Positions 1 through 64,000 of a stretch of DNA of 64,000 nucleotides are shown here, in pieces. Below the pieces are notes generated by a model. It was not told the origin of the DNA. It was given only the letters and a program-made list of their open reading frames with translations, and did not search any database. The stretch lies in the IMG/VR virus record IMGVR_UViG_3300008259_005066, positions 1 through 64,000 of that record; one strand, 5' to 3'. A program made the translations under genes and the position numbers. How positions within the stretch are numbered: position 1 is the first letter of the stretch; each line of letters starts with the position of its first letter.

Positions 1-603
1 TTCTGTGACACGGATATCAGTCCTATGATACTCGTCTGCCTTTCCTGATGGATCCACGTGCCAGGCATAGAACTTAGACCATGGATAATCTTGTTTGAGG
101 CTAAGAAAAGCATTTAAATTGGGCACAGAATCATCATACATGATGATCTTGTCGTAGTGTTCTTTGCCCAAGAGATGTTGTAGTATGATCTTTTTCTTTT
201 CTTCTGTGGCGGCTTTGATGTTCAAGTTACCAGCACGATACACATGCACTTTTGACATGTCAATGCCATACTGGCGGAATGTGTCCAGGAAAACTTCTCG
301 GTCATTGAAGTCCGAGCGGGCAGTAAGCATGATCACTTTGTTGCCCGTGGCGATGTCTTGTTTGAGTTGGCGGATCATGCCGGGTATGGGCCGGGCCTGT
401 GTGTAGAATTCGCGGGCATCACGGAAAGCACCAAAGTCAAACTCTTCACCGGGCTGTAAGTGATAGTGCGTGAAATCGTGACTGTTGAGTTGCTTCACGA
501 TCCGGCCATCTCGCACCACATTGACCTTGGTGTCTGTGTTGACCAGGGTATCGTCGATGTCAAAGATGACTAGTTTGGAATTAGCGAATTCTTGTGCTCT
601 CAT
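1..603 (-). CDS. HAD-superfamily phosphatase (3'-partial, runs off the window; missing from the ORF track)
   Basis: Manual translation from ATG at 603 is open to base 1: MRAQEFANSKLVIFDIDDTLV...MLTARS...IIMYDDS, i.e. HAD motif I (DxDxT), motif II (T) and motif IV (DD). ATGA overlap with the upstream gene. Confidence 0.85.
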   Translation of the reverse strand, partial: MRAQEFANSKLVIFDIDDTLVNTDTKVNVVRDGRIVKQLNSHDFTHYHLQPGEEFDFGAFRDAREFYTQARPIPGMIRQLKQDIATGNKVIMLTARSDFNDREVFLDTFRQYGIDMSKVHVYRAGNLNIKAATEEKKKIILQHLLGKEHYDKIIMYDDSVPNLNAFLSLKQDYPWSKFYAWHVDPSGKADEYHRTDIRVTE

Positions 604-998
604 ATCATCATCTCTGGTAATGTTTCCAAGTTGGCTTTAATCTTGGCAAAGTTCATCATATATCGGTTGACAAAGTTGGCATAGCCGGCAGGATCTCGGG
701 CTTCCCAATCTGCCAATCTTTCTTTCATTGCTGTGTATTCTTCATTAAATGCCACAGCATTGTCGCTTTTACTTTTCCAAAGCCGTTTGACTGTTTCTTC
801 TAGTTCTCGGGTGTTGGGGTTGTTGGGATAGTGTTTTTTACATATCACCCACAACATGGCAGCCGAGTTGATAATCTTGGTGATGTTCCGATCGGATTGA
901 GCCTGTGCCGATCCCAATGCCGCAGAGCCAGCCACGGCACCTGCACCACGCAAGAAGTCTCTGCGAGTGATTTCGACTAATAATTCTTGTGCTCTCAT
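600..998 (-). CDS. Hypothetical protein with twin-arginine (Tat) signal peptide
   Basis: MRAQELLVE-ITRRDFLRGAGAVAGSAALGSAQA matches S/T-R-R-x-F-L, then a hydrophobic stretch and an AxA site. Confidence 0.75.
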   Translation of the reverse strand: MRAQELLVEITRRDFLRGAGAVAGSAALGSAQAQSDRNITKIINSAAMLWVICKKHYPNNPNTRELEETVKRLWKSKSDNAVAFNEEYTAMKERLADWEARDPAGYANFVNRYMMNFAKIKANLETLPEMMI

Positions 999-1579
999 AG
1001 GCTGTAGGGGTCCATTATCACTAGATGTCCATCACTGCGGCGGCGAAGGTTCTCTATCTGGCTGAGATCCAATGGTGCCTGGCCGCCCAAGGCTTGTTCT
1101 AATTTCAGCGTAGTATTTACTAAACCCACGATGTCATCACGATCCAGTTCTTTAGGAGCAGGATTGTTCTTCATGAACTCCTGCACACGATCACGTCCGC
1201 GTGCCACTGCTGACATGAGATTTTCTAGATAGTCCAGCGTGGCTTCTTCGTTGGCCACATAGTCTAGATATTCCATCTCATACACAAAATATGTTTCTCC
1301 ATCTACTTCAAAATCACCCACGTTGTAAATCCTGGGAATATAAGGATCGTTCTGATTGTTGACGAAAAATTTCACGTAGTTTTTTACTATCTGTTCGCGC
1401 TCATCTTCACCTATGCCCAAGACTTTGAGTATGGTGTTTCTGGGACTCAACAAGGCTATCTGATCGCGTCCTTCGCCGGCCAACTGATAGCCGCGATCAA
1501 AAAAATAGTTTTGTATGCGGTCGCTCACTGATAACTCATCGGGAAAGTTTACTTCTGAGATAAATTCCTGAGATCGCAT
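995..1579 (-). CDS. Protein-kinase-like (PKL/APH fold) protein
   Basis: Gly loop GEGRDQIA, ILKV lysine, YEMEYL hinge, DLSQIEN catalytic-loop-like and VIMDP metal-binding-like motifs. The D-to-N spacing is one residue longer than canonical. Confidence 0.6.
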   Translation of the reverse strand: MRSQEFISEVNFPDELSVSDRIQNYFFDRGYQLAGEGRDQIALLSPRNTILKVLGIGEDEREQIVKNYVKFFVNNQNDPYIPRIYNVGDFEVDGETYFVYEMEYLDYVANEEATLDYLENLMSAVARGRDRVQEFMKNNPAPKELDRDDIVGLVNTTLKLEQALGGQAPLDLSQIENLRRRSDGHLVIMDPYSL

Positions 1580-4500
1580 TATCTCAACTCTGGAACGACT
1601 TCTACAGGATCATCAAATCTAGTGCGTTGGACCCATTGTTGTGCCACACGATTGGCATCGCCTTGACTGTTGCCTATGCCACTGAATGTGTAAACCACTT
1701 CTCCGGTATTGGCATTACGAACTTGCCACTGTCCTGAGAATTCGCCCTGTGTTGATGTGGCAACAGGTTCTCGATTGCGCCGCCAGGCTGGTGGCTGTTG
1801 GGGGTGTGCAGATATCTGTATGACATCTCGACCTTGCATTTGCAACGCATCTAGCACATTCTGTCTGGCTGCTTCGGCACTGGCAGCATCAATGTTCAAA
1901 GAATCACTGGTTACTGTTCCATTCCTGCGCTCATCCCACATCACACGATAGTGTCCGGCGTCTGATACTGCGCCTGCGGGTTGAGGCTCACCTATGCGGG
2001 CCTGTATCTGTTCACGATCTCGCTCATTGTCTGCGGCCACTGCCGGTGTGACCTTGGGTTCTTTGAGGCGTTTGGCCACTTGAGCACGTGGACTCAGTTT
2101 CTTTTCTGGCTCAGGAGTGTCATCGGGCCTGCGATATATCTCCCAATCGTCGGAGAGTCGATCCCCATACTCTGCCTGGACCTTTTGTTTGGCGCTGTCA
2201 AAATCTCTGGCTCTCACAGTGAGTATGATGTCACCGTAGGAATCCTTGACATCATACCAGGGTTGTTTCTTACGGATGTCCAAATTGCGCCATTCGGGTG
2301 TGTTGCCATACTTGTCCTGGGCTTTCATATAGGCAGTGTCATATTCATCAGCATAGAAAGAGTCGATCACTCCATCCGGACCAGACTTGCGCTGATCATA
2401 CACTTCCCACTCTTCTTGACCAGTGGTGGGTATCTCTTTCTGGAGCACAGCATTGGCCCACTGTTTCTTGAGTTCTTCTGGAGTTATGGTGCCAGCGGCA
2501 AATTGAGAAAATAACTTGAGACCGTCATCCTGTGCACCAGGTGAGATCAGTTTATAGAGTTTCTTGGCATACTCTCGACGTTCCAGGCTGGGGCTGCCTG
2601 CGATCTGCATGGCCCGAGCAAAACGCAACATGGTATTGCGGATGTCATCATATTCACCGCGACTCTCCATGCTCAAATAATCACCACCAGGGCTACGGAA
2701 CTCGATGTAGCCGTCCTGGATGTGTGCGGAAGTATACTTGCTGTCTCCCACACCGTTCTGCACATAACGAGCAGCCAGTTCAATGAGATTTTTCTGCACC
2801 AGTTCTAGCGCACCCATGGGATCAAATCGGGCTTCAGTCAAGGTGCCACGGCGGCGTGCCACTCGCATGCTGTTGCGTAGTTTTTCCATGGCCGATGCCG
2901 CATAGGTGTTGGAAGCACGACCAAACTTGTCTAACACATATTCGTCGCCCATGAACAGCACCAATTTGACATAGTCTACGTCACCGCCCACATAGGGTAT
3001 AGAGATGCCCATGTGCAAGCCGGTGGACGAGTTGGTGTAGGCATCGGCTTCTGAGTTACCCCACTCAATGACCTGTTTTAATTTTTCCAGGGTTTCTGGC
3101 AAGGGCAAGGGCGGAGACACGATCTCCAGGCCCATTTCATCATCACGATCATCGGGATCTAGGCTGCCGTCGGGTTCGATGATCCATAGACCGGGCCGGC
3201 GTGTGGTTGAGTGATAGCCTGAACTCACTCTCACTGGCATGTCAATGGCACGCTGTAAACTGTCACCAATATCGCTCCACTCACGGCTGCCAGTGCCAGA
3301 GGAACCGCCGCTCCAGTAGGGCCAGTCAAGGCTTTCTTCGTTGGCGATGTCAGTCATGTAACCATAGCGGTCACGGAGGAAGTCGCGCTCGTCAAACTCG
3401 CCGCCTTCTCGCGTCATGTCCCAATAATATTCGCGAGCCGCATCGTAATATTCGCCTTGGCTTTCAAACTCATTGGTTATTTCTTCTTCGAATGCTTCGT
3501 AGGCCGCATCGGATGCTTGCTTGAATTTTTGGTATAATTCGTTGGATTGTGCATATTCATCTTGATCTGAACTCCGGGTGAATCTTGGTGCGCTGTCGCC
3601 GGCTTTCATTATAGCGGGCACTGCCTCGTCACCAAACATTTCCTCGACCTTGTCTTGGATACGGCTTTCGCGTTCTGAGTCATCGTCCCAGACGTTGGTC
3701 TCCATGTAGTCACGCACTTGATCTTCGGCATTCTCGTCCCAACTCTCGCTGATCTGTTCATCCACCCATTCCGTATAGGCTTCCCACAGGCTTTCTCGTA
3801 GATTCCTGGCGCCTTGGCGACTCAAACCATAGCCATAGTCATCATTGGAGAAGAAGTCTATGACATGGTCGATGTCATCGGGCCGCTCATCGTAGTCGTA
3901 GTCAGGTTCTTGATCGTAGTCTTCATCTTCGTCACGGCGGGTATCACGGAAGATCATTTCTGCTTCAAAGCCAGCACGTATACCTTCGGCTTCAGGTGAT
4001 CGTGCCCAGGCTTCCAAGGCCCCGGGCGACATCTTGACTTCCATGAGATCTTCGTCTTCTTTGACTTCGATATTGACGAATCTTGGATTGCCAGTGCTCG
4101 ATGGTGTTTTTTTCTTTGGTCGGTCTTGTGGTCTTTGTCGTTTCTGGGCCTGCCCTTGATATGGATCTATTTTTTGTCGTGGGTCTGGCACGGCAGGAGT
4201 CACGGGATTGACTGCTTCAAACACTCCAGTCTCTTTGTATTCCTTCAAGGCATTGGCCAAGTTCTTGATCAACAGTGCAGGACGTCCTTGGCTGTCGGTC
4301 TGCAATCCCAACTTGTTGGCTTCCTTGCCTACCTGTCCAGGTCGGATGTCCACTGTGAGTGCTGTTTTGAAACGTGGATCTCGGGCCTGCTTCTTGGTGG
4401 GGATGTATCCTGCGGCATCTTCGGCCACTTTACCTTGTATTTTCTGTTGTAGACGATAGGTCTTGATGAATTCTTGTTCCGAGCGTGTCAAAGGACGACC

Positions 4501-6678
4501 TGTCGTGGCCTTGCCCATGACAAACTTGTAGTAATCTTCGCGATCCTTTTGGCTGCGACTCACAGGCGTCTGTATGGATTCTCTGCGCGGTGCAGGACCT
4601 TCTATGGCCACCATGGCACGGAATGTGTTGCCCATCTGGTCGGCTTCATAATCCACAACTTTCCAACCGCCGGGGCCCAGTGTGATAGGACCATGCTGTT
4701 GTTGTGCGCGGTTGATGGCATTTTCCAGGGCCTGTCGATAGGCTTCTTCTGCTGATGCAGCCGCGGCGTTTGACGCAACACGCTCACCTTGCGGTCTAGG
4801 GCCACCATAGATCAACTTGCCACCCACACGTATTTCTCTGCTGCCACGTGCCATGTCTCGGGCTATGCCCTTGAGTTCTTCTTCAGCACCTGCACGGGTG
4901 AATATGCCCGAGGGTTGATATATCTGCTTGCCTATCTGATAGGCCGTGCGCCCCACATCCTGTGCCTGTGCTGGCTGTCCCAGTGCGGCAGCGGCTGCCA
5001 AGGCACCAGTGGCCAGTGTTTTTCCTAGACCCTCGTCTACATTGTAGGTAGGATCGGTCTTGACTTTTCGCATGCCAGCGGGTTGCCGGGGATCCTTGGG
5101 ATCGATGTCAGTGACATCTAGGCCCGTGGCTTCAAGATCTTTGATAAACTTATGTTCAGTTTCTTCATCGCCAAACGAGATTATGGAACTGGGCGGACCT
5201 GCACCAAAGTCATGCTTGCCCAAGCCTTTCATGTTGGAGATATGCTGTCCCAGTTTATACCAGTCATACACATCGCTCACATCTACCCTCACAGTGCCTG
5301 CGGGCATGGTAGGAGGGAATTCTGGTCCTGGTGGAGTCTGATCACCATAGTGTGCTTCGATGTCATCGTCTTCACCGGTAGCACCAGACTGTGCGGGTGA
5401 AAACTCCGTGAGTTGTTCTTCCACTGTTTCTGCGCCAAAGAATTCTGGATAACGATTTTGGAAATGGCGCATAATTATGCCGGCCTTGGCATTGGCTTCA
5501 TTTTCGTAGGGACTGCCAGTGCGACCCGCTGTGTCAGGCATGTCTCGGCCCAAGCGTTCATGCTGTTTGTAATGTGTGAGTTCATGTGCCACGGTGCGCA
5601 GGATGTCCATGATGTGGCGACCGTGCGTGGCCACCTCGATCATTTTCTTGTCATCTACATAATGGCCCATTGAATGGATGTGCTTGGTAAATTTTTCACC
5701 TTGCAAGATGATGCGAGGCAGTTGATCTAGTTTGAGATAGTGCGCGGCAAAATGCACGAAGCGTCGCACCACTTTGTCTATGGGTATGCTCTTGGCTTGG
5801 ACTTTGATCTCTGTGTCTTCGCGCACACTTTCTCCGCCCCCATCACCACCACCGTCTGCGGCTTCGGCGTCGCCGGTCTGACCATAATAACCATAGCCTG
5901 GATAATAGTATCCACCAAAAGAACCGTAACGGAATTTCTTTTTGGATTTTTTCTTTTTCTTTCGGCGCTCAGCCAGGCTCAGTTTTGAATCTTCTAGGCT
6001 GGCACGATGATCAAACAATCGCTTGACCAAGCCCTGTGTGCGCAGGATCTTGTAGGCCAGATTCTCAGGTCCGAACTCGCCATGTTCATCCAATCCGGCC
6101 TGCCGATATCGTTTTATCACGTCAGTGAGATTGGTGACTGTTTGGAGATCATCGCTGGTCAGTGCAAGCTCAATCAGGTCTCTGAGTTTTTCGTATTTTG
6201 CTTGGGTTGATTTTTCGTCGAGATTGCCTTGGCGTCGCACGGGAATACGAGTCCAGTCGTCACGCACGATGGAATACTCACCAAGGCTGCGAACAGGCTT
6301 GCCTGCGTCTTGCACATAGAGCTCGACGTCATAGCCTCTGATTTTTATATCGTGTTGATCGTTGTATTGATATTTCTTTGCGTTGAACAGCTCTTGATAT
6401 ACTTGGTCGGGATTGAGCTTGCTGAAATCTACTAAGAGATGCAGATCTATGTCGGAATGGGGAGTATAGGTGTATGCGGCATTGGATCCACTCACAGTGA
6501 TATCTTCCACTGCGAGATCACTGATGCCCAGGAATTCGCGGAAATCATCGGCGATTTTGATCAGGGCCTCACGCACTTCGGGACGCATGCGATCGCCGTC
6601 CCAGAGTGCAGGGTTTAATTCAGTGTGAAACTTTACCGCGTCCGACAGGCGGTAACTGTCTAATTCATTGATGTCCAT
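1579..6678 (-). CDS. 1699-aa multidomain protein: nucleotidyltransferase + zincin (HExxH) + putative amidoligase + C-terminal repeats
   Basis: GS-x10-DIDLH (pol-beta NTase) in residues 60-125; AHELTH at 364-369; GFEAE...W-x-I-x-PDGSL...EIVSPPL...NSSTGLHM...IEFR (COOH-NH2 ligase family). Confidence 0.8.
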   Translation of the reverse strand: MDINELDSYRLSDAVKFHTELNPALWDGDRMRPEVREALIKIADDFREFLGISDLAVEDITVSGSNAAYTYTPHSDIDLHLLVDFSKLNPDQVYQELFNAKKYQYNDQHDIKIRGYDVELYVQDAGKPVRSLGEYSIVRDDWTRIPVRRQGNLDEKSTQAKYEKLRDLIELALTSDDLQTVTNLTDVIKRYRQAGLDEHGEFGPENLAYKILRTQGLVKRLFDHRASLEDSKLSLAERRKKKKKSKKKFRYGSFGGYYYPGYGYYGQTGDAEAADGGGDGGGESVREDTEIKVQAKSIPIDKVVRRFVHFAAHYLKLDQLPRIILQGEKFTKHIHSMGHYVDDKKMIEVATHGRHIMDILRTVAHELTHYKQHERLGRDMPDTAGRTGSPYENEANAKAGIIMRHFQNRYPEFFGAETVEEQLTEFSPAQSGATGEDDDIEAHYGDQTPPGPEFPPTMPAGTVRVDVSDVYDWYKLGQHISNMKGLGKHDFGAGPPSSIISFGDEETEHKFIKDLEATGLDVTDIDPKDPRQPAGMRKVKTDPTYNVDEGLGKTLATGALAAAAALGQPAQAQDVGRTAYQIGKQIYQPSGIFTRAGAEEELKGIARDMARGSREIRVGGKLIYGGPRPQGERVASNAAAASAEEAYRQALENAINRAQQQHGPITLGPGGWKVVDYEADQMGNTFRAMVAIEGPAPRRESIQTPVSRSQKDREDYYKFVMGKATTGRPLTRSEQEFIKTYRLQQKIQGKVAEDAAGYIPTKKQARDPRFKTALTVDIRPGQVGKEANKLGLQTDSQGRPALLIKNLANALKEYKETGVFEAVNPVTPAVPDPRQKIDPYQGQAQKRQRPQDRPKKKTPSSTGNPRFVNIEVKEDEDLMEVKMSPGALEAWARSPEAEGIRAGFEAEMIFRDTRRDEDEDYDQEPDYDYDERPDDIDHVIDFFSNDDYGYGLSRQGARNLRESLWEAYTEWVDEQISESWDENAEDQVRDYMETNVWDDDSERESRIQDKVEEMFGDEAVPAIMKAGDSAPRFTRSSDQDEYAQSNELYQKFKQASDAAYEAFEEEITNEFESQGEYYDAAREYYWDMTREGGEFDERDFLRDRYGYMTDIANEESLDWPYWSGGSSGTGSREWSDIGDSLQRAIDMPVRVSSGYHSTTRRPGLWIIEPDGSLDPDDRDDEMGLEIVSPPLPLPETLEKLKQVIEWGNSEADAYTNSSTGLHMGISIPYVGGDVDYVKLVLFMGDEYVLDKFGRASNTYAASAMEKLRNSMRVARRRGTLTEARFDPMGALELVQKNLIELAARYVQNGVGDSKYTSAHIQDGYIEFRSPGGDYLSMESRGEYDDIRNTMLRFARAMQIAGSPSLERREYAKKLYKLISPGAQDDGLKLFSQFAAGTITPEELKKQWANAVLQKEIPTTGQEEWEVYDQRKSGPDGVIDSFYADEYDTAYMKAQDKYGNTPEWRNLDIRKKQPWYDVKDSYGDIILTVRARDFDSAKQKVQAEYGDRLSDDWEIYRRPDDTPEPEKKLSPRAQVAKRLKEPKVTPAVAADNERDREQIQARIGEPQPAGAVSDAGHYRVMWDERRNGTVTSDSLNIDAASAEAARQNVLDALQMQGRDVIQISAHPQQPPAWRRNREPVATSTQGEFSGQWQVRNANTGEVVYTFSGIGNSQGDANRVAQQWVQRTRFDDPVEVVPELR

Positions 6679-6686
6679 GGCACATC

Positions 6687-6696
6687 TATTTATTTA
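6687..6696 (-). promoter_or_regulatory. Tandem TAAATA late-promoter motif
   Basis: TAAATAAATA overlaps the upstream stop, 8 nt before the 1699-aa gene. Confidence 0.55.
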
Positions 6697-7634
6697 GATT
6701 GTGCTTTGGCCTTTTTTGCTTGAGGTTTGGTTTTGGCCACCACTTTGGCCTGCACAGGCACAGGTTGTGTGGGCACAGCGTCGGCGGCTGGCACAGCAAG
6801 TTTTTCATGCTGGCTGTAGTCGCTGGTCTGTGTGGTAGATACCGGTGTATTCACGGGTTGTGCCACTGGTAGCTGTCCGTTGCGTTCCATTTCTTCCTTG
6901 AGACTCTGATACAAGGCCGGTTGCACAGCATAGTCAAACACATAGGTTCCTGTGTGCTTGAGCAACACACGCTTGTCTACCCATACTTCGCCACCGAAAT
7001 CGCGCCAGTTTTCACAGAACGTCCAGTCTTCAGAATAGTAGCGATTTTCACGCACTGCTGTGTCAAAGTAGGTCTTCATGTGTGGATCAAGTTCTTTGGG
7101 CAGGCCGATATCATTGGCGAAAGTTTTCACAGCAGGATGGCGAGCGAGCTTTTCAAACACATGTCGCTTGATCAACATAAAGCCTGTGCCTGTTTTTGAT
7201 ACTTCCTGTAAGGGTCCTTCTTCTTTGGCACCTTCGAAGCCATTGACCACCCACTTAACGGGCATGGTCTTCATTGGGTATAAGCCACCAATGACGTCTT
7301 TGTCTGCGTTTAGTAGCACCAGCAAATGCCACGGTTCCCAACCAATGTCAGCATCCACGAACATCAAGTGTGTGCTGCCAGGAGTGTTCAAGAACTTGGC
7401 AACTAGAGTATTTCTAGCACGTGAAATCAATGATTCATTGGTCATGGTTTCTATAGTCCAGTCCAAGCCCAACTGTCGGCATGTGTTTGACCATTTGATA
7501 TAACTCATGAATGTAGACTCAGTGAGCTGGCCACCATAGCAGGGCATACAGAGATGCACACGCTGTTGGCGCAAGAAATCTACATTGACTTGGATCTGGG
7601 TCTGGCCCGGTTGTGGTTGCTGTTGTTCGCTCAT
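6690..7634 (-). CDS. GT-A fold glycosyltransferase-like protein
   Basis: MPCYGG, ESLISRARN, FVDADIGW (DxD), SEDW; low-complexity P/A/K tail. Confidence 0.7.
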   Translation of the reverse strand: MSEQQQPQPGQTQIQVNVDFLRQQRVHLCMPCYGGQLTESTFMSYIKWSNTCRQLGLDWTIETMTNESLISRARNTLVAKFLNTPGSTHLMFVDADIGWEPWHLLVLLNADKDVIGGLYPMKTMPVKWVVNGFEGAKEEGPLQEVSKTGTGFMLIKRHVFEKLARHPAVKTFANDIGLPKELDPHMKTYFDTAVRENRYYSEDWTFCENWRDFGGEVWVDKRVLLKHTGTYVFDYAVQPALYQSLKEEMERNGQLPVAQPVNTPVSTTQTSDYSQHEKLAVPAADAVPTQPVPVQAKVVAKTKPQAKKAKAQSK

Positions 7635-7685
7635 GGAGTCCTCTAAAATAATGTGCGTATATTTAGTCTAGCGATTGTAGCACGA

Positions 7686-9206
7686 TTATTTCATTGGGTC
7701 AATGATGGTGTTCCAATTTGAACGGGTATGGATCAAGCGCATTCCGCTGTTGTCCATCCTCATGCGCCAGCCCAGCATTTGCAGATCTCTGCGCAGTGGA
7801 GCCAACATAGGACCAGGATCCTGTATCTTTTCGTCTTTGGCTATGTCTACTATTTTGAAGGCCAATTGTTTGGCTTGCTCATAGCCCTCGGGCGGAGTGG
7901 CCGAGGGCGGAAACGGAACCACATCACCTTCTTCGATATAGTCGGGAGATTCTTCCACAGGCATCCTCATCCGGATTTTTTCTGCGAGATTGAGTTGGCT
8001 CATGTCAACTTCTCGGCCACGTGCTATGGGTCTGCGACCTTGTTTCTGCATGAAACGCTCGTATTCTGCCAAGGCGTCAACCAAGCTCTTGACCACGCCA
8101 CCTTTGTAAAGTGCATATTGCAGTCCAGAGTAGTTTTTGCCTTTGACCATGTTGACCATGTCGGCAAACTTACGGGCGAGATTGTTGACCATGCTGGCCT
8201 CGTCCCAGGTGCCCATGCCACCGTCAGGTATGATCTGATGGCCAGCGTCTGGATCATTTACCAGCACTGCTTCAGTGGTTGGTGCAGGGTGGGTCTTGAT
8301 CCATTGTGCTATCTGAGATTTCACGTTTGGTGGAATCAGACTAGAATCAAGAGTGAATACATTGTCCGAATCCATTTTGCGACTAACATCAGTCACACGA
8401 TCATTGAGTTTAAGAGTCACAGCCTCTTGCGGTGGCACCCAGCGAATTTTGGAATTAGTGACCAGAGGGTTGCCTGGCTGACCAAATCTATCAGTCACAC
8501 GATATCCTATGTCAATAAACTGATCATTGCCCATTTTGATATAGTCTGTGCGTTTATTGAAAAGATCTAGTTCATTGAGTTGTTCCTCATTGACGTCTTT
8601 CCCGACGCCCATCACTGTGTCTAGTATTTCCACGATCTTGGCTATCTTTGCTTGATTGTCGGCTGCCAAGGGATACAGCACACCAGCCAGAGCGGCTTTT
8701 TGTTTGGGATCCATGCCGGGCCATTTGGCACGGATTTCAGTGGCTGACGTCATGCCCGGACCAAACTGCACAGTGGGCAGATAAGTCATGTAAGCATGAT
8801 CTTTCATGGGTTCGAGACCGTTGCGACGGTAGGGCTGTAAATAAGGGCTCAGTCCTTTACGAGGACCACGTGTGATTATCTGTCCAGGCTGGCCTGGCTG
8901 AGGATTCTGATCGCGATCTTTGTCTGAACGAACAAAAATCAACTGTGTTTCGTTGGGATCAAAATGTTGGGTTATTTCTTCTGCGCTGAAAGGTGATTTT
9001 ACCTGGATGAATCTGTTGCTGGGGATGCCGGCTTGCTGTGCCAGGAACTTCTTGGTCTTGAATGGAAATGGACGACCAGTGGTATCGTCTGTGGCCGCCA
9101 CATACACTTCGGCCGAAGGAAACGCTTCACGTGCGGCATCATACAAGGCTTTGTGCCCGGCATGATAAGGGTGGAATCCACCTGGTATGATCACTAATTT
9201 TTTCAT
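7686..9206 (-). CDS. Cytidyltransferase-like (HIGH-motif) protein with C-terminal extra modules
   Basis: GGFHPYHAGH (HxGH) and a distal SATEIR (KMSKS-like) motif within residues 1-200. Confidence 0.75.
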   Translation of the reverse strand: MKKLVIIPGGFHPYHAGHKALYDAAREAFPSAEVYVAATDDTTGRPFPFKTKKFLAQQAGIPSNRFIQVKSPFSAEEITQHFDPNETQLIFVRSDKDRDQNPQPGQPGQIITRGPRKGLSPYLQPYRRNGLEPMKDHAYMTYLPTVQFGPGMTSATEIRAKWPGMDPKQKAALAGVLYPLAADNQAKIAKIVEILDTVMGVGKDVNEEQLNELDLFNKRTDYIKMGNDQFIDIGYRVTDRFGQPGNPLVTNSKIRWVPPQEAVTLKLNDRVTDVSRKMDSDNVFTLDSSLIPPNVKSQIAQWIKTHPAPTTEAVLVNDPDAGHQIIPDGGMGTWDEASMVNNLARKFADMVNMVKGKNYSGLQYALYKGGVVKSLVDALAEYERFMQKQGRRPIARGREVDMSQLNLAEKIRMRMPVEESPDYIEEGDVVPFPPSATPPEGYEQAKQLAFKIVDIAKDEKIQDPGPMLAPLRRDLQMLGWRMRMDNSGMRLIHTRSNWNTIIDPMK

Positions 9207-9211
9207 ACCAG

Positions 9212-9219
9212 TATTTATA
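9212..9219 (-). promoter_or_regulatory. T4-type late promoter
   Basis: TATAAATA, 5 nt upstream of the ATG at 9206. Confidence 0.65.
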
Positions 9220-9222
9220 GTA

Positions 9223-9657
9223 TCACATGTTCTCTAGCAACCAGAGATAAACTGGCGCTGAAAATTTCATTTGCACATGCCCGTTACAGCCAAGGTCTCC
9301 AAAGAAATCATGCACAGCAATGGTTTTACTATTGTTGCCATCATGCACATAGTCGGCCAACGAATGCATCATGGTGTCAATGTTGATTTCATCCAAACAA
9401 ACATTGCTGACATTGATTAGGGCATCGCTGACAATATTTCCGTGTTCGTCGATGTGCGTATTTTCATGAGTCTTGTTCTTGAGCACGATTTTCAACCAAT
9501 GATCTCCATCCGCACACTCAAACTCATGTATGACATGATGACGACCAGGCGACACTGTGTTATCAAAAAATTTGTCACGGTCTATCCATAATTCTATACC
9601 CATATTATGATATTCAGAGGCATTGATTACATCCAGGCTAATTTTGATACGATCCAT
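9223..9657 (-). CDS. Hypothetical protein (resembles 61724..62191)
   Basis: Clean ORF. C-terminal LGCNG...F-x-x-PV-x-x-W is shared with LGWNG...F-x-x-PV-x-x-W of 61724..62191. Confidence 0.6.
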   Translation of the reverse strand: MDRIKISLDVINASEYHNMGIELWIDRDKFFDNTVSPGRHHVIHEFECADGDHWLKIVLKNKTHENTHIDEHGNIVSDALINVSNVCLDEINIDTMMHSLADYVHDGNNSKTIAVHDFFGDLGCNGHVQMKFSAPVYLWLLENM

Positions 9658-9660
9658 GAT

Positions 9661-10032
9661 TTAGTATGTGAGCAATACGCTGTTGATAGTGCCGCCTAGG
9701 AAGCCAGTGACCGTGGCTCGCATCCAGGCGAAATTGCCCGTGATGGCCACGCTCACTGTGGCAGACGTGGCCGCTGAATCGTCGGGGAATGTATAGACGT
9801 CGAACCATTCGGCATTCTGCGTGGGATCTGCATCCAGCGAACCCTGGATCTTGATGTCACCTATGAAATCGTTAACATCAAACAGCACGCTCTGTGTGCC
9901 CGATGCCCTGCGATAATAGGCCACGGCTTTCTGTCGATCGCCTGCAAAGTCCGTGTCGGAACTGCCATCATAGTTGCCAGATGGTGTGCCATAGATAGTC
10001 AACGGAAGTAGCACTAGATCTTCGGTTTTCAT
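9661..10032 (-). CDS. Hypothetical beta-rich, possibly virion-associated protein
   Basis: Tightly packed ORF; T/S/G-rich composition. Confidence 0.55.
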   Translation of the reverse strand: MKTEDLVLLPLTIYGTPSGNYDGSSDTDFAGDRQKAVAYYRRASGTQSVLFDVNDFIGDIKIQGSLDADPTQNAEWFDVYTFPDDSAATSATVSVAITGNFAWMRATVTGFLGGTINSVLLTY

Positions 10033-10193
10033 TCGGTAGCGATTTCTACCAATACATTGGATCCAGCAAGCTCTTGGATTACCTGTTCGAGACTGGCCAC
10101 GGTTTCAGCGCCCATTATGGGTTGTGCCTGTTCTGTGTCCTTGAGCAATTTGCTTACTTTGACTACGATGATTTCTTCGTGTAATTTTGCCAT
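10029..10193 (-). CDS. 54-aa hypothetical protein (missing from the ORF track)
   Basis: MAKLHEEIIVVKVSKLL...EIATE*; fills the gap, ATGA overlap downstream, TAAATA upstream. Confidence 0.7.
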   Translation of the reverse strand: MAKLHEEIIVVKVSKLLKDTEQAQPIMGAETVASLEQVIQELAGSNVLVEIATE

Positions 10194-10199
10194 GGTTTT

Positions 10200-10895
10200 T
10201 TATTTATCGCGTATGAGTTTGACTGTTTTCCTTGTGATACGAGGTAACAACAGGCTCAGCATAGTAACTATGCCCATGCCATCATGATCAATGAAAAAGT
10301 TTTCACTGACATAATAGTGTTTTTGATCCTGTTCAATAAACTGCGCCAGACCCGGTCCCAATCGTATGCTTTCTTGCTTGATCAAGAAGTCCACTAGATT
10401 GTGGCGTTGAGGTTCATCCAGACGCTGTGCCCGGAAATAGGACCGGAACTCGTGCTGGCTGTTCTGGATCCTCAGCGTGTCTCTGGGGCGATCCAACACA
10501 CTGCGTTTCACGCTCACTGCATGCACATAAGGCAACTGTTCTATGGTGCGGATCAGGCCCAGATCGCTGGTGTAAACATATCCCCAATCACCTGACACTG
10601 TGATTTTGTAATTCTGTTGTGCCTGCAGGAAATCCAACATGGCATGGCAATTGGCTCGCTGTTCTTCGGTGATCTGACCCCGGCGGCTGGCCCAAGATCC
10701 ACCAAAGTTCGGACTGCGTTGCCGCCAGTCATTGCGATGGTTGATCATGCGATCGATGCGGTCATGCTCCATCTCTCGCACACAACTCATCTCGTCCATG
10801 CGGAAAGCCAAACAATACTCATAGAGATCGAAATAAGATCTATCTCTACGATGTATTTTAATGGTCAAAGGGCTAGTCGACTTGTATGATACCAT
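10200..10895 (-). CDS. Hypothetical protein
   Basis: Start moved to MVSYKS to limit overlap with clpA; start is uncertain. Confidence 0.6.
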   Translation of the reverse strand: MVSYKSTSPLTIKIHRRDRSYFDLYEYCLAFRMDEMSCVREMEHDRIDRMINHRNDWRQRSPNFGGSWASRRGQITEEQRANCHAMLDFLQAQQNYKITVSGDWGYVYTSDLGLIRTIEQLPYVHAVSVKRSVLDRPRDTLRIQNSQHEFRSYFRAQRLDEPQRHNLVDFLIKQESIRLGPGLAQFIEQDQKHYYVSENFFIDHDGMGIVTMLSLLLPRITRKTVKLIRDK

Positions 10896-13082
10896 CGGCG
10901 TCCACGGTTCCTGTGCTGGGTATTGGGTTGAGATCGCTGAAAGCCACTGTGCCATCGCGATAGTCTGCTGTGATTTCGCAGTCCTGCAAGCGATCAAACA
11001 GGATCTTGCGGCTCAATGGCACGCGGATCAGTTCGTCGATTTTGCGACCCAACGGCCTCGCACCCATCTTGGGATCATAGCCAACGTCTGCTAGATGCTC
11101 CACCATGGCTTCTGTCAGCGTGAGTCTGATGTTGCGATCCACTAGACTGCGTTTGAGTTCGTCTACGAACTTGATGACCACTTTCTTGATACTCAGCGGA
11201 TCCAGTTTGTTGAATTTGCAGATGAGATCCAAGCGATTGCGCAGTTCCGGGCGGAAGTAATCTTTCACAGCGCGATCTTCTTCGCCGGTCTTCTCGAGGC
11301 TCTGGCCAAACCCGATTGTGTTATTTTCATTGTCTCGAGCACCTAGATTTGACGTCATGATGATGATGCAGTTCTTGACGTCCACGGTCTTGCCATTGCT
11401 TCCAGTGATGGTGCCTTCGTCCATCATCTGCAGGAAGATGTTGGCTATGTCTGGGTGGGCTTTTTCCACTTCATCGAACAACAGCACTGAGAATGGATGT
11501 TTAGAAAGATCATTGATCAGTTTGCCCCCGGCCAGTTGGCTGTCATCATAGCCCACATAGCCCGGAGGTGCTCCCAGCAGTGAACTCACGGTGTGTCGAT
11601 CTTGATATTCGCTCATGTCGTATCTCAACAGTTTCATGTCGAGATTGTCGGCCAACAGCCGTGCCAGTTCTGTTTTACCTGTGCCAGTGGGGCCCAGGAA
11701 AAGGAAACTGCCCACTGGCCTGCGACCTGATGCGATACCAGCGAAGTTCACATAGATACGTTCCAACACTTGATCCACCACATGATCCTGACCGTAAAGT
11801 TTTTGCTTGATGTTGCTGTCTAGTTCGGTCACTCGGGTGTTTACATCATTCTTCACACGTTCGGGTGGAATATTGGCCACACGGCCCACTTGATCCTGGA
11901 TCAAATCTGCGGTGATCACCACATCATCAAGATCTTTGATGCGTTCTCGGGCACAGGCCGCATCTACTAGATCTATGCTCTTGTCAGGATTTTTGCGATC
12001 AGTGATATAACGACTGGCCAGTTCCACTGCTTTGGTGATGGCATCTGCGTTGATTTTGACCCGATGGAATTCTTCCATGCGAGGTTGCAATCCTGTCAGT
12101 ATGCGTATAATGCGCGATCTTTTTCAAACGACTCATAGTATTCTTCCCAAGTGGTTGATGCTATGACTTTGAGCAAGCCCTTGGTTATGGCCGGCTTGAT
12201 CATGTTGGCAAAGTCTAGACTGGATCCAGACCCTGCACCAGCACCGCGCATGGTGTGCGCTTCATCTATGAACAGTATGACATTTTTCTTATGTTCCAAG
12301 GCCATGAGCACGGCCTTGAGTTTTTCTTCGAACTCGCCGCGATATTTGCTTCCTGCCAGCAATGAGCCAATCTCCAGGCTCCAGACTTCATGATCCTTTA
12401 GGAATTCTGGCACTGTGCCGTTGTATATCAGCGTGGCCAGGCCCTCGGCGATGGCAGTCTTGCCCACTCCGGGATCTCCTACCATGAGCACGTTTGACTT
12501 AAACTTTTTGGCCAATACCGTGATGATTTCATTGAGTTCTGTGGATCGCCCGATCAAGGGCTCCAGTTTATCCTCTCTCGCCCGCTGGCTGAAATTGATA
12601 CAGTGTTCGGTGAGGATTTCGTTGGCCTGATCATCACTGATCACTCCGTCCTTGGTAGTGTAGTTGGCTTGCCAAAATTCGATGAACTCTTTCTTTTCCA
12701 GCCCGTGCTTGAGGAAATAATAGTGTGCATGGCTGTTTGACTCGTTCATGATGGCCAACCATAGATCTATAGTGGTCACTTGCCTGCGGCCTGTGAACAA
12801 CACCTGGGTGAGCGCACGATTGAACACACGTTCCAATCCATTGGTTTTCTTGGGATCTTCGTCGCGATTCATACGCAGGCTGACCATGCTGTCGATATAA
12901 CTTTCAAGGTCTTGATCGAGATGATCCACAGGCGTGCCAAACTTGACGATGACCTGCGTGAAAGGCTGATGCCTTACCAAGGCCAAGGCCAGGTGTTCCA
13001 GCGTGACATATTCGTGTCGCTTTACGCGGGCCAGTTTTTGCGCCTGGGCTAATATTTGTTCAATTTCAGGATTCTGTTGCAT
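10873..13082 (-). pseudogene. clpA: ClpA-like AAA+ chaperone split by a frameshifting deletion near 12105
   Basis: Clp N-domain, D1 Walker A GDPGVGKT and Walker B LFIDEAH, D2 GPTGTGKT, LLFDEVEKAH and GARPL. KDRAL joins IRILTGL in another frame; the RRF-containing segment is absent. Confidence 0.9.
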
Positions 13083-13512
13083 TCTGTTCCTTGGCTCGAT
13101 CATGCATGGTTATTCCTTGTAGATGATCCAACTCGTGTTGGAAACATCTGGCTTCAAGTCCCGAAAGATCTGCTTCGACCCAATCACCGAAATGATTTTG
13201 GTATCTCGCCCTGATCGCATCGGGTCTTTTAAGTATACATGAGTCTCCGGGAAAACTCAAGCATCCTTCCTCAAATTCGGCAAACACATCACTGCTAGAC
13301 ACTATGACAGGATTAAAGCACGCCCGATCGTGTCCGTCAACGCTCATCACAAACAATCGTTTGGAAAGGCCAATCTGTGGAGCTGCCAATCCTATGCCAT
13401 TTTGCAAGCGCATCAACCCAAACATCTGGGTGGCCAGATCATGATTGCGGACAGGATACTGGAAATCTACAGGCTTGGCTTGATTGTGTAAAACCCTGCG
13501 TGTCAACTTCAT
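13066..13512 (-). CDS. def: Peptide deformylase
   Basis: GIGLAAPQIG, EGCLS and QHELDHL motifs; ATG follows TAAATA. Confidence 0.95.
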   Translation of the reverse strand: MKLTRRVLHNQAKPVDFQYPVRNHDLATQMFGLMRLQNGIGLAAPQIGLSKRLFVMSVDGHDRACFNPVIVSSSDVFAEFEEGCLSFPGDSCILKRPDAIRARYQNHFGDWVEADLSGLEARCFQHELDHLQGITMHDRAKEQNATES

Positions 13513-13516
13513 AAAA

Positions 13517-14215
13517 TTATTTATTGGTGTGTTTTTCCAGTATAGCGATGATTTCTTCGGGTATGTTACCGGGCATTTCGGCACGCAATCTCACTATCAA
13601 ATCGCCGGTGGTGTGTCCTTCTCGCACGACTCCGCGTCCTCGCGCTCGTAACATAGTTCCGGGACGTGTGCGTGGTGGTATGGCCAAACTCAACACACGA
13701 CCTTGTAGATCTGTGATCTCTAGATTATGACCCAGGATCAATTGCCAGAAATCCACACCTCGTTCGGTATAAAGATCTTGTCCATCTCGCTGCCAGCCGG
13801 GGTGCCCATGCACACGATAGTTGACAATGAGATCTTGACCACCCGGGCCCAAGCCCGGATAACGCACATTTTCATTGTCATTGATCCCCGGTGGTATGGT
13901 TATTTCCAAGGCCTGTGTGCCTGTTTGGGTGTGCATGCTCACAGTGCGAGGTCCACCAACCACAGCAGTCTCCAATGAAATCCAGATACTGATGCGCTGA
14001 TTGCGCGGTGCTTGTTGGCCACGTGGATTCATCCTTGCACCGAACATCTCAAATATGGTATCAAAGTTGAAAGGTCCACCACCGCCGCCGTGGAAAGGAT
14101 TGCCGTTGACGTTGATACGCACCTGAGGATTGTCATAGTGCTGGCGCTTGGTGGCATCGCCCAAGGTATCATAGGCTTCATTGATTTCTTTGAATTTTTT
14201 CTCATCACCACCGCC
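13517..14215 (-). pseudogene. dnaJ: DnaJ/CbpA-like co-chaperone lacking start codon, helices I-II and the HPD motif
   Basis: GGDEKKFKEINEAYDTLGDATKRQHYD (J-domain helices III-IV), a G/F region and the C-terminal domain are present. An in-frame TAG lies just upstream. Confidence 0.8.
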
Positions 14216-14232
14216 GTGCTACCTTTTAGAAG

Positions 14233-14448
14233 CTATTTCTTTTCAGGAACTTTGGTTCCTTCGTGCTTTTGATGTGCTTTGACTTCTCGGCAGTTCTGCT
14301 TGTTAGTGCCATCTTTGTTTTTGACCACTTTTCCATCTTTGTCCTTGACATCCACACAGACTTTGCGAGTCTCTGGTTTGGTATCAGCGGCGATCACCGG
14401 ATAAGATACTGCCAAGGCCAATCCCGCGGCGAATATGATATGTTTCAT
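14233..14448 (-). CDS. Small secreted protein with a Cys pair
   Basis: Signal peptide MKHIIFAAGLALAVSYPVIA, then a K-rich mature part with two Cys. Confidence 0.7.
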   Translation of the reverse strand: MKHIIFAAGLALAVSYPVIAADTKPETRKVCVDVKDKDGKVVKNKDGTNKQNCREVKAHQKHEGTKVPEKK

Positions 14449-14451
14449 TTT

Positions 14452-14571
14452 TTACCCTTTCTTGAATAGACCCACGATCCGGGCCTGTATAGTTTTAGCG
14501 AATTCGGGTTGAGGAAAGTTCCACCCTATAAACGCTCCCAATGCCAACCAAAATATAGTTTCCAGCATCAT
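14452..14571 (-). CDS. 39-aa membrane peptide in the lysis region (missing from the ORF track)
   Basis: AGGAG RBS; MMLETIFWLALGAFIGWNFPQPEFAK... Confidence 0.65.
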   Translation of the reverse strand: MMLETIFWLALGAFIGWNFPQPEFAKTIQARIVGLFKKG

Positions 14572-14587
14572 ACTTCTCCTTTAAATT

Positions 14588-14917
14588 TTAACTTTTAGAT
14601 TCTTTGTCTTTTTGCATGTAATTGTCAAACAATGCATTGGCCACCCAGGCACCCATGTATCCAACAAAATACCATTCTGAAAAACGCTGATCCACTATGA
14701 GGTAGACAAAACCCCATGTGCTGACCACCCAGGCGCCCAGGCGTGTGAATTTCTTTTCATCGATCTTTCCATCGGTGCAGAATAGATCTTTGATATCTAC
14801 ATTGTTTGAACTGTCTCTTTGATACACCCACAAGATGATCAGGAGGAAGATAAAACACAGGGCCAACACCAGGCTCATGCTGATCTTGGTCTCCATCAGC
14901 ATCATGATGTCCATCAT
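14588..14917 (-). CDS. Putative holin
   Basis: Small protein with 2-3 hydrophobic segments and a charged C-terminus, next to spanin and endolysin. Confidence 0.55.
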   Translation of the reverse strand: MMDIMMLMETKISMSLVLALCFIFLLIILWVYQRDSSNNVDIKDLFCTDGKIDEKKFTRLGAWVVSTWGFVYLIVDQRFSEWYFVGYMGAWVANALFDNYMQKDKESKS

Positions 14918-15522
14918 CGTATGGACTCCCAGATTCGTTTCTGATCTCTATACCACTGCTGCCATGCTTCTAATCTCGCCGCGTTGTCGTGGCAGGAGCC
15001 GTAGTTTTCGACGACTGTGGTAAGGAGCTGACTGGCTTTAACTTCACTGGGGGTTCCATCAGTTCCTTCGGCACGTCCGGCCACTTCATTTTGACTGGCG
15101 CGGTCATGCACGCTGACAGCACTACGGGGCAAGCGGCAAGTAGCATCAATCTGCCCACCAGTGACTTCCTTGATGATTTCTCTGTTGACATACACAGTTT
15201 CCTTTATGACTTTGGCTTTTTTCTTTACTTCTTCAGCCAGTTGCTCGTTGGCTTCTCGGCTTTGTTGTTCTGCGACTCGCACTTTTTCTCGATATTCAGC
15301 AATCATTTCTCTATAGGCCACACCACCGTAGAAATAAGCGCCAACTACCAAGACCGCTACACCTATCAGCTCCACTGGTAGTTTGTAAGTGCTGATCACG
15401 GGCAACCACAACAGAACCTTGCTGGCCACGTAGGCACCAAGGCCTGCAGCCAGCATGGCATAGGTGATCCAAACAAAGATGCTGTCTGGAATCAACTGTA
15501 GCATCATCTGGATGCTAAACAT
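14914..15522 (-). CDS. Rz-like inner-membrane spanin
   Basis: N-terminal TM segments and a coiled coil, directly downstream of the endolysin; contains a nested lipoprotein ORF. Confidence 0.7.
   Translation of the reverse strand: MFSIQMMLQLIPDSIFVWITYAMLAAGLGAYVASKVLLWLPVISTYKLPVELIGVAVLVVGAYFYGGVAYREMIAEYREKVRVAEQQSREANEQLAEEVKKKAKVIKETVYVNREIIKEVTGGQIDATCRLPRSAVSVHDRASQNEVAGRAEGTDGTPSEVKASQLLTTVVENYGSCHDNAARLEAWQQWYRDQKRIWESIR
14970..15146 (-). CDS. Rz1-like outer-membrane lipoprotein spanin embedded in Rz
   Basis: MLLAACPVVLSAC with an LSAC lipobox and a Pro-rich mature part, in an alternative frame of the 3' half of Rz. Confidence 0.65.
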   Translation of the reverse strand: MLLAACPVVLSACMTAPVKMKWPDVPKELMEPPVKLKPVSSLPQSSKTTAPATTTRRD

Positions 15523-16142
15523 CAGTGAGCTCCCAGCACGTGGAGGGCATGCTCATAATGCTTTTTGCGGTCTTCGAGACCGATGGTTCCACCGTTGATG
15601 CGTTTGGTAAGAGTGAGGATGTCTCGCTTGTCTGCCCAATCGTTGAGTTTGTTTTGCTCCCAGAAGAAACAGGCACTTTGCACAGCACCTTCAAAGGTCT
15701 GCAGATATTCAGCGGCTTCTTCCACGGGTATGTCAAGACTGCCTGCAAAGAAAGCATAGTTGTCGTGCCCAGTGAGTTGGATCAGGCCGCGACCACGATA
15801 GCGCCATCCGTCTCCAGATGCTTCATCGCTGTTGCCCATTCTGTTAGCATATATCCTGTTGGCAATGCGTTCGGGCTGTTTTTCATAGGCTGCCGCGAGT
15901 TCATCAGTGGGGAAGTATTTGGGGAAAACTTTGCGCAGGCTAGCGGCTTTGTAGTTGAGGTTTTCTGTGAGGAACTTGAATCCACCCGATTCGTGTGCGC
16001 ACTGTGCGACAAAAGCGGCCACACGCTCGGCAGTATTGATGCCGTATTCTGGCAGTATGGCATTGAGTGCTTGGCACCACTGGTCTAGATAAGCATTGTT
16101 GCCTATGCATTCTTTGAGTTGATCGCGAGATATCACGGACAT
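15522..16142 (-). CDS. GH19 (chitinase-like) endolysin
   Basis: AAFVAQCAHESGGF, ENLNY and YRGRGLIQLTGHDNY. Confidence 0.9.
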   Translation of the reverse strand: MSVISRDQLKECIGNNAYLDQWCQALNAILPEYGINTAERVAAFVAQCAHESGGFKFLTENLNYKAASLRKVFPKYFPTDELAAAYEKQPERIANRIYANRMGNSDEASGDGWRYRGRGLIQLTGHDNYAFFAGSLDIPVEEAAEYLQTFEGAVQSACFFWEQNKLNDWADKRDILTLTKRINGGTIGLEDRKKHYEHALHVLGAH

Positions 16143-16169
16143 TGTTTTGCTCCTTGTGTCGGTATTTAG

Positions 16170-17279
16170 TTATTTTGTGGGCTCAAATAGCCAAGTATGG
16201 TCTTGTTTTCTCAAGACGTCTAGTTCTAGGTTCACACGTTGGGCAGTGGTCCATGCATCGGAGTCAAATTCATGCTGGATGATGTTGTTGCGCAGATCTA
16301 CCAGGACATCACGTGCAGAATCTACAAAATCCAGAGCCAACAAACAATCAAGATAGTCAATGGCCGCAGGACGCATATGATCTGGCCAGTTAATGGGAGA
16401 GAAGTATCTAGGATGGTTGCATATCTGTATGAACTGTGTGCGTCCGTTGGGACGATCGTTGAATTTCCGGACGATGTTGATAAATGCCAGCAAGGGTCCA
16501 AGTTGGAAAAAATTTAGTTGCGTTATCACTGTGCTGAAGTTCACACTGTGACCATGGTTGGCTAGATACAGGACGTTGCGCTCGATCTGCGACCAACTGG
16601 TGCCGTGGCGTATGATTTCTGCAGCTGGGCCCACAGCATCAAGACTCACAGTGAAATTAACATTGGGCATGGTGCTGGCGATTTCCAACCACCATGGATC
16701 ACGGAAGCTGCCATTGGTGATCATGATGATCTTGGTATCTAACTGCTCACGTCGTATACGATTGACTATTTCTTTTACTTCGGGCAATAAGGTAGGTTCA
16801 CCGCCGGTGAACATCAGTCTATCAATGGTCGATATGTTGTCCAAGATCCATTGTTTGTCTGACACTGTGGCGGTTTTTTCTGGCGGAATCTGATAGAGAG
16901 TTTGTAAGAATTCGCTCTGGCGCACATCTTGTGCGATACCGTTGGAAAAATAAGGTTCGCATGACCGGCATCGAAAGTTGCAGACGTTGCTGGAACGATA
17001 ATCCACATAATCTATATCAGTGTCTGACACAGGAGTGGAACCATAGTGTTGCAACGCTCCCAGTCTGGTGCCCACACCATGCTGTTGTTCGTTACGGATA
17101 CAGTCAGCACATCCAGAGTCTATGGATCCTGACAGGATGTTTTGTTGCAAATTCCTCAATCGATCACTGGACAACCACTGAGTCACAGTGATCGGAGCAG
17201 TCTCTGTGAAACTGCAACAAGGCTTGATACCTCGTGGCTCAATGAAAACATGTCGGAATGGCAAAGGACAATAACTCAT
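16170..17279 (-). CDS. Radical SAM protein with N-terminal SPASM/twitch-like Cys cluster
   Basis: CNFRCRSC (CxxxCxxC), FTGGEPT; N-terminal CP...PCC...C..C. Confidence 0.9.
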   Translation of the reverse strand: MSYCPLPFRHVFIEPRGIKPCCSFTETAPITVTQWLSSDRLRNLQQNILSGSIDSGCADCIRNEQQHGVGTRLGALQHYGSTPVSDTDIDYVDYRSSNVCNFRCRSCEPYFSNGIAQDVRQSEFLQTLYQIPPEKTATVSDKQWILDNISTIDRLMFTGGEPTLLPEVKEIVNRIRREQLDTKIIMITNGSFRDPWWLEIASTMPNVNFTVSLDAVGPAAEIIRHGTSWSQIERNVLYLANHGHSVNFSTVITQLNFFQLGPLLAFINIVRKFNDRPNGRTQFIQICNHPRYFSPINWPDHMRPAAIDYLDCLLALDFVDSARDVLVDLRNNIIQHEFDSDAWTTAQRVNLELDVLRKQDHTWLFEPTK

Positions 17280-17893
17280 AGTGCAGACACTCTGTGTAAC
17301 CAATGATCAGCGGCTGCCACATGCGCTGCCTCCAGTGGATGCCAACCTGGGCTCTCGGCAAAGCCACGACCTCGGCTCCATTCGAGGAATGTCTGTCCAT
17401 CAAAATCCTGGAGATGTTGGTGTATTTTGCTTTGTAAAACCTGCACATAATCCGGAGCATGCCATTGTTGATCCAACAGCAATCGATCCATGTAAGTCAT
17501 CACACATCGATGACCTTGCATCATGTCGCACGCATGTGATACATAGATCAAATTCCGGAACTTGTCTGACAGTTCACCGTGGAAATGTCTATAGTAAAGA
17601 TCGTCATTTGGTGAATCATCCAATGCGGGCCGTATGGTATGCCACTGGGCGTCTTGGCTGTGGACATAATCAAAACGATCAATCCAGGTCCAGTTGACGA
17701 GATAGGTGGCCCGGGGCCCAAAACGATCCAGCGCCTCAATCACTTGTTGTAGTATGCGGAGATTGCCCACGCCAGGTTGGGCTAGACAATGATACTCTGA
17801 GTCCAGTCTCTGCGCGACCAGCGCGGGCCATGTGCTGTTTGCATCTTGTAGATCGCTACCGTAGAAAAAACTGTCGCCACAACTCACTATCAT
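17276..17893 (-). CDS. SGNH/GDSL-like hydrolase
   Basis: CGDSF block I, PGVGN and a C-terminal HP; paralog of 34680..35375. Confidence 0.65.
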   Translation of the reverse strand: MIVSCGDSFFYGSDLQDANSTWPALVAQRLDSEYHCLAQPGVGNLRILQQVIEALDRFGPRATYLVNWTWIDRFDYVHSQDAQWHTIRPALDDSPNDDLYYRHFHGELSDKFRNLIYVSHACDMMQGHRCVMTYMDRLLLDQQWHAPDYVQVLQSKIHQHLQDFDGQTFLEWSRGRGFAESPGWHPLEAAHVAAADHWLHRVSAL

Positions 17894-17909
17894 AGGAGTA
17901 TGTAGCAGC

Positions 17910-18443
17910 TTATATCAGACCGGCAGCACTTTGTAAGGTTCTGATATCTGCTTCGCGTTCATAGATCTGCCGCACAGGCAAGCCAGATGCAGAACGCATT
18001 TCGTTGAGATCGCTCTCCACACGACGGCGATACTCTTTGGGACTGGTAGGCACAGTGGCGTTGAATGCTTCCACTGACCATGGTTGATCTTTGCCTCTGT
18101 AGACCAAGGTCCATTTGGAACTGTCTTCGTATTCTGTGAGCGTGGAAAAATCGCTGAGTATTTCTTCCAGTTTGTCTGCTACATTGGATCGGCGTTTCAT
18201 TTCTGTGTAGACCAGATATCGATTGGGTCGGATCTCGCCGGGACTGGTATCTGCATCAATCACTGCATCGTAGCCCTTTTCCAACCAGTTCACTATGTCC
18301 TTGGCGGCTTGGCGATCGCGCACGAAAAATGATGCTACCAAGATCTCGTCATCATCACCCATCTTGGATGAGAACTCATCGATGTGTATGGTGGGCTTCA
18401 TCATGCCTACCAAGTCTTTGAAATTAAGTCCTTCAGACAACAT
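17910..18443 (-). CDS. Hypothetical protein, possibly prohead-associated
   Basis: Start at MLSEGL overlaps the upstream stop; C-terminal LNEMRSASGL / LQSAAGL motifs. Confidence 0.65.
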   Translation of the reverse strand: MLSEGLNFKDLVGMMKPTIHIDEFSSKMGDDDEILVASFFVRDRQAAKDIVNWLEKGYDAVIDADTSPGEIRPNRYLVYTEMKRRSNVADKLEEILSDFSTLTEYEDSSKWTLVYRGKDQPWSVEAFNATVPTSPKEYRRRVESDLNEMRSASGLPVRQIYEREADIRTLQSAAGLI

Positions 18444-19017
18444 TGGGGATTCCTCCAGATGGTGCCAACGTGGCCTGGGCCTGCTGTACGGCACCTTGGT
18501 CTTGATATTGTTCCTGATCTAGATCCTGCTCATAGGCTTGATCCAGTTCTTCTAGGTCTATGGTCTCATCTTCCAGTTCCACGGCACCGGTGCGGATGTC
18601 ATTCATGAGATTCTTGGGCATGACGATTTCTACCAACCATACGGGTTTGTCTATGAGTTTGGCTTTGTGTGTGCCAGGACGGAAATCCGTGGGTTTTTCG
18701 ATCTTCTTGGGCACTTTCATGCGGGTCTTTTTGAAGCGCACTTCGCAGTCAAAGGGCAACAATCTACGGGCACCGCGTGGGTCTGGCATGAGTTCCCCGG
18801 GCCACATGAATATGCAACCTACTTTGTATTTGCCAATGTCGGGTCCTGACACTAACTCGCCCAACTGCCAGTTTTTAAAGGCATAGATATCCAGTTCGTC
18901 TAACACACGCTCAAAATCCAGCAATGTGCTGAGGCTGCCGTCACTGAGATAGATGTCGCGGATGTTGTCGGCTATGAGCCAATAGTCTTGATCGTTTTTG
19001 AAGATATTGCTGTCCAT
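18433..19017 (-). CDS. Hypothetical phage protein
   Basis: Start MDSNIF lies just downstream of TAAATA (19025-19030); acidic C-terminus. Confidence 0.7.
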   Translation of the reverse strand: MDSNIFKNDQDYWLIADNIRDIYLSDGSLSTLLDFERVLDELDIYAFKNWQLGELVSGPDIGKYKVGCIFMWPGELMPDPRGARRLLPFDCEVRFKKTRMKVPKKIEKPTDFRPGTHKAKLIDKPVWLVEIVMPKNLMNDIRTGAVELEDETIDLEELDQAYEQDLDQEQYQDQGAVQQAQATLAPSGGIPNVV

Positions 19018-19186
19018 GGTCAAGTATTTATGGTCAGCGATAGTTTGCTGTTTTTTGCCTGGCAGGCATGGGCAAAGCCTAATATTTAGTGGGCTGATCT
19101 TGGAATTCTGTCCTGTGTTATGACTCAAGTTAATGACCTAAATATTCATGTGAGGTAGCGCACAAATGTTCAAAGGAGAATTGACA

Positions 19187-19918
19187 TTGAGTAGAGCAAG
19201 AGGGGCCAAAGCCCAACGACGTATTCACACACAGCAAGAAAACACCATCAACTTTAACCAAGCACTCCGACAAACCAGGCACATAGATCTAGTGCCAAAA
19301 ACCCGCAATCAAGAACATCTCATTTTAACCCTGTTAGATCCCAGCCAACACATAGTGGTGGCTGTAGGTCCTGCTGGAACGGGCAAGACCTATTTGGCCA
19401 TGCAAGCGGCCATCAAGGCTCTCAAAGCCGGGCAATGTGAAAGGATAGTTCTAACCCGTCCTGCGATAGGAGTAGAGGATGAGCGACATGGATTCCTGCC
19501 CGGCGATCTGATATCAAAGATGGAACCGTGGACCAGGCCACTGCTGGATGTGTTGCGTGAATACTACAGACCACAAGACATTGTCAAGATGATGGACGAC
19601 CAGATCATAGAAATCTCACCCTTGGCTTTCATGCGAGGCAGGACTTTCAAATCCAGTTGGATCATCGCTGACGAGATGCAGAATGCCACTCCGGGACAGA
19701 TGAAAATGCTTTTGAGCCGCATTGGCAGCGGTTCAAAAATCGTAGTTACCGGGGACGTTGAACAGACCGACCGCACCAAGCGAGACAATGGCCTACTAGA
19801 TCTCTGCGAGAGACTGAAATCTCAATCAGGAAATGGCCTAGCAGTATGCACCTTAGGAAAACGGGATATACAACGTCACCCCATCATTGACACAGTGCTA
19901 GGACTCTATGCTGAATAA
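19187..19918 (+). CDS. phoH: PhoH-like ATPase
   Basis: GPAGTGKT, LTRP, GFLPGD, RGRTF, DEMQN and GDVEQTD. A TTG start after AAGGAG is preferred to 19166. Confidence 0.95.
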   Translation: MSRARGAKAQRRIHTQQENTINFNQALRQTRHIDLVPKTRNQEHLILTLLDPSQHIVVAVGPAGTGKTYLAMQAAIKALKAGQCERIVLTRPAIGVEDERHGFLPGDLISKMEPWTRPLLDVLREYYRPQDIVKMMDDQIIEISPLAFMRGRTFKSSWIIADEMQNATPGQMKMLLSRIGSGSKIVVTGDVEQTDRTKRDNGLLDLCERLKSQSGNGLAVCTLGKRDIQRHPIIDTVLGLYAE

Positions 19919-20523
19919 GAGGATCCTGTGACTTGACGGAAAATGTCCGCCCAGTTCTTGCATATTGTAATATCTGGGTGGTCATATCCCATGTTGTGCC
20001 CATGCTCTAGGAGGATGGGTTTGAGCCCTTGTTGCCAGCCTGCTAGAGCATTTTCGGGCTTGTCTTCGACCCACCAACATCCAGTGCCTTCGTATTCCTG
20101 CAAGATTTCGTCTTTATGGGCACCGGTATCCAAACACACGATGCGTTCAAATACTGTGGCACCATAGATTTTTTGCAGATTCATTTCACGCAGTTTCTGT
20201 GCGTTCTCATCTCGACTGAGACTGGTAATACAGTGGAATCTGAAACCATACTCCTCGTGCAGACGTTTGACATAGTAGACCGAATCTCTCAAGGCCGGAA
20301 GGAATCCGATAGAAGCGGATTCATTGAATATCTTTATGAGTTTGCGTATCTGTTCTTTGGACGTGCCGTAGCGTATGCCCATGTCGTAGTGCAGTTTTGC
20401 ATCGGGCTGTTCTACGAACCCGTGCTGTTGCACCCACACATTGAACGCCCACTCCCAATCCAGGAGCACTCCATCACAATCAGTTAGGATCAGTCGATCC
20501 AGGTTCCGCAGTTTTGATCTCAT
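19906..20523 (-). CDS. HAD 5'(3')-deoxyribonucleotidase-like protein
   Basis: LTDCDGVLLDW motif I; WVEDKPEN motif IV. Confidence 0.8.
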   Translation of the reverse strand: MRSKLRNLDRLILTDCDGVLLDWEWAFNVWVQQHGFVEQPDAKLHYDMGIRYGTSKEQIRKLIKIFNESASIGFLPALRDSVYYVKRLHEEYGFRFHCITSLSRDENAQKLREMNLQKIYGATVFERIVCLDTGAHKDEILQEYEGTGCWWVEDKPENALAGWQQGLKPILLEHGHNMGYDHPDITICKNWADIFRQVTGSSYSA

Positions 20524-20770
20524 AACCGTTTTCGTTGAATAGTCTTTCGATGATGTTGGGGTAATGTTGATGATAGAATGCAACGATACGATCGAAATCT
20601 TTGGGCACTGACTGACCATCCAGCGTGGCTTTTAAAACTTTACATTCTTTGAAATCTAAAATCACCGCGGCTGATTGCCAGTCGCGCATCTTGACCTTTT
20701 TGCTTACCGTGGTGGCTTCGTCCAATTTGCCATTGGGTTTGCGGTAGTAATTGATGATGAGATATCTCAT
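20480..20770 (-). CDS. Hypothetical protein
   Basis: ATGA-coupled to the clamp loader gene. Confidence 0.6.
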   Translation of the reverse strand: MRYLIINYYRKPNGKLDEATTVSKKVKMRDWQSAAVILDFKECKVLKATLDGQSVPKDFDRIVAFYHQHYPNIIERLFNENGYEIKTAEPGSTDPN

Positions 20771-21687
20771 CTGAGTCCCGCTAGTTCGATCATGGTAGCG
20801 GCAAGATTGATCTCCTGATCTGCTACCATGGGTATGTTGGCTATACCATTGCGTATGATCACTATGGCTTGATCTTGTTTGTGGACATCAGTGTGCCAAA
20901 GATCTAAATTGTCATACATCCAACGGAACACGTCTTCCATTTCCTCAGGCCTGGCTGACTGACACAACAGCACACGGGCTTCTCGGATGCGACCTTGTTT
21001 AAACAGATCTACGACATCCAGTTTCCACTCTCGTGTGCCACCTTCGTCACCGTGTGGACGTTCTAGTTTGCCACCTGTGGAATTCATTTGGCACATGTTC
21101 AAACACTTACGCAAATCCGGATAAGTGGCTTTGACATAGGTATCTAGAGTATCAAGATCAAACTCCACACTTTCTGTTACCAGAACAGTAGCCATGCGAG
21201 CAGTAAACTCAGTGACGTCAACCCGCTCGATATGAAATCCTTGGCATCTACTGTGCAGAGCAGGAATAACGCGGTTAGGATAGTTACAAGTAAGTATGAA
21301 CCGAGCACTAGCATGATAAGTCTCCATAACACCACGCAGTGCGGCCTGACCGTTGGGCGATATGTAATCTGCCTCGTCTAGTAGCACCACTTTAAATACG
21401 CCATAAGGCATGGTTTGCACAAAGCCAGTGATCTTGTCTCGGATGGTGTCCACTGAGTTTTCGCGGCTGGCGTTGATTTCTAATATATCATAGTCATCAA
21501 TCTTTAGTTCATTGATCAGTATCTTGGCCAAGGTAGTCTTGCCCACACCTGGGGCGCCCGAAAATAGCAGATGTGGAATAGCCCCACTTTTGACCCAGCC
21601 TTCTACCTGTTGCCGTTGTGCGTCATCGCGGAACACATAATCTTTGAGTTCACGTGGGCGATATTTTTCTGTCCATAGTTCTTTCAT
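20767..21687 (-). CDS. Sliding-clamp loader AAA+ subunit (gp44/RFC-like)
   Basis: WTEKYRP, GAPGVGKTT, LDEAD, QAALR, ALHSRC (SRC) and DLRK. Confidence 0.95.
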   Translation of the reverse strand: MKELWTEKYRPRELKDYVFRDDAQRQQVEGWVKSGAIPHLLFSGAPGVGKTTLAKILINELKIDDYDILEINASRENSVDTIRDKITGFVQTMPYGVFKVVLLDEADYISPNGQAALRGVMETYHASARFILTCNYPNRVIPALHSRCQGFHIERVDVTEFTARMATVLVTESVEFDLDTLDTYVKATYPDLRKCLNMCQMNSTGGKLERPHGDEGGTREWKLDVVDLFKQGRIREARVLLCQSARPEEMEDVFRWMYDNLDLWHTDVHKQDQAIVIIRNGIANIPMVADQEINLAATMIELAGLR

Positions 21688-21799
21688 TTTTTATTACCAA
21701 TCCGACGTTTTGTATAATCACACATTTTATGATAACCCATGTTGTAACAGGCACAGTGTTGTCCCAATATCCATCGAGCCAATGCCATCCTCAATCGTT

Positions 21800-22003
21800 T
21801 CATTCGCCTTTTCCTGTTGTGCAACTATCGCCCCATGTTTCCTGGGCTTGTTTTTTGTATTGTTCAAATTCCCACTCGCTTAGTTTAACACGATAAGCAT
21901 CTTCTGTCAAGGCATGCCACCCACAGCATTTGCCAGTTGGACTACGCCCACAACCACACTTACCAAATTCTTCAGGATTTTGTTTAACTCTTATTTGCAT
22001 CAT
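21800..22003 (-). CDS. CDGSH-type Fe-S/zinc-finger protein
   Basis: CGCGRSPTGKCCGWH resembles CxCxxS...CDGSH. Confidence 0.6.
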   Translation of the reverse strand: MMQIRVKQNPEEFGKCGCGRSPTGKCCGWHALTEDAYRVKLSEWEFEQYKKQAQETWGDSCTTGKGE

Positions 22004-22205
22004 CGTCCTTTCTATATGCTTTGGGATTGGGCAAGCCGCTGTAATGGTCCCATCCATCATCTAAGTCGTAATATTCGTCTCGCAGGAAGGCTTCGGCCTG
22101 CAGTTCACCTTCGGTCTTTTTGGGTTTTTTAAAAATCTGATCCCAATTGGAATCAAAGGTTGATTGATCAACTGAAAACGGTCTTGGCGTGCTACCTTTG
22201 CCCAT
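21984..22205 (-). CDS. Hypothetical protein
   Basis: MGKGSTPRP... ORF in an operon. Confidence 0.5.
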   Translation of the reverse strand: MGKGSTPRPFSVDQSTFDSNWDQIFKKPKKTEGELQAEAFLRDEYYDLDDGWDHYSGLPNPKAYRKDDDANKS

Positions 22206-22434
22206 GCTGTTCTTTCTTGCTCAATACCTCTACCATGCGTATCTTTTCCCATGTTTCTTCGTCGCCGAATCTAGGGAGATCCTGATAGAGATCTTCCAGC
22301 ATGCATTTGAGTTGATAGAGTTCTAGTTTGAGATATGCTGAAGTGAATCCATCGTTGTAAGGACTGCGTATTTCGGTCGCGGCCTTCCTTATGGCCATTT
22401 CAGCACCGTGTAAATCAGGTTTTTGGAAACCCAT
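22192..22434 (-). CDS. Hypothetical protein
   Basis: Translationally coupled to groES. Confidence 0.55.
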   Translation of the reverse strand: MGFQKPDLHGAEMAIRKAATEIRSPYNDGFTSAYLKLELYQLKCMLEDLYQDLPRFGDEETWEKIRMVEVLSKKEQHGQR

Positions 22435-22805
22435 CAGGTCCCTGACACTGCCTCAGATATGGTATCATCAGATCCTGGATGCTCGTCGCTGATCAACAAG
22501 ATATCCTTGGGATCTACCTTGCGTATGGTCTTTACGCCGCTGTCATCTTCTATCTCTAGTCCGCGTGTCCAACGACCATGGGCCACGCAGATCCACTGTC
22601 CTGGGCGAACATCCTGCTGTTCGGGTCCCACTTCATAGACCTGACCCCAGCGTGGTCGGATGCCGTTGGCTTTGCCGTTGTCGTTCATGAGGATGATACC
22701 CGAACTGAGTTGTCGTCCTTTGAACTCCATGTCTGACACTATCACAGCGTCATGCAACGCTTTCAATTTGTGTATACGATGCGGAGCAAAAGCGGCTCTG
22801 GTCAT
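22434..22805 (-). CDS. groES: GroES-like co-chaperonin
   Basis: LKALHDAVIV, SSGIIL mobile loop, GQVYEVGP and DILLI pattern. Confidence 0.8.
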   Translation of the reverse strand: MTRAAFAPHRIHKLKALHDAVIVSDMEFKGRQLSSGIILMNDNGKANGIRPRWGQVYEVGPEQQDVRPGQWICVAHGRWTRGLEIEDDSGVKTIRKVDPKDILLISDEHPGSDDTISEAVSGT

Positions 22806-23260
22806 ATTTTCTGCACTCCTGGTGTGTCTTGTCGTTGTTGTCGAGGTGATTTCAATGGTTCTTGTTTGATCGAGCGTGCTTTGGCTATAGCGGCTGCCAA
22901 TCCACCTTCTGGTATTGGCGATGGCGAGGCAGCTGATGTGGGAGATTCCACCACGGGTTCGGCCACGGTTTCCGCAATGGGTTGATCCTGGATCACTGTG
23001 TCATTTACCACTTCGTCGGCCTGCATCTCGTCTTGGCGTGATTTGGTTTTGCGCTGGTCGCTGACATTGGTGGTCTGGCGGGCATACTGCCGTCCCACAC
23101 GTTGATTGCGCGAATCGATGGAACGATTCTGTCCATCTACCCTGTCACCACGAGCGTTCACGCCCATGTTGCCCACGGCACGCACTGTTTCATTTTGTAA
23201 GATCAGGCTGCCAAGATCCACTGTCTTGCCTTGCGCTGTCCTATATACTTTTTTGGTCAT
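22802..23260 (-). CDS. Hypothetical protein
   Basis: ORF with AGGA RBS and upstream TAAATA. Confidence 0.65.
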   Translation of the reverse strand: MTKKVYRTAQGKTVDLGSLILQNETVRAVGNMGVNARGDRVDGQNRSIDSRNQRVGRQYARQTTNVSDQRKTKSRQDEMQADEVVNDTVIQDQPIAETVAEPVVESPTSAASPSPIPEGGLAAAIAKARSIKQEPLKSPRQQRQDTPGVQKI

Positions 23261-23286
23261 TTTTCCTACTCCTGGTAATAGTGTAT

Positions 23287-23808
23287 TTAACGGAGGAATT
23301 CTACAGGATCTAAATCATAGAACATCGAATCAATCCTATGCACGCCCAGTAGATACAGCACATAACTGGCCACGCTGGATCCTCGACCCACTCCCCAAAT
23401 AACATTGTTTTGTCGCATGACATCCACGAGATATTTGAGATATCGCAAGAGATCAAATAGTTCACGTTCCTGGAACATCAGCAGTTCCGCACCAGCCCTT
23501 TGCAGTTGTTCCGGTGTGTCACACAACGACAGCACATGCTGGGCTATGTCCAGTTGCTGATATTCGTCGGGCATGAACCAATGGCCTTGCCTGACACGAT
23601 CAAACTCCGGCACAGCGATGTCGGATGCTTCAGGGAATCCCCAAGTCAACAAACTCTTGGGATCGTCCAGCATGACAGCCACTTGCTCTATGTTCACACT
23701 GGGGTCCACTGTCACATGTGACATGTTAGCGACATCACGGCCTTGCATGAGCAGATCGCAGAGATCTGGTTCACCCAGTATGATTTCACCAAATTTATTT
23801 GTCTTCAT
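23287..23808 (-). CDS. Stand-alone fragment of DNA polymerase III alpha (C-family)
   Basis: WGVGRGSSVASYVLYLLGVHRIDS matches the DnaE GxGRGS region; only 173 aa. Confidence 0.75.
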   Translation of the reverse strand: MKTNKFGEIILGEPDLCDLLMQGRDVANMSHVTVDPSVNIEQVAVMLDDPKSLLTWGFPEASDIAVPEFDRVRQGHWFMPDEYQQLDIAQHVLSLCDTPEQLQRAGAELLMFQERELFDLLRYLKYLVDVMRQNNVIWGVGRGSSVASYVLYLLGVHRIDSMFYDLDPVEFLR

Positions 23809-24385
23809 CTTTGCGGAATGCTACCACGTTGGATTTCACATCGTCGTCATCTTGCGTCCAGTGCAGATCCAGGCTTTTCCAAGTCTGGCTGGCACCAATA
23901 TCTACCACTTTGCCTGCAGTGGGCCTAGCATCACTGCACACAGGTTCGGGATTCTGCCACCAACCGGGCTGGGCCAATGGCCCTAGAGATTCCATGTTGT
24001 TTTGATAATAGATCACATTTTCTCCCAATTCCGAACTCAGAGACAGTTGCATGACCGATATGCGACCTTCCATCACTGCTTCTAATTTAGAGTATAACAT
24101 CATGCCTATCACTTGGTCAACTGGAGGTGCGGGCAACGGCACAGTCCTCAGGCCTGCCGCTTCCAAGCGTTTTATGGTGGCTTTTTCTCGGGCATCAATG
24201 AACACCGAATTCTGCATGGCCTGGAACAGGATCCATTTCAAGCGTTCCAGGGCCACGTTTTGCTCTACCGCATCATTGGTGCCAGTGATCATCTCACAGC
24301 GCACGGTGTAGCAATTCATCAGCACTGAGTCCTCCCAATGGGCGGCAGCCAGGAACTCAGCAGGGTATTCTATACGGACATTCAT
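23795..24385 (-). CDS. Hypothetical protein
   Basis: Coupled ORF in an operon. Confidence 0.65.
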   Translation of the reverse strand: MNVRIEYPAEFLAAAHWEDSVLMNCYTVRCEMITGTNDAVEQNVALERLKWILFQAMQNSVFIDAREKATIKRLEAAGLRTVPLPAPPVDQVIGMMLYSKLEAVMEGRISVMQLSLSSELGENVIYYQNNMESLGPLAQPGWWQNPEPVCSDARPTAGKVVDIGASQTWKSLDLHWTQDDDDVKSNVVAFRKDEDK

Positions 24386-24624
24386 CAGTGGTTGGAAATG
24401 TTTATCTTGTCGTCGAAATTTTTCTGTGCTTCTTGATATTGTTTATCTTGTATCTGTCGAGCGCGGTTGGTATAACTTTCTATGGCCATGCGCAGTTGAT
24501 CGCACAGGTAACCATTGCCAGATCTCGCCGCCACACCCAACTTGCGATGCAGTTCATTGATCTTTTCGTGCAGTTGTTCCAAGGTGAGTTCTCCGAGATC
24601 ACCGATCAAAGGATGTTCCATCAC
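24385..24624 (-). CDS. Hypothetical coiled-coil protein
   Basis: Coupled ORF. Confidence 0.6.
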   Translation of the reverse strand: MMEHPLIGDLGELTLEQLHEKINELHRKLGVAARSGNGYLCDQLRMAIESYTNRARQIQDKQYQEAQKNFDDKINISNH

Positions 24625-25061
24625 AGATCTCCCGGCAGGCGATGCTCGCTGTGATAAGGGTCGAATGTGCCTCCAGGATATCGGCTCTGGAGTTTGCGCA
24701 CATTCTCAGCGATGACTTCATTGGGATCGAGATCCAGTGCCCTACAGGCATTGATCCAATACCACATGATGTCGCCCAATTCGCGTTTCATATGGAAAAC
24801 TGCTTCTTCGTTGAGTGCTTTGTTCTGGAAGAAGATCTTTTTGGGGATCTCGCAGAACTCACCGGTCTCGGCCGCCATGCCCAAGGCCGCGGTCAGCAAC
24901 AATGGCACATTGATGTCGGGTCCGTGGCGCATCTCACCATCAAACAGTTCATAATTGGCATCGAGTCGATCCAGGGTATTCATGAACGTGGTAAGGTCAT
25001 TGCTGGCACCGCTGGTGACCTTTTGGACGAATTCGCTGTAACGATTGAGATCTATGGGCAT
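24621..25061 (-). CDS. mazG: MazG-like NTP pyrophosphohydrolase
   Basis: GMAAETGEF...KRELGDIMWY...NVRKLQSRYP. Confidence 0.85.
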   Translation of the reverse strand: MPIDLNRYSEFVQKVTSGASNDLTTFMNTLDRLDANYELFDGEMRHGPDINVPLLLTAALGMAAETGEFCEIPKKIFFQNKALNEEAVFHMKRELGDIMWYWINACRALDLDPNEVIAENVRKLQSRYPGGTFDPYHSEHRLPGDL

Positions 25062-25069
25062 AAATGAAA

Positions 25070-25100
25070 ACTCCTCTATGCTAGTGTAACATAGAGGAGC
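25070..25100 (-). terminator. 10-bp hairpin overlapping a -10 box and the mazG RBS
   Basis: CTCCTCTATG-N9-CATAGAGGAG followed by TTTT on the minus strand. Confidence 0.55.
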
Positions 25101-25111
25101 GGGTGTGTCAA
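25083..25111 (-). promoter_or_regulatory. Sigma70-type promoter of the mazG operon
   Basis: TTGACA-17-TACACT. Confidence 0.65.
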
Positions 25112-25122
25112 TGACGTTTGGA

Positions 25123-26016
25123 TCAACTGAAAGTGACGCCGTTGTTACCGATCACGAACCATTTGGAGTTCACATACTGCATGGTGCAGGCCGAACCCAC
25201 CGCAGAAAGGTTAGCGATGTTGGATCCGCCCCAGGCCGCATTGGCCACGGTGATTCGGGTGTTTCCGGCAGCGGCATTGCCATAGGCCAAGATCTTGATC
25301 TGTCCCGTGGTGCCGGCATTGAGGTTGCCCGTCCTGTTGGCGTTGGAAGTGAACACCGTGGTGGAATTGGTCAGGCTCACGTTGCCGTTGGCCGCGAATG
25401 ATTCGGGCACTTGCAGGAACAAAGGATTCATGAATTGGTTGCGTGGTCTATCTAGATCTTCTACATCCACCGAAGAACCACCGTCGCTGGTAGAAAACTT
25501 CAGACTATAGGTGCCGCTTTGATTGAAAGTGACCACGTTGTTGGCATCTGCGCCTTGTATGTTGGTGTTGCCGATGGAAACTGAACTAGGTAGTGTCACA
25601 GCATTGCCAGCATTGGCCACGATCAACTGCACGGTCCATTCTGCGTAGTTGCCTGCGCTGGGAATGTTGGTAAATGCTAGATTGATGTTGCCGTTTTGAT
25701 TGATGCGATAATAACTGCCGGCGGCGAAGTCCACAGTGATGTTGCCCGATGTGGCCGTGGGCGCGATGCGTGTGTAACGAACGCCACGCATGGTAGGTGC
25801 CACCAGGGCCGCTCCAGCCATGTTGTTGTCTAGGGTGGTGCCTGTGAGCGCGGCTTTGAGCAGGACCTTGCTCTGCAGGTCGTCAATTTCTTGTTCGGCG
25901 AACTCAAAGTTGGTCTTGATGTTGGTAAAGTTATCGCGGAAACCCTGCGAATCGTTGTCCTGACCAGCGATGGGATACGCTGTGTCAATGTTGTTTGGGT
26001 TGATGTTTGATGCCAT
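25123..26016 (-). CDS. Virion structural protein (tail/baseplate region)
   Basis: N-terminal YPIAGQDNDSQGFRDNF plus coiled coil, N/G/T-rich beta body, late promoter. Confidence 0.65.
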   Translation of the reverse strand: MASNINPNNIDTAYPIAGQDNDSQGFRDNFTNIKTNFEFAEQEIDDLQSKVLLKAALTGTTLDNNMAGAALVAPTMRGVRYTRIAPTATSGNITVDFAAGSYYRINQNGNINLAFTNIPSAGNYAEWTVQLIVANAGNAVTLPSSVSIGNTNIQGADANNVVTFNQSGTYSLKFSTSDGGSSVDVEDLDRPRNQFMNPLFLQVPESFAANGNVSLTNSTTVFTSNANRTGNLNAGTTGQIKILAYGNAAAGNTRITVANAAWGGSNIANLSAVGSACTMQYVNSKWFVIGNNGVTFS

Positions 26017-26074
26017 CTTTATATTCCTAGTTTATGGATATATTTAGCCGGATTGGCGCAGTCATTGAAAAACG

Positions 26075-28909
26075 CTATTCTTGTAGATCGGGCCCCAGGA
26101 TATTGACTTTGGGGAACAGCAAATAACGGTTGTATTCATCGGTGTATTTCCACTGATCGCTGGGTGCGTTGAACAGCAGACTGCGATCATCGAAAGTGGT
26201 TTCTTGGGTGGCTGGCTCAGGAATCAGGCTCCATACCCGTGCGATCTGATTGGGCAGATACAGTTCGGTGTTAGCCCATGTTGCACCACGTGTGATAAAC
26301 ACATAGTCATAGATGTTGGCTTCTTTGACCAGGCTCAAGGAGATGTAATTGCCCCCTACCACGGTCATCTTCCATATGGCTAGCCGTTGTTGCTGGGGAA
26401 GTATGGAACTAGGGTCCAATGGAGTGCTGTCATAGATCAACTGATCGTAGGTGCTGGGCCAGTCTGTGAATGCTTCATCATCGGTTTCGCCACCGGGCCA
26501 ATCATACTGTTTCTTGAACACCAAGGTGCGATTGTTCAGCGCACTACCAATGTCACCATCTATGCCGCCCAAGCTGGCGATATAGGCCAAGGTTTGGTTG
26601 TTGACGTCAGCAAAACTGAGTTCAGTGGCATAGTCCACACGCCCAATGAAGTTGAGATTGCTGGGCCTGTCAAAACGATCAAATGTGGTGGAACTTGGGC
26701 TCGGTTCCCATTCCCCATCTATGGTAGAATCATCGAAGGCCACCCAGTTGCGAGTCATCAAACGATCCAGGATCAAACGATCCACTTCAAAATCCACTAA
26801 GTTCAATCGCTCACCCCACTGTGTGCGGATGTTGTAGGCCAATTGATTGCCTCGATCGGGCTTGGTATAGGCTATGATGAAGGCTTTGGTAAAGCCCAAC
26901 ACACGCCCGTTGGCCTGCTTGGATGTCATCCACAACGGCAACACCTGGCTATACTGTCCTACGGTATCAATGACCTGGTCTCGCATCTCGATCAGGCTGT
27001 TGGGATATACGTCAGTGATGGTCACTGAAGGATCATAGGGATCCTGGAACGGGAAAGCCACGGGCACTGATTGTGGTGGACTTTCGCCCGCATCGTTCAC
27101 GCCCGAATCTATGATCTCACTGTAGACCACTTCATAGGCCACGGCTCCGGTATTGTTGTATCGGGCCTGTGCTACCTTGATCTCGCCCAATGTCAACTGT
27201 TTGCGGAAATGGTTGAGGTCCAAGGCCTCTACATATTGCTCCAGCGTGGCAGCTCTTAATCCAAACGCATGCTGATATACGACATTACGGCTCACACCAT
27301 ACCATGGATCATCATCGCGGAATATGAGATCTGGATCCATGATGTCCTGGTTCTGGAGCAGACTGTCAATGAGTTCTCTGTCGGCTTCGCTGGGCATGGC
27401 CTGTATATACAGGCTCTCATAGGGCTCGTTGAACTCACGATTGACAGTGATATAAAAATTCTTGAACGTGGATATCAGTCCATCTGAACTGTAGACTTCC
27501 ACTGTGAAGTTAAACACCGAATCAAATGTTGTAGGCGCGGGCACCAGCCGTGTGGTGCGCATGTTATCGAATGTAGTGGTTCCACCATCCAGAGCAAAGG
27601 TATTGAAACTCACACGGCCTGATATGTGTCCAGATGATAATAAATTCAACCCTTGAGGCAGTTTGTTGTAGACTCCGGGAACATAATTTTCGGCAGCGCC
27701 GGCACCGGGTTTGAGTCGATACTGCAGAGATCTATCGCTGTTGGTCACAGCTTCTACTGCGAACAAACTCAATCCACCATTGTCGATGATGCCAATGTTG
27801 GTGGGCGTGATCCAGGTCACAGCAGTTTCTATGTCACCAATGGTATCTATGCTGTAAGGATAAGGATTGGAAATCAGTGTGGGATTGTCTTTTTTGTAGA
27901 CGTATACCACAAAATTGTATGCATTTTCCGTGGCGCCTTGATCGGGTATGTAACCATACAACCAACCAGTGGTTTGATCCAAGGTCAGACCAGGAGGCAG
28001 GTCAGCAGAGTCACCGGCTGCTATCTCAAAAAGGTATTGATCGCCGTCGAGATCTATGGCCTGGAACTGATAGGCAAAGAAGTTGGAATGGCGATACAGT
28101 CCGATATATCCATCAGGTGGATAGTTAGTGATCAATGGTGCTCGTTGTGGCAGCACGTCGGCAGTGATTTCATTGTTGTCGGCTGTGAAGTCTGTGGTGT
28201 CGGCTGTGAGGCTGTCACGGCTCACGACAAACATCTCAAAAGTTCTTTGTGTGCGATCTTTACCGTCGGATATCTGGAGAGTAAACTGGTAGTTGGTAGA
28301 GATCGATCGGGATGAAAAATCAAAAGGATATTGATCGAATGCAGTGCCAGTTCTATCATACCCTGCGATGGCAGTGTCTGGCAGAGGAGCCACAGGTTCA
28401 ATATAACCTTCAATCAGGCCAGTGGCTGATATGCGCAGACCTGGAGGCAAATCACCATCTTCCAGTGTGACTACGACCAGATCGTTTTGATCACTGTCTT
28501 CGTAGAGGATCTGGTATTCCACTGTGTCGCCATCATAGAACAGACCAATGGATCCGGCCGGCGTGATGAACTGTGGCAAATCCTGTCCCGTCACAGTGAT
28601 GGTAAAAGTTCGGTCATTGAGTCGAACTATGCCGCCGGGTGTTTCCACATAGGCACGCACAGCGAAACGACTGGTTATGTTTTCAGAAACTTCAATGGGC
28701 ACGCCCTGCACAGATGCAAAGGCCGCGGGCACACCTTCGATCACACCGTTGGCTTTGACTTGGATGCCTCCGGGCAAGGTGCCGGCTATGAGCCTATATT
28801 TTACCGTGCCGCCGTCGGGATCCACTGCCTCAACGGGCGTTTGGAAAAACAAGCCCTCGGCTATGGTTCCTAGGTCTCCAGCAGGAGTTATCCACTGTGG
28901 TTGTGCCAT
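26075..28909 (-). CDS. Large baseplate-region structural protein with Ig-like repeats
   Basis: Repeated PQWITPAG...LPPGL-x-L...G-x-I-x-G-x-P units. Confidence 0.7.
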   Translation of the reverse strand: MAQPQWITPAGDLGTIAEGLFFQTPVEAVDPDGGTVKYRLIAGTLPGGIQVKANGVIEGVPAAFASVQGVPIEVSENITSRFAVRAYVETPGGIVRLNDRTFTITVTGQDLPQFITPAGSIGLFYDGDTVEYQILYEDSDQNDLVVVTLEDGDLPPGLRISATGLIEGYIEPVAPLPDTAIAGYDRTGTAFDQYPFDFSSRSISTNYQFTLQISDGKDRTQRTFEMFVVSRDSLTADTTDFTADNNEITADVLPQRAPLITNYPPDGYIGLYRHSNFFAYQFQAIDLDGDQYLFEIAAGDSADLPPGLTLDQTTGWLYGYIPDQGATENAYNFVVYVYKKDNPTLISNPYPYSIDTIGDIETAVTWITPTNIGIIDNGGLSLFAVEAVTNSDRSLQYRLKPGAGAAENYVPGVYNKLPQGLNLLSSGHISGRVSFNTFALDGGTTTFDNMRTTRLVPAPTTFDSVFNFTVEVYSSDGLISTFKNFYITVNREFNEPYESLYIQAMPSEADRELIDSLLQNQDIMDPDLIFRDDDPWYGVSRNVVYQHAFGLRAATLEQYVEALDLNHFRKQLTLGEIKVAQARYNNTGAVAYEVVYSEIIDSGVNDAGESPPQSVPVAFPFQDPYDPSVTITDVYPNSLIEMRDQVIDTVGQYSQVLPLWMTSKQANGRVLGFTKAFIIAYTKPDRGNQLAYNIRTQWGERLNLVDFEVDRLILDRLMTRNWVAFDDSTIDGEWEPSPSSTTFDRFDRPSNLNFIGRVDYATELSFADVNNQTLAYIASLGGIDGDIGSALNNRTLVFKKQYDWPGGETDDEAFTDWPSTYDQLIYDSTPLDPSSILPQQQRLAIWKMTVVGGNYISLSLVKEANIYDYVFITRGATWANTELYLPNQIARVWSLIPEPATQETTFDDRSLLFNAPSDQWKYTDEYNRYLLFPKVNILGPDLQE

Positions 28910-28912
28910 GTT

Positions 28913-29176
28913 TTACCAACTCGTGTCAAGCGAGATCCTGCCCCAGATCACTGATGAACCATCATAGTCCTGGAAGCACACATAGTAGTAAGAGCCATCA
29001 TAGGCTGTTTGCCCTGCTGAATCGCCCACTGAACCCGTGCTCAGTGTGGGTGCATTGTTGCTGGTGAATGAGTTCAGGAACGCAAAATTGTTGTTACACT
29101 TGATGTAAGCCGTGCGTAAGCCATCTCCAGTTCCATCATTGGGCACAGTTCCTACGTTGATCACTTCTATCGACAT
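28913..29176 (-). CDS. Short structural protein with T4 gp9/gp10-like N-terminus
   Basis: INVGTVPNDGTGDGLRTAYIKCNNNF. Confidence 0.7.
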   Translation of the reverse strand: MSIEVINVGTVPNDGTGDGLRTAYIKCNNNFAFLNSFTSNNAPTLSTGSVGDSAGQTAYDGSYYYVCFQDYDGSSVIWGRISLDTSW

Positions 29177-29218
29177 GTTTTACCTCGCTTTGAGATATTT
29201 ATGCTATTTTGGAGGCGT

Positions 29219-29947
29219 TTACAAACCGTAAGTAGCCTTTGTAGCGTTGTAGTTTTGTAGGATTTCTGCAGAGTCTAAAACACGATTATAGACAAATACC
29301 TGTCCTAGATCGCCCACATACTGGTAACTGCCAGTTGGGCTTCCACCTGTGAATGCGCTTCGTCCTACCCAGAGTTCTTGAGCATTTGAAATAGTGCCCG
29401 ATGGAAATGATCCTGCGGCTGTGGCGATCTGGGCGCCATTCACATACAAGGTTTGAGTTGCAGTGCTACGGGTATACATGACAAGATACCAGGCGCTGTT
29501 GTTGTAGTTGGTCAATGGGCTGTTGATGTTTCTAGTTGATGCACCGCTCTGTGCGATGTCACCTATGATCTGTCCGCCGTTGAGCCAGATGCGATAGTTC
29601 CAAGGCCACCCTCCTGTTTCCTCTTTGCTAAGTATCATCTTGATGCCGCCGGCTGATGATCGGAACCAAGCACCCACTGAAAATTCTTCTGCAGATAGAC
29701 TTTGATTGGTGTCCACATACTCAGTGGTGCCATCAAAATTAAAGTAGGTTGAATTGAAAGCCGGTGCACCAATCAAGGTGGTTGAATAAGCATTTGGGCT
29801 CAAGTCAGTCCAGGTCGTGCCTGAACCTGGATAGCTGGCCGGATCAGCCGCGTTCAAATACAGTTGCAGATTCAAGGTCACAATGCTGGGAGCGGGAGTC
29901 GCGGCCTGTTGCACATTGTTGGCCACCATCTGCATGATGCCGCTCAT
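29219..29947 (-). CDS. LamG/concanavalin-A-like lectin domain protein
   Basis: LYLNAADPASYPGSGTTWTDLS...VYNRVLDSAEILQNYNA. Confidence 0.85.
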   Translation of the reverse strand: MSGIMQMVANNVQQAATPAPSIVTLNLQLYLNAADPASYPGSGTTWTDLSPNAYSTTLIGAPAFNSTYFNFDGTTEYVDTNQSLSAEEFSVGAWFRSSAGGIKMILSKEETGGWPWNYRIWLNGGQIIGDIAQSGASTRNINSPLTNYNNSAWYLVMYTRSTATQTLYVNGAQIATAAGSFPSGTISNAQELWVGRSAFTGGSPTGSYQYVGDLGQVFVYNRVLDSAEILQNYNATKATYGL

Positions 29948-32900
29948 TAGCTGACTCCGGTGCCGTTGATGAACCAGGTGTCTGTGGCCACCTTCATGAT
30001 TGTGGCCATACCAAATGTGGCCACTGTCCTGTTGCCTGATGTGGCATTACCAGCCAGGTAAAGAGTTACTCCAGATCCTTGGGCCACTGTGATATTGCCT
30101 GTGCCTTGATTGATCACTGTGATGGCTGCACCTGTCGCAAACCCTTGGCTGGCGTTGTTGGCTATTGTGAGGATGTAGTCGGTGCTTTGGGTGGAGTAGA
30201 AGTGCTTGCCAGCGTCTGTGGTAGCAATGGTTGCGTTAGCTGTGAATGCGACCTGCGGTATGTCTCTATAACCTAGGGCAAAGCCGGCTGTGTTGCCGGT
30301 GATGTTGCCTGCGGTGATAATGTTTCCACCTGAGATGTTACCAGTTACACTGATAGCATTACCATAGGTGATTTCTTTTGATGTGGTATTATAGAACACG
30401 ACTTCAGCCACATTGGCCACATCATTGCGTATGGGTGCCACTGTGAATGTATTGGCAGTGGTTTGATTAAGTATGCCACCGGTGGCATTGATGATGATTG
30501 AATTGTTGCCTTGATTGGTGTCACCAGCACCGTAGCCCAAGGCTACCGCATATTCGCCTTGTGTGATTCGACCAGCTCCGTCACCTACGGCCACTGCTGA
30601 GACGCCTTGTGTGTCGGTACCAGCCATTTCACCAATGGCCACTGCTGAACCACCACTGCTCTGCCCGGCAAACCCAGCTTCTTGACCAATGGCCACTGCG
30701 TAGGCACCTTGTGCGTTGCCGGCTTCTCGACCAATGGCCACTGCTCCAATGCCTTGTGAGGTTATGGCAGCTTGGAAGCCCATGGCCACTGCATAGTTGC
30801 CTTGTGATGTTTCACCAGCTTGTTGTCCAATGGCCACTGCATCACCTGCGGTGTCTCGTATCACTGCACCGTTGGTGAGTGTGATCTTGCCAGTGTTGAC
30901 GTTGCCGCCTGTGATGTTACCAGCAACACTTATGACATTGCCATAGGTAATTTCCTTGCTGGTAGTGTTGTAGAACATGACCTCAGCCACATTGGCCACA
31001 TCATTGCGTATGGGTGCTACATAGAAACTATTTGTTTGTGCGGGCACGCCTCCCATATTTGTGCCTGTGGCATTTAGGAAGATGGTGTTATCAGGTTGTG
31101 CTACACCAACTCCATTATAACCAGCGTACTTACCAATTGCTATGGCATCGGCACCCTGGAGTTGAGCACCAGCAAAAGCACCAATAGCCACAGCACCATC
31201 TTCTTGCCCAGTTTGGCCTGCGGCATATCCAATTGCTATAGCATTATTACTTTGATTGGATTGACCAGCCTGCCAACCAACGGCCACGGTTAATCCACCT
31301 TGGTTGGTTTGACCTGCATTATATCCGATGGCCACAGTTCCAAATCCAGGTGTGTAAGTAAATGTTTGGTGAACATTTTCTCCTATTGCTATATTTTGTG
31401 GTCCATTGGCATTAGTGATATTACCAATATTAGCCCAGTCAGTGCTAGGCAAGTTTGTGAGTTGGCTGCCGTTGCCAATGAAATAGTTGCCGGTGATGTT
31501 GCCACCCGCATTGATGTTGCCATTTACTCCAACGCCACCCAAGACCTTGAGAGCTCCTGTGTTGGGATCCACACTGACAGTTTGATCCGATACTATGACT
31601 TCGCCACCGTCGGCGTTGAGATACAAGTTGCCTGAGGGTTCTATCTTGATGTCTACACCAGAACCGCCTGATGTAGCGATCAGTGCTCCGGTGCCAGGAT
31701 AGTTACCATACAATGCCAAAGTGCCACTGACGCTGAAACTGTTGCTGATATCAACGTGTTGGTTGGTAGGATCCCATTCCATGATGGCATTGCCACCCAG
31801 GAAAGAGATACCGGGCACGCTCAGGACAGCAGTTTGTAGATTGCCAGGCACTGTGCTGATATTGGCAGCGCCGATGTTGATGTTACCGGAAAGATTGATA
31901 TCTTTCCATCTTCTTGTGGTGGTGTTGCCCAGGCTGTAAGTGGCATTGGCCGAGGGTATGATATTGCCAGCCCATCCTGCTTCGCCATAGGCTGCCACAT
32001 TGGCGTTGGCATAACTGGACACGCCGGTGAGCAAGCTACCATTGCCAACGAAATAGTTGGCCGTGATATTGGCACCAGTGATGTTACCGCCCACATTGAT
32101 GTTGCCATTTACTCCAACGCCACCCAAGACTTTGAGTGCTCCTGTGTTGGTATCCACACTGGCGGTTTGATCAGAAACAATCACTTCCCCGCCATCGGCG
32201 TTGAGATAGAGATTGCCTGAGGGTTCAATGGTTATGTCTACCCCAGACCCGCCGCTTGTGGTAATTACCGCTCCATCGCCGGGATAGTTGCCGTATAATT
32301 GCAGTGTGCCAGAAATAGAAAAACTGTTGGAAACATCCACGTGTTGATTTACTGCGTCCCATTCCATGATGGCTGATCCGCCTTGGAACGCGATTCCGGG
32401 CACCTGAAGGATGTAGGGTTGGCTGTTGCCTGCGACTGCTCGGAGATTGGCGCCACCTAGATAAAAATTGCCTGTGGCACGATTGTAGGTAAAGTTGGCG
32501 TTGCCGCCAAAGTTGCCGGCATCATTGAACTGTATGTAGGTGTTGCTGCCGCCAGGCGTTTTGCCTATGGGTTGACCGTTGGCGTAGGTGATCGGTAGAT
32601 TGGTGACCCAGGAGTTGGAAGTGGAATTGTAAAGGAACGTGGCTATGTTGTCCGAAGCACCCACAGTGATGCCCGATCCATTGGCCTGGATGGCATTGGC
32701 CGCTGTGTTGGCCAACTGTATGGTCTTGGTGTCAGTGACGATGTTGCCAATCTGTATGGTATCGCCTTCCACAGTGAGATTGCCCTGGATCACAGCATCG
32801 CCGGGCACTGTGAGCGTGCCAGTGATGGTTATGTTGCCGGTTTCTACCGACGCCGTATACAAACCGCGCCACTGCATGGTGGCAGAGCCCAGGAACCAGG

Positions 32901-33147
32901 TGTTGTTGGCGCCGGGAATGGTGTTGTTGTTGAGGCGCACATTGCCCACACCATTGGGGCTCAGGGCTAGATCTTGATTGACCTGGAGCGTGGAGATGAC
33001 GTTGCCTGCGATACGGACATTGGATCCTACAGGACCGGCTGTCCAGATCTGATTGAAATTGTCGTTGGTTTTGTCAAACGCTGTGCGTAAATTGTCACCC
33101 TGCCCGTCATTGGGCTGTGGGCCAATATTGATAATATCTTGGGCCAT
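29947..33147 (-). CDS. Tail fibre / receptor-binding protein with YadA-like repeats
   Basis: gp9/gp10-like N-terminus (NIGPQPNDGQGDNLRTAF), G/N-rich shaft, 14-aa AVAIG..AG repeats and internal duplications. Confidence 0.85.
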   Translation of the reverse strand: MAQDIINIGPQPNDGQGDNLRTAFDKTNDNFNQIWTAGPVGSNVRIAGNVISTLQVNQDLALSPNGVGNVRLNNNTIPGANNTWFLGSATMQWRGLYTASVETGNITITGTLTVPGDAVIQGNLTVEGDTIQIGNIVTDTKTIQLANTAANAIQANGSGITVGASDNIATFLYNSTSNSWVTNLPITYANGQPIGKTPGGSNTYIQFNDAGNFGGNANFTYNRATGNFYLGGANLRAVAGNSQPYILQVPGIAFQGGSAIMEWDAVNQHVDVSNSFSISGTLQLYGNYPGDGAVITTSGGSGVDITIEPSGNLYLNADGGEVIVSDQTASVDTNTGALKVLGGVGVNGNINVGGNITGANITANYFVGNGSLLTGVSSYANANVAAYGEAGWAGNIIPSANATYSLGNTTTRRWKDINLSGNINIGAANISTVPGNLQTAVLSVPGISFLGGNAIMEWDPTNQHVDISNSFSVSGTLALYGNYPGTGALIATSGGSGVDIKIEPSGNLYLNADGGEVIVSDQTVSVDPNTGALKVLGGVGVNGNINAGGNITGNYFIGNGSQLTNLPSTDWANIGNITNANGPQNIAIGENVHQTFTYTPGFGTVAIGYNAGQTNQGGLTVAVGWQAGQSNQSNNAIAIGYAAGQTGQEDGAVAIGAFAGAQLQGADAIAIGKYAGYNGVGVAQPDNTIFLNATGTNMGGVPAQTNSFYVAPIRNDVANVAEVMFYNTTSKEITYGNVISVAGNITGGNVNTGKITLTNGAVIRDTAGDAVAIGQQAGETSQGNYAVAMGFQAAITSQGIGAVAIGREAGNAQGAYAVAIGQEAGFAGQSSGGSAVAIGEMAGTDTQGVSAVAVGDGAGRITQGEYAVALGYGAGDTNQGNNSIIINATGGILNQTTANTFTVAPIRNDVANVAEVVFYNTTSKEITYGNAISVTGNISGGNIITAGNITGNTAGFALGYRDIPQVAFTANATIATTDAGKHFYSTQSTDYILTIANNASQGFATGAAITVINQGTGNITVAQGSGVTLYLAGNATSGNRTVATFGMATIMKVATDTWFINGTGVS
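30358..31020. repeat. Two 84-bp copies closing the YadA-like blocks (30937-31020 and 30358-30441)
   Basis: VAPIRNDVANVAEV(M/V)FYNTTSKEITYGN occurs twice. Confidence 0.9.
31489..32412. repeat. Two 339-bp copies of a tail-fibre module (32074-32412 and 31489-31827)
   Basis: Both encode ...VPG.....GG.AIMEWD..NQHVD.SNSFS.SGTL.LYGNYPG...IEPSGNLYLNADGGEVIVSDQT...GALKVLGGVGVNGNIN.GGNITG. Confidence 0.9.
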
Positions 33148-33196
33148 CTACCTGTTCCTTTGGTATATTTACCGGAACAGGCAGTTTGGATCTATG

Positions 33197-33520
33197 CTAG
33201 TAAGGTGAGAAACTTGATCCGCAACCGCAGGTGGTCTGTGCGTTGGGGTTTTCTATGCTGAAACTACTGCCCATGATGTCGTCTTTGTAGTCTATTGTAG
33301 CACCTTGCAGGTAGCCCCATGACATGGAATCTACCAAGAGTTTGACACCATTGTAATCAAAATCAAAGTCGTCTTCGTTTTGTGCTTCATCAAATGTGAA
33401 ACCATACTGCATGCCCGAGCAACCACCGCCCTGCACGAACACACGCAGTTTGAGATTGGCATTGTTTTCCTCGGCGAATATGTCTTGTATCTTGCTCTGT
33501 GCTGATTCCGTTAACTGCAT
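33197..33520 (-). CDS. erpA: A-type Fe-S cluster carrier (ErpA/IscA)
   Basis: [17 protein letters not shown] and [14 protein letters not shown]. Confidence 0.9.
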
Positions 33521-33523
33521 AGT

Positions 33524-34102
33524 TTATTCCTCGATGATACCAATGCGCTCGTTGATGATGTCCCAGTTGATGATGCGCCACACATTGTTGAGATAGGCTT
33601 CTTTGTCACTTTGGTAATCCAGGGCCCAGGCATGTTCCCACCAGTCGATCAGCAAGGCTATGTCAGTGCGAACAGCATGATTTTTGATGGTCTTGATTTC
33701 GCCTGCAGTGGATAGATATACCCATCCCGATCCCTGTATCTTCATGGCGGTTTCTTTCACTGAGTCCTTGAATGTATCAAAATCTTCAAACTTTTGCTCG
33801 ATGAGTTTGAGGCTGGATCCTCTAGGGCGATTGCCGCTCTTGGGAGCACGAAACTGCGGGAAGAACATGTTGTGCAAGAAACTGCCAGCACGATTGAAAT
33901 CTGCGTTGCCTTCACCTGCGTTGTAGCGTTTGGCGTAGCCACGGGCCAGATGCTCAAAATGATAATCCAGGGTTTTTTCGCTCATCACCGGATCTAGATC
34001 TTTCATCCCGTAGGGCAAAGGAGTGGTTTCCAGTTTGGCAGGACGAGTAGATGCTTCTACTAGATTGATAAATTCTGCTATTGCGGCGGCTGTTTCCATC
34101 AT
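33524..34102 (-). CDS. sod: Fe/Mn superoxide dismutase
   Basis: YHFEH, HNMFF, GSGW and DWWEHAW metal-ligand motifs. Confidence 0.9.
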   Translation of the reverse strand: MMETAAAIAEFINLVEASTRPAKLETTPLPYGMKDLDPVMSEKTLDYHFEHLARGYAKRYNAGEGNADFNRAGSFLHNMFFPQFRAPKSGNRPRGSSLKLIEQKFEDFDTFKDSVKETAMKIQGSGWVYLSTAGEIKTIKNHAVRTDIALLIDWWEHAWALDYQSDKEAYLNNVWRIINWDIINERIGIIEE

Positions 34103-34530
34103 GTTTGCCTCACTACCAACCCACCAGAGTTGTTGAAATACACCTGACCAATGGCCACTCCGCCTGCGGCGGCTGTGGCATCGTTACTGTAAGGTCCCAT
34201 AAAACTAAATCCGCTACCTGTTTCTATGTTGGCCACGGTGTTGGCCACGCTGTCCAGTGCGCCCTGCACATTGGCTAGCACTGTGGGCCAGTCTCCTGGA
34301 TTGGTCTGGGAGTAACTCACTGAATTTGCAGTAACATTACCACCGCCGAATACCACTGCAACACCGTTGGCATATCGATAGCCATTTGTGAGTATGTTTG
34401 CGGCGGCAACATTTCCGCCGATGGTTATGCTCTGGAACGTGACCTCACCGAGATCGGCGTCTCCTATCGAGCCTTCCAGTGGATTTTTAATAGAACGGGG
34501 TTTACCGTCGTTGCCTTTTACGAATCCCAT
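34099..34530 (-). CDS. Hypothetical, probably structural, protein
   Basis: G/A/N-rich fibre-like sequence behind TAAATA. Confidence 0.6.
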   Translation of the reverse strand: MGFVKGNDGKPRSIKNPLEGSIGDADLGEVTFQSITIGGNVAAANILTNGYRYANGVAVVFGGGNVTANSVSYSQTNPGDWPTVLANVQGALDSVANTVANIETGSGFSFMGPYSNDATAAAGGVAIGQVYFNNSGGLVVRQT

Positions 34531-34550
34531 AAAGCATTCCTTTATGGTAT

Positions 34551-34655
34551 TTAGCGCCTGCGTGTGATGCGACCTTTGGTTAGATCGTAGAGGCTGAACT
34601 CCATCTCTACCCTATCGCCCAGCAGGATCTTGATGTTGTGCATGCGCATCTTGCC
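34551..34655 (-). pseudogene. infA: Displaced 3' half of infA (34 codons + stop)
   Basis: Encodes [34 protein letters not shown], identical in protein to 36259-36363; 97/105 nt identical. Confidence 0.95.
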
Positions 34656-34679
34656 TTAAACTAATGTGCATATAGATAT

Positions 34680-35375
34680 TTAGTCTTTTAATGCTTGGGC
34701 ATAACTATCCACCCACAAATCACAGGCTGCATCATGAGCCTCTTTTAGGGGGTGCAGACCTGGGTCGGTGACTGTAAATCCCTTTGACCTGCTCCAATCC
34801 AAGAAATTCAAACCCTGAAAATTTTGCATGCAAGGCCTAGTAAAATCTTGCAAGGTCCTGATGTAGTCTGGAGCATGCCATTGAGTGTCCCAAAGTTCAT
34901 AATCCATGTAAGTCTGAATATTGGATATTTTTTTATGTTTTAAAAATGTTTGCACCATGTAGATTGTTTGCAGACTCCGCCATTTGTCCCATAAGGTAGA
35001 ATGTCCAGGATATTTGTTATAAAATTCCAGTATTTTTTCTGCTTCTTCTATTCCTACCATTGGTGCCAGTTTGCTAGGAACACAGGTTAAACCCAACGTG
35101 GTCCATTGTTCCAATCCTGGAACATAAAAATCCCATCGAGCTCCCCAGGTCCAATTGATCACTGCTACCACATCATCTGATGGATTGTTAGAAAAATATG
35201 TCAGTATTTGTCGAGCGATATTTTCGTTACCGCATCCTGGAACAGCAGTGGTCTCATATGTGACTCCTAGTTTTTTTGCCGATAGGCCGATCCAGGAGTT
35301 ATGTCCGTCGTCGTTGTCATCAAGTTCACTGCCAAATACGAAACTATCCCCGAACCCCACAATTTTGTTTTTCAT
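34680..35375 (-). CDS. SGNH/GDSL-like hydrolase
   Basis: GFGDSF, PGCGN and a C-terminal HP; visibly AT-richer than its flanks. Confidence 0.7.
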   Translation of the reverse strand: MKNKIVGFGDSFVFGSELDDNDDGHNSWIGLSAKKLGVTYETTAVPGCGNENIARQILTYFSNNPSDDVVAVINWTWGARWDFYVPGLEQWTTLGLTCVPSKLAPMVGIEEAEKILEFYNKYPGHSTLWDKWRSLQTIYMVQTFLKHKKISNIQTYMDYELWDTQWHAPDYIRTLQDFTRPCMQNFQGLNFLDWSRSKGFTVTDPGLHPLKEAHDAACDLWVDSYAQALKD

Positions 35376-35388
35376 GATTAGTTTTATA

Positions 35389-36258
35389 TCATCCTTTTAC
35401 AATATCGTATAGATAATCTGCCCACAATTCATGCCCTCGTTCAGTGGGATGTTTGGTGGCTTTTTTATAGTTTAGATCACTGTCCATCAACCAATCTATA
35501 GCCAGCGAAGCTGAACTCATGAGACCATATAAATCTCGTCGCCAGGACCGATGCAACGATCGTTTTTGTAAATATTCTTCCAACGGAACAAATCCTAACT
35601 GACTGACAATTCTAGCGTCCTGTGGATACAATGATTTATCTTCTTGTGCTTCTGCTAAGATATCAACCCAGGTTTTTTTCAGCATATACGGAAACTTACT
35701 GATGTTTGATGGATAGGACACTGTAAAGTTTCTTGCCAAGATCCATTGCACATCAGGATGCTCAAGCATGGCCGCATGAAAAGTTGCCAGCATATTGTAT
35801 TCATAGTCTGTTAGGAATCCATCCAATGAATTTTCAGTTGGCGCTGGGTCTAACCACCATGGATCCCCTGTGATTTCTCTCATTAATTCTGTGAGCGTGA
35901 TTACCACAGTAATTTTACGATATTTTGATTTGATCTGATCGATATACCCAAACGCCATTCTGTGTATTTCCGAATTGGTAGCACCACACTTGGCCAACAT
36001 GAGAAAGTCTCTGTTTAGTTTGTCTGCCAGCAGTCTGCCAAAAACATGCGAAGTCCTGTGAGTGATATCATCGAAGATTCCTTTGTCAAAATCGATCTGA
36101 CCCAGACTATCTCCCCAGGTCCAACTGTCTCCCACAGTGATCAAGAGATCTTGTTTTCCGGTCACAAATTCGTAGTACCAGGATCTTTCCGGTGCTTCAC
36201 CGTAAGTAAATTTGGTATTGTGTGTGTCCAAACTGGGCACAATGTAGAAAGACAACAT
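35389..36258 (-). CDS. SGNH/GDSL-like hydrolase
   Basis: VGDSWTWG, CGATN and KHPTERGH. Confidence 0.65.
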   Translation of the reverse strand: MLSFYIVPSLDTHNTKFTYGEAPERSWYYEFVTGKQDLLITVGDSWTWGDSLGQIDFDKGIFDDITHRTSHVFGRLLADKLNRDFLMLAKCGATNSEIHRMAFGYIDQIKSKYRKITVVITLTELMREITGDPWWLDPAPTENSLDGFLTDYEYNMLATFHAAMLEHPDVQWILARNFTVSYPSNISKFPYMLKKTWVDILAEAQEDKSLYPQDARIVSQLGFVPLEEYLQKRSLHRSWRRDLYGLMSSASLAIDWLMDSDLNYKKATKHPTERGHELWADYLYDIVKG

Positions 36259-36477
36259 TTATCTCCTACGGGTGATGCGCCCTTTGGTTAGGTCGTAGAG
36301 ACTGAACTCCATCTCTACCCTATCTCCCAGCAGGATCTTGATGTTGTGCATGCGCATCTTGCCCGAAATGATGCCCATCACAGGATTTTCGTGCCCGTCT
36401 ATTTTTACCCGGAACATGGCATTGGGTAGCACGTCAACCACAGTGCCTTCCATTTTTACGCCTTCTTCTTTAGCCAA
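36259..36477 (-). CDS. infA: Translation initiation factor IF-1
   Basis: [15 protein letters not shown]...[18 protein letters not shown]...YDLTKGRIT. Confidence 0.97.
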
Positions 36478-36772
36478 GATTGAATGTGATCCGTTTTAGA
36501 CGATCCCAGCGGAAACTGCGCCAGGCGTTTTGATTGGTATCCCAGACCACGCAGGTGTCAGGATGAGGTTTTTTTCGTGTGCTTTCATTGGTGGAATATT
36601 TAGCCCCTGCGCTCTCGGCCAGTGTGCATTCCATGCGCCTGGGGCTACCATCGGCCTTGACGAATTCCACAGTGACCACTCGTTCCTGTAGCAGGCCACG
36701 CAACCACTTTTTTAGTTGTTCTCGCTCTTCGGCATCCACTTGATCGTATTCCCAAAGTCCTTGTTCTATCAT
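36470..36772 (-). CDS. WYL_2/Sm-like SH3-fold protein
   Basis: [19 protein letters not shown]...VWD....WRSFRWD. Confidence 0.65.
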
Positions 36773-36987
36773 CGTTGCTCCGGTAAAGTGCGGGCTGACC
36801 AACCTGTCAAAAACAACATGCGGTCCTGCTCGGTGTAAAATTTGAAATCCATGTAGTTGGCATCCAGTTCAGTGACATAACGATCGCCGGGAAGTCCAAA
36901 CACTTCGATCACGCTCTCCAAGAATCCGTCCCAACTCAGTATGGTATCTCCGGCTTGCCATTCTACTCTTGCTGGATATAGGATCAT
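36769..36987 (-). CDS. Hypothetical protein
   Basis: ATGA-coupled ORF. Confidence 0.6.
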   Translation of the reverse strand: MILYPARVEWQAGDTILSWDGFLESVIEVFGLPGDRYVTELDANYMDFKFYTEQDRMLFLTGWSARTLPEQR

Positions 36988-37073
36988 GACAAAAATATGT
37001 AAAGCGCGGCCAAGGCCAAGGGCACGACCACACAGAACAACACATAAGCGATCAACGGTCCTGGATTAGGCAT
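36984..37073 (-). CDS. 29-aa membrane peptide (missing from the ORF track)
   Basis: MPNPGPLIAYVLFCVVVPLALAALYIFLS*; coupled at both ends. Confidence 0.5.
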   Translation of the reverse strand: MPNPGPLIAYVLFCVVVPLALAALYIFLS

Positions 37074-37474
37074 TATCGTCTCATGTGAGCGATGGCTTCG
37101 GCTTCTTCGTCTGAAAAGATAGGAACTGCATTAGATTTGTGCATGGTACCTATGCCCTTGATCTTGGTGCCAGTGTAGACCTTGTCCGGCGCTTTCACTG
37201 CCGGGGTAGAATCCACACCACCATTGAGGCTGGGGATATAAGGAGTCTCGCGTCCGGGTGGCGGACCGTAGGATGGAAATTTTTTGCTCACAGTCACAGA
37301 AACTTTTTTACCGGAAAAATTAGGAGCCAGTTTGGCCCATTCCAGTTGTCGTTGCTCCCACTCGGCTTTGAGATCACGGGCTCGGCGGGCCGCATCAGCA
37401 GATGCCCACCGGCGGCGTTTGCTTTTTACTTTGCCAGTGGTGGTCAACCAAGGGCCTTCCAAGTGCATGGTCAT
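37073..37474 (-). CDS. Hypothetical phage protein
   Basis: YTGTKIKGIGTMHKSNAVPIF motif; GGAG RBS; directly behind a promoter. Confidence 0.7.
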   Translation of the reverse strand: MTMHLEGPWLTTTGKVKSKRRRWASADAARRARDLKAEWEQRQLEWAKLAPNFSGKKVSVTVSKKFPSYGPPPGRETPYIPSLNGGVDSTPAVKAPDKVYTGTKIKGIGTMHKSNAVPIFSDEEAEAIAHMRR

Positions 37475-37503
37475 TGATGACTCCAAAATGTTATCATTGT
37501 ATT

Positions 37504-37532
37504 ATTATAATACCTTTTGGATTATTGGTCAA
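37504..37532 (-). promoter_or_regulatory. Sigma70-type promoter
   Basis: TTGACC-17-TATAAT. Confidence 0.75.
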
Positions 37533-38928
37533 CCTGCTGAAAAATAGGCTCTAACCAAGGAAAAACTCGTTGCCAATTGGTTGCTCTACGCCGATCGAGT
37601 TCGGTTAAAAATTCTCGGAGCTTTATGATTTCCTCTGTGTCAAATCCTTTGCTGGCGCTTTCTTGAGCAATGCCTTGCAGATATTTTTTGATATTGATCT
37701 GCTCCGCATCATTCTCGGGCATGATCTGGATAGCTCTATTAAAATCATCCACGAAAACATCGCCTAAAATATCAACATGCATGTGCAACGGTGATTCTGC
37801 ACTGTTCATGTAATGAGATACATGGCGTATCTTTCTCCATTGATTGATGCGCTCAATAAGATCAGGCAGAGTCTTGATAGTGAGAGGAGTCAGTGTGCTA
37901 CCTACTATTAATCTAATCCAAGATTGATCAAGCAGGTATCGGAAATTTTTTTCCCAAATGTCTAGTTTGAGAGGAAAACGTGCATATTCTTGTTCAGGTC
38001 CCCAGCAATCGAGACTGGCAGTTACCACAAAAGTTTTGAGATGTTGTTTGTCAATGAGATTTTTAATTTTGCTTACCACCGCAGACACTCGAGCCGGAGT
38101 AGCATTGAGATTGGTAAAAATCTGGAACTCTAGTTCCGGCATTGGGTTGTGATCAAAAAAATCCAGACAATCATCGAGATCTTTTTGGAACAAAGGCTCG
38201 CCGCCAAGGAAATTAAAGTTGGTAAGGCTATGTCCGTGTTGCGATATCCACTCAAACATCTTGGTTTTATTTTTTGCGATATCAGGACTTTTCTTAAATG
38301 TATTCGAGATGATCAAACCATTTTTTTCAAACTTACCATGTTTTTTGTTTTCAGCATCCCATAAACTGCTGAAATGCGGACCGCAATACACACATTTCAA
38401 ATTACAGACATTGTCAAAGTAAACTTCTAATATACGAGGAGTGACTTGGATAGCAACAAGATCATCATCCAGTTCTGGCGGAGCAAACATTCCAGGCATA
38501 TCAAGATTGGTTATCCTGTCACTTTGTCCTCCGGCCGTTTCTATATCTCGACAATAACCACAACCTTTTTCGGGCCAAAATCCCTGGAGCATGCGAGATC
38601 TATCGTCCAACTTGCTAGGAGTGTTGTGAAAATCAAATACATCGATATCAAACTTGTGATGATTGGTGCGATGACAACTGGCAGTATTTTCTGTCGTAAG
38701 ATAAACTGTGCTCCAGTTCCATTTGAGTTGACAAGCTGTGGCAGTTTTTATGGGAAATGTTTTGTGTTGATATCGAGGCTGATTTCTGTAACTACCTATC
38801 ACATAACCATGAACTTGTTGACACTCATCCTGTATCCACTGTGGTAGAGATAAAAAATCTTGTTCATGGTCGCAGTCCGGCCATGATGAATCTTTTATGC
38901 TTAGATAAAATTCCTGCCAAGGCGTCAT
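37522..38928 (-). CDS. Radical SAM protein
   Basis: CNLKCVYC and FLGGEP; AT-rich. Confidence 0.9.
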   Translation of the reverse strand: MTPWQEFYLSIKDSSWPDCDHEQDFLSLPQWIQDECQQVHGYVIGSYRNQPRYQHKTFPIKTATACQLKWNWSTVYLTTENTASCHRTNHHKFDIDVFDFHNTPSKLDDRSRMLQGFWPEKGCGYCRDIETAGGQSDRITNLDMPGMFAPPELDDDLVAIQVTPRILEVYFDNVCNLKCVYCGPHFSSLWDAENKKHGKFEKNGLIISNTFKKSPDIAKNKTKMFEWISQHGHSLTNFNFLGGEPLFQKDLDDCLDFFDHNPMPELEFQIFTNLNATPARVSAVVSKIKNLIDKQHLKTFVVTASLDCWGPEQEYARFPLKLDIWEKNFRYLLDQSWIRLIVGSTLTPLTIKTLPDLIERINQWRKIRHVSHYMNSAESPLHMHVDILGDVFVDDFNRAIQIMPENDAEQINIKKYLQGIAQESASKGFDTEEIIKLREFLTELDRRRATNWQRVFPWLEPIFQQVDQ

Positions 38929-39692
38929 TCTTGATCTTTGAATTTACACACCGGAATAGCCTGCATCTTGTGTAGATTGCGAGCACGGATCTCTCGATAT
39001 CGTTTTAGATTTTTCTTGAGCTCTTTGTTATCGCACTGTATTTCGCCCTGGTCCATGCGCATGGCCACTTCAAGGTCGGCGTAGGTCATGCCTAACTGTT
39101 GTTCGTCAGTGCGACCATCTGCCCATAAACCATCAGTGGGAGCGGCATCAATGATATCTTGCAACACGCCCAGTTCACGACCCATGGCCCACACTTCAGT
39201 TTTCATGCAGTCTCCAATGGGACTGATATCCACACCACCGTCGCCATACTTGGTAAAGAACCCCACTCCAAAGTCTTCAACCTTGTTGCCTGTGCCCACA
39301 ACGATGCCGGAGTTGGCTTGCGCTAATTGATACAAGGTCATCATGCGTAATCTAGCACGACTGTTGGCATAGGCCAGTTCATCGCTGAACACACGGGTAG
39401 CATGTTCAAATTGTTCAAAGGCGGATGTGAGATCGATAACAAAGTGATCCACCAGTTCAAACGTGTCTTTCAGCCACTGTCCATGCCGCATGCTGAGATC
39501 ATGTGTGTGTTCGCTTTGCCGGATGGGCATGCTCACAGCAATGACATACAGTCCTGCACGAGCACACAGCGTGGATACCACGGCCGAATCTATGCCGCCC
39601 GATACACCCACCACCAAGGTATTGATTTTGTGTCTGGTGGCATAACTTTTAATCCACTTTGTAATGTAGTTGATACGTTGTTTTGGTGTCAT
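38925..39692 (-). CDS. nadE: NH3-dependent NAD+ synthetase
   Basis: SGGIDS, NSRARLRM, GTGNKVE, GFFTKYGDG and APTDGLW. Confidence 0.95.
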   Translation of the reverse strand: MTPKQRINYITKWIKSYATRHKINTLVVGVSGGIDSAVVSTLCARAGLYVIAVSMPIRQSEHTHDLSMRHGQWLKDTFELVDHFVIDLTSAFEQFEHATRVFSDELAYANSRARLRMMTLYQLAQANSGIVVGTGNKVEDFGVGFFTKYGDGGVDISPIGDCMKTEVWAMGRELGVLQDIIDAAPTDGLWADGRTDEQQLGMTYADLEVAMRMDQGEIQCDNKELKKNLKRYREIRARNLHKMQAIPVCKFKDQE

Positions 39693-40126
39693 TTGATTTC
39701 AGGTGGTGGCATCTTTTTCAGTGTGTCCCACATCTTTGATTTTTCTTCTATGTTGCGCACCATGTCGCGATAGCGATCGCCCAGGACCCGGAGTTCCGAC
39801 CACTCGTTTTCTAGATCTTCACGGGCATGTAGCAGGCCCAGGCGACTTTCGATGCCGTCTAAGATCTGCATGACACTGCGTCCGTTGATCTCTATGTCAG
39901 CGTTTTCGCCTGTGAGTTGTATCTTGGCTGAGTTGGGTGCTACCAACCTGGACTCGTCCAGGGTCCACTGTCCCGCAGACGTTGTGGACCACGTGTTGGG
40001 TGAAACTGTGATGGAAGGTATGGCGCCGTAATGAGGATCCCACGCAATACCAGTGGAACTCATAGAGGTGTCGCAAGAAATATTGCCTAGATCGATTGAG
40101 AAGGTGTCTTCTTTTGTATAGTCCAT
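39689..40126 (-). CDS. Hypothetical protein
   Basis: ORF in an operon. Confidence 0.6.
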   Translation of the reverse strand: MDYTKEDTFSIDLGNISCDTSMSSTGIAWDPHYGAIPSITVSPNTWSTTSAGQWTLDESRLVAPNSAKIQLTGENADIEINGRSVMQILDGIESRLGLLHAREDLENEWSELRVLGDRYRDMVRNIEEKSKMWDTLKKMPPPEIK

Positions 40127-40269
40127 GTTCCGTCCTTGTTGTCGACCCATTCCACCTCATCACCTGGCTGCCAACCCAATTGGTCGCACAGCGCCAGACC
40201 AAGGTCCAGCATCAGTTCTCCGGTGTCAGGATCTTCTACCACTTCAGCAGACCAAGTTGTCTGCGTCAT
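40087..40269 (-). CDS. AbrB/MazE-like swapped-hairpin protein
   Basis: GELMLDL...LGWQPGDEVEW pattern. Confidence 0.55.
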   Translation of the reverse strand: MTQTTWSAEVVEDPDTGELMLDLGLALCDQLGWQPGDEVEWVDNKDGTWTIQKKTPSQSI

Positions 40270-40472
40270 ATTTTCCTGGTGCAGGTAAAGGCGCTGGTTT
40301 CCACTCTAAATGAATTGGCATACTTGCAATCCAAAGCGATGTCACTGCCCTTCATATACCATCCTGCCCAATAACCAATGACCAGCACAGCCAAGACCAG
40401 CAGGGTCTTGGGTGCGGCTTTGATCATTTTATCTCGGAGTGATTTCCACTCTTCGGGAGTGAGAAAAATCAT
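40266..40472 (-). CDS. Small membrane protein
   Basis: One TM segment. Confidence 0.55.
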   Translation of the reverse strand: MIFLTPEEWKSLRDKMIKAAPKTLLVLAVLVIGYWAGWYMKGSDIALDCKYANSFRVETSAFTCTRKI

Positions 40473-40474
40473 GG

Positions 40475-41143
40475 CTATTCTCGATTACCAAACAGTTGCA
40501 ACAGGCTCACGAAGATGTTGATGAAGTTGATATATAGGCTCAATGCACCAAACCATTGCATGCGACCTATTTCCTGCTCACTGGCCGACCAGAACATGTC
40601 ACGGATGCGATTCATGTCATAGGCAGTGAGTCCCAGGAATATCAGGATGGTCAATACATTTATGGTCATCTGCAGGGCAGTGGATGCCACGAACATACCG
40701 ATCACGCTGGCGATGATCAAACCGATCACACCTGCGAACAGGAACGGACCCCAACCCGAGATGTCTCGTTTGGTGAAATATCCCCAACCCGCTAACGCAG
40801 TGAAACTCACAGTGGTGCCAACCAAGGCCTGCACTATGGATCCGGTGGTATACACAGCGAACAACAGGCTGAGGCTCAGACCCATGGCTGCCGCGAAGGC
40901 AAAGAACCACAGTTTGATACCTTGCTCAGTGAGACTGTCACCTTTCCACATGAGAAATAAACTCATCAGCAAAGGTGCGAATATGATCACGTAGCCTAGG
41001 ATACCTGAGAACAGCACAGGAACCAGGCCCATGCCAGCAACCAAGGCTGCGAATACCAAGGTAGCAAACACTCCCCCGGCCATGCGACCCAAGACTCCGG
41101 CCACTGCGGTGTTGAGACTCTGTGCGGCTGATAATGTAGACAT
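40475..41143 (-). CDS. Bax inhibitor-1/YccA family membrane protein
   Basis: About 7 TM segments; TKRDISGWG, GLTAYD and ALSLYINFINIF. Confidence 0.9.
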   Translation of the reverse strand: MSTLSAAQSLNTAVAGVLGRMAGGVFATLVFAALVAGMGLVPVLFSGILGYVIIFAPLLMSLFLMWKGDSLTEQGIKLWFFAFAAAMGLSLSLLFAVYTTGSIVQALVGTTVSFTALAGWGYFTKRDISGWGPFLFAGVIGLIIASVIGMFVASTALQMTINVLTILIFLGLTAYDMNRIRDMFWSASEQEIGRMQWFGALSLYINFINIFVSLLQLFGNRE

Positions 41144-41154
41144 AGTGATGCTCC

Positions 41155-41343
41155 TTATTTGGTAGCTGCCATGGCCTCTTTTTCAGCCGTGATTTCTTTG
41201 CGGCGTTCCTTGATGGCCTTTGACATTTCTTGCAGGGCTTTGCGGGCCCGGGCCGCGGCGGCTTTGACACCTTTGCCTGCGAACTTGTCGTTCTCGGCGA
41301 TGTAGGTTTCAAAAGCGGTTTTGATTGCGTCGTGATTGCTCAT
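41155..41343 (-). CDS. Histone H1-like (Hc1-type) basic protein
   Basis: KGVKAAAARARKALQEMSKAIKERRKEI. Confidence 0.7.
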   Translation of the reverse strand: MSNHDAIKTAFETYIAENDKFAGKGVKAAAARARKALQEMSKAIKERRKEITAEKEAMAATK

Positions 41344-41344
41344 A

Positions 41345-41515
41345 CTATTCTCCTTGTGTTTTTGCTTGTTGGCGCAAGGCATTCTGCCTGCGCACGTTGT
41401 CGTGCATCTGTTGCTTGACTGCATCGGGGTCTTGGGCCGTGGCCAGTGATCTACTGAGTGACCGATATTCGTCCAGCAATATCTTGATCTGTTCGGTAAA
41501 TTGTGCGTTGTCCAT
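41345..41515 (-). CDS. 56-aa hypothetical protein
   Basis: AAGGAG RBS; first gene behind a promoter. Confidence 0.6.
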   Translation of the reverse strand: MDNAQFTEQIKILLDEYRSLSRSLATAQDPDAVKQQMHDNVRRQNALRQQAKTQGE

Positions 41516-41535
41516 TTCAACTCCTTGCTTGCGAT

Positions 41536-41564
41536 ATTATGTATGAATGTTGCAGGGTTGTCAA
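41536..41564 (-). promoter_or_regulatory. Sigma70-type promoter
   Basis: TTGACA-17-CATAAT. Confidence 0.65.
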
Positions 41565-41574
41565 GTGGTTTTTA

Positions 41575-41856
41575 TCACCACCAGAGCACAGCCACACCAA
41601 AACCATACACATTGATGATCATGAAGTAAGCCGTGAGCAACATGGGCCAGATCAACTGGCGCCGGTAGTAGCCCCAACAGCCAGCGGCGCTACCAATAAA
41701 AAAGATTGGATAAATCAAGGCCATGTTAGGTGCCACTGCCGAAACAGCCAACCAAACGCTGGCTATCACGGTGAACACGAAACTGGTTATCTCTAAGGCA
41801 AAAGCACGGGGGTCTGAGTGCAAACTGGCACTCCAGAATTCTCGGAATCGTTGCAA
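41575..41856 (-). CDS. Small membrane protein (about 3 TM)
   Basis: Hydrophobic helices; TTG start. Confidence 0.6.
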   Translation of the reverse strand: MQRFREFWSASLHSDPRAFALEITSFVFTVIASVWLAVSAVAPNMALIYPIFFIGSAAGCWGYYRRQLIWPMLLTAYFMIINVYGFGVAVLWW

Positions 41857-42081
41857 TCAGCGGACCTCTAGGTGGCGCTTGTTCCAGCAATCCCATATGG
41901 TCACGGCACTCCAGGTCTGGGTCCAGGTCATACGGAATTTATCAAGCATGTTTTGATTATAGAGATTCAATCGGTTTTTGTCAACATGACGTTGATCCAA
42001 TCCGTGTTGTTTTGCCCAAGACAAGAGGTGCTTCTGGGCATCGGATCCACGGAAGATCACGATATAAAGTGGTTCGTTCAT
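41857..42081 (-). CDS. Hypothetical protein
   Basis: Coupled ORF. Confidence 0.55.
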   Translation of the reverse strand: MNEPLYIVIFRGSDAQKHLLSWAKQHGLDQRHVDKNRLNLYNQNMLDKFRMTWTQTWSAVTIWDCWNKRHLEVR

Positions 42082-42350
42082 CAGTGTAAAGTGCTGTCGG
42101 CTGGGCGTGTTTCAATCAACTCGCTGGTTTCGCCTTCTTCTTTTATTTTTTGTTGTATGTCCGTGATGACCATTACATCACCATCGTAGTCGGAGGCAGT
42201 TTCGCAATCTATTCCTACCAACCGCATGAGCCCACCCACGTGGATCTCGGTTATGCCATGTTCGGTAAGGACCCAACAGAGGTTTACCACCAACTCTCTT
42301 ACGGCTTCTTCGTTGAGTATTTCAAATGCCAGATCTTCTTGACGATCCAT
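42081..42350 (-). CDS. Hypothetical protein
   Basis: ORF after TAAATA (42359-42364). Confidence 0.6.
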   Translation of the reverse strand: MDRQEDLAFEILNEEAVRELVVNLCWVLTEHGITEIHVGGLMRLVGIDCETASDYDGDVMVITDIQQKIKEEGETSELIETRPADSTLH

Positions 42351-42381
42351 GGTGTAGTTATTTAATCCTTTTTGAAGTCAT

Positions 42382-42411
42382 AAAAAAAGCGGCCCTGCTG
42401 GAGCCGCTTTT
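42382..42411 (-). terminator. Intrinsic terminator, possibly bidirectional
   Basis: AAAAGCGGC-loop-GCCGCTTTT with a 7-T tail on the minus strand. Confidence 0.85.
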
Positions 42412-42429
42412 GTAGATCGCTGACAGCGA

Positions 42430-42765
42430 TTAGGCTTCGTCGGCCACAGCAGTGGTCTGCTTGGCTTTCACAGCCTTGGGCTTGGCCGCGACCTTGATCT
42501 CGCCACGCTTGGCGATCTTGGTCTTCTCAGCCAACTTGTTGGCTACTGCATAGCCAGCATCACCAGTCTGACCTTGCTCTTGCAGATACTGCAATGCCTC
42601 GAGTTTGGTCATGGCACGTGGAAGTTCCACGAGGTTGATGTTGGAGCACTTGGCCTTGGTCAAGATCTTGACGCGGGCTACCATGTCGTTGGCGAAACGA
42701 GCCTTGGTTGTGCCATCTGGGTTTGTTGCTGTGCCTGCTACAGTAAAGAGTTTTTCAGTTGCCAT
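42430..42765 (-). CDS. Hypothetical protein with K/A-rich tail
   Basis: Monocistronic between a promoter and a terminator. Confidence 0.75.
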   Translation of the reverse strand: MATEKLFTVAGTATNPDGTTKARFANDMVARVKILTKAKCSNINLVELPRAMTKLEALQYLQEQGQTGDAGYAVANKLAEKTKIAKRGEIKVAAKPKAVKAKQTTAVADEA

Positions 42766-42841
42766 AATAAAATTGCCTTTCTAAGTTGCCTAAAGTTGAA
42801 TTTAAATTAAACTTGATATGCCAATTTCTTAGCATACCCAT

Positions 42842-42870
42842 ATTTTAGCAAGATTCCGATTTTGTGTCAA
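42842..42870 (-). promoter_or_regulatory. Sigma70-type promoter
   Basis: TTGACA-17-TAAAAT. Confidence 0.7.
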
Positions 42871-43183
42871 CCGGTTTCTGCTTCTTTGATTTGCCCATTT
42901 TGCCGGATTTTGGGCCAGCAGTTTGGGCAAGTTCAAAGTCTCGGACCTGTGCCCTGAGCCCATGCAGGCCACGACACACGGTTTCATAGGTGCGGAAGGT
43001 GCGCTCAAAACGGTTGGCATAGACCTGTCGGTAGGCTGTCAGTGCCTCTACCATTTCGGCCTGGTCCATGTGTCCGCTTTGGAGATCTTCCACGATCTCT
43101 CTGATGTCATCCACGATGTTCCAGCATCGCAGGATCTGTTGTTCTAGATCAAAGTTGGCGTCAGTCAAAGGGTCAAGACTCAT
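42845..43183 (-). CDS. Hypothetical protein
   Basis: Coupled ORF. Confidence 0.6.
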   Translation of the reverse strand: MSLDPLTDANFDLEQQILRCWNIVDDIREIVEDLQSGHMDQAEMVEALTAYRQVYANRFERTFRTYETVCRGLHGLRAQVRDFELAQTAGPKSGKMGKSKKQKPVDTKSESC

Positions 43184-43305
43184 TTGGTAAGTTCCTCGGT
43201 TTGGGTTTTCACTGCTTCTACTCCACGGTCCAGCATGCGAGCCACACCGCTGAAACCAGCAGTGGCGATCACGATGCCTACCACGATACCTATCAAGAAT
43301 TGCAT
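43180..43305 (-). CDS. 41-aa membrane peptide (missing from the ORF track)
   Basis: AGGAG RBS; MQFLIGIVVGIVIATAGFSGVARMLD... Confidence 0.65.
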   Translation of the reverse strand: MQFLIGIVVGIVIATAGFSGVARMLDRGVEAVKTQTEELTK

Positions 43306-43314
43306 ACGGTCTCC

Positions 43315-44025
43315 TTATGCCAAACGCACACGATTGAGTTGGGTGGCATCCGGTCTGTGTGCTTTCACGGTGCCACGGAAATCGATCTCACTGTCCACTG
43401 CCAGGCGCTCTCTGTAACTGAAGAACACCATGTGATTGGTATCAGTCTTGGCAGTGACGAAGTAGACATTGTAATTGGTGCTGTAGACCACGCGGATCAC
43501 TCGGGCATGTCCCGATACCTTGGCACCCACGTCAGCCAACGGAGCCCGGTTCACATCGTCCATCACGGCTTCGATGCGTGTGCCTTCACGGAATGCACGG
43601 ATCTGGCTGGTCACAAGAGCGATTTCATAGCGATCTGCACCGGTCTGGAATTCAGTGATGTCAACCACTGAGGTCAAAGAACGATCGAAATCTGACATAG
43701 ATCCTTTGAGACCTTTGATAATCAGATTCTTGCGGACATAATCCAAAGCGGCACGACCGGTATCACGATCTGCGTCAGTGATCAGGGAGTTGTCGCGGAT
43801 GGCCGCCCACATGTGGACCTTGTTGGGCTGGCGCACCACTTCGTCAGTGATGGTGCCATCTTCGCGCACACGATATTCGGGCTCCTTGCGATACTCACCA
43901 CCGTTGACCCTGTCCGCATGAGCCGCGGCACCCCATACTGTTTCAGCTGATACCACTGCATCAGCGGGCTGTTGGCGAGGTTTGCGGCTACGGGCTGTCA
44001 TTGGGCGGAAATAAGTTCTATACAT
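43315..44025 (-). CDS. Hypothetical protein with a C-terminal OB-fold-like domain
   Basis: GAKVSG...F-x-GTVKAH...TQLNRV; GGAG RBS. Confidence 0.65.
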   Translation of the reverse strand: MYRTYFRPMTARSRKPRQQPADAVVSAETVWGAAAHADRVNGGEYRKEPEYRVREDGTITDEVVRQPNKVHMWAAIRDNSLITDADRDTGRAALDYVRKNLIIKGLKGSMSDFDRSLTSVVDITEFQTGADRYEIALVTSQIRAFREGTRIEAVMDDVNRAPLADVGAKVSGHARVIRVVYSTNYNVYFVTAKTDTNHMVFFSYRERLAVDSEIDFRGTVKAHRPDATQLNRVRLA

Positions 44026-44054
44026 AAGTGGCTCCAATCATTTACTATACCTAT

Positions 44055-44084
44055 ATTATAACCGAAAATGCCATTTCTGGTCAA
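44055..44084 (-). promoter_or_regulatory. Sigma70-type early promoter
   Basis: TTGACC-18-TATAAT. Confidence 0.75.
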
Positions 44085-44101
44085 CCACCCTAAAATCGCT
44101 A

Positions 44102-44119
44102 TGTTAGTGCGCACTTACC
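44102..44119. promoter_or_regulatory. 18-bp palindromic box, copy 1
   Basis: TGTTAGTGCGCACTTACC. Confidence 0.75.
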
Positions 44120-44124
44120 TAGTT

Positions 44125-44346
44125 CTAGCACCCTGCGTCCTGCGGTGGGCGCATGATGCTCCGGATTTCTGGAGAAATATACTGCGGGCGATTCTTGTGT
44201 CGGCGATACTGAGTGCGCAAGAACCATCGATACTGGCGCCAGTATTCCGTCATGGAATAAGGTGGTTCACCATAAGCATCATGCTCTTCGCAATTGGCCA
44301 ACCACATGTGGCGCAACCAAAGTCTGAAATCGGTTTCTTTTACCAT
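44125..44346 (-). CDS. Hypothetical protein
   Basis: Coupled ORF. Confidence 0.55.
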   Translation of the reverse strand: MVKETDFRLWLRHMWLANCEEHDAYGEPPYSMTEYWRQYRWFLRTQYRRHKNRPQYISPEIRSIMRPPQDAGC

Positions 44347-44750
44347 GATGAATTGTAGAATACTTTGAGACCCATGAACAATTCCGCACGGGCGTTTTTG
44401 ATAAACTCTAAGTCATCGTTGTAGTAGTCAGCATCGGAGTTGTTGCCGAAGAAGAAACCTTGTGTCTGGGGCAGTTCGCCATTCCGCACATCGTATTCCA
44501 GGCGTTCCAGCATGTCCCAGGTGATCTCCAGTTCATCACCATTGAACGAACCTTCGTTGCCCAGGCTTTCCCATTCGGCCCGAAACCAGCCGTGTAGGTT
44601 GGGATGCTTGCGCCAGTAGGCGATCTCTCTGGGTCGGGCCACGGTCTTGCTCTCATATTCGTTGCTACCTTGGGCCAACTCAGCCGTGTCCCAGAATTCT
44701 TTTTGTTGTCCAGCGCGGGCGGCCGCGTAAGCATACATGTCTAGACCCAT
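44340..44750 (-). CDS. Hypothetical phage protein
   Basis: MGLDMY...EIAYWRKHPNLHGW motif. Confidence 0.7.
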   Translation of the reverse strand: MGLDMYAYAAARAGQQKEFWDTAELAQGSNEYESKTVARPREIAYWRKHPNLHGWFRAEWESLGNEGSFNGDELEITWDMLERLEYDVRNGELPQTQGFFFGNNSDADYYNDDLEFIKNARAELFMGLKVFYNSSW

Positions 44751-44947
44751 TATCTCGTCCTCCGGTCATTGATTATTGGTGTGAAACGTTCTAAGAAACT
44801 TTCTATATAACATGAATGTTCATGACATTCAGGGCACTCCTGGTCACGATAATGCACCCAGGTGTGTCCATCTACATCTACCACATGGAGCACCACGAAT
44901 TCTTTGCCGTCGCTACTGCTCCACAGACTTCCTTGTTTCACTTGCAT
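44750..44947 (-). CDS. Hypothetical protein
   Basis: GGAG RBS; coupled ORF. Confidence 0.55.
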   Translation of the reverse strand: MQVKQGSLWSSSDGKEFVVLHVVDVDGHTWVHYRDQECPECHEHSCYIESFLERFTPIINDRRTR

Positions 44948-44956
44948 ATCTTCTCC

Positions 44957-45295
44957 TTACCTAATCTTTATTGTATCCTCTCTCGCTCGATCTGAATAAA
45001 ATTTATGACCAATCCTCCGCACAGTATCGGCCATCTGTTGTGGAGCATCTTCGAATGCCTGAGTGATATCTTCCACAGTGATGTCATCCTCTATTTCCAA
45101 GAGATAGATCTCGTAGTGCCTTTGCGTGTTGGCCTGGGCTCGTAAACGCCAGTGCATGAGGTTGGGCTCGGTTCGCACTTTGGTCAGATCCTGGCCTTTC
45201 AGTGCGGCCCACATCCTTTGCTGATTGATGTCAGTGACATTCACAGCGGCCTCCAAGCCCAGACAATCCCACATCAGCGCCACGGTCTTGCTCAT
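44957..45295 (-). CDS. Hypothetical protein
   Basis: Packed ORF. Confidence 0.6.
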   Translation of the reverse strand: MSKTVALMWDCLGLEAAVNVTDINQQRMWAALKGQDLTKVRTEPNLMHWRLRAQANTQRHYEIYLLEIEDDITVEDITQAFEDAPQQMADTVRRIGHKFYSDRAREDTIKIR

Positions 45296-45296
45296 A

Positions 45297-45764
45297 TCAA
45301 CTGCCGGTGCTCAACCGCAGATGCCCGGGTTTATCAGCGATGGGCTCAAATGATTCGATGAAGCAATGATGGCCATCGCCCGAGGCTTGTATGGCAGAGT
45401 CAGCGGCGCGATACAAGGCATTCCAATCTCGGCCTTCGATCTTGCGAACCACTTCACCACCGTCGCCCCAGTGCTGATCATAGACCACATACTCTGCGTC
45501 CTTGTAGGGATGGCATAGGGTCATGTTGTCCACTTCGTAGATGCTCCAGGTGCTGGTCAGCCCGTAGTGCCCACGCCAATGATCATATTGTTTCCATTTG
45601 CGGTCGAATGCCGCCGAATCTTGCTCGTAGGCACCTTTGAGGGCTACCTCGCGGATGCGTTCGACTAATTCAGACACTCGAGGATGGTCGATAGTGCTCA
45701 AAGCACAGAGGCTGTTGTGCAACACTTTGAATTCTTCTGCGGTCAGTGTAGGTGAACAGTTCAC
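45297..45764 (-). CDS. Hypothetical protein
   Basis: AAGGAG RBS; GTG start. Confidence 0.6.
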   Translation of the reverse strand: MNCSPTLTAEEFKVLHNSLCALSTIDHPRVSELVERIREVALKGAYEQDSAAFDRKWKQYDHWRGHYGLTSTWSIYEVDNMTLCHPYKDAEYVVYDQHWGDGGEVVRKIEGRDWNALYRAADSAIQASGDGHHCFIESFEPIADKPGHLRLSTGS

Positions 45765-45773
45765 ATTGTCTCC

Positions 45774-45965
45774 TTAACTATTGATGGTTCGATAAGGGCC
45801 AAGGTCTTCAAACACACCCCGGCGAGCAAGTTCTAATTCTAGCAAATCTCGCACCATGATGTCAACCACTCCCATGCTTTTGAGATCACGATACAGTTCG
45901 TATCTTTGTTTCAACACCACGATGTCGCTACGGGAGATTTCGGCTTTGATGTCTTCAAATTTCAT
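45774..45965 (-). CDS. Hypothetical protein
   Basis: AAGGAG RBS. Confidence 0.55.
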   Translation of the reverse strand: MKFEDIKAEISRSDIVVLKQRYELYRDLKSMGVVDIMVRDLLELELARRGVFEDLGPYRTINS

Positions 45966-45974
45966 GCTGTCTCC

Positions 45975-46316
45975 TTAGTCTAAGCGGCTACCAGCATAGG
46001 CACGGAAACCATACTTCTCAAAAATCTTGGCGGCCGCTTCGGCACCGGCTTCAAGAGTGTCAACGTTCTGGCAACCATAATTGGCTGGGTTCCAGATCTG
46101 CAGACCGCCTGAGTAACTCTTGCGCAGACCTGCTGTCTTGAGCATGCGACCCAATCGGGTATTACCTTTGATACCAAAGATGTCAACCCAGGCAAACCCA
46201 CAGGCCATCTGGTCTCGGCCGCCCAAACGAGTCTGGAAAAAATTGTCTGCGGCCTTGAATGCTTCGCTTTTGGCTTCGGCCACGATTGCGTTCACTTGAT
46301 CTTGAGTGTATTCCAT
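45975..46316 (-). CDS. Hypothetical phage protein
   Basis: AAGGAG RBS; ACGFAWV motif. Confidence 0.65.
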   Translation of the reverse strand: MEYTQDQVNAIVAEAKSEAFKAADNFFQTRLGGRDQMACGFAWVDIFGIKGNTRLGRMLKTAGLRKSYSGGLQIWNPANYGCQNVDTLEAGAEAAAKIFEKYGFRAYAGSRLD

Positions 46317-46326
46317 TTTGGGCTCC

Positions 46327-46626
46327 TTACTTGGAAAGGTTCATGATACGAGCATCGTGCTCGAGGAAATCAACTTCAAAAGGCACGTAGACCAGTTTGC
46401 CTACTCGGCTACCTCGGGTTCCTTCGGGCTGGTCTTCACCACCGAACACGTCACGGGTGGCTTTGATGCAGAAACATGAATAACCCATTTCAGGATTGTA
46501 ACCTTTGGTGATGACCTTGCCTTCCACATAGCAGTCTTCACGACCTGCCATGGGTTTGAAATCGTATGCACGGATGATGTCATCGATGTCCGCGGCATTG
46601 GTGAATTTCAGTGTTCTTTTTAACAT
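46327..46626 (-). CDS. Hypothetical SH3-like protein
   Basis: AAGGAG RBS; first gene behind a promoter. Confidence 0.6.
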   Translation of the reverse strand: MLKRTLKFTNAADIDDIIRAYDFKPMAGREDCYVEGKVITKGYNPEMGYSCFCIKATRDVFGGEDQPEGTRGSRVGKLVYVPFEVDFLEHDARIMNLSK

Positions 46627-46658
46627 AGGGCTAACTCCTTATCATTTACTATACCTAT

Positions 46659-46687
46659 ATTATAGCAAAATGGTAAATTTCGGTCAA
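46659..46687 (-). promoter_or_regulatory. Sigma70-type early promoter with extended -10
   Basis: TTGACC-17-TATAAT with TGn. Confidence 0.8.
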
Positions 46688-46705
46688 CCTGGGCAAAAAC
46701 CCGTA

Positions 46706-46723
46706 GGTTAGTGCCCACTTACC
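46706..46723. promoter_or_regulatory. 18-bp palindromic box, copy 2
   Basis: GGTTAGTGCCCACTTACC. Confidence 0.75.
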
Positions 46724-46985
46724 TAAAATACACCGCAAAACGGTTGGCATCTTGTTTCCAAGTGGTGCTTTGCCCGTGGTATCGATTTTTGCGCCCACGG
46801 AACATGATGTAGGTCTTGCGTCCGCTGAGGGCTCGGATGCGGGCCAGGATAGGGCGCACCTGTTCCAGGGCGCCAATGGGCACATCTTTGACTAGGCTGG
46901 ATTCTGTGGTGGGGCTGGCGAATGCTGTGAAGAACTGTTGATCTTCTCTGCTGAGATTGAACTGCGTCCATGGGTCCAGTTTCAT
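46719..46985 (-). CDS. Hypothetical protein
   Basis: AAAGGAG RBS; stop codon lies inside the palindrome. Confidence 0.6.
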   Translation of the reverse strand: MKLDPWTQFNLSREDQQFFTAFASPTTESSLVKDVPIGALEQVRPILARIRALSGRKTYIMFRGRKNRYHGQSTTWKQDANRFAVYFR

Positions 46986-47011
46986 AGGGCTCCTTTTTAA
47001 AGTATGTCCTA

Positions 47012-47040
47012 ATTATAGCAAAATGGCTATTTCTGGTCAA
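47012..47040 (-). promoter_or_regulatory. Sigma70-type early promoter with extended -10
   Basis: TTGACC-17-TATAAT with TGn. Confidence 0.8.
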
Positions 47041-47046
47041 CCGCGG

Positions 47047-47064
47047 GGTCAGTGGGCACTAACC
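47047..47064. promoter_or_regulatory. 18-bp palindromic box, copy 3
   Basis: GGTCAGTGGGCACTAACC. Confidence 0.7.
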
Positions 47065-47784
47065 TAGGGTCTGCCCAAAATGTTGGTATGCGTGTGGGTT
47101 GAGTTCGAATCCAACGAATCTACGTCCCAACCGGAGAGCGGCACGGCCCGTGGAGAACGATCCTCCAAAGGGATCCAGCACCAAGTCTCCTAGATTGGAA
47201 CTGTAATCGATGAACTTTTCAATGAACGATTCGGCCAACTGATTGTTGTTGCGGATCTCGCCCGTCTTGTATTCTCTAGGCAAGGTCTGCACACTGAGTC
47301 GGTCGTTGTATGATTCTGTGGTATCAGCAAAACGACAATGTGTGTTGAAGATCCTCTTCTGTTGGCCTCGTTCTCGCTTGGACCAGAACAGCACATGGTA
47401 ATGGCTCGAGACCCATTTCTTTTTGGTGTATACTCCAAAGGTGTATTGGGCGATGATATGATTGATTTCTTCGAGTTGTGTGTAGTGCAAGGCGTTGAGA
47501 ATATGATGTAGATTTGAATAGCCAGACACGATATACAAGGATCCACCGGGCCGCAACACTCGCTCACATTCCTGGATCCAGGCATGACACCATTGGGCAT
47601 ATTGATCTCTGGGCACATCCACATAACCGGCGATGACCTTGCTGTCGTCTCGATTGTAGTGCGTGTCTAGTTGATCACCGGCTATGCCATAGGGCGGATC
47701 AGTGAATATGAGATCTACTGTGCCATCGGCCACGTGTTCCTGCATGCCCACTACACAGTCCTGCTGGTAGATGCTATGTGTCAC
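47059..47784 (-). CDS. N6-adenine/N4-cytosine DNA methyltransferase (beta class)
   Basis: FTDPPY catalytic motif N-terminal; VLDPFGGS SAM-binding motif C-terminal. Confidence 0.9.
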   Translation of the reverse strand: MTHSIYQQDCVVGMQEHVADGTVDLIFTDPPYGIAGDQLDTHYNRDDSKVIAGYVDVPRDQYAQWCHAWIQECERVLRPGGSLYIVSGYSNLHHILNALHYTQLEEINHIIAQYTFGVYTKKKWVSSHYHVLFWSKRERGQQKRIFNTHCRFADTTESYNDRLSVQTLPREYKTGEIRNNNQLAESFIEKFIDYSSNLGDLVLDPFGGSFSTGRAALRLGRRFVGFELNPHAYQHFGQTLG

Positions 47785-48142
47785 GGCGGATATCAGAAAA
47801 TGTGTTTTCTACTTCCCACTCCACCCAGTTGCGGATGGTTTCGAATGGTATGGTTTCGTCCACCCACTCATATACATAGTCATTGTGTCCGCTGACGAGA
47901 TAATCACGGAAGGCTGCCTTGAGACGATGTTCCAGTTCTCGGATAGGGCGTTCGGGCCCAGACCAAGTGGCCGCCCAGCGCACTGCGTGTCCCACATGAC
48001 CTTCATAGCCATTTTGCCTGGAATCGAGATTGCCAGTGATACCAAAACAGGTGCGTGTGATCACTGCTTCGGTATCATCGTCCACATAACGATGGCGCCA
48101 AAGGTAAAAATTATGTGCGTCAGAGAGACTTGTATTCGTCAT
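47774..48142 (-). CDS. Hypothetical protein, degenerate GIY-YIG-like
   Basis: NFYL...FGITGNLDSRQNGY pattern. Confidence 0.45.
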   Translation of the reverse strand: MTNTSLSDAHNFYLWRHRYVDDDTEAVITRTCFGITGNLDSRQNGYEGHVGHAVRWAATWSGPERPIRELEHRLKAAFRDYLVSGHNDYVYEWVDETIPFETIRNWVEWEVENTFSDIRRDT

Positions 48143-49259
48143 AGTTTGGCACTGTGGGCAGAGGCAGTGTGCCTCCTTTTTTCATGTAGTCTTTGATCCA
48201 GATGGGCAACAGACAGGCATCCTTCCATCCCGATCCGGCCCATTTTTTGTAGCGTTGCCAGCAGTCTTGATGGAACGCTTTAGGCGACCCATAGCGTTTC
48301 ATGTGCTTGTAGAATTCTAGTTCATGCTCGCGAGTGATTTCTATGCCTTGGTTGCGACACAGCACAGCGAATCTACCAAACGTGATGAGATAGCCGCCAT
48401 CTACACCTTTTTCGCTGGCATAGAACTGATCATGCCACTTGAGCACCCAGTCAAGATCACCCTTGGTCACTTCAAAGTGGTCAGGTTCAGTGCCATGTCC
48501 GGCCAGCTTGAGCATGCTACTGACATGGGTTACCATACCGGGTTTGGCTCGTTGACCTTGTGCTTCTACTCCGGGAGCGGCAAACATGTTGTGCGATTGT
48601 AGCATGTTCTGTATCTCATTGGCCTGCAGGTCTTCAGTAAGTTCACTGTCATACAATCTGACACCATTGACCATGCTACGGAAAATATAGAACAGATCGG
48701 GCTCTTTGCGACCTTTGTAGTTGATGCAACGGAAACCATAGTTGCCCACTGCTTCACCTCGAAGTGTGGATCCTGGAACCTCAAGATCATCATCCACAAC
48801 CTTGCACTGAATCAGTGTGTCTGGATCGATCAATCCAAAGTAAAACATCAGTGCAAAGGCTGTTCCACTCTGTTGGCCCTCCCAGGCACTGTAGCGACCA
48901 GTGGCCTTGATGTAGATCACGTTCAAAGGTTGCATGATCCTGGGATCAAACAGTTCAATGATGTTGCCACCGATGTGCGCTTTTTCCAGCAGACGTTGGA
49001 TATCAATGTTGATGTCAATCAGATTTGGATCAATCAGTTCTAGGCGACCGAAGTGTTCCTGTTTGTATCGCTGACCACCAAGTCTAGCCTTCAGCGATTC
49101 AATGGCTTTTTCAATTACATCTTCGTTGGCGATGCCCATGGCACGTTGTACCAGAGGTTCGTAGATATTGCCCGTAGATACCAAAGGTGTCTGGATGTCT
49201 TTGGGAGGAGGTGCAAATGGATTGGTGCCTTTGGTTGCAGTTTTAAAATATGATGTCAT
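48120..49259 (-). CDS. ParB/Srx-like N-terminal domain protein
   Basis: LIDINIDIQRLL...YSAWEGQQ resembles the QR...DGQH pattern. Confidence 0.5.
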   Translation of the reverse strand: MTSYFKTATKGTNPFAPPPKDIQTPLVSTGNIYEPLVQRAMGIANEDVIEKAIESLKARLGGQRYKQEHFGRLELIDPNLIDINIDIQRLLEKAHIGGNIIELFDPRIMQPLNVIYIKATGRYSAWEGQQSGTAFALMFYFGLIDPDTLIQCKVVDDDLEVPGSTLRGEAVGNYGFRCINYKGRKEPDLFYIFRSMVNGVRLYDSELTEDLQANEIQNMLQSHNMFAAPGVEAQGQRAKPGMVTHVSSMLKLAGHGTEPDHFEVTKGDLDWVLKWHDQFYASEKGVDGGYLITFGRFAVLCRNQGIEITREHELEFYKHMKRYGSPKAFHQDCWQRYKKWAGSGWKDACLLPIWIKDYMKKGGTLPLPTVPNYDEYKSL

Positions 49260-49280
49260 GATGAGAAATTAAATTGAAGT

Positions 49281-50303
49281 TTAAAAAGGCCAGGATTTTT
49301 TGGATGCCACTGTTTGGCCAGTTTCAAAGGCCGGATCCCATGGTTCGTCTGGCTCATCTGATTGTGGACAGTTGTTCCAGTCAGACGTGTCCCAGTTCAA
49401 TCCTGTCCATGAAACCACACCATCCTGATCGATGGATTGCTCTTTGTTGTATTCAAAATCTACAAATGCCGTGCCGTTCCAATACAGTTTGCCAAAGGTG
49501 TTACCATAGCCCCAGTTGCATTCATACCAGCCTTGATGCACCGGTTTGTGTTTTTTAAACTTGAAAGAAATCTTTTCATCATCATCGGGGTAGTAACTGG
49601 CTGGCCAACCCGCACCACCGTTTTCTTCGCCTTCTGGAACAGCATCAGAGGGATCATAGGCTTCTTCGTCTCCACCAAAGATCCATTTGTTCTCGCCCCA
49701 CTTGCCTGTGGTGCTGAGATCGTTGTTGTCGATGGACTCACCGTCGTAGTCAACTCCGTTGCAGATATACCATCCATCAGCATTGGAGAAATTCAACATG
49801 AGTTTCTTGGGATCAAACGGTTCCTTGATTTCAAATTCGCCACCGAACAACAGACCCTTTTCACCCTGTGCTCCCCAGTAGGCCACTTCACCGTTTTTGA
49901 GATCGTCCATGGTAAATGATTCCCACTCATTGACTGGAATCTCAGAATCGTCCAGGGCATTGAGATCTAGGCTGTGTCGCCAAACTTCTTCACCGTTTTC
50001 GTCATACACAGTGATATAGTTGGTATCGTCCATGGTTGCGCCTGATGCATGCACTAAGCCATCGCATTCGTAGGGCGATCCAGGAGGAAAAGGTTGCATT
50101 TCATCGGGCACTTCTAGTTCGTTGTCCCAGTCAGATGCGAATTCGTCTAAATCAATATTGCGGCTCTGGAAGTATTGGTAGATTTTGCGATCAACGCGAC
50201 CAGCATACACTTCACCGCCATAGGCACCCAACTCCACACGATAGGTGCGAGGGGTGAATTTCAAAGTATTGATCAAATCTTGTTTCTGTTTACGAGTTGC
50301 CAT
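49281..50303 (-). CDS. Acidic hypothetical protein
   Basis: GAGGAG RBS before MATRKQ. Confidence 0.7.
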   Translation of the reverse strand: MATRKQKQDLINTLKFTPRTYRVELGAYGGEVYAGRVDRKIYQYFQSRNIDLDEFASDWDNELEVPDEMQPFPPGSPYECDGLVHASGATMDDTNYITVYDENGEEVWRHSLDLNALDDSEIPVNEWESFTMDDLKNGEVAYWGAQGEKGLLFGGEFEIKEPFDPKKLMLNFSNADGWYICNGVDYDGESIDNNDLSTTGKWGENKWIFGGDEEAYDPSDAVPEGEENGGAGWPASYYPDDDEKISFKFKKHKPVHQGWYECNWGYGNTFGKLYWNGTAFVDFEYNKEQSIDQDGVVSWTGLNWDTSDWNNCPQSDEPDEPWDPAFETGQTVASKKSWPF

Positions 50304-50442
50304 TGATGCTCTCCTCGGAACTGAAACAGTGTGGCACCCATCCACAGAAGGCTATGGCCCAGGCCACGGCCGCTGGGGTGTTCCAGGTCAGGGCAAACAT
50401 GGCGCCAGACAAGCCAGCGATCAAGATAGCAAGGATTTTCAT
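50290..50442 (-). CDS. Small membrane protein
   Basis: MKILAILIAGLSGAMFAL; 2 TM segments. Confidence 0.5.
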   Translation of the reverse strand: MKILAILIAGLSGAMFALTWNTPAAVAWAIAFCGWVPHCFSSEESINGNS

Positions 50443-50696
50443 TATTGTCGACCTTTCAATTCGCGCTCGATCTGTTTCTGCTCTAGATCGTATAGAGTGT
50501 AACTGAAACGAAACCAAGCACGGGCCGCGTCAATGACCACGATAGCACCACCTAGGATCGTCATGATCATGGGCCAGGGTTTGGGGCATCCGGCCGCTAG
50601 TGCAACCAAAGCCAGGATGGTCAACGCAAAGCCATAAAAACTGGGACTGCTCAGTGTGCCTTCAAACTGCCAACGTAAAAAACCTCGTATGTTCAT
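50442..50696 (-). CDS. Small membrane protein
   Basis: 2 TM segments; GGAG RBS. Confidence 0.55.
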   Translation of the reverse strand: MNIRGFLRWQFEGTLSSPSFYGFALTILALVALAAGCPKPWPMIMTILGGAIVVIDAARAWFRFSYTLYDLEQKQIERELKGRQ

Positions 50697-50698
50697 AG

Positions 50699-50965
50699 TC
50701 AACTCCATTTCAAAGTAAAAGCAAAATAATCCTGATCGCTGTCAAAGTAAAAAATATATCTACCCGGACGATGATCAGAACTCATATCCACCATCTGCCA
50801 ACGCCAATCTTCGCGGCATTCGGACTTGCACCATCGTATGATGTCGTCTATGGCACCAAATGGTTTGATCACTTCGGTGGCATGGCGGAAACTGTCCCCG
50901 TCGCGCACTTGGTAACCATTGGCCGCTAAAACGGCACGGAATCTTTGTCTGGTGACTTCGTCCAC
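50699..50965 (-). CDS. Hypothetical protein
   Basis: WCKSEC..DWRW...YIFYFDSDQDYFAFTLKW pattern. Confidence 0.6.
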   Translation of the reverse strand: MDEVTRQRFRAVLAANGYQVRDGDSFRHATEVIKPFGAIDDIIRWCKSECREDWRWQMVDMSSDHRPGRYIFYFDSDQDYFAFTLKWS

Positions 50966-51387
50966 TGTTCTTTTTCATTATACGCAGGAAGCAATATCTG
51001 GTCAACCTGTTGCCAAAGTGGCTCGGTATCCAGATTCCAATCCTGATAGCCTTGGGCTATGAGGTCTACATAACTCCAATAGGTTGATCCATATTGGGGT
51101 CGGTTCATGATATAGACCATGAATTCGTAGCCGTCCTGCGCCAGGATCCTTTTGGAATAATAGAGAGGGTAACCTTCAAAGGCATCCAAACTGGCTTCGC
51201 AGTCGTCAGTGATGCGCCACAGCGCACCGGGCACCGATCGTCCTGGGTTGGGTCGTATTGTGGCATGCGTGGCAAAATCCAGTTGCCAACCACGCAGATA
51301 GAATGATTGGAATGGGCGGGCACGAGGACAGCGATGGGCCATGCTTTCGTGGCTGAGATTGGCACCATAGGCGAAATACAGTTTCAC
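50926..51387 (-). CDS. Gamma-glutamylcyclotransferase (AIG2-like) family protein
   Basis: YFAYGANL...M..RCP...LDAFEGYP. Confidence 0.85.
   Translation of the reverse strand: MKLYFAYGANLSHESMAHRCPRARPFQSFYLRGWQLDFATHATIRPNPGRSVPGALWRITDDCEASLDAFEGYPLYYSKRILAQDGYEFMVYIMNRPQYGSTYWSYVDLIAQGYQDWNLDTEPLWQQVDQILLPAYNEKEQWTKSPDKDSVPF
50977..51005 (-). promoter_or_regulatory. Sigma70-type promoter inside the GGCT 3' end
   Basis: TTGACC-17-TATAAT. Confidence 0.65.
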
Positions 51388-51588
51388 TTAGATTCCTTTG
51401 TGTTGCTTGTCATTGATTTCCTCTACTGTCTTGATTTCTATGGCATGGTTGTATCTCCATGCATGTTCAACCTGTTGTTGGGCCTGCTCAGGAGAATCTG
51501 CTTCTACGACTTCGGTCCTTACCAACCAATATTTTTTAGGTGGACAACAGTTCTGCTGTTGTTGCCGGAATCTCACTTGATATTTCAC
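51388..51588 (-). CDS. Hypothetical protein
   Basis: Coupled ORF. Confidence 0.5.
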   Translation of the reverse strand: MKYQVRFRQQQQNCCPPKKYWLVRTEVVEADSPEQAQQQVEHAWRYNHAIEIKTVEEINDKQHKGI

Positions 51589-51824
51589 AGCAGATAGTGC
51601 CGGTGTATGCGCTCTCGGGCACGTTGTATGTCTCGTTCATAATACAAGAAATTGTCCGTGATTCCAAACTCGTTGCAGAACGCCTGGCCATATCGCTGAT
51701 CGCGCATGGCATCGAAGATGAATCCTCTGTCCCATTGTTGGTATGTATCTCGTGTCAGAGTCTGCCGGGCTGTTCTACCATGCAGTGCCAGTGTGAGTTC
51801 ATCCACGGCATGTTTCAAACTCAT
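51585..51824 (-). CDS. Hypothetical protein
   Basis: GGAG RBS before MSLKHA. Confidence 0.55.
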   Translation of the reverse strand: MSLKHAVDELTLALHGRTARQTLTRDTYQQWDRGFIFDAMRDQRYGQAFCNEFGITDNFLYYERDIQRARERIHRHYLL

Positions 51825-52534
51825 ATCAACTCCACGTTGCTGATCCTGAAATACACTGTGCTCTGCCGGGTGCCGCGATGGCGAGTGGGATGCCAAGACG
51901 CTCGCACACCGACGGGCTGACCTCGCTCATAGAGACTGCGCACCACGCTGGCCAAGGGATTTGCAGTGTTCACGGACCACTGCACTGCATGACCTTCGGG
52001 ATCAGTCCACCACCATTGATGGCTTTCCTGGTTCTTGCGACTGGCGAACACATAGGTCAGAGGCGTGATAGTCTGTTCGTGGGCGGTCACTGCATAACCA
52101 CCCGGGAGATCAACGCTTTGGGTCTGGGTTACCATGGCGTCCAGCGCCACATCCTCTATGTAAAAATATGGAATCTTCATCAGCGCACCCATCTGGTCTG
52201 ACATGATAGACTGTTCGCCCGACACGATGCCATACAGCACGGTCTGGAACGCTGTCAATGGTTTGCCTCTAAGCACCTGCATGGTAAAGCGATCTCTATA
52301 GTATCTGCGAGTCACTGCCGCTATCTCACGATCATGTTGATGGGCATCCACTTCGTTGAGATTGACCCAGCGTCTGGTAGGAAATTTCTGCCATACATGA
52401 TAACTGGCCCAGCTTAGAGCGATGGGATCATCGGCAAAGGCCAGTTCTTGCACGGGTTTTTTATCTCGCACATCATCCACCCATTCTGACAGCAATTCAT
52501 GGATGGTGCGGGGTGCGTTTGCGGTCAGTCCCAT
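51821..52534 (-). CDS. Hypothetical protein
   Basis: Coupled ORF. Confidence 0.65.
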   Translation of the reverse strand: MGLTANAPRTIHELLSEWVDDVRDKKPVQELAFADDPIALSWASYHVWQKFPTRRWVNLNEVDAHQHDREIAAVTRRYYRDRFTMQVLRGKPLTAFQTVLYGIVSGEQSIMSDQMGALMKIPYFYIEDVALDAMVTQTQSVDLPGGYAVTAHEQTITPLTYVFASRKNQESHQWWWTDPEGHAVQWSVNTANPLASVVRSLYERGQPVGVRASWHPTRHRGTRQSTVYFRISNVELI

Positions 52535-53250
52535 AGTGCCTCATAGTATTTGCCAAACAATCGGAATCCGTTGGAGATGCGATCCTGCACAGCCTTCATG
52601 CCGTCCATGTCGATTTCATGTGTGTCCTTGGGACCACGGCGCATCTCCATATATTTGTGTTCGCCTTTGGCGACTTCGTTGCCATCTTTGTCCACTGGCA
52701 CCCACAGCATATCAATCTCGCCTGAATGAAACTCTGAGGCCCAATCATCTTTGTTCTTCATTTCAAATGCATAGATCATTTCACCAATAGCCCAGTCCCA
52801 ACGCAGGAAGTGATTGGCATCAGTGTCATACTCGTTTTCTCGGGGCGGAGCGGCAGTGCTACGCAGATGCTCAGGCACGTCTGCATCATCCACAAACGGA
52901 GCACCATGCTTGGTGTCTTGCAGTTGTCGCAACATGGGCAACACGATCTGGGCCAGGGTGGAATCCATGGACCAGGTATCCCAGTGATCGATCTTGACAT
53001 AGTTCACGGGCGGATGGATCTTGTCCAACACCCACTGGATGGCGCGGCTCATGGGTTCGATCCTATCCGCCCAGCGGTCCACCCACTCAGGATGGTCCAC
53101 CCACTGGCTCTTTTCTCTCTTTTCGTCTTCAAGAGTTTGCGTGAGATTCCAGCGACCACAACGGCTCCAGTCAGTCCAGAAAAATGTATATTCTAGGATC
53201 TTGTAAGGACTATACCAGTGATGGCGATAGTTAGAAATGTAAACTTTCAT
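52525..53250 (-). CDS. Hypothetical phage protein
   Basis: VKIDHWDTWSMDSTLA...GFRLFGKYYEALWD motifs. Confidence 0.7.
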   Translation of the reverse strand: MKVYISNYRHHWYSPYKILEYTFFWTDWSRCGRWNLTQTLEDEKREKSQWVDHPEWVDRWADRIEPMSRAIQWVLDKIHPPVNYVKIDHWDTWSMDSTLAQIVLPMLRQLQDTKHGAPFVDDADVPEHLRSTAAPPRENEYDTDANHFLRWDWAIGEMIYAFEMKNKDDWASEFHSGEIDMLWVPVDKDGNEVAKGEHKYMEMRRGPKDTHEIDMDGMKAVQDRISNGFRLFGKYYEALWD

Positions 53251-53459
53251 TCTTTGACTCCAAAATGTTCTTTGATCAACATGCCTTTGGTCTTGGTGAT
53301 ATATCCACATCCAAGCGAACTAGGTCGTTCTACATCGGCAATCTCAGCACACTCTTTAACAATCAACTGGGCGAATTCTTGAACTTTGTGTTCCCACAGT
53401 GGACTGGTCGCGATAGTCAGATTGGCCTGTTCAGCAAGTTCTCTAATCCGTTGGTTCAT
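53247..53459 (-). CDS. Small hypothetical protein (MNQRIRELAEQA...KEHFGV family)
   Basis: Tandem paralog of 53456..53656. Confidence 0.65.
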   Translation of the reverse strand: MNQRIRELAEQANLTIATSPLWEHKVQEFAQLIVKECAEIADVERPSSLGCGYITKTKGMLIKEHFGVKE

Positions 53460-53656
53460 TTGACTCCAAAATGTTCTTTTAAAATCCACACAGCGGTTTT
53501 CTCATCAAATGGAAAAGGTTCGTTCTTCCACTCTAGCAGTTGCTCAATGCACTCCTGCACGATCAACTCGCCAAATCGTTGCTGTAGATCTGGGTTGATA
53601 CTAGGATAATGGCTGCCGCCTGCCATCAAACTAAGTTGCTTAAATCTTTCGTGCAT
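53456..53656 (-). CDS. Small hypothetical protein (same family)
   Basis: RFGELIVQEC...LKEHFGVK. Confidence 0.65.
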   Translation of the reverse strand: MHERFKQLSLMAGGSHYPSINPDLQQRFGELIVQECIEQLLEWKNEPFPFDEKTAVWILKEHFGVK

Positions 53657-53853
53657 TACCACACCTCCACGTCTGTTATATCATCTTCGAAACTGCGTTC
53701 GATCTGACTTTTATTAAACAAGGCATGATGGCTAGCACCAATGCCGGATGTGTTAGTTTCAAAAATAGTCACACTCTCAATGCCATCATCAAGAGCCATG
53801 TGTGTTATTATACGTTCTAACTGTTTTCTTGTCAAGGTAATTGTTGCGGCCAT
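53656..53853 (-). CDS. Hypothetical protein
   Basis: Start uncertain (53853 or 53859). Confidence 0.5.
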   Translation of the reverse strand: MAATITLTRKQLERIITHMALDDGIESVTIFETNTSGIGASHHALFNKSQIERSFEDDITDVEVW

Positions 53854-54026
53854 TGCCATTCTTTGTCGCAGGCTGGACAAATTTCTCCTGGTTTTGCCTG
53901 ACAAGGTTGAGATAAATCCCCAAGGCCGTGACCTTGATTACCTATCTCTTTTTCCCATTCTTCGGCCCAGGCACGCATTTCGTGACCCGGGCTTTTCCAA
54001 CATGGATCGTTGGTATTATTCTTCAT
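53832..54026 (-). CDS. Possible small Cys-containing protein
   Basis: Fills the gap; C..C pair; weak support. Confidence 0.35.
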   Translation of the reverse strand: MKNNTNDPCWKSPGHEMRAWAEEWEKEIGNQGHGLGDLSQPCQAKPGEICPACDKEWQWPQQLP

Positions 54027-55029
54027 CCTCGTCTTCAAATTTCTTGCTATGACGGCGTTTAAGATCGTTTAACGTAGTCATTCCGATTTGAGGGAATCCA
54101 CGAACTCCTAACCAAAATCTAAACTTTTTAGCAATACCGTATGCTATCGCATCTTCCCAACTTGGTGCCCAATTTCTGTTGGCAAAAAACTTTAAACCTT
54201 TGTCAAAAGATAAACTTTGAGGAACTACGTTGATAAACCACTCATCAAATCTTTGACTTAGTTTAGTTGTTGGGTCCATGATCTTGTCGTATTCTCTAAT
54301 ACCAAGAAACGTAGTCAATCCCAGAAGTTGTTGATCAATATTTTTTTTCTCCTGTGGGTAGGCTTTGCGTATCAAAGCAAGTGCTCTGATTGTTTCGTCC
54401 TCTCCTATAGCAATACATTTTTCAAATCCTGCGACATTGACTTGTATATTTCTATTTCCTTTGGAGTCGAGCTCATTTACAATTCCGCATCCAAGACCAC
54501 ATTTAACTAATATACGCTCAATATTCAAGGCCTGTGGGTCTTGAGCAACAATATCTGCCCAAAGTCTTTCTTCACGAGTAACCGCATCACTGGCTCCACC
54601 GTTCATATAACCAAATAATTTGGCTACATAAACTTCGTCATCTTCTTCGATGATGTGTGCTGGAACATCTTTAATGCTGGGATCCAAAGTCTTAATAAGA
54701 CTAATACGATGTTGCCCGTTGATAATGCATGTTTCGCCTGTTTTTTTGTTTCGAACAGCAGTAGCTACACCAAACAAATTCCAATCAATCTGGCCTTTAG
54801 TTTTTATAATGTTTTTGCGAACATTTTTTGGATGAAAAGGTCGCTGAGCTATTGCCATTGGAGCATTAACTGATACTCGTTCGTAACCGGCCATAACTCC
54901 TCTCGGAGGTGCACCAAACAGCGGCAATGATTTCAGTTCATCGTCGAGTTCGATAGGATCAACTATGCGAGTTTGCGGGATAGGTGTGTGGGCATGCCAC
55001 GATTGTGGGGTAGTTTTAGTAAGCATCAT
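54016..55029 (-). CDS. ParB/Srx-like domain protein, AT-rich
   Basis: IAQR...IINGQHR motif; AAAGGAG RBS. Confidence 0.65.
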   Translation of the reverse strand: MMLTKTTPQSWHAHTPIPQTRIVDPIELDDELKSLPLFGAPPRGVMAGYERVSVNAPMAIAQRPFHPKNVRKNIIKTKGQIDWNLFGVATAVRNKKTGETCIINGQHRISLIKTLDPSIKDVPAHIIEEDDEVYVAKLFGYMNGGASDAVTREERLWADIVAQDPQALNIERILVKCGLGCGIVNELDSKGNRNIQVNVAGFEKCIAIGEDETIRALALIRKAYPQEKKNIDQQLLGLTTFLGIREYDKIMDPTTKLSQRFDEWFINVVPQSLSFDKGLKFFANRNWAPSWEDAIAYGIAKKFRFWLGVRGFPQIGMTTLNDLKRRHSKKFEDEDEE

Positions 55030-55141
55030 TTCTCCTTTGTAGAATGCTTGTATCACTAACTAAATCTTCAGACCTAGCTAGATTACATCTTCAGATGTAA
55101 TAAAATAATAGTATCAAACTGATTTTTAATACTATGCCATT

Positions 55142-55170
55142 AGTATAGCAAAGATATTTATTATTGTCAA
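55142..55170 (-). promoter_or_regulatory. Sigma70-type promoter
   Basis: TTGACA-17-TATACT with TGn. Confidence 0.7.
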
Positions 55171-55240
55171 CTCTCAGTATATCCAATTAAAATCAAATAG
55201 TCTAAAATATTTTTCTTTGCCACTGTGATCTCTGTGGCCA

Positions 55241-55444
55241 TTACCAATCTCCCGAGTCGATCCAAACCCGAATAGTAACACCAAGGAAGCCGCAGGCGTA
55301 GGTGTGTTCTGCGGCTCCCCATTCTGCTACCGTTTCATTCCTGGCCCAGGGTAACACCTTCCACCACAGTGGATTTAGTGCTACAATGACACTGACTCCG
55401 CTGTAGCGGACATACTGTCCAAATCTATGTATTTTGCCTGCCAT
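55241..55444 (-). CDS. Hypothetical protein
   Basis: Start MAGKIH. Confidence 0.5.
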   Translation of the reverse strand: MAGKIHRFGQYVRYSGVSVIVALNPLWWKVLPWARNETVAEWGAAEHTYACGFLGVTIRVWIDSGDW

Positions 55445-56201
55445 CGGTCGGCCCTTTCTTCGTGTCCAATGTAGCCGCGTGGGTTGCATACCACACGGGT
55501 TGATCCGATCATGTAATCAAAATCTTCGTGAGTGTGACCATGTGTCCATAACACGATCTCCGGGTGTGTTAGGATGAAGTTGAGGAACGGCTGGGCGCAT
55601 GATGTCCAACCACTACCACCCGGCGATCGCGCAGACCTTGATCTCTGCGGTTGTCCAGCACCACCCGGATGTAATCTCGCATGGCATAATGGTCTCGCAA
55701 GGTATGCTCGGGGATCAGTTTCCAGATGCCCGAAGCATGCCCAGAATTAGAATTGCGGATTCCGTGATAATCGTTCATGCCCCATGACGCATGTTGCATG
55801 GTCTGAAGATCGGCTCCGTTAAAGTCTGTCCACAAGGTGCCACCGATGAATGTCCAACCATCTATATCCCGGCACGCTTTTTCCAAAAGGTAAACATTGT
55901 GGAGATGGGTGTCGGCCAACATGTTTTTCAGGATGCTGTAACTCTTTGCAAAGTCTCCGTGATAGTGTTCATGATTGCCCATGACAAAAATCACATGAGG
56001 GAATGCCTCGCTTACACGCTGGAAGAAATCTCGTATGCGTTGGCTACGAGCACCTTCCATGAAATTGGTGGTATCCGGGCGACCGATGTCGCGGGCTACA
56101 CAGATATCGCCCGATAGGATCAGCACATCGGCTGACTCTGTGTTGGGGATATCACAATCTCCAAATTCCAGATGCACATCACTGGCTACTGCTACTTTCA
56201 T
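55381..56201 (-). pseudogene. Calcineurin-like metallophosphoesterase split by a frameshifting deletion near 55585
   Basis: SDVH, SGDI, MGNHE and GHHAP in one frame; LWTHGHTH and CNPRGY in another. Confidence 0.85.
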
Positions 56202-56547
56202 TTAATTGCTCTTTCAGTTGTTGGAGAACTGCTTCGTCACCGGCCACCACGCTCACACGTATGTTGGACCAGCGGGCTTTGATGCGCTCTCTCAGTTCGG
56301 TCAAGGTATTGCCTTGTGCCATAAATTCATTGGTTTGATCATTATACACGAAAAACATGCCTTGATGCGACTCCACACGGCACGGTATCATGTCTTCTTC
56401 GTGATATTGCTCTATGGCCTTCTCTAGGTCCTGTAATTCTTTGCTGGCTCGGGCCACAGTGATATGCACGGCCATTTTCATCACAAGATAGAACAGCCAT
56501 ATGCCCAGGAGCATGCCCAGGATACCACCTACAATAAAATCACTCAT
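56179..56547 (-). CDS. Membrane-anchored hypothetical protein
   Basis: N-terminal TM segment. Confidence 0.6.
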   Translation of the reverse strand: MSDFIVGGILGMLLGIWLFYLVMKMAVHITVARASKELQDLEKAIEQYHEEDMIPCRVESHQGMFFVYNDQTNEFMAQGNTLTELRERIKARWSNIRVSVVAGDEAVLQQLKEQLNESSSSQ

Positions 56548-57073
56548 CTTTGATCAGTCCTTTGTCTTTGGCACCTTGTATATACCATTCTGTCAAGGGC
56601 TCTTCGTCTTCGTATTCGGCCATGGTTTCTGAGATGGCGAACCAATCGTCTAGATCCGGGGGCAAGGCTTCTTTGGCGGCCTTGCTGTCCATGTCTGTGA
56701 GATCGTAGTTGTCGTCTGAACCGCCAGAGTAGATCCCTGCGAACGCACAACCAGGCTCATAATACATGGCTTCCACATCAAATCCTTGATCGAGCATGAC
56801 ATCATAGGCCGCTGTGGGCGGTGCCCAAGCCGAATCAAAGTTCACGGTCATGCTTCGACCATCATCAGAGATGTCAGGTTCACCATAATCTTTGCCGCCC
56901 ACGTCCCATTTGGTTCCCCAATGTTCGCATGACCATTCATAGTTCCATTCACTGCTGGGATTGGGCACCAATTCTTGTAGGAGTTCTCCGCGTTGGAACG
57001 CATCGGCCGCGCGACGTATTTGTGCAGGATCTTCGTGCGACAGGGTCAAAGTGTTGGAACACCAGTTGGGCAT
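56540..57073 (-). CDS. YubB ferredoxin-like/DUF1281-type protein
   Basis: MPNWCSN...WSCEHWGTKWD...FDSAWAPP...YYEPGCAFAG. Confidence 0.7.
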   Translation of the reverse strand: MPNWCSNTLTLSHEDPAQIRRAADAFQRGELLQELVPNPSSEWNYEWSCEHWGTKWDVGGKDYGEPDISDDGRSMTVNFDSAWAPPTAAYDVMLDQGFDVEAMYYEPGCAFAGIYSGGSDDNYDLTDMDSKAAKEALPPDLDDWFAISETMAEYEDEEPLTEWYIQGAKDKGLIKDE

Positions 57074-57077
57074 GGCC

Positions 57078-57542
57078 TTACTCCTTGTTGTTTAGCAAAC
57101 GTCTCAGTTGGAAATATTCGTTGTGGGGGATCCACTTGTTGTTAAACAAAAATCCCCATTCGCGTCGATGTGGTCCGGGCATGAACAAGGTCCAGGCAGT
57201 CACACCCGGTTTGAGTTCAATGCGATGGTAACTGCCAGCACCACAGATGCGGAAATGTCCGGGGCCACGCCAGTGACGAATCTCACTGGATTTGCGCCCT
57301 TGGCTATCAAACTGTGGAACCCATTCATAGTATCCGCCTTTCAATATCAGAGTGGCATAGGGCCAGGGATGATCATGCACATCGTGGGGATCACCCTTGA
57401 GGAATCGGTGCAAGAACACATTGAACGGAAACCGTTGGCGATCCTTGAGGAATAGATAATATCTTTCCAGATAAGGTTCGTCGTCCTGGCGATCCATGAT
57501 CACCCGATGTCGTCCTAATCGTTGCATGAGTTTTTTTAGCAT
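57078..57542 (-). CDS. Cupin-like protein
   Basis: HDHPW...LKGGYYE...SYHRI. Confidence 0.65.
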   Translation of the reverse strand: MLKKLMQRLGRHRVIMDRQDDEPYLERYYLFLKDRQRFPFNVFLHRFLKGDPHDVHDHPWPYATLILKGGYYEWVPQFDSQGRKSSEIRHWRGPGHFRICGAGSYHRIELKPGVTAWTLFMPGPHRREWGFLFNNKWIPHNEYFQLRRLLNNKE

Positions 57543-57547
57543 ATCTA

Positions 57548-57576
57548 ATTATAGCAAAAAAGAAATTACCGGTCAA
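57548..57576 (-). promoter_or_regulatory. Sigma70-type promoter, probably leaderless
   Basis: TTGACC-17-TATAAT with TGn; ATG lies 6 nt past the -10 box. Confidence 0.75.
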
Positions 57577-57578
57577 TC

Positions 57579-57608
57579 AAAAAAAAAAGGCTACCGTGGT
57601 AGCCTTTT
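57579..57608 (-). terminator. Intrinsic terminator
   Basis: GGCTAC-4nt-GTAGCC with a long T tract. Confidence 0.85.
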
Positions 57609-57649
57609 GGACAAGGGTGACCAATTTGGGTTGGCCAGCGAACCTTTGA

Positions 57650-57919
57650 TTAGACCGTGATACCCATGGCCTGTGCTTTGTATGCCAAAGCAACCATGTT
57701 ACGGCTTGGTTTGCCCAACACATACTCAGTCACGTTCACACCATTACCTGCGGTGCGACGGTTGGTGTAGACAGCGAATCCATGCTGGCGGATGCGATGG
57801 ATTTCGGCGTTGAGATTGCCGATGCCCATTTTCTTGGCCTTGGATTCGGTCACGGGTTGACCATTTTGCAGTGCTTTGAGCACACGGAACGTCTTGGTTT
57901 CGGGATTGATAAATTTCAC
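57650..57919 (-). CDS. Winged helix-turn-helix-like protein
   Basis: RVLKALQNG...GIGNLNAEIHRIRQHGFAV...wing; GTG start. Confidence 0.6.
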   Translation of the reverse strand: MKFINPETKTFRVLKALQNGQPVTESKAKKMGIGNLNAEIHRIRQHGFAVYTNRRTAGNGVNVTEYVLGKPSRNMVALAYKAQAMGITV

Positions 57920-58111
57920 AGTATTACCTTTCTATAGTAAGTCGCTGTGTTTTACAGCGTGTTATAATAATACACTATGTCGGCAGTAAGATCTACGATT
58001 TTGGTAGAATTACTGCTGTGAGTTTACCCATCTTGTATCATTGAAACGTGATATATAGCATTGTGGGCAGGATGGTCTTGCTCACACCGCTTTTATCCAA
58101 TTGGAGGAATC

Positions 58112-58270
58112 ATGAAAGCAATCGCAACTCTTATCGCTGGTCTTTTTGCCGCTGGTGTGGCCGTCGCCCAGACACCCGCTCCTGCTAAGAAAGAAGAGCC
58201 AAAAAAAGCCGAAGTGAAGAAAGAAGAAAAGAAGGACAAGAAAGACGAAAAGAAAGAAGCCAAGAAGTAA
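58112..58270 (+). CDS. Small secreted K/E-rich protein
   Basis: GGAGG RBS; signal MKAIATLIAGLFAAGVAVA; KKEE repeats. Confidence 0.8.
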   Translation: MKAIATLIAGLFAAGVAVAQTPAPAKKEEPKKAEVKKEEKKDKKDEKKEAKK

Positions 58271-58296
58271 TCCAGGCTCACCGGGTTTTCGAAAGG

Positions 58297-58325
58297 ATAA
58301 ACCGCCCTTGAGGCGGTTTATTTTT
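58297..58325 (+). terminator. Intrinsic terminator between convergent genes
   Basis: ATAAACCGCC-CTTGA-GGCGGTTTAT-TTTT. Confidence 0.85.
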
Positions 58326-58719
58326 GGGCAGTTTGCAGTTCGTCCACATGCCGACAATGGCGTCGGAATCCAAATCCGGGACAGGTGCATGACCAGTGTC
58401 CGGCCGAAAGATTGACAAAATATTGGTTGCCTTTGCTCCCTTGCACAGTCCAGATCTCACCTTGAGGTTCTGGCTCTTTGGCAGGGGCTTCGGTCTGTAT
58501 TGATAGATCGAACTTCCAGGTGTTCTTTTTGACTTCTTCAAACTTTCTGCCCCTGCGATCCATGCGGAGAAAGGTCTTCTTGTATTGGGGCTCGCTTTGA
58601 CCCCATTTGGAGTAGGCATAGACCTTGTCGCCATCCATGAGATACACATGGTTGGGCAGGCGATATTCCACGCCCTTCCATTCAGTGACTTCGCGCATGA
58701 TCTTCAGCGCCACGATCAC
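58318..58719 (-). CDS. SWIM zinc-finger protein
   Basis: GSKGNQYFV...WSCTCPGF...CRH. Confidence 0.8.
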   Translation of the reverse strand: MIVALKIMREVTEWKGVEYRLPNHVYLMDGDKVYAYSKWGQSEPQYKKTFLRMDRRGRKFEEVKKNTWKFDLSIQTEAPAKEPEPQGEIWTVQGSKGNQYFVNLSAGHWSCTCPGFGFRRHCRHVDELQTAQK

Positions 58720-58994
58720 ATGCTCCAGTAGGATTCGGATGCAGGCGAGCAGAAGTAAGGAGTGTTCACATCTTCTTGGAACTCCTGGCCTGACATCAAA
58801 TTCCGACGAGTGACCATGCGTGGTTGGTAATCGCGGGTGTGAGTGATTTCAAACTCGTTGCCCTTCCAACCGGCTTTCTTGACCAATCTAGTGATGGTGG
58901 CCTTGGCGGCACCTTGAGTGCGATAGGCACGAGTGCGATTTGGGCCATCCGAAACGATGAGTCCTGTGGCTTTGACTATGATGTAATATGACAT
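58716..58994 (-). CDS. Hypothetical protein
   Basis: AAGGAG RBS; TPYFCSPASESYWSM tail. Confidence 0.7.
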   Translation of the reverse strand: MSYYIIVKATGLIVSDGPNRTRAYRTQGAAKATITRLVKKAGWKGNEFEITHTRDYQPRMVTRRNLMSGQEFQEDVNTPYFCSPASESYWSM

Positions 58995-59023
58995 ATCTGC
59001 TCCTTGATGTTTACTATACCTAT

Positions 59024-59053
59024 ATTATAACCGAAAATGGCTTTTTTGGTCAA
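59024..59053 (-). promoter_or_regulatory. Sigma70-type early promoter
   Basis: TTGACC-18-TATAAT. Confidence 0.75.
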
Positions 59054-59059
59054 CCGCTA

Positions 59060-59077
59060 GGTTAGTGCGCACTTACC
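59060..59077. promoter_or_regulatory. 18-bp palindromic box, copy 4
   Basis: GGTTAGTGCGCACTTACC. Confidence 0.75.
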
Positions 59078-59303
59078 TAGTGAAAAATAACCCTACAAGG
59101 TATATGGACAATAAGCCCACGTTCACAGTGATCATGGCACGGTCGCGGATACGCACGGCCCATAGCACAAAAACCAAACTGCCTAGATTCAGCAGATATA
59201 CGTTCAAAGGATCAATGCGGAGGCTGGTGCAGAGTGCTCCAGCCAGGGTTACGATAGTTCCGGCCCATTTGAGGCCCCAGGTGATTCGGTCATTTCTTAG
59301 CAT
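59073..59303 (-). CDS. Small membrane protein (about 3 TM)
   Basis: Hydrophobic; probably leaderless start; stop codon lies in the palindrome. Confidence 0.6.
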   Translation of the reverse strand: MLRNDRITWGLKWAGTIVTLAGALCTSLRIDPLNVYLLNLGSLVFVLWAVRIRDRAMITVNVGLLSIYLVGLFFTR

Positions 59304-59309
59304 ACCCAT

Positions 59310-59339
59310 ATTATAACCGAAATCACTATTTCTGGTCAA
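59310..59339 (-). promoter_or_regulatory. Sigma70-type promoter
   Basis: TTGACC-18-TATAAT. Confidence 0.7.
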
Positions 59340-60130
59340 CCAGCGGTTTCTGCGGCTATGCGATCCAGGGCAAAGTCCCTGTAGTTTGCATCAATTTCAA
59401 AGCCCATCCATGACAGACCACAGCGATGGGCCGCGATGGCAGTAGTGCCTGATCCCATGAATGGGTCCAGCACAGTGCCTGATGTGATGCCTGACACACG
59501 GATGCAATTTTCGGCCAAGGCCACAGGAAAAGTGGCCGGATGATCGCCTCGATGCTTGGCCCGGTTGCTGATGGTCTCATAGGGTATGAACCAGGTGTTG
59601 CCACGACAGCGTAGATTGGGTTTGGTTCCGGCAGTCTTGGGATTGCGTAGATTCTCCGCATAGTATTCGTAGGGCACACCAATGGTGAGTTTGTCCAATG
59701 GGCTCCGACCTGCCTTGGTGAAATGGAACACATGCTCCCATGTGGGAGCGATGTAACGTTCGGAGTTCACTGGTTTGAAGTGTCCCGATGTCTTTCCGTT
59801 GACATAGATCGATTTGACCCACATCACGGAATTCTGGAGCACGAAATGATCACGAGCCACCTGCGCCACGTCTTGTGCCACCCAGGGATCTTGATTGCTG
59901 TAACCTACGTTGAGCCAGAAGTGTCCGTCATCGGTCAGCACTCTTTTGATCTCGCCGAACACCGACCCCAGCCATCGGAGATAGTCCTGCCGTGGCCGGT
60001 CGTCGCGATAGGTGCTGTAACCAATGCCCAGGTTGTAGGGCGGAGAAGTCACGCAGATATCGACACTGGCTTCGGGCAAGGCCTGCATGCCTGTGACGCA
60101 GTCCTGCAATATGATGTTATTTTTATCCAA
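59336..60130 (-). CDS. N4-cytosine/N6-adenine DNA methyltransferase (beta class)
   Basis: VTSPPY, HPATFP and VLDPFMGSGTT. Confidence 0.92.
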   Translation of the reverse strand: MDKNNIILQDCVTGMQALPEASVDICVTSPPYNLGIGYSTYRDDRPRQDYLRWLGSVFGEIKRVLTDDGHFWLNVGYSNQDPWVAQDVAQVARDHFVLQNSVMWVKSIYVNGKTSGHFKPVNSERYIAPTWEHVFHFTKAGRSPLDKLTIGVPYEYYAENLRNPKTAGTKPNLRCRGNTWFIPYETISNRAKHRGDHPATFPVALAENCIRVSGITSGTVLDPFMGSGTTAIAAHRCGLSWMGFEIDANYRDFALDRIAAETAG

Positions 60131-60578
60131 ACAGTCGTTCTCGTTCTTGTGTGGGTATCTTGCCCGCAGGATAGTTTTCTACCAATTCGGTTCCACGTTT
60201 GAACACGATGCGCACCCGGGGGAATTCTGTGATATCACTCAGTATGTAGTCGATGGTGAGAGCATGCTCATGCAATTTCTCTCTATCGATCTTGCGCCCG
60301 GCACCCAGCATGTTGCTGGGAGCATAACTGGCACCACCGCGGGTGAAGCCTTTGAGGTCCAGCCTGCGACCAGTGGATGTCTGCACATGATCATAGCCGT
60401 CTTGATCCACGTATTCTAGATCTTCGAACCATACTGGCAAGATGTTCTCCAGGAACTTGCTGGCCACACGACCATCCTGGAACAAGTCATGCACGGTATC
60501 TATGGGCAGATCACCAAACTGCACCCGGCCCGTGAGGTCAAACTCAAAGGTATGATCGTATCGGATCTGCTGTTTCAT
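60123..60578 (-). CDS. Possible PD-(D/E)xK nuclease-fold protein
   Basis: FLE...GYDHV...LDLKGF spacing; overlaps the methyltransferase start. Confidence 0.45.
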   Translation of the reverse strand: MKQQIRYDHTFEFDLTGRVQFGDLPIDTVHDLFQDGRVASKFLENILPVWFEDLEYVDQDGYDHVQTSTGRRLDLKGFTRGGASYAPSNMLGAGRKIDREKLHEHALTIDYILSDITEFPRVRIVFKRGTELVENYPAGKIPTQERERLFG

Positions 60579-60850
60579 ACTCGTTCCAAAAGGTTGGCCG
60601 GAACATTGTAGCGACCACCCAGTGTCTGCACCAGGATAAATTTCTGCTTCACACGGTCCACGGTGCCAAAGATGTCCTGGCCCAGTTTGGGATGATAGAA
60701 CTTCACCGGAGTGCCCACACGGATGGTGACTTTTACTTCTTGTCCAATCTGGCGCCGGCGATACTTGATGGCCAGGGCGATGGCATTGAGTTGATCATTG
60801 GTGAAATCGCCGTGCATGATTTCGTGATTGACTTCGCTGATTGTGGGCAT
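60575..60850 (-). CDS. Hypothetical SH3-like protein
   Basis: AAGGAG RBS. Confidence 0.65.
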   Translation of the reverse strand: MPTISEVNHEIMHGDFTNDQLNAIALAIKYRRRQIGQEVKVTIRVGTPVKFYHPKLGQDIFGTVDRVKQKFILVQTLGGRYNVPANLLERV

Positions 60851-60980
60851 GTGTATCTCCTTGTGATATAATAAGTGCTGATTTTTCTTTATAGTCTATA
60901 ATCAGCAAAAATAGACTGCTTCGGGTTCTGGGGTATCAAGGCTCCCCAAGGCAGGCACCTGCCTATCACGGCCTCAAACA

Positions 60981-61355
60981 TCAAGCCGCCTTACGGAAAT
61001 AACCGTAAGGCAGGCCCAGTTGGAAACAGAGATACTCATCGTCTCCCTGGGTATCGTGTGATTCATGCAACCAACGTATCGCTGTCGCACGATCCCGGGC
61101 ACCTGAACGCATCAGGGTGTCAATGGCTTTCTCCACCCGGGCCGTGGCCTCGGCTTCGCTTTCGCGGCGTTGGGCTTCTTCGGCTTCGATGACCTGACCT
61201 AGGGATGCAAACTCGCGGTCGAAATCCGCCAAGGTCCAGCCGCTGGTGTCGATGCCACGTGGGCGCACACCGTAGGCGTCTTTATACATGTCCCAGAAAG
61301 TGCATGATGCACGTTCTAGATCTGACATTTCTTCCCAAGATTTAAAGTCGCTCAT
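60981..61355 (-). CDS. Hypothetical phage protein
   Basis: AAGGAG RBS; WDMYKDAYGVRPRG motif. Confidence 0.7.
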   Translation of the reverse strand: MSDFKSWEEMSDLERASCTFWDMYKDAYGVRPRGIDTSGWTLADFDREFASLGQVIEAEEAQRRESEAEATARVEKAIDTLMRSGARDRATAIRWLHESHDTQGDDEYLCFQLGLPYGYFRKAA

Positions 61356-61384
61356 TGTTGCTCCTTGTGTATCACTATACCCAA

Positions 61385-61413
61385 ATTATAGCAAAATGGC
61401 GATTTCTGGTCAA
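61385..61413 (-). promoter_or_regulatory. Sigma70-type early promoter with extended -10
   Basis: TTGACC-17-TATAAT with TGn. Confidence 0.8.
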
Positions 61414-61430
61414 CCTGGGCAAAAACACTG

Positions 61431-61448
61431 GGTTAGTGCGCACTAACC
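61431..61448. promoter_or_regulatory. 18-bp palindromic box, copy 5 (perfect)
   Basis: GGTTAGTGCGCACTAACC equals its own reverse complement. Confidence 0.8.
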
Positions 61449-61489
61449 TTGGTTGTCATAATATTTTAACATTTTGTGGTAGTGCAACA

Positions 61490-61497
61490 TATAAATA
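61490..61497 (+). promoter_or_regulatory. T4-type late promoter
   Basis: TATAAATA upstream of the plus-strand micro-ORFs. Confidence 0.6.
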
Positions 61498-61527
61498 TCA
61501 GTAGAAACCATGAGAAAGGAAATAAAG

Positions 61528-61662
61528 ATGAAAAATTTTTGGAATTCTGTATATTGTTTTTTTGAATCCATAGCACGGGCCAGAGCGGCCAGCTTCCACG
61601 CCCGACAAGGAAATTACAAAACGGCTCAGCGTATAATGGGAGAAAAAAGCCAATGCTGTTAA
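61528..61662 (+). CDS. 44-aa hypothetical peptide
   Basis: AAAGGA RBS; MKNFWNSVYCFFESIARARAASFHARQGNY... Confidence 0.55.
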   Translation: MKNFWNSVYCFFESIARARAASFHARQGNYKTAQRIMGEKSQCC

Positions 61663-61724
61663 ATTGGTGGCCTTACACCGACGAAGAGTGGGAACAATTG
61701 AACTATCCCAGTCGCAAACCTAAC
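61653..61724 (+). CDS. 23-aa possible peptide
   Basis: MLLNWWPYTDEEWEQLNYPQSQT*; overlaps the previous stop. Confidence 0.35.
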
Positions 61725-62191
61725 TAATCGTAGATCCAACCCAGATCCTCGATCCGGTGTATCCAAGTAAACACTGGGATGTCGAAATCCAGTGTCCAGA
61801 TTCCATTCCATCCCAGGTAAGTGTGAGCAGATAGATATTCTGGTAGATCCTGTCCAGACTTCCGTTGTTCAGTGGCCCAGGGTTCTGGGTATCGAGGACG
61901 ATAACGTCCTTGCCATAGTAATTTGTCAGTGCTGATATCGTTTAATCTCACACCCTTTATTACCACGGCTTTGTCTTTGTTCCCCACTGTGTCTGAATCT
62001 TGTTTGTTGAGCAATTCAACTGAAACTTTGGCATCACCTTTGCCGGATTCCCATGTATGGGAAAAATGGGTGGCTTTTTCGAGAGGGCCGGCCCAGCGCC
62101 ATTCTGGGCCTATCTTCACGATTATCTCAGGCAGTTCCTCATGCCACACAGAATCGATTTCGATATCGATCTTAGTTCTGTAGGTAGCCAT
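61724..62191 (-). CDS. Hypothetical protein accompanying a radical SAM gene
   Basis: Start MATYRT overlaps the radical SAM end. Confidence 0.65.
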   Translation of the reverse strand: MATYRTKIDIEIDSVWHEELPEIIVKIGPEWRWAGPLEKATHFSHTWESGKGDAKVSVELLNKQDSDTVGNKDKAVVIKGVRLNDISTDKLLWQGRYRPRYPEPWATEQRKSGQDLPEYLSAHTYLGWNGIWTLDFDIPVFTWIHRIEDLGWIYD

Positions 62192-63494
62192 GCTTGTCAA
62201 GTATGTGGGCAAATTCTGGATACAACACACGAGCGTCAAATCCAAACACACGATCCCAGCGATCGAGATGCTGTACCAATGCTGACCAACGACGATCTCG
62301 ATCATCAGGTTCTGGTAGATCCAATATCCGCAGTATTTGTAATATCTGATTTTTGGCCACCCTGCGGAAGTTGTTGGGGTCACTTTCGTTATAGTCAGAC
62401 CACACATCGGCTTCATCCAGTGCATATCTTGTCAACAAATCAAGATATGGCAGTCGATACTGATCTCTTATGTTTTTGGGTACCACAGTGATATCAAGGA
62501 AATCTGGATCTGTGCAGAGATTGCTTTTGATCAACAACCCCTTTTGCAAAGCCAACTCAATGACTTGCCAATAACTGCGCACTGTCAGCAATCCCGGTGC
62601 TGGTCTCAAGGTCACTGTGATCGTGGTGCCATTGCACTCATTGATGTAATTCTCGATGTTGGCCAGCACCATGCTATTATCTGTGCCCTGGCGAGTGTAT
62701 TCATTGAGCGTGTCCAGAGTTTCTATGCTGATCTCAAGACCCACCCTGGGGAACCGTTTGAGTTTTTCGATGATCTTTTTGTCAAAGGAAGTGCCATTGG
62801 TCACGAAACTCATGCACACATCTGTGCGACCATGATCGATCAGGAAATCCACTAGATCATGGAACCGAGGTTGTATTATGGTCTCCCCGCCCATGAAATG
62901 TATGTTCTTGAGTTTGGATATTGATACTAACTCCTCGCGGAATCTATTCCATACTTCTGGATCAGCGGTCCAATCCTGTGATACAGCACTGATCATGTTC
63001 CATTGACGATGTTGGCTGGCGATGCGGCTGGATGCTGACGGGTTACACATCTTGCAGGCGAGATTGCAGTAGTTGCCAAGATCAATGTGCAGATCGATTG
63101 GCATGCCATCATATGCACCTGCGTTGGATCGACTGTGTTCAAATTTTTCGAACCCAGGACTTTGCTGGTAACTTTCTGCAAAATTCTGCTTGGTGAATAT
63201 CACTGATTTCTGATTGCTACGATGCCGACGACTGGTGTCACTGACCTGTTCTTCGTGCCAGCATCTAGCACAATGATTCCATTGCTGATCCCCTAGCACT
63301 TGTAATCTAGCTTCACGCATGGGCACAGAATCATACCACTCCTTTATGGACATGTTCCTGATGTTGTATCGCTGTTTCAGCGATGTATCATAGGGAACAT
63401 TGGGAGTGGCATGACAGCAAAACGCCAAAGCGCCGTCCCAGTAGATATGTAATTCATACCACGGGCTGTTGCAGAATATTCTTTGATTAGACAT
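62172..63494 (-). CDS. Radical SAM protein with N-terminal SPASM/twitch-like domain
   Basis: CNLACKMC and FMGGET; N-terminal C...FCC...C..C. Confidence 0.9.
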   Translation of the reverse strand: MSNQRIFCNSPWYELHIYWDGALAFCCHATPNVPYDTSLKQRYNIRNMSIKEWYDSVPMREARLQVLGDQQWNHCARCWHEEQVSDTSRRHRSNQKSVIFTKQNFAESYQQSPGFEKFEHSRSNAGAYDGMPIDLHIDLGNYCNLACKMCNPSASSRIASQHRQWNMISAVSQDWTADPEVWNRFREELVSISKLKNIHFMGGETIIQPRFHDLVDFLIDHGRTDVCMSFVTNGTSFDKKIIEKLKRFPRVGLEISIETLDTLNEYTRQGTDNSMVLANIENYINECNGTTITVTLRPAPGLLTVRSYWQVIELALQKGLLIKSNLCTDPDFLDITVVPKNIRDQYRLPYLDLLTRYALDEADVWSDYNESDPNNFRRVAKNQILQILRILDLPEPDDRDRRWSALVQHLDRWDRVFGFDARVLYPEFAHILDKHGYLQN

Positions 63495-64000
63495 CTCGTT
63501 GGGTGATGATGCGATCAGCTAGGCCATACTCCACGGCCTGTTGTGCTGTCATCCAGTTGTCTCGATCCATATCTTTCTCCAGAGTCGCATAGTCTTTGCC
63601 GGTGTGCTGGACATAGAGTTCAGTCAAGGTCTTCTTCCAGCGCATGAGTTCTTTGTAACGGATCTCCACTTCAGTGACCTGTCCTTCAGCTCCACCCAGA
63701 GGTTGATGGATCATGTGCTGGCTGTGTGGCAGGATGAACCGCTTGCCAGCAGTGCCGGCGCAGGCCAGCATGGAGCCCATCGACGCGGCCAATCCACACA
63801 CTATGGTAGAAACATCACACTTGATGAACTGCATGGTATCATAGATGCTCATGCCCGCTGTGATTGACCCGCCTGGTGAGTTGATATAGAACAAGATGTC
63901 TCTGTCAGGATTTTCCGCTTCTAGGAACAGCATCTGCGCCACTATGAGGCTGGCTGAATGTGAGTTTACGTCTGTATCCAGCATGATGATGCGATCTCTC
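63487..64000 (-). CDS. clpP: ATP-dependent Clp protease proteolytic subunit (5'-partial)
   Basis: YINSPGG, AASMG (Ser), MIHQP (His) and DRD (Asp). Confidence 0.95.
   Translation of the reverse strand, partial: RDRIIMLDTDVNSHSASLIVAQMLFLEAENPDRDILFYINSPGGSITAGMSIYDTMQFIKCDVSTIVCGLAASMGSMLACAGTAGKRFILPHSQHMIHQPLGGAEGQVTEVEIRYKELMRWKKTLTELYVQHTGKDYATLEKDMDRDNWMTAQQAVEYGLADRIITQRDV

Follow-up and report, generated by a model that had tools for sequence, protein, structure and literature searches.

Introduction

In phage T4, the internal head proteins (IPI-III and Alt) carry a capsid targeting sequence (CTS) that is cut off by the prohead protease gp21, and these internal proteins are delivered into the next host (PMC9026906). 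Processing in T4 depends on CTS residues 8 and 10 (PMC9026906), and the prohead proteases of T4, phiKZ and SPN3US all cut C-terminal to Glu (PMC5694885). Polyvalent proteins of phages and conjugative elements join two or more unrelated effector-type domains in one polypeptide, and their processing into separate units is predicted so that each can reach its own target (Iyer et al. 2017, PMC5512222). Signal peptides for export, in turn, include those of the Sec type (cut by signal peptidase I), located at the N-terminus of the exported chain, and those of the twin-arginine (Tat) type. In animal viruses, a protease cut inside a polyprotein can create the N-terminus that carries an export signal, as when alphavirus capsid self-cleavage exposes the signal of the next protein.

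Here we examine a signal-peptide-like stretch that lies in the middle of a giant protein of a T4-like jumbo phage. The window we analysed is the first 64,000 nucleotides of IMG/VR record IMGVR_UViG_3300008259_005066, which is 209.5 kb long. The original prediction, made from the sequence alone, was that window positions 4963-5031 encode a cryptic signal peptide near residue 550 with the same AQA-Q ending as the Tat protein. It further held that the stretch makes sense as a signal only if cleavage frees it, that it independently supports a polyprotein model, and that it suggests a second exported effector.

This locus shares some features with each of the systems above. As in T4, the genome encodes a gp21-type protease and a gp23-type capsid protein, four ORFs start with leaders like that of T4 IPII and IPIII (MKTYQEFIAE), and the putative cuts are after Glu with an aliphatic P3. 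However, many cassettes sit in one chain here, the proposed cuts are internal, and the new N-terminus would be an export signal, of which we found no mention for T4 in the papers searched. As in polyvalent proteins, the chain strings together a nucleotidyltransferase-like (NTase-like) domain, a zincin-like peptidase and an amidoligase. Its embedded metallopeptidase, however, matches PF18818 only below threshold, its cassette borders point to a Glu-specific protease rather than to self-cleavage by the zincin domain, and the description of polyvalent proteins (PMC5512222) contains no occurrence of 'signal peptide' or 'transmembrane'. The logic recalls the animal-virus polyproteins, but the two are not homologous: that process is co-translational and occurs at the endoplasmic reticulum of eukaryotic cells, whereas here it would occur after translation in a bacteriophage, possibly with a capsid passage in between.

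Results

A signal-peptide-like leader lies inside a giant ORF

The observation held at the exact coordinates. Window 4963-5031 (minus strand) encodes residues 550-572, GLGKTLATGALAAAAALGQPAQA, of a 1,699-aa ORF (P0001, window 1579-6678, minus strand), with NVDE preceding the stretch and QD following it. The stretch has the three parts of a signal peptide. The n-region, G550-K553 (window 5020-5031), contains one Lys, and no Asp or Glu occurs between residues 550 and 573. The h-region, T554-G567 (window 4978-5019), comprises 14 uncharged residues with a mean Kyte-Doolittle value of 1.56 and contains the most hydrophobic 11- and 15-residue windows of the protein. The c-region, Q568-A572 (window 4963-4977), has Pro at -4 and Ala at -3 and -1, giving Q-P-A-Q-A/Q-D (a slash marks a putative cut). 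These features, together with the length of 23 residues and the neutral or acidic first residues after the site, match a Sec-type signal peptide, whose hydrophobic core has about 7-15 residues. However, the stretch is not at the N-terminus of the ORF product but lies 549 residues from its start, and its core is far less hydrophobic than the ordinary Sec and lipoprotein signals elsewhere in this genome.

The Tat protein of the original prediction exists as a 132-aa ORF at window 600-998 (minus strand), MRAQELLVEITRRDFLRGAGAVAGSAALGSAQA/QS, for which Pfam TAT_signal scores 28.8 bits against a cut-off of 22.7. Residues 1-9 (window 972-998) are a T4 CTS-like leader, MRAQELLVE, and residues 10-33 (window 900-971) are a Tat signal ending AQA/Q. 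A search for relatives of this protein in viral contigs found only identical copies, while a word-based protein search found five relatives; in the family, the leader is nearly invariant while the mature part falls to 39% identity. Both the Tat protein and the internal stretch end AQA-Q, and both share the weakly hydrophobic Gly/Ala-rich core of Tat signals. However, the likeness is short, of low complexity and modest: the Tat ORF is the best non-self Smith-Waterman match in the six-frame proteome of the record, but it scores 41 against 38 for the next (mean 17.4, sd 4.2). The internal stretch has GLGK where the twin-arginine motif S/T-R-R-x-F-L-K (PF10518) should be, and it gets no TAT_signal hit even at E up to 5.

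The giant ORF is built of cassettes bordered by Glu

BLAST alignment borders in the giant ORF cluster just after a Glu, at SVRE287/D, TVEE421/Q, NVDE549/G, PRRE700/S and KVAE753/D. All parts described here are on the minus strand. Residues 1-236 (window 5971-6678) form an NTase-like domain, with phrog_36119 at E 2.9e-42 over residues 15-235 and Pfam NTP_transf_2 at 17.3 bits, below the cut-off; this domain is a stand-alone gene in Maribacter and Synechococcus phages. Residues 237-287 (window 5818-5970) read as a linker with a poly-Lys run, then a Gly/Tyr-rich stretch, then GDGGGESVRE, and alignment borders fall at 283-288. Residues 288-421 (window 5416-5817) form a zincin-like domain with an HExxH motif (HELTH at residue 365, read from the sequence) that ends TVEE421; the only Pfam hits are sub-threshold, Peptidase_M78 at E 0.0069 and MPTase-PolyVal PF18818 at E 0.014 (15.9 bits against 27.5). 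Residues 446-549 (window 5032-5343) form a conserved module of about 100 aa, PPGPEF...DPTYNVDE, which in other phages is followed by unrelated cassettes. It matches 251 IMG/VR stretches; in the 80 loci examined, the copies are 67-93% identical, leaving aside the two records identical to the window, and all 80 end in V-x-E.

The leader follows this module directly and heads a 151-residue cassette (residues 550-700). Its cargo, residues 573-700 (window 4579-4962), was modelled by AlphaFold2 as two helices followed by a beta-alpha-beta domain (616-693, window 4600-4833), and it ends RRE700, whereas relatives end V-[KR]-E. Next come residues 701-753 (window 4420-4578), the SIQTPV...KVAE cassette, which in other loci follows NVDE directly, and residues 754 to about 830 (window 4189-4419), the GYIPTKKQARDPRF cassette, which follows the leader-bearing cassettes in relatives. 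Residues 1137-1226 (window 3001-3270) are an Amidoligase_2 core (PF12224, 29.6 bits against a cut-off of 22) inside the large C-terminal region. PHROGs also finds phrog_33777 in the giant ORF.

Pfam and PHROGs gave nothing for residues 445-549, 550-700 or 701-870, a nucleotide search of the phage collection with the giant gene found no match, and a PDB sequence search and an ESM Atlas feature search gave nothing. Foldseek on the first model gave no match at E up to 0.001. VIA-align and Atlas searches with the domain model gave weak, convergent matches to Lpp20, FlgT_N and dodecin (Z 5.5-5.9, TM 0.53-0.57), which lie below the noise mark of Z 8. The nearest folds are periplasmic proteins, but we treat these matches as a lead only.

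The leader moves with its cassette and keeps its position after Glu

Conservation of the Glu-signal junction had been set as a test beforehand, and the junction is conserved. Homologous cassettes sit at residues 536, 595 and 762 of other polyproteins, and in the homologues P0004, P0005 and P0008. The upstream sequences are unrelated, but in every context found the homologous leader follows [LIV]-[DE]-E/G. To ask whether this could arise by chance, we examined 65 distinct related polyprotein ORFs (62,178 residues). Every one of the 14 uncharged hydrophobic runs of 12 or more residues starts 1-5 residues after E[GD], whereas 4.2% of all positions do, and 13 of the 14 follow [LIV]-x-E-[GD], whereas 1.0% of positions do. 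These runs belong to related cassettes and so are not 14 independent events, but they have 13 different upstream contexts.

The three-part design is kept while the residues drift. In P0004, P0005 and P0008 and in the related polyprotein loci L004, L032 and L005, the basic residue, a 13-15-residue uncharged core and A-x-[AS] are retained (AQA, AKA, AKS and, in P0008, PPAKA), while the stretch just after the putative cut varies in length. The twin arginine is absent here and in all homologues of this cassette.

Related leaders also precede other cargoes. Locus L058 has LEE/GWKEKLAAAGAAGAMALGGY, which shares AGAMALG with L032 and L005, follows a linker similar to that of residues 237-287, and stands in front of a GH19 hydrolase (48.3 bits), an enzyme that acts on the cell wall. 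Another set of relatives, with Cys-type leaders, lacks the beta domain, and the beta domain folds alone in the model. AlphaFold2 models residues 547-565 as a helix (pLDDT 70-82), yet the leader's reuse indicates that it is not part of one fold.

In related proteins, the same position holds Tat-type signals. Locus L057 has VLE/DLSRRGFLGG...AQA followed by GH19, with no in-frame start codon in the 14 codons before the motif, although its TAT_signal score is weak (13.1 bits). Locus L021 scores 21.9 bits for TAT_signal at residues 215-235. The stand-alone protein P0010 carries AAACVAGTPGCATTEP, the core of the Cys-type leaders of related cassettes, behind SRRDFMK at a true N-terminus (22.7 bits). 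For the Cys-type leaders, a lipobox reading would fit TSGC in L017 but not TPGC in the others under the PROSITE PS51257 pattern.

No stand-alone homologue of this cassette with an N-terminal signal was found in 5.8 billion or 1.84 billion proteins: a search among proteins of 78-247 aa returned none, and a profile search of 1.84 billion representatives returned only 7 proteins, with the cassette internal in all of them. A free-living secreted ancestor could therefore not be shown for this subfamily; it was shown only for the Cys-type leader, through P0010.

The genome encodes a prohead protease of a Glu-cutting family

Peptidase_S77 (PF03420) scores 95.5 bits against a cut-off of 27 at 190636-191055 of the genome (G000), in the protease at 190498-191121, beside a Gp23-type capsid gene (332 bits) and scaffold-like genes. 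V547-D548-E549 (window 5032-5040, minus strand) would form P3-P1 of a site cut between E549 and G550, with Glu at P1 and an aliphatic residue at P3. The cassette's C-terminal border in this phage is R-R-E, however, without an aliphatic P3. A complex prediction of the S77 protease with residues 528-567 scored 0.00 and gave no answer, which is evidence neither for nor against.

The four ORFs with T4-like leaders start MR[AS][QR]E[FL][ILV]xE, and two of them lie directly downstream of the giant gene: the Tat ORF and a 194-aa ORF at window 995-1579 (minus strand), which is immediately downstream, starts MRSQEFISE and has a weak, kinase-like phrog_15752 match. The giant protein's own N-terminus (MDINELDSY) does not match this pattern, so its route into the prohead is unexplained, and the neighbouring genes are not structural genes.

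Discussion

The interpretation given in the original prediction is partly supported. Comparison with related sequences supports three parts of it: the giant ORF is built of cassettes whose borders lie just after a Glu, the signal-like stretch sits exactly at the start of one cassette and moves with it, and the same kind of leader occurs internally with a twin-arginine motif, in front of a periplasm-acting GH19 hydrolase, and at a true N-terminus.

The reading we favour, with a probability of about 0.5, is that residues 550-572 are an export-type signal that cannot work where it sits in the primary product and becomes N-terminal only when the chain is cut after Glu549. That the 1,699-aa chain is made in the cytoplasm follows directly from the ORF; the later steps, namely cleavage and the enzyme responsible, packaging, delivery and export, are all inferred, as is any role as an effector. 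In this view, the chain is cut after Glu at V-D-E549/G550 and R-R-E700/S701, most likely by the gp21-type prohead protease acting inside the prohead, with the chain's own zincin-like domain as the alternative. The freed fragment, which would start with GLGK followed by a 14-residue Ala/Gly/Leu core and QPAQA, would travel with the DNA into the next host, as T4 internal proteins do. There the leader would engage the host export machinery, with Sec more likely than Tat because the twin arginine is absent, and signal peptidase I would cut A572/Q573 and release a 128-residue protein with a predicted Lpp20/FlgT_N-like fold into the periplasm. An immediate action of this cargo on the envelope, such as exclusion of other phages, is a guess. 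The only moderately hydrophobic core argues against this reading, as does the invariance of the relatives' Cys-type leader core, AAAC[IV]AGTPGCATT, which is more conserved than signal peptides usually are and hints at a sequence-specific role.

The main rival, which is possible but less likely, is that the leader is a membrane-insertion or anchoring helix of an ejected head protein. The cassette would be freed in the head and leave through the tail, and its Ala/Gly-rich helix would insert into the host inner membrane, from the periplasmic side or as a SAR-like (signal-anchor-release) tether, and help to form or anchor the entry channel or hold its cargo at the membrane, without Sec or Tat export or signal-peptidase cleavage. 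Small-residue-rich helices suit tight packing in membranes, and a leader of the same type precedes a cell-wall hydrolase in L058. The T7 internal core protein gp16 combines a muralytic domain with membrane insertion, and SAR endolysins have Gly/Ala-rich, weakly hydrophobic N-terminal segments. The invariant Cys-type core fits a specific structural role, and the junction and protease evidence fits this reading equally well. However, the uncharged run of 14 residues is too short to span a bilayer as a helix, whereas a SAR segment has about 20 residues and is joined to a muralytic enzyme; the cargo here is not muralytic, although the L058 relative comes closer. In addition, A-x-A with Pro at -4 to -6 is kept across diverged homologues, which an anchor would not need, and leaders in the same position carry the RRxFL motif, which is read only from the cytoplasmic side.

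Somewhat less likely still, the leader could be a leftover or merely structural element, with the cassette descended from a once stand-alone exported protein that was fused in frame into the polyprotein and the former signal surviving as a flexible hydrophobic linker or helix, or as a docking element inside the capsid, with no targeting role today. The absence of the RR motif and the modelled helix at residues 547-565 are consistent with this, and loci L014 and L018 illustrate such fusions, showing the same GH19 gene once as a stand-alone ORF and once inside a longer open frame. On the other hand, the three-part design, including A-x-A, is kept at 51-58% overall identity and even in P0008 at E 3e-4, and the leader keeps its position right after the Glu junction and is reused with unrelated cargoes, which would not be expected of a decaying relic.

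We rejected internal translation initiation at M537 (MRKVKTDPTYNVDEGLGK...), which would give a 1,163-aa product with a long n-region and an ordinary N-terminal signal: this in-frame ATG lies 13 codons upstream of G550 with no start codon in the 12 codons between, but it is absent in L004, L032 and L005, the only purine-rich stretch upstream lies about 16 nt away, too far to serve as a ribosome-binding site, and the downstream 1,100 residues include a cytoplasm-type amidoligase region that would have to be exported too. A chance low-complexity Ala-rich run, to which the marginal likeness to the Tat leader and a slightly raised local GC content might point, is very unlikely given the position rule in 14 of 14 runs, the conserved design and the reuse with other cargoes.

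It is tempting to speculate further, although we consider it doubtful on present evidence, that a group of T4-like jumbo phages packs export-tagged proteins into the capsid as polyproteins or as CTS-led small proteins. The prohead protease would cut after Glu and thereby expose Sec-, Tat- or lipoprotein-type signals, and after ejection the host's own export machinery would carry these pre-made proteins, cell-wall hydrolases and Lpp20-like proteins among them, into the periplasm within moments of infection, before any phage gene is expressed.

On the practical side, the rule of [LIV]-x-E/G plus leader gives a simple way to split the giant ORFs of uncultured jumbo phages into functional pieces, and it flags which pieces are likely to be periplasmic. 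Phage proteins that travel in the head are thought to act in the cytoplasm of the next host. A class of head-delivered or polyprotein-derived pieces that carry their own export signals would be a bacterial-virus counterpart of the protease-exposed signal sequences of animal-virus polyproteins, and it would add a route by which a phage can alter the host envelope at once, for example by excluding rival phages, remodelling the cell wall or changing receptors.

Our analysis placed the segment in the first 64 kb of a 209.5-kb IMG/VR virus record with a CheckV completeness of 60%; a 315.8-kb record carries the same locus. It lies on the minus strand within an ORF at window 1579-6678 that encodes a protein of 1,699 residues (P0001). 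Residues 550-572, GLGKTLATGALAAAAALGQPAQA, map exactly to window 4963-5031, with NVDE before and QD after. The stretch contains one Lys and no acidic residue, and its uncharged 14-residue core, T554-G567, has a mean Kyte-Doolittle hydrophobicity of 1.56 and gives the most hydrophobic 11- and 15-residue windows of the whole protein. Pro is found at -4 and Ala at -3 and -1. The original prediction had described a signal-like segment at this position with the same AQA-Q ending as a Tat protein. That protein is the 132-residue ORF at window 600-998 (minus strand), MRAQELLVEITRRDFLRGAGAVAGSAALGSAQA/QS (a slash marks a border or putative cut throughout), for which Pfam TAT_signal scores 28.8 bits against a cut-off of 22.7. 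The observation is therefore correct as written, although the likeness of the segment to the Tat leader is only marginally above the next best match.

The giant protein is a chain of cassettes joined after Glu

Pfam and PHROGs recognize only two parts of P0001, an N-terminal nucleotidyltransferase-like domain (phrog_36119, E 2.9e-42) and an Amidoligase_2 core at residues 1137-1226. A zincin-like HExxH domain (HELTH at residue 365) gets only sub-threshold hits, to Peptidase_M78 and to the MPTase-PolyVal family. The homologue of the amidoligase region in Agrobacterium phage Atu_ph07 (locus L090; AUZ94978.1, MF403008.1 155929-157431) lies two genes from the T4-like portal gene, a weak hint that the domain is associated with the head.

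To examine the organization of the chain, we searched IMG/VR with residues 440-800 and found 251 stretches. These share a module of about 100 residues (446-549, window 5032-5343, minus strand; PPGPEF..VDVSDVYDWYKLGQHISN..DPTYNVxE), which is 67-93% identical in the 80 loci examined (numbered with an L prefix) when the two records identical to the window are left aside. It ends in V-x-E in all 80 loci, usually as DPTYNV-x-E, and after that Glu the sequences become unrelated between phages. The module has no Pfam, PHROG, PDB or Atlas match, and it also occurs as a stand-alone protein of about 130 residues in loci L067 and L078. It could be a head-core docking domain or a recombination handle.

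BLAST alignment borders along P0001 cluster at SVRE287/D, TVEE421/Q, NVDE549/G, PRRE700/S and KVAE753/D. The chain is thus modular, and every mapped module border follows a Glu. Residues 237-287 (window 5818-5970, minus strand) form a recurring linker, also seen at residues of about 185-224 in locus L058, with a poly-Lys/Arg run, then a Gly/Tyr-rich stretch (YGSFGGYYYPGYGYYG here, RVYGGYAFYP in L058), then GDGGG and [LV]-x-E. This linker may be an exposed, protease-accessible spacer.

The signal-like leader belongs to one recurring cassette

The cassette at residues 550-700 recurs in loci L004 (from residue 536), L005 (595) and L032 (762), and in the database proteins P0004, P0005 and P0008. 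While the upstream sequences are unrelated, the junction is the same every time: NVDE/GLGK, DLDE/GLGK, ELEE/GIGR, DLEE/GIGK, QLDE/GIGK and NIDE/GRLGK. At 51-70% identity, and in P0008 at E 3e-4, the basic residue, a 13-15-residue uncharged core and A-x-[AS] are kept, with AQA, AKA, AKS and PPAKA as variants. In contrast, the residues themselves drift, and the stretch just after the putative cut varies in length. In relatives the cassette ends V-[KR]-E, whereas here it ends R-R-E. GC content is slightly raised over the leader cassette (0.56-0.57 at window 4500-5100, against about 0.50 for the gene and 0.48 for the genome), but because a similar rise occurs at 3150-3449, this is probably just Ala/Gly-rich coding.

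We then listed every uncharged run of at least 12 residues with a mean hydrophobicity of at least 1.0 in the 65 distinct polyprotein ORFs (62,178 residues). There are 14 such runs, and all start 1-5 residues after E[GD], against a background of 4.2% of positions. Thirteen follow [LIV]-x-E-[GD], against a background of 1.0%. The runs belong to related cassettes and so are not independent, but their upstream contexts differ in 13 cases.

Related leaders precede other cargoes and are tied to export signals

An alignment of all leader-bearing cassettes shows two flavors on one homologous scaffold: the A-x-A type, as here, and a Cys type, AAAC[IV]AGT[PS]GC[AS][ST]T. The Cys-type cassettes lack the beta domain of the window's cassette, so the leader is not an integral helix of that fold. 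That domain also folds alone in AlphaFold2, with pLDDT 86-91 over its core and pTM 0.60. In L058 (5866-7182), a leader of the same family, LEE/GWKEKLAAAGAAGAMALGGY, shares AGAMALG with L032 and L005 and precedes a Gln/Pro-rich linker and a GH19 domain (PF00182, 48.3 bits), an enzyme whose substrate is in the cell wall.

A scan for RR-x-[FL] motifs followed by an uncharged run found further internal cases. Locus L057 (11945-12982) has VLE/DLSRRGFLGG...VAQA/K followed by GH19, with no in-frame start codon in the 14 codons before the motif, although its TAT_signal score is weak at 13.1 bits. Locus L021 has SLSE/IDRRGFLKG...AKA/Q, with TAT_signal at 21.9 bits; here a GTG eight codons upstream leaves a separate start possible. 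Locus L014 (9429-11090) has DLEE/MNRRGFLG, also followed by GH19. In locus L018 (11260-11886) the same GH19 protein is a stand-alone gene, MRALEFITE/IDRRGFLGA...AQA/R; L014 and L018 look like the fused and unfused states of the same gene. GH19 (chitinase or lysozyme-like) domains occur behind Tat-type or Lys-type leaders, standing alone in one of these four loci and lying inside longer open frames in the others.

A profile of the Cys-type cassettes found P0010, a stand-alone 100-residue protein, MKLHEILEE/TSRRDFMKGLGAAACVAGTPGCATTEP (TAT_signal 22.7 bits). This is the same core as the internal Cys-type leader of locus L010, but at a true N-terminus behind a twin-arginine motif, SRRDFMK. The Cys-type core is invariant across otherwise diverged cassettes (internal in L010, L013, L015, L017-L019, L048 and L063, N-terminal in P0010), which suggests a sequence-specific role beyond plain targeting. 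It may be a Tat-lipoprotein signal with an unusual lipobox, or a two-Cys motif with another role.

These data tie the internal leaders to real export signals, and they argue against the segment being an integral helix of a folded domain, which had been named beforehand as the result that would count against the signal reading. We base this on the portability of the leader rather than on the AlphaFold2 model, which shows residues 547-565 as a helix at pLDDT 70-82 but with low global confidence (pTM 0.43).

A candidate protease and CTS-like leaders in the same phage

The record encodes a Peptidase_S77 (T4 gp21-type) protein at 95.5 bits, beside a Gp23-type capsid gene (332 bits) and scaffold-like genes. 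This T4-like head gene block lies outside the window, at 186000-194300 of G000 (phage sequence extending beyond the window), and contains the Gp23-type capsid gene (188165-189361), scaffold-like genes, the S77 protease (190498-191121) and a very acidic ORF (191140-192003). The capsid protein starts MSQELLE/S...EALME/GLNG, which offers possible sites for a cut after Glu. Prohead proteases of T4, phiKZ and SPN3US all cut C-terminal to Glu (PMC5694885). A complex prediction of the protease with the junction gave no answer.

In T4, a 10-residue capsid targeting sequence (CTS) brings internal proteins into the prohead, and its processing depends on residues 8 and 10 (PMC9026906). T4 IPII and IPIII, which we read from NC_000866, both start MKTYQEFIAE/A. 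Four ORFs of this phage start in a very similar style, MR[AS][QR]E[FL][ILV]xE: MRAQELLVE/IT in the Tat protein (window 600-998, minus strand), MRSQEFISE/VN (window 995-1579, minus strand), and MRAREFVAE/Q and (M)RAREFIVE/S (G000 151121-151525 and 151522-151893, both on the minus strand). The first two lie directly downstream of the giant gene. Stand-alone copies of the conserved module also start this way, for example MRINEIIKE/N in L067 and L078. In the Tat-protein family the leader MRAQE[LF][LI]xE/ITRRDFLRGAGA... is nearly invariant, while the mature part falls to 39% identity. Because its CTS-like leader is followed at once by a Pfam-confirmed Tat signal, the Tat protein could either be exported in the producing cell or be packed into heads. 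The giant protein's own N-terminus, however, is not CTS-like, and its neighboring genes are not structural: they include a HAD-like protein, a cytidylyltransferase-like protein and a ClpA/ClpB-like ATPase that appears split into two adjacent same-strand ORFs (window 10873-12090 and 12096-13103, minus strand), one with Clp_N plus a first AAA domain and the other with AAA_lid_9, AAA_2 and ClpB_D2-small.

Discussion

The original prediction had read the segment as a signal that makes sense only if cleavage frees it, as independent support for a polyprotein and as a hint of a second exported effector; our comparisons support this reading in part. Translation of one long chain follows from the ORF, and the comparative pattern is clear, but every later step of the most likely mechanism is inferred from sequence alone: cleavage after Glu at the cassette borders, release of a 151-residue fragment with the leader at its N-terminus, packaging and delivery into the next host with the DNA, export, and a signal-peptidase cut at A572/Q573. 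The prohead protease is the best candidate for the first cut because P1 is always Glu, while the embedded zincin-like domain is the alternative that the polyvalent-protein literature proposes (PMC5512222). Given that the twin arginine is missing here, Sec seems more likely than Tat for this cassette, although the core is much less hydrophobic than this genome's ordinary Sec and lipoprotein signals.

The predicted beta-alpha-beta domain of the cargo gives weak but convergent matches to periplasmic proteins: an 'LPHT ring' chain (Z 5.9), Lpp20 (Z 5.9), SIMPL-like and BP26 proteins (Z 5.5 and 5.3), RcsF (Z 4.8), and the Atlas clusters FlgT_N and LPP20 (TM 0.53-0.57). As all of these lie below the tool's noise mark and dodecin scores similarly, we treat them as a lead only.

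The main alternative is that the leader is a membrane-insertion or tethering helix of an ejected protein, of which T7 gp16 and SAR endolysins are examples. While this would fit the GH19 link and the small-residue-rich helix, it explains neither the conserved A-x-A nor the RR variants, and 14 residues cannot span a bilayer. It is also possible that the leader is a vestigial signal left by an in-frame gene fusion, but this fits poorly with the conserved design and the reuse with unrelated cargoes. Internal initiation at M537 is unlikely, since M537 is not conserved, we saw no usable ribosome-binding site, and no other start codon lies within 12 codons. Chance is excluded by the position rule.

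The protein fits the description of a phage polyvalent protein, and the phage fits the T4 pattern of CTS-led, protease-processed internal proteins. The polyvalent-protein paper (PMC5512222) has no occurrence of 'signal peptide' or 'transmembrane', and full-text searches found no report of an export signal in such a position. The nearest parallel in logic is the protease-exposed signal sequence of animal-virus polyproteins. What neither the polyvalent-protein nor the T4 account contains is an export signal placed directly behind the cut. In this phage group, a putative site cut after Glu followed by an export signal is a repeated unit, which occurs at N-termini behind a 9-residue leader and internally in polyproteins.

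What the first reader, a model, noticed from the sequence alone, without database searches (positions are those of the whole stretch)
34551..36363. Cassette inserted into infA that supplies a synonymously recoded 3' end
Seen: the last 105 nt of infA occur twice, flanking 1.6 kb of AT-richer DNA with two SGNH-like genes. The copies differ at 8 nt in 7 codons, all synonymous, and the first 38 nt are identical. The orphan copy ends in the TAAATA promoter of the next gene. Established: integrative elements often restore a target gene by carrying a replacement 3' end. Inference: the cassette came from a related phage by recombination within infA, with no integrase nearby, so a conserved translation gene serves as a landing pad. 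The orphan also has TAAATA and AAGG before an ATG and might yield a 32-aa IF-1 peptide.
Basis: partly seen in the sequence, partly recalled or inferred. Interest (0 to 1): 0.75.

Follow-up and report, generated by a model that had tools for sequence, protein, structure and literature searches.

The report
Recombination scar beside phage infA
An uncultured freshwater giant phage carries a leftover second copy of the end of its translation-factor gene infA; it is a scar from a sloppy recombination between two related phages that carried different optional genes at the same spot, so it is a clear example of a known process and not a new kind of mobile element.

Summary
The last 105 nt of infA, plus 2 nt after the stop, occur twice (36257-36363 and 34549-34655, minus strand). 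The copies differ at 8 sites, all synonymous. They flank two genes that structure prediction places in the SGNH hydrolase fold.

In 57 distinct relatives the infA-to-SOD junction is a variable cargo slot: 35 are empty and 22 hold cargo such as radical SAM, SGNH, glycosyltransferase, ATP-grasp or p143 genes. None of them has a duplicated infA end. Both parental layouts exist in nature: infA-SGNH1-SGNH2-SOD (L114) and infA-p143-SOD (L124, L121-123, L015, L107, and a roughly 96%-identical strain in run X15).

In the window, SGNH2 is followed by the usual TAAATA-N5-ATG start of an SOD gene. About 8 SOD codons (MHISLRQD) remain. They are fused at a 6-8 nt microhomology, (GG)CAAGAT, to infA codon 39.

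So the orphan marks an illegitimate joint between two phage lineages, not an attachment site. The working 3' end (last codon AGA) matches the phages carrying SGNH cargo. The orphan's end (CGC) matches the phages carrying p143.

The joint is not an assembly artefact: at least 11 sequencing runs hold 98-99% of the region's sampled words. Nothing supports the 32-aa peptide.

The parts
36259..36477 (-). Full-length infA (IF1), 72 aa, TTG start. Its stop codon abuts the ATG of SGNH1.
   Evidence: Pfam eIF-1a, E 1.9e-19, 69.5 bits against a cut-off of 30.2. The same gene sits at the same position in 474 viral contigs.
36257..36363 (-). Repeat copy R1: infA codons 39-72, the stop and 2 nt. This is the 3' end in use. 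Its last codon is AGA, as in relatives that carry SGNH cargo.
   Evidence: The AGA end is shared with L110, L112 and L114. R1 differs from sister strain L110 at 4 of 102 nt, against 12 from p143-type L124.
35389..36258 (-). Cargo gene SGNH1, 289 aa, an SGNH/GDSL-fold hydrolase.
   Evidence: Model pLDDT 95.0. Foldseek PDB hits to carbohydrate esterase family 2 enzymes, acyloxyacyl hydrolase and GDSL lipases, probability 1.00. G43-D44-S45 and H270 are invariant. 13 of 33 homologues hit PF00657.
34680..35375 (-). Cargo gene SGNH2, 231 aa, an SGNH/GDSL-fold hydrolase near DUF6071. It is a regular occupant of the infA-to-SOD slot in relatives.
   Evidence: Model pLDDT 90.7. PDB hits to TesA, EstA and GDSL esterases, probability 1.00, TM up to 0.71. 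G9-D10-S11 and H208 are invariant. It lies in the slot in L087-L096, L112, L114, L117 and L118.
34672..34682 (-). TAAATA overlapping the SGNH2 stop codon, plus a 5-nt spacer. This is the conserved signal that precedes the SOD start codon in relatives.
   Evidence: The same TAAATA-N5-ATG layout occurs at SGNH2-to-SOD and infA-to-SOD junctions across the family.
34648..34671 (-). Remnant of the first 8 codons of an SOD gene (MHISLRQD). Its ATG opens a 19-aa ORF (34612-34671) that is out of frame with infA.
   Evidence: Relatives carrying SGNH2 have SOD N-termini MHHTIRQD or MNNSIRQD at exactly this position. The sequence matches those relatives on the left and infA on the right.
34648..34655 (-). 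Breakpoint microhomology, GGCAAGAT. It reads as SOD codons Arg-Gln-Asp and also as infA codons Gly39-Lys-Met.
   Evidence: L087 and L090 match 7 of 8 nt here and then 4-6 of the next 18. infA R1 matches 8 of 8 and then 18 of 18, but only 16 of the 45 nt upstream.
34549..34655 (-). Repeat copy R2: the orphan infA 3' end (codons 39-72, stop, 2 nt). The mechanical ORF is 34551-34649, 32 aa. It ends in TAAATA and a Shine-Dalgarno-like AAAGGAA, the native upstream region of p143.
   Evidence: The last 15 nt plus the 30 nt downstream are identical to the infA-to-p143 junction of L124 and nearly identical to that of L015.
34099..34530 (-). p143, a 143-aa gene of unknown function. In other relatives it is the alternative occupant of the same slot.
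   Evidence: The layout infA-p143-SOD occurs in L015, L107 and L121-L124. No Pfam, PHROG or PADLOC hit.
33524..34102 (-). Intact Fe/Mn superoxide dismutase, the conserved downstream flank of the slot. Its N-terminus (MMETAAAIAEF) is of a different type from the remnant.
   Evidence: Pfam Sod_Fe_C, E 1.3e-22. Synteny. N-terminus types compared.
36470..36802 (-). WYL_2-domain gene, part of the conserved upstream flank.
   Evidence: Pfam PF10902, E 3.5e-14. Synteny.

Best explanation
The locus is a scar of recombination between two related lineages of an uncultured freshwater giant phage. The two lineages carried different optional genes in the same slot, between infA and the SOD gene.

One parent had infA-SGNH1-SGNH2-SOD. 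The other had infA-p143-SOD. The DNA of the first parent was joined, about 24 nt into its SOD gene, to the middle of the second parent's infA (codon 39). The two sequences share the short string (GG)CAAGAT at that point.

The product keeps a complete infA, whose 3' end is of the SGNH-linked type. It keeps both hydrolase genes and an 8-codon SOD stub. It also carries a dead 105-nt infA tail that still brings the native upstream signals of p143, followed by p143, SOD and IscA.

The other end of the exchange was either an ordinary homologous crossover somewhere in the shared flanks, as in homology-facilitated illegitimate recombination, or there was no second crossover because a single unequal crossover joined two co-linear genomes. 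The data cannot separate these two.

Shown by the data: the repeat, its purely synonymous divergence, the SOD stub, the sequence switch at the microhomology, both parental layouts in relatives, the link between each 3' end type and its downstream cargo, and the presence of the joint in many independent runs.

Inferred: co-infection, the enzymes involved, which lineage was the recipient, and that the orphan has no function of its own.
For: (1) Slot variability. In 57 distinct relatives, 35 have infA followed directly by SOD. The other 22 carry 0.15-2.7 kb of same-strand cargo from at least 8 families.

(2) SGNH2 homologues (50-82% aa identity) lie in this slot, followed by an intact SOD, in L087-L096, L117 and L118. 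L114-L116 have infA-SGNH1-SGNH2-SOD in the same order as the window. L112 and L113 have the two genes in swapped order. None has a second infA piece.

(3) infA-p143-SOD occurs in L015, L107 and L121-L124. A 625-nt contig in run X15, about 96% identical to the window, runs from 36856 to 36308 and then from 34592 to 34524. That is a single infA followed by p143.

(4) After the SGNH2 stop the window has TAAATA-N5-ATG and then MHISLRQD. Relatives have MHHTIRQD or MNNSIRQD as the SOD start at this spot. Identity switches from SGNH2/SOD-type relatives to infA within GGCAAGAT.

(5) All 8 differences are synonymous, P of 5e-6 to 3e-5 under neutrality. The divergence therefore arose while both copies were working genes in separate genomes.

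(6) The last codon is AGA in R1 and in all SGNH-type relatives. It is CGC or CGG in R2 and in all p143-type relatives. The terminal 15 nt of R2 plus 30 nt downstream are identical to L124.

(7) At least 11 runs from many studies (2017-2019) hold 98-99% of the region's sampled words. A Logan contig (34626-36355) carries the SOD-stub/infA joint at the same depth as the flanks. Two IMG/VR contigs (L003, L004) and one JGI metagenome contig (L111) show the same layout.

(8) No recombinase, integrase or endonuclease lies within about 10 kb.
Against: - The 13 nt between the stub's ATG and GGCAAGAT match SOD starts of relatives only 6-7 of 13, against 4 of 13 for infA. The exact breakpoint, and so the length of the microhomology, rests partly on the peptide-level match and on the fixed TAAATA-N5-ATG position.
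- No parent with an identical sequence was found. The closest SGNH-type strain (L110, 94% nt) ends inside SGNH2, so its downstream state is unknown. Scans for the stub followed by an intact SOD found only this phage.
- R2 is not simply L124-like. In its middle part it is closer to R1 and L110, so later gene conversion between the copies, or an unsampled parent, must be assumed.
- Only one lineage with the scar is known, so selection on the orphan cannot be tested.
Confidence: 0.78

Rival explanations
1. The two hydrolase genes form a mobile cassette that integrates into infA, by a site-specific or Campbell-type event. It carries its own copy of the infA 3' end, so the target gene stays intact and the old end is left as an orphan.
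For: Direct repeats flank the cargo. The 3' end in use is of the type linked to SGNH cargo, and the orphan is of the resident p143-linked type. The cargo is AT-richer than the flanks.
Against: No integrase or other recombinase is nearby. In at least 12 relatives the same cargo genes sit between infA and SOD with no repeat. An SOD start stub lies inside the supposed element, next to the repeat. The repeat begins exactly where SOD and infA share a microhomology. Low GC is a trait of SGNH2 genes in all relatives. The duplication is seen in one lineage only.
Confidence: 0.07
2. The orphan is kept because it does something. It might yield a 32-aa IF1 C-terminal peptide or the 19-aa stub ORF. It might be needed for p143 expression. 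Or it might serve as a homology handle that lets the cassette be lost cleanly and regained.
For: The orphan has no frameshift and no non-synonymous change. It retains TAAATA and the Shine-Dalgarno-like sequence of p143. Direct repeats of 105 nt with a 38-nt identical run could support deletion that restores a single infA.
Against: The purely synonymous divergence is already explained by two working ancestors. The RNA fold is not unusual (z = -1.06) and no terminator or promoter prediction stands out. No skipped form was seen in the contigs of runs X1, X8 or X13. Residues 41-72 are only part of the IF1 OB fold. There is no second lineage on which to test conservation.
Confidence: 0.07
3. An in-place duplication within one genome was followed by divergence of the copies.
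For: Partial tandem duplications do occur in phage genomes.
Against: 8 of 8 differences are synonymous, which is not expected for a dead copy (P at most 3e-5). R2 is followed by p143, not by a second copy of the cargo. The stub SOD N-terminus type differs from the resident SOD. The 3' end types track different relatives.
Confidence: 0.03
4. The layout is an assembly chimera of two co-occurring strains.
For: Run X15 does contain two strains, one with and one without the cargo. Logan contigs break inside the 38-nt identical stretch.
Against: The SOD-stub/infA joint lies inside a k=31 contig, so it must exist in reads. Depth is even across the flanks and cargo: 8.4, 9.3 and 8.3 in X1, and 9.1, 9.5 and 8.0 in X8. 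At least 11 runs from different studies hold the sequence. Two IMG/VR contigs and one JGI contig show the same layout. An 8-nt overlap cannot mislead an assembler.
Confidence: 0.02

Closest known systems
Homology-facilitated illegitimate recombination. Described for transformation and conjugation in bacteria (definition in PMC3240628; primary papers by de Vries & Wackernagel 2002 and Prudhomme et al. 2002, as cited in PMC5361080).
   Same: One side of the incoming DNA is anchored in conserved sequence. The other side is joined at a few bases of microhomology. This adds foreign genes and leaves partial gene fragments.
   Different: Here the partners are two phage genomes, presumably during co-infection, not a cell taking up linear DNA. 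The homologous crossover cannot be located, so a single unequal crossover is equally possible. The enzymes are unknown.
Orphaned 3' ends at Rhs, CDI and T6SS effector loci (PMC5361080, section 13, and references there).
   Same: An incoming module supplies the 3' part of a gene and its downstream partner genes. The old 3' part is pushed downstream, where it survives as an orphan.
   Different: In those loci the displaced 3' ends encode different toxins, and the swap changes function. Here the two 3' ends encode the same 34 residues, so only the cargo changes.
Phage genome mosaicism by illegitimate and homeologous recombination (PMC2327257; the Hendrix model, recalled from general knowledge).
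   Same: Related phages exchange modules. New joints can fall at random positions, and selection keeps the products that work. Conserved flanking genes favour exchange of what lies between them.
   Different: Most surviving joints lie at gene borders and leave no trace. This one is unusual because the misplaced joint is still readable, both parental layouts are sampled, and no gene was lost.
Integrative elements that insert into the 3' end of a tRNA, tmRNA or protein gene and carry a replacement 3' end (general knowledge).
   Same: Direct repeats of the gene's 3' end flank the inserted DNA, and the gene stays intact.
   Different: There is no integrase. The repeat edge is a fusion with an SOD stub. 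The same cargo occurs without repeats in relatives. See the membership test: defining features are not met.
Hyperplastic regions and mobile gene cassettes of T4-like phages, such as the PeSL cassettes
   Same: There is a fixed slot between conserved genes that holds different optional genes in different relatives, and a short conserved promoter-like motif at gene borders.
   Different: No stem-loop or repeated regulatory cassette was found at the borders here. The border motif is TAAATA overlapping the stop codon.

Membership tests
Integrative element with target 3'-end replacement | An integrase or other site-specific recombinase is encoded in or next to the element. | tested here: not met
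   Pfam, PHROGs and PADLOC scans of all genes from 33.2 to 47.8 kb found none.
Integrative element with target 3'-end replacement | Direct repeats of the target's 3' end form both ends of the element. | tested here: not met
   Repeats are present. However, an 8-codon SOD start stub lies between the cargo and the downstream repeat, so the repeat edge is a gene-to-gene fusion.
Integrative element with target 3'-end replacement | The same unit is found inserted at the same site, with the same repeats, in independent genomes. | tested here: not met
   The duplication occurs only in this phage (L003, L004, L111). Relatives with the same cargo have no repeat.
Illegitimate (microhomology) recombination scar, with or without a homologous anchor | A novel joint between non-homologous sequences at a few shared bases. 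| tested here: met
   The SOD 5' end is joined to infA codon 39 at (GG)CAAGAT. Identity switches cleanly across it.
Illegitimate (microhomology) recombination scar, with or without a homologous anchor | Both parental arrangements exist. | tested here: met
   infA-SGNH1-SGNH2-SOD in L114-L116. infA-p143-SOD in L124, L121-123, L015, L107 and the X15 contig.
Illegitimate (microhomology) recombination scar, with or without a homologous anchor | A second, homologous crossover in the shared flank (needed for the homology-facilitated form). | tested here: inconclusive
   The 38 identical nt at the start of the repeat could mark it, but this is not significant (P about 0.08). Flank identities to L110, L124 and the X15 strain do not resolve it.
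Bacterial-type IF1 (infA) | A full-length S1-like OB-fold protein that matches the IF1 family above threshold. | tested here: met
   72 aa. PF01176 at 69.5 bits against a cut-off of 30.2, covering profile positions 2-64 of 64. Activity was not tested.
SGNH/GDSL hydrolases (the two cargo genes) | The SGNH fold. | tested here: met
   Models with pLDDT 95.0 and 90.7. The top Foldseek PDB hits are SGNH/GDSL enzymes with probability 1.00.
SGNH/GDSL hydrolases (the two cargo genes) | Block I Gly-Asp-Ser nucleophile and block V His are conserved. | tested here: met
   G43-D44-S45, N95 and H270 are invariant in the SGNH1 family. G9-D10-S11, N74 and H208 are invariant in the SGNH2 family. The Asp of the usual DxxH motif is not evident.
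SGNH/GDSL hydrolases (the two cargo genes) | A match to the Pfam family above the gathering score. | tested here: not met
   The window proteins score 13-15 bits, E 0.04-0.09. 13 of 33 SGNH1 homologues reach E of 1e-3 or better. The two families are related to each other (hhalign 92.9%).
T4-type late promoter (TATAAATA) at the gene borders | The motif directs transcription through a phage late sigma factor. | not testable with these tools
   The motif is present and conserved at this position across relatives. It is strand-biased in the window, 19 against 5. No transcript data were available.

The most novel reading that the evidence does not exclude
The orphan is not inert. The pair of 105-nt repeats may make the SGNH cassette a reversible module that the phage population loses and regains by recombination without harming infA. 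Alternatively, the orphan or the stub may be translated into a small peptide (32 aa in the IF1 frame, or 19 aa from the SOD start) that acts on host translation.
Probability: 0.05. Interest if true: 0.6.

Novelty: new member of a known kind. Interest (0 to 1): 0.3.

Why it matters
Joints made by illegitimate recombination are thought to drive phage mosaicism, but they are rarely caught. Most such products die, and the survivors have joints at gene borders that look seamless.

Here a misplaced joint survived because it duplicated an essential-looking gene end instead of destroying it. The breakpoint, the microhomology and both parental layouts can all be read from environmental data.

The locus also marks the infA-to-SOD junction as a cargo hot spot in a large family of freshwater giant phages. 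Phage-encoded IF1 itself is already known from huge phages (PMC7162821).

This is a good teaching example and a useful marker for following cassette gain and loss in lake time series. It is not a new mechanism.

Tried and rejected
- Isolated phages. megablast and blastn of 33000-38000 against INPHARED found no relative, only a weak IscA hit.
- Pfam, PHROGs and PADLOC on the cargo genes and p143 gave nothing above threshold. Sequence searches of the PDB, with single proteins and with profiles, gave nothing. Fold search was needed to settle the SGNH label.
- Looking for the exact SGNH-type parent. An exact-pattern scan of viral contigs for the SGNH2-stop/SOD-stub sequence, and an SGNH1 scan of the metagenome contigs, returned only this same phage. 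The sister strain L110 ends inside SGNH2.
- Deciding which 3' end is ancestral by distance to the first 40 relatives. They are 20-25% diverged and gave only a weak signal. This was resolved only with the closer loci L110 and L124.
- The idea that the 38 identical nt mark a homologous crossover or a conversion tract. It is not significant (P 0.04 by synonymous sites by hand; 0.08 empirically).
- The idea that the stub is just a more diverged stretch of infA. Ungapped identity upstream of the repeat is 16 of 45, which is chance level, while relatives' SGNH2-3'-end to ATG region matches 24 of 32.
- L111 first looked like a diverged second lineage with the scar (82% SGNH1). It is the same phage with a 150-nt in-frame deletion.
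- A search for other scars in the 154-nt slot of L019 found nothing.
- RNA folding and promoter or terminator scans of the orphan were unremarkable.
- Excision. No skipped form appears in the contigs of X1, X8 or X13, but contigs drop rare variants, so this says little.
Full report
WHAT IS THERE

All genes in this part of the window are on the minus strand. In the direction of transcription the order is:
- a radical SAM gene (37522-38928)
- p137
- p72
- a WYL_2-domain gene (36470-36802)
- infA (36259-36477, 72 aa; Pfam eIF-1a, E 1.9e-19)
- SGNH1 (35389-36258), whose ATG abuts the infA stop
- SGNH2 (34680-35375)
- a 107-nt second copy of the infA 3' end (34549-34655)
- p143 (34099-34530)
- Fe/Mn SOD (33524-34102)
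- an IscA-like gene (33197-33520)

The window is the first 64 kb of a 209.5-kb IMG/VR virus record rated 60% complete. No isolated phage is similar at the DNA level. The window also has a T4-like clamp loader, an ATP-dependent protease and several radical SAM genes.

CHECKING THE OBSERVATION

- The repeat is real: 107 nt at 92.5% identity. It is the only high-identity repeat in the whole record.
- The 8 differences fall in codons 51, 59, 62, 66, 69, 70 and 72, and all are synonymous.
- With 22.2 synonymous and 79.8 non-synonymous sites, the chance of 8 out of 8 synonymous changes under no constraint is 5e-6 to 3e-5. The two copies therefore diverged while each was part of a working gene, that is, in two different genomes.
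- The 38 identical nt at the start are not remarkable. Comparable pairs of relatives put only 27% of their differences there (P about 0.08).
- The cargo has GC 0.42 against 0.49 for the surroundings. SGNH2 genes are similarly AT-rich in all relatives (0.36-0.46), so this is a trait of the gene family and not proof of recent arrival.
- Both cargo proteins have the SGNH hydrolase fold. The models have pLDDT 95.0 and 90.7, and the best PDB matches are GDSL/SGNH esterases with probability 1.00. The Gly-Asp-Ser and His motifs are invariant.
- The two proteins are distant relatives of each other (hhalign 92.9%).

THE SLOT IN RELATIVES

infA occurs in 474 viral contigs. The 80 fetched share the synteny p137-(p72)-WYL_2-infA-SOD-IscA.

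Among 57 distinct loci that contain both infA and SOD:
- 35 have SOD starting within a few bases of the infA stop.
- 22 carry 0.15-2.7 kb of cargo on the same strand.

The cargo families include radical SAM enzymes (the largest group), the SGNH2 family (7 loci besides the window), DUF6473-like proteins, a metallophosphoesterase, GT2 and GT4 glycosyltransferases, a RimK-type ATP-grasp enzyme and p143.

The border has a fixed form. The stop codon of the upstream gene overlaps TAAATA, and about 5 nt later comes the ATG of SOD.

Specific layouts seen:
- SGNH2 lies in the slot followed by an intact SOD in L087-L096, L117 and L118.
- L114-L116 have infA-SGNH1-SGNH2-SOD in the window's gene order.
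- L112 and L113 have the two genes in the opposite order.
- p143 fills the slot in L015, L107 and L121-L124.

None of these loci has a second piece of infA.

THE JOINT

In the window the SGNH2 stop overlaps TAAATA. Five bases later there is an ATG (34671), and the reading frame gives MHISLRQD. Relatives that carry SGNH2 have SOD genes starting MHHTIRQD, MNNSIRQD or MRSIRQD at exactly that spot.

Up to and including the ATG, the window matches those relatives at 20-24 of 32 nt. In the string GGCAAGAT (34648-34655) L087 and L090 match 7 of 8. After it they match 4-6 of 18, which is chance level.

infA behaves in the opposite way: 16 of 45 nt before the string, 8 of 8 in it and 18 of 18 after it.

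The string reads Arg-Gln-Asp in the SOD frame and Gly39-Lys-Met in infA. The orphan therefore starts where an SOD 5' end from one genome was joined to the middle of infA from another, at 6-8 shared bases.

One caveat applies. The 13 nt between the ATG and the string match SOD starts only 6-7 of 13. The breakpoint could lie a few bases further upstream.

WHICH END BELONGS TO WHOM

Two closer relatives settle this point.
- L110 is a sister strain, 94% identical over 3.9 kb, with infA-SGNH1-SGNH2. Its contig ends inside SGNH2.
- L124 is a p143-type relative, 91% identical upstream.

Differences over 102 nt:

| Pair | Differences |
|---|---|
| R1 and L110 | 4 |
| R2 and L110 | 6 |
| R1 and R2 | 8 |
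| R2 and L124 | 9 |
| R1 and L124 | 12 |

The last codon is AGA in R1 and in every SGNH-type relative (L110, L112, L114). It is CGC or CGG in R2 and in every p143-type relative. The last 15 nt of R2 plus the next 30 nt are identical to L124.

So the 3' end now in use came with the SGNH cargo, and the orphan is the end that belongs with p143.

The middle of R2 looks more like R1 and L110 than like L124. That calls for either an unsampled parent or some later conversion between the copies.

IS IT REAL DNA?

- At least 11 public runs from several studies (lake and freshwater metagenomes, 2017-2019) hold 98-99% of the region's sampled words.
- In runs X1 and X8 the Logan contigs break inside the 38-nt identical stretch, as a k=31 graph must. 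The contig covering 34626-36355 contains the stub/infA joint. Depth is even: 8.4, 9.3 and 8.3 in X1, and 9.1, 9.5 and 8.0 in X8.
- Two IMG/VR contigs (L003, L004) are 100% identical to the window over 9-11 kb. A JGI contig (L111) is the same phage with a 150-nt in-frame deletion in SGNH1.
- Run X15 (2024) holds a strain about 96% identical that has a single infA followed by p143, at depth about 8. The cassette strain is there at depth 0-4. Empty-site relatives therefore exist at close range and co-occur with this phage.

HOW IT MOST LIKELY AROSE

Two related phages met in one cell. One had SGNH1-SGNH2 in the slot and the other had p143. A recombination or repair event joined them out of register at the short shared string.

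Two routes give the same product. The first is one unequal crossover between co-linear genomes. The second is a patch transfer with one ordinary homologous crossover in the conserved flank, which is the pattern called homology-facilitated illegitimate recombination in bacteria (PMC3240628; PMC5361080).

Because the joint fell inside infA of one parent and at the very start of SOD of the other, nothing essential was lost. The product keeps a whole infA and a whole SOD, and gains both cargo sets. Which lineage was the recipient cannot be decided.

The closest analogy is the orphaned 3' ends that build up at Rhs, CDI and T6SS loci when a new module displaces the old one (PMC5361080). The difference is that here the two ends encode the same protein.

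Illegitimate and homeologous recombination are the standard explanations for phage mosaicism (PMC2327257). IF1 genes in huge phages are already described (PMC7162821).

THE SMALL ORFS

Nothing points to a 32-aa IF1 peptide. The strongest start signal near the orphan is the SOD start, which opens a 19-aa ORF in another frame. The RNA fold is ordinary (z = -1.06) and no promoter or terminator prediction stands out. With only one lineage carrying the orphan, conservation cannot be tested. The orphan does retain the native upstream region of p143, which may be reason enough for it to persist.

VERDICT

The mechanism is wrong: this is not a cassette that targets infA. It is a well-documented instance of a known process in an uncultured phage family. 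Interest is modest.

Noticed in passing
window minus strand, e.g. 9217, 13523, 19030, 6692, 34682, 34553; relatives L005-L118 at SOD starts: TAAATA, often as ATAAATA, is strand-biased: 19 on the coding strand against 5 on the other. It sits 5-8 nt before the ATG of real ORFs. Across the phage family it overlaps the upstream stop codon and lies 5 nt before the SOD start. It resembles a T4 late promoter. With that spacing the mRNAs would have almost no leader, in a phage family that encodes its own IF1.
   Followed up: partly
loci L005-L124, between infA and SOD: The infA-to-SOD junction is a cargo hot spot. 22 of 57 distinct relatives carry radical SAM, SGNH, DUF6473-like, metallophosphoesterase, GT2, GT4, RimK ATP-grasp or p143 genes there, always on the same strand.
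   Followed up: yes
window 35752-35901 (SGNH1); locus L111: A JGI contig of the same phage, otherwise 99.96-100% identical, lacks 150 nt in frame within SGNH1. This is a strain variant, or a sign that the gene is dispensable.
   Followed up: partly
window 35389-36258 against L110:2542-3411: SGNH1 is only 84% identical between the window and its sister strain, while the flanking genes are 96-99% identical. Either the gene evolves fast or it was exchanged separately.
   Followed up: no
L112 and L113, 4293-5870: A relative carries the two SGNH genes in swapped order (infA-SGNH2-SGNH1-SOD). The genes in this slot therefore move as single-gene modules.
   Followed up: no
window 37522-38928: The radical SAM gene upstream is a second low-GC island (about 0.40 against 0.49). 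Related radical SAM genes occupy the infA-to-SOD slot in several relatives.
   Followed up: partly
window about 30400-30650 (1066-aa fibre-like gene, 29947-33147): L004 differs from the window by an indel of about 135 nt in the internal repeat region of the fibre-like gene. The two are otherwise identical.
   Followed up: no
window 38925-39692, 40475-41143, 41155-41520, 47059-47784, 10873-13103: The phage encodes an NAD synthase, a Bax1-I family membrane protein, an Hc1 histone-H1-like protein, a DNA methylase and an ATP-dependent protease split into two ORFs.
   Followed up: no
run X15, laid on window 33000-38000: Two strains co-occur in one 2024 freshwater sample. An empty-site relative (about 96% identical, infA-p143) is at depth about 8, and the cassette strain is at depth 0-4.
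   Followed up: partly

What the first reader, a model, noticed from the sequence alone, without database searches (positions are those of the whole stretch)
44102..61448. 18-bp palindrome in two helically phased positions upstream of early promoters
Seen: five copies of GGTTAGTGCGCACT(A/T)ACC-like DNA at 44102, 46706, 47047, 59060 and 61431. Each lies upstream of a TTGACC/TATAAT promoter, with gaps to the -35 box of 17, 18, 6, 6 and 17 bp. The two classes differ by about one helical turn (centres near -51 and -62). Established: face-of-helix spacing is typical of dimeric activators such as CRP at -61.5. Inference: the operator of an unidentified phage or host factor defining an early regulon. 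In three cases the upstream gene's stop codon lies in the box, so an RNA-level role is also possible.
Basis: partly seen in the sequence, partly recalled or inferred. Interest (0 to 1): 0.75.

Follow-up and report, generated by a model that had tools for sequence, protein, structure and literature searches.

The report
Operator-like palindrome before phage early promoters
An 18-bp palindrome sits at fixed, helix-phased distances upstream of about a third of the strong host-type early promoters of an uncultured freshwater jumbo phage and its relatives; it looks like the binding site of an unidentified dimeric regulator, not an RNA hairpin.

Summary
All five copies are at the stated coordinates (0.01 expected by chance). 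A sixth lies at 96192-96209 of the same 209.5-kb virus record.

The window is part of a freshwater jumbo myovirus. Its portal is about 50% identical to those of PA5oct, Atu_ph07 and RaK2-type phages.

The box is GGTWAGT-N4-ACTWACC. [quoted passage not shown] This is the layout of the PeSL cassettes of T4-type phages.

In a survey anchored on promoters, 57 of 242 unique contexts from related phages carry the box. The gaps to the -35 hexamer cluster at 5-8, 16-19, 36-37 and 49 bp (Rayleigh R 0.83 at period 10.5). Twenty-eight different 17-bp spacers are only 53% alike yet keep their length.

The arms show no compensatory changes, the predicted hairpins are weak, and ordinary terminators lie before or after the box. 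The same 18-mer lies next to TetR- or ArsR-family regulator genes in bacteria.

Best reading: a DNA operator for an unidentified dimeric regulator that modulates a subset of early promoters. No binder was found, and whether it activates or represses is unknown.

The parts
44102..44119 (-). Box copy 1 (GGTAAGTGCGCACTAACA on the gene strand); 17 bp from the -35 hexamer
44085..44101 (-). 17-bp long-class spacer with a T4 tract at about -46..-43 and invariant GG next to the -35 hexamer
44055..44084 (-). Promoter TTGACC-N18-TATAAT of the conserved module
43315..44037 (-). First gene after box-promoter 1 (240 aa, no family match)
46706..46723 (-). Box copy 2; contains the TAA stop of ORF 46719-46985; 18 bp from the -35 hexamer
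46659..46687 (-). Promoter TTGACC-N17-TATAAT, heading an operon of eight small ORFs down to 44125
46719..46985 (-). 88-aa ORF lying between two box-promoter cassettes
47047..47064 (-). Box copy 3; contains the TAG stop of the DNA methyltransferase gene 47059-47784; 6 bp from the -35 hexamer
47012..47040 (-). Promoter TTGACC-N17-TATAAT
59060..59077 (-). Box copy 4; contains the TAA stop of the DUF6552 ORF; 6 bp from the -35 hexamer
59024..59053 (-). Promoter TTGACC-N18-TATAAT, followed by four small ORFs up to the terminator at 57585-57608
61431..61448 (-). Box copy 5 (perfect palindrome); 17 bp from the -35 hexamer
61385..61413 (-). Promoter TTGACC-N17-TATAAT
59310..59339 (-). Promoter of the same module without a box (comparison case); appears leaderless, with the ATG 6 nt after the -10 hexamer
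57548..57576 (-). Promoter of the same module without a box, directly preceded by an ordinary terminator
57585..57608 (-). Ordinary intrinsic terminator (10-bp stem, T10; -13 kcal/mol), used for comparison with the box

Best explanation
The box (7-bp arms GGTWAGT / ACTWACC around 4 variable bases, often extended by TA on each side) is a double-stranded DNA operator for a symmetric dimeric DNA-binding protein that has not been identified. It forms the upstream module of PeSL-like early-promoter cassettes in a clade of freshwater jumbo myoviruses. The bound protein would sit on one face of the helix relative to host sigma-70 RNA polymerase, centred near -51, -62, -82 or -93. In the -62 class an A/T tract at about -46..-43 lies between box and -35, where an alpha-CTD could dock. 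The protein would modulate a subset, about one third, of otherwise equivalent strong early promoters. Shown: the sequence conservation, the spacing classes, the lack of base-pair covariation, the independence from terminators, and the use of the same sequence next to regulator genes in bacteria. Inferred: that a protein binds, that it touches RNA polymerase, and that the promoters are early. The sign of the effect is open. I lean slightly towards damping or timed shut-off, because the core promoters are near-consensus and work without the box elsewhere. The binder may be a host TetR- or ArsR-type regulator or a phage protein of a fold that family models do not recognise.
For: (1) Sequence-specific conservation without covariation. 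In 55 unique boxes, arm positions carry 1.3-2.0 bits while the flanking spacer carries 0.2-0.5 bits. Position 4/15 is T.A in 30 boxes and A.A in 17, and never A.T. Pairs 8/11 and 1/18 vary independently (A.T seen 2 and 1 times, against 1.9 and 1.2 expected). The ordinary terminators in the same cassettes do change their stems in a compensated way.
(2) Spacing to the -35 hexamer. The gap histogram is 5(2), 6(7), 7(5), 8(2), 10(1), 16(2), 17(29), 18(2), 19(2), 36(1), 37(3), 49(1). For 49 contexts with distinct flanks, R = 0.83 at period 10.5, and no uniform-null trial in 20000 reached that value. The 28 distinct 17-bp spacers have a median identity of 53% but the same length; 22 carry a T tract and 3 an A tract at the same place.
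(3) The box stays with the promoter, not with the upstream gene. It keeps its place when a terminator precedes it (L074, L067, L185, L030, L024, L177, L070, L015). It also pairs with promoters of different sequence (G002 82812, L026, G001 51296).
(4) Orthologous promoters switch between the classes: 17 versus 7 bp; 6 versus about 16 bp versus no box; and 36, 7, 5 or 17 bp before the 'MSKKH' gene.
(5) The hairpins are weak: median -6 kcal/mol, and -1.5 to -8.1 for the six copies in this genome, against about -13 for real terminators. Only one of the five window copies passes even a lenient terminator rule.
(6) Of 120 bacterial loci holding the exact pattern GGTTAGTGNNCACTAACC, 96 have a TetR- or ArsR-signature gene within 900 nt, often with a second box. 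Pfam confirms TetR_N or HTH_5 in the eight regulator genes tested.
(7) Tandem boxes, 32 bp centre to centre, precede a leaderless GIY-YIG gene in three lineages.
Against: No binding protein was found. The phages have no HTH_3, TetR_N or HTH_20 matches. Thirty-nine ORFs are shared by the box-rich genomes G001 and G002 and absent from box-free G007; none of the 20 tested against Pfam (10 of them also against PHROGs) shows a DNA-binding family, and two further candidates gave nothing in the Atlas. The host is unknown. The promoters are already near-consensus, so the benefit of an upstream site is unclear. The -51 position is not one used by classical class I or class II activators such as CRP (from memory). 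The spacing classes could partly reflect two cassette families spread by recombination rather than independent selection. G.T combinations outnumber A.C by 26 to 13, a weak hint of tolerance for wobble pairs on the sense strand. No transcript data exist.
Confidence: 0.55

Rival explanations
1. The box is the stem-loop of a PeSL-type cassette and acts on RNA. It folds in read-through transcripts from the upstream gene and attenuates transcription, or protects the upstream mRNA's 3' end, as proposed for the stem-loops of T4-type PeSLs.
For: The layout matches PeSLs: stop codon, inverted repeat, near-consensus sigma-70 promoter, SD and ATG, repeated in an ORFan-rich region. In four of the five window copies the upstream stop lies in the box. 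Long-class spacers carry a T tract 5-7 nt after the box. G.T exceeds A.C by 26 to 13.
Against: There are no compensatory changes, and an A.A mismatch sits mid-stem in 17 of 55 boxes. Median folding energy is -6 kcal/mol. The short class has no U tract at all, and three long-class spacers carry an A tract instead. Ordinary terminators occur immediately before the box in at least eight contexts, so little read-through RNA would contain it. Constant spacing to the -35 hexamer has no meaning for an RNA element.
Confidence: 0.15
2. The box is mainly a recombination element: a conserved junction at which ORFan cassettes are exchanged between phages, through homology or a nuclease acting on the palindrome. 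It would have no direct role in transcription.
For: Gene blocks that differ between G000 and G002 are bounded by box-promoter cassettes (G000 47.0-49.3 kb against G002 82.8-85.1 kb). Orthologous promoters differ in box class or presence. PeSLs were shown to recombine, in RB49 inside the stem-loop's loop. The box is most consistently found before a GIY-YIG nuclease gene.
Against: Homology-driven exchange would homogenise the spacer as well, yet spacers are only 53% alike. It does not explain helix-phased spacing to the -35 hexamer. The GIY-YIG gene is absent from box-rich G001 and present in box-poor G006. This reading does not exclude the operator reading.
Confidence: 0.15
3. One reading: a CRP-like class I activator site that these promoters need in order to fire.
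For: Dimer-type palindrome; centres at -61.5, -81.5 and -93.5; an A/T tract where alpha-CTD would sit.
Against: The -35 and -10 hexamers match 11 of 12 consensus positions. Promoters of the same module work in the same operon contexts without the box, and orthologues lose it. The frequent -50.5/-51.5 class is not a CRP class I position, and the sequence is unlike TGTGA-N6-TCACA (from memory).
Confidence: 0.1
4. A functionless hitchhiker: a repeat that spread with the promoter cassette.
For: All copies lie in cassettes that are themselves repeated.
Against: The box is conserved among phages whose proteins are only about 50% identical, while adjacent bases are not. The box also occurs with unrelated promoter sequences.
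Confidence: 0.05

Closest known systems
PeSL cassettes (promoter-early stem-loop) of T4-type phages (Arbiol et al. 2010, PMC2839356; Comeau et al. 2014, PMC4122927)
   Same: [quoted passage not shown] It occurs in many copies in ORFan-rich variable regions and flanks indels between related phages. The phage belongs to the T4 superfamily (T4-like portal, sheath and gp46-like protein).
   Different: PeSL stem-loops are G-tract/C-tract or AAAGGG/CCCTTT-type terminators shown to terminate. Here that role is filled by separate AAAACCCT..AGGGTTTTT terminators. The box is an additional weakly pairing element, conserved in sequence without covariation, at fixed helix-phased distances from the -35 hexamer.
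Operators of bacterial TetR- and ArsR-family regulators
   Same: The identical 18-mer pattern GGTTAGTGNNCACTAACC lies in intergenic regions beside TetR genes (Microbacteriaceae, Streptomyces, Actinomadura and others) and ArsR-family genes (Acidobacteria, Actinomycetota, a Gammaproteobacteria MAG), often in tandem. The 7-4-7 geometry suits one HTH dimer. The ArsR-linked sites also alternate GTTAGT and GTAAGT, like position 4 of the phage box.
   Different: In bacteria the sites overlap or adjoin the regulator's own promoter, the usual arrangement for an auto-repressor. In the phage they lie upstream of the -35 hexamer, and no such regulator gene was found in the phage genomes.
Class I activator sites (CRP at -61.5, -71.5, -82.5, -92.5; MarA/SoxS at about -52/-62) - from memory
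   Same: Palindrome on one helix face, centred near -61.5, -81.5 and -93.5, with room for alpha-CTD between the site and the -35 hexamer.
   Different: The promoters are near-consensus, the commonest short class is centred at -50.5/-51.5, and the sequence is unrelated to CRP sites.
Global regulons of mobile elements with palindromic operators in position classes (KorB OB sites of IncP plasmids; phi29 p4 repressing strong promoters through alpha-CTD) - from memory
   Same: One palindrome repeated upstream of many strong sigma-70 promoters of a mobile genome, in discrete distance classes, with the possibility of repression through contact with RNA polymerase.
   Different: There is no sequence similarity beyond a TTAG..CTAA flavour, and no ParB/KorB or p4 homologue was detected.

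Membership tests
PeSL cassette | Near-consensus sigma-70-type early promoter | tested here: met
   TTGACC-N17/18-TATAAT, 11 of 12 consensus positions, all on the gene strand
PeSL cassette | Sequence able to form a stem-loop just upstream of the promoter, starting at the upstream stop codon | tested here: met
   The 7+4+7 inverted repeat overlaps the upstream stop codon in four of the five window copies
PeSL cassette | The stem-loop is a stable terminator or attenuator | tested here: not met
   Energies of -1.5 to -8.1 kcal/mol, no adjacent U tract, no covariation, and separate ordinary terminators in the same cassettes. This is computation only; no termination assay was possible.
PeSL cassette | SD and start codon at the 3' end; many copies in variable ORFan regions that flank indels between relatives | tested here: met
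   GGAG followed by ATG after each promoter. Synteny breaks between G000 and G002 lie at cassettes.
PeSL cassette | Recombination between cassettes (mini-circles) | not testable with these tools
   Only an indirect hint: the same promoter has a different box spacing in a related strain
Intrinsic terminator | G+C-rich stem directly followed by a U tract | tested here: not met
   One of five copies passes a lenient scan. The T tract, where present, starts 5-7 nt after the stem and is replaced by an A tract in three spacers.
Intrinsic terminator | Pairing kept by compensatory change | tested here: not met
   an A.A mismatch in 17 of 55 boxes; no excess of double changes
CRP-type class I activator site | Palindrome on one helix face at about -61.5, -71.5, -82.5 or -92.5 | tested here: inconclusive
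   Met for the -61.5, -81.5 and -93.5 classes. The -50.5/-51.5 class (16 contexts) is not such a position.
CRP-type class I activator site | Weak core promoter that depends on the activator | tested here: not met
   Core promoters match 11 of 12 positions, and copies and orthologues without a box exist
TetR/ArsR-type operator | Palindrome of about 16-20 bp with a short variable centre, found beside the regulator gene | tested here: met
   Geometry. The identical pattern lies beside TetR or ArsR genes in 96 of 120 bacterial loci.
TetR/ArsR-type operator | A cognate regulator present in the system | tested here: not met
   No TetR_N or HTH_20 match in five phage records. The host genome is unknown, so a host regulator cannot be tested.

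The most novel reading that the evidence does not exclude
A whole clade of freshwater jumbo phages has wired about a third of its early ORFan operons, including a leaderless GIY-YIG nuclease gene with tandem sites, to one dimeric regulator. That regulator may be a host ArsR- or TetR-type sensor with a conserved GTWAGT-N4-ACTWAC specificity. It would act from class-I-like, helix-phased positions on promoters that are already near-consensus, so that the early programme is gated by a signal from the host or the phage. Related lineages seem to have replaced the module with other upstream elements (a GTGTTGT-A5-ACAACAC repeat; Fur-box-like repeats).
Probability: 0.25. Interest if true: 0.75.

Novelty: new variant of a known kind. 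Interest (0 to 1): 0.55.

Why it matters
Early promoters of large virulent phages are usually treated as constitutive, strong host-type promoters that are switched off globally. A sequence-specific operator serving only a subset of them, kept at helix-phased positions across phages whose proteins are only about 50% identical, would mean gene-specific control inside the early class. It could also be a route by which host physiology feeds into the first minutes of infection. In addition it refines the PeSL concept: in this lineage the 'stem-loop' part of the cassette splits into an ordinary terminator and a separate operator-like element. The box gives a short, defined bait for finding the regulator by pull-down once a host is available.

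Tried and rejected
- Near-identity search of 8 kb against the phage collection: no match.
- Transcript evidence: the only RNA run that holds this region covers a single 259-nt contig. The other runs are DNA or of unknown kind, so no 5' or 3' ends could be read.
- Search for a phage-encoded binder:
  - HTH_3, Sigma70_r4, TetR_N and HTH_20 models against up to five phage records gave nothing above cut-off.
  - Phylogenetic profiling (present in box-rich G001 and G002, absent from box-free G007) gave 39 ORFs. Among the 20 tested, the only family matches were GDSL lipase, Bax1-I, Laminin_G_3, HIT, HhH-GPD and OCRE, none of them a DNA-binding regulator.
  - Atlas look-ups of two small early proteins gave only unnamed phage clusters or DUF4222.
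- The GIY-YIG nuclease as binder: rejected, because its presence does not follow box abundance.
- The 54-aa HTH-like ORF after the GIY-YIG gene: it occurs in only a subset of box-bearing phages and is absent from G001.
- First genes after the box-promoters in the window: no Pfam family except DUF6552.
- Literature search for the motif strings: only noise.
- Motifs recalled from memory and set aside because spacing or orientation does not fit: CRP; LexA of Xanthomonadales (same TTAGT/ACTAA arms but 2 bp more between them); NrdR box (half-sites everted); DtxR/IdeR iron box (same TAGGTWAG half-site but 5 bp less between them); PaaR (same 7-mers, everted); KorB.


Full report
OBSERVATION. The pattern GGTTAGTGCGCACTWACC, allowing up to 3 mismatches, matches at exactly the five stated places (44102, 46706, 47047, 59060, 61431). 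Shuffles expect 0.01 matches. Genes in this part of the window are on the - strand. Read on that strand, each box is followed by TTGACC-N17/18-TATAAT after 17, 18, 6, 6 and 17 bp. The consensus scan lists the same promoters at 11 of 12 positions; all eleven sites scoring 11 or more are on the - strand. The stop codon of the upstream ORF lies inside the box in four of the five window copies. The window is the first 64 kb of a 209.5-kb IMG/VR virus record estimated 60% complete. A sixth box lies at 96192-96209 of that record, 36 bp from its promoter, with an ordinary terminator in between.

WHAT THE GENOME IS. PHROG matches identify a tail sheath, a T4-type portal, NrdA and a gp46/SbcC-like protein. 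The portal is about 50% identical to those of Pseudomonas phage PA5oct, Agrobacterium Atu_ph07, Sinorhizobium Phosso and RaK2/121Q-type coliphages. The DNA is found in lake and freshwater metagenomes. Related records of 320-353 kb, some with terminal repeats, exist in IMG/VR. This is therefore an uncultured freshwater jumbo myovirus of the T4 superfamily. PA5oct is reported to use host RNA polymerase from TTGAC/TATAATA promoters (PMC7318152).

THE CASSETTE. The promoters are not just two hexamers. About 60 nt are conserved: GG, TTGACC, a spacer AGAAATnGCCATTTnG, TATAAT, then ataGGTATAGTAAa, GGAG and ATG. There are nine copies in this record, six of them with a box. Upstream stop codon, inverted repeat, near-consensus sigma-70 promoter, SD and ATG, repeated among small ORFans, is the architecture described as PeSL in T4-type phages (PMC2839356 and PMC4122927).

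UNBIASED SURVEY. An exact-box search in viral contigs found 32 loci, nearly all with the same kind of promoter downstream. To avoid circularity I then anchored on promoters, using five related records plus 119 loci found through the promoter spacer.
- Of 242 unique promoter contexts, 57 have a box with at most 2 mismatches in the 12 fixed arm positions. Background starts at 4 mismatches.
- The gaps are 5(2), 6(7), 7(5), 8(2), 10(1), 16(2), 17(29), 18(2), 19(2), 36(1), 37(3), 49(1).
- After collapsing contexts with similar flanks and adding six box-side finds, 49 contexts give a resultant length of 0.83 at period 10.5, with the maximum at 10-10.5. None of 20000 uniform-null trials reached this.
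- The 28 distinct 17-bp spacers have a median pairwise identity of 53% yet one length. Twenty-two carry a T tract and three an A tract at about -46..-43, and GG next to the -35 hexamer is invariant.
- Caveat: cassettes are related by descent and probably by recombination, so the contexts are not fully independent. The 36/37 class rests on about two independent loci.

BOX SIDE. In the nearly complete G002, 7 of the 8 good boxes are followed by a sigma-70-type promoter. One of these promoters has a quite different sequence (82812: 8 bp, then TTGACA-N17-TATACT). G001 has 5-6 such boxes. The complete genomes G006 and G007 have one and none, although they carry 30-40 promoters of the same kind.

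ORTHOLOGOUS SITES. The G000 region 64->40 kb is collinear with G002 68-91 kb.
- The promoter before the 240-aa gene has gap 17 in G000 and gap 7 in G002.
- P59053 has gap 6 in G000, no box in G002, and about 16 bp in a strain seen in run X24.
- The promoter before the 'MSKKH' gene upstream of the DNA ligase has gap 36, 7, 5 or 17 in four genomes, with a terminator between or in front.
- The block G000 47.0-49.3 kb (379-aa ORF, 122-aa ORF and a methyltransferase), together with the adjacent 88-aa ORF at 46719-46985, is replaced by other genes in G002 82.8-85.1 kb. The replaced block is bounded by box-promoter cassettes.
This is PeSL-like modular shuffling, and it shows that the spacing classes are interchangeable.

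DNA SITE OR RNA HAIRPIN.
- In 55 unique boxes the arms carry 1.3-2.0 bits per position (0.9 bits at the variable position 4), the four central bases 0.1-1.3 bits and the flanks 0.2-0.8 bits, with a tendency to TA on both sides.
- Position 4 is T (35) or A (18) while its partner stays A. This gives an A.A mismatch in 17 boxes and never the compensated A.T.
- Pairs 8/11 and 1/18 vary independently.
- Deviations such as A1.C18, C3.A16 and C7.A12 are uncompensated.
- By contrast, the AAAACCCTnn..nnAGGGTTTTT terminators in the same cassettes change their stems in a compensated way.
- Predicted RNA hairpins have a median of -6 kcal/mol. The six copies of this genome fold at -1.5, -6.2, -7.8, -8.1, -7.7 and -6.2, against -12.5 and -13.0 for two real terminators.
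- The short class has no U tract at all.
- In at least eight contexts an ordinary terminator ends 3-4 nt before the box, so the box would rarely be transcribed from upstream, yet it keeps its place relative to the -35 hexamer.
- The one point in favour of RNA is that G.T combinations outnumber A.C by 26 to 13.
- Stop codons in the box are explained by its sequence: TAG or TAA in the left arm, TAA in the right arm, and often TAG just after.

THE SAME SEQUENCE IN BACTERIA.
- About half or more are one orthologous intergenic site of Microbacteriaceae, between a TetR-family gene and a carboxyltransferase gene. They have a second, degenerate box before the TetR start.
- Tandem boxes precede TetR genes in Streptomyces, Actinomadura and Leifsonia.
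- ArsR-family genes adjoin the site in Acidobacteria, Gaiellales, Actinomycetota and a Gammaproteobacteria MAG.
- Two Clostridia have the site before feoA.
- By a signature search, 96 of the 120 loci have a TetR- or ArsR-type gene within 900 nt.
- The Microbacterium regulator is homologous to solved mycobacterial TetR proteins and the ArsR one to solved ArsR proteins.
The box therefore has the sequence and geometry of a working HTH-dimer operator. This is support by analogy only: no such regulator is encoded by the phages and the host is unknown.

MECHANISM. The most economical reading is an operator bound by a symmetric dimer that acts on host RNA polymerase from one face of the helix. In the -62 class an A/T tract lies where alpha-CTD docks in class I complexes (established for CRP at lac; from memory). 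In the -51 class the box itself occupies the UP-element position.
- The core promoters are near-consensus.
- Two thirds of equivalent promoters lack the box.
- Orthologues gain and lose it.
The site is therefore accessory. It could boost recruitment, or, as with phi29 p4 on strong promoters (from memory), hold polymerase or displace alpha-CTD to damp or time a subset of early operons. I cannot decide the sign. Tandem boxes before a leaderless GIY-YIG nuclease gene in three lineages would suit tight repression.

WHAT FAILED. No transcript ends could be obtained. The search for a phage-encoded binder gave nothing.

VERDICT. The element is a new variant of the PeSL kind of early-promoter cassette, carrying a separate operator-like module. 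Confidence in the operator reading is about 0.55, and interest is 0.55.

Noticed in passing
window 44061-44078, 46665-46681, 61391-61407 (promoter spacers); same in all related records: The 17-18 bp between the -35 and -10 hexamers are themselves conserved across phages with about 50% protein identity (AGAAATnGCCATTTnG, an imperfect AAAT..ATTT inverted repeat). This is unusual for promoter spacers. It could be a second protein site or an effect of cassette recombination.
   Followed up: partly
window 44041-44054, 46645-46658, 59010-59023: The initially transcribed region ataGGTATAGTAAa is conserved after the -10 hexamer and contains a second -10-like TATAGT. The tool scan flags it as an overlapping promoter at 46677 and 61402.
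   Followed up: no
window 59301-59339 and 57540-57576: Two promoters of the same module appear leaderless, with the ATG 6 and 5 nt after the -10 hexamer and no SD. One encodes a DUF6552 protein. The TGA stop of the methyltransferase gene 59336-60130 lies inside the -35 hexamer of P59339.
   Followed up: partly
window 47059-47784 and 59336-60130: Two DNA methyltransferase genes (phrog_67) each end at or next to a promoter cassette. Both are absent from the syntenic region of G002, so they look like accessory cassette cargo.
   Followed up: partly
L049:244-585 (G002 180023-180361) and about 13 other lineages: A 113-aa leaderless GIY-YIG protein gene is the gene most regularly preceded by the box, with tandem boxes 32 bp apart in L010, L072 and L142. 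It is not in the 209-kb fragment of this genome.
   Followed up: yes
L203:3673-3717 (G000 127673-127717); G006 promoters at 1359, 115043, 117031, 126828, 283686, 284042, 319936: A second upstream element, GTGTTGT-A5-ACAACAC (or at least AAAAACAACAC), precedes many early promoters in box-poor G006. It ends 9-10 or 20-22 nt before the -35 hexamer, again two classes about one helical turn apart. One copy precedes P127672 of this genome.
   Followed up: partly
L215:14953-15042 (G006 114953-115042): In G006 and L136 the GIY-YIG promoter has no box. Instead it has two or three Fur-box-like repeats (GATAATATTATCGATAAT) further upstream, which suggests that upstream modules are swapped between lineages.
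   Followed up: no
L285:6102-6119 and about 60 other Microbacteriaceae loci; L286, L289, L309, L333, L385; L297, L319: The exact 18-mer is a conserved intergenic site beside TetR genes (divergent from a carboxyltransferase gene) in Microbacteriaceae, beside ArsR-family genes in several phyla, and before feoA in two Clostridia. As far as I could find, these bacterial operators are uncharacterised.
   Followed up: partly
L336 (contig DITO01000251.1, binned as Erysipelotrichaceae UBA6182): This 4.6-kb contig carries the phage promoter module and a perfect box. It is probably a fragment of a phage of this clade wrongly binned into a bacterial MAG.
   Followed up: no
window 46719-46985: The 88-aa ORF between two cassettes begins MKLDPWTQFNLSRED. 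The stretch QFNLSRED matches the middle of a 54-aa HTH-like ORF that follows the GIY-YIG gene in G002. It looks like a recombination scar where a promoter cassette replaced the 5' half of a gene.
   Followed up: partly
window 59055 (run X24): A related strain in a public run has the same promoter P59053 with a different spacer and the box about 16 bp away instead of 6. This is strain-level switching between the two spacing classes.
   Followed up: partly
G001 306871-306888 and G002 153918-153935: A box-like palindrome GGTCAGTATTCACTGACT is conserved at the 3' end of an orthologous gene in two genomes, with no promoter downstream. Here positions 4 and 15 are C and G, i.e. complementary, unlike in the promoter boxes.
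   Followed up: no
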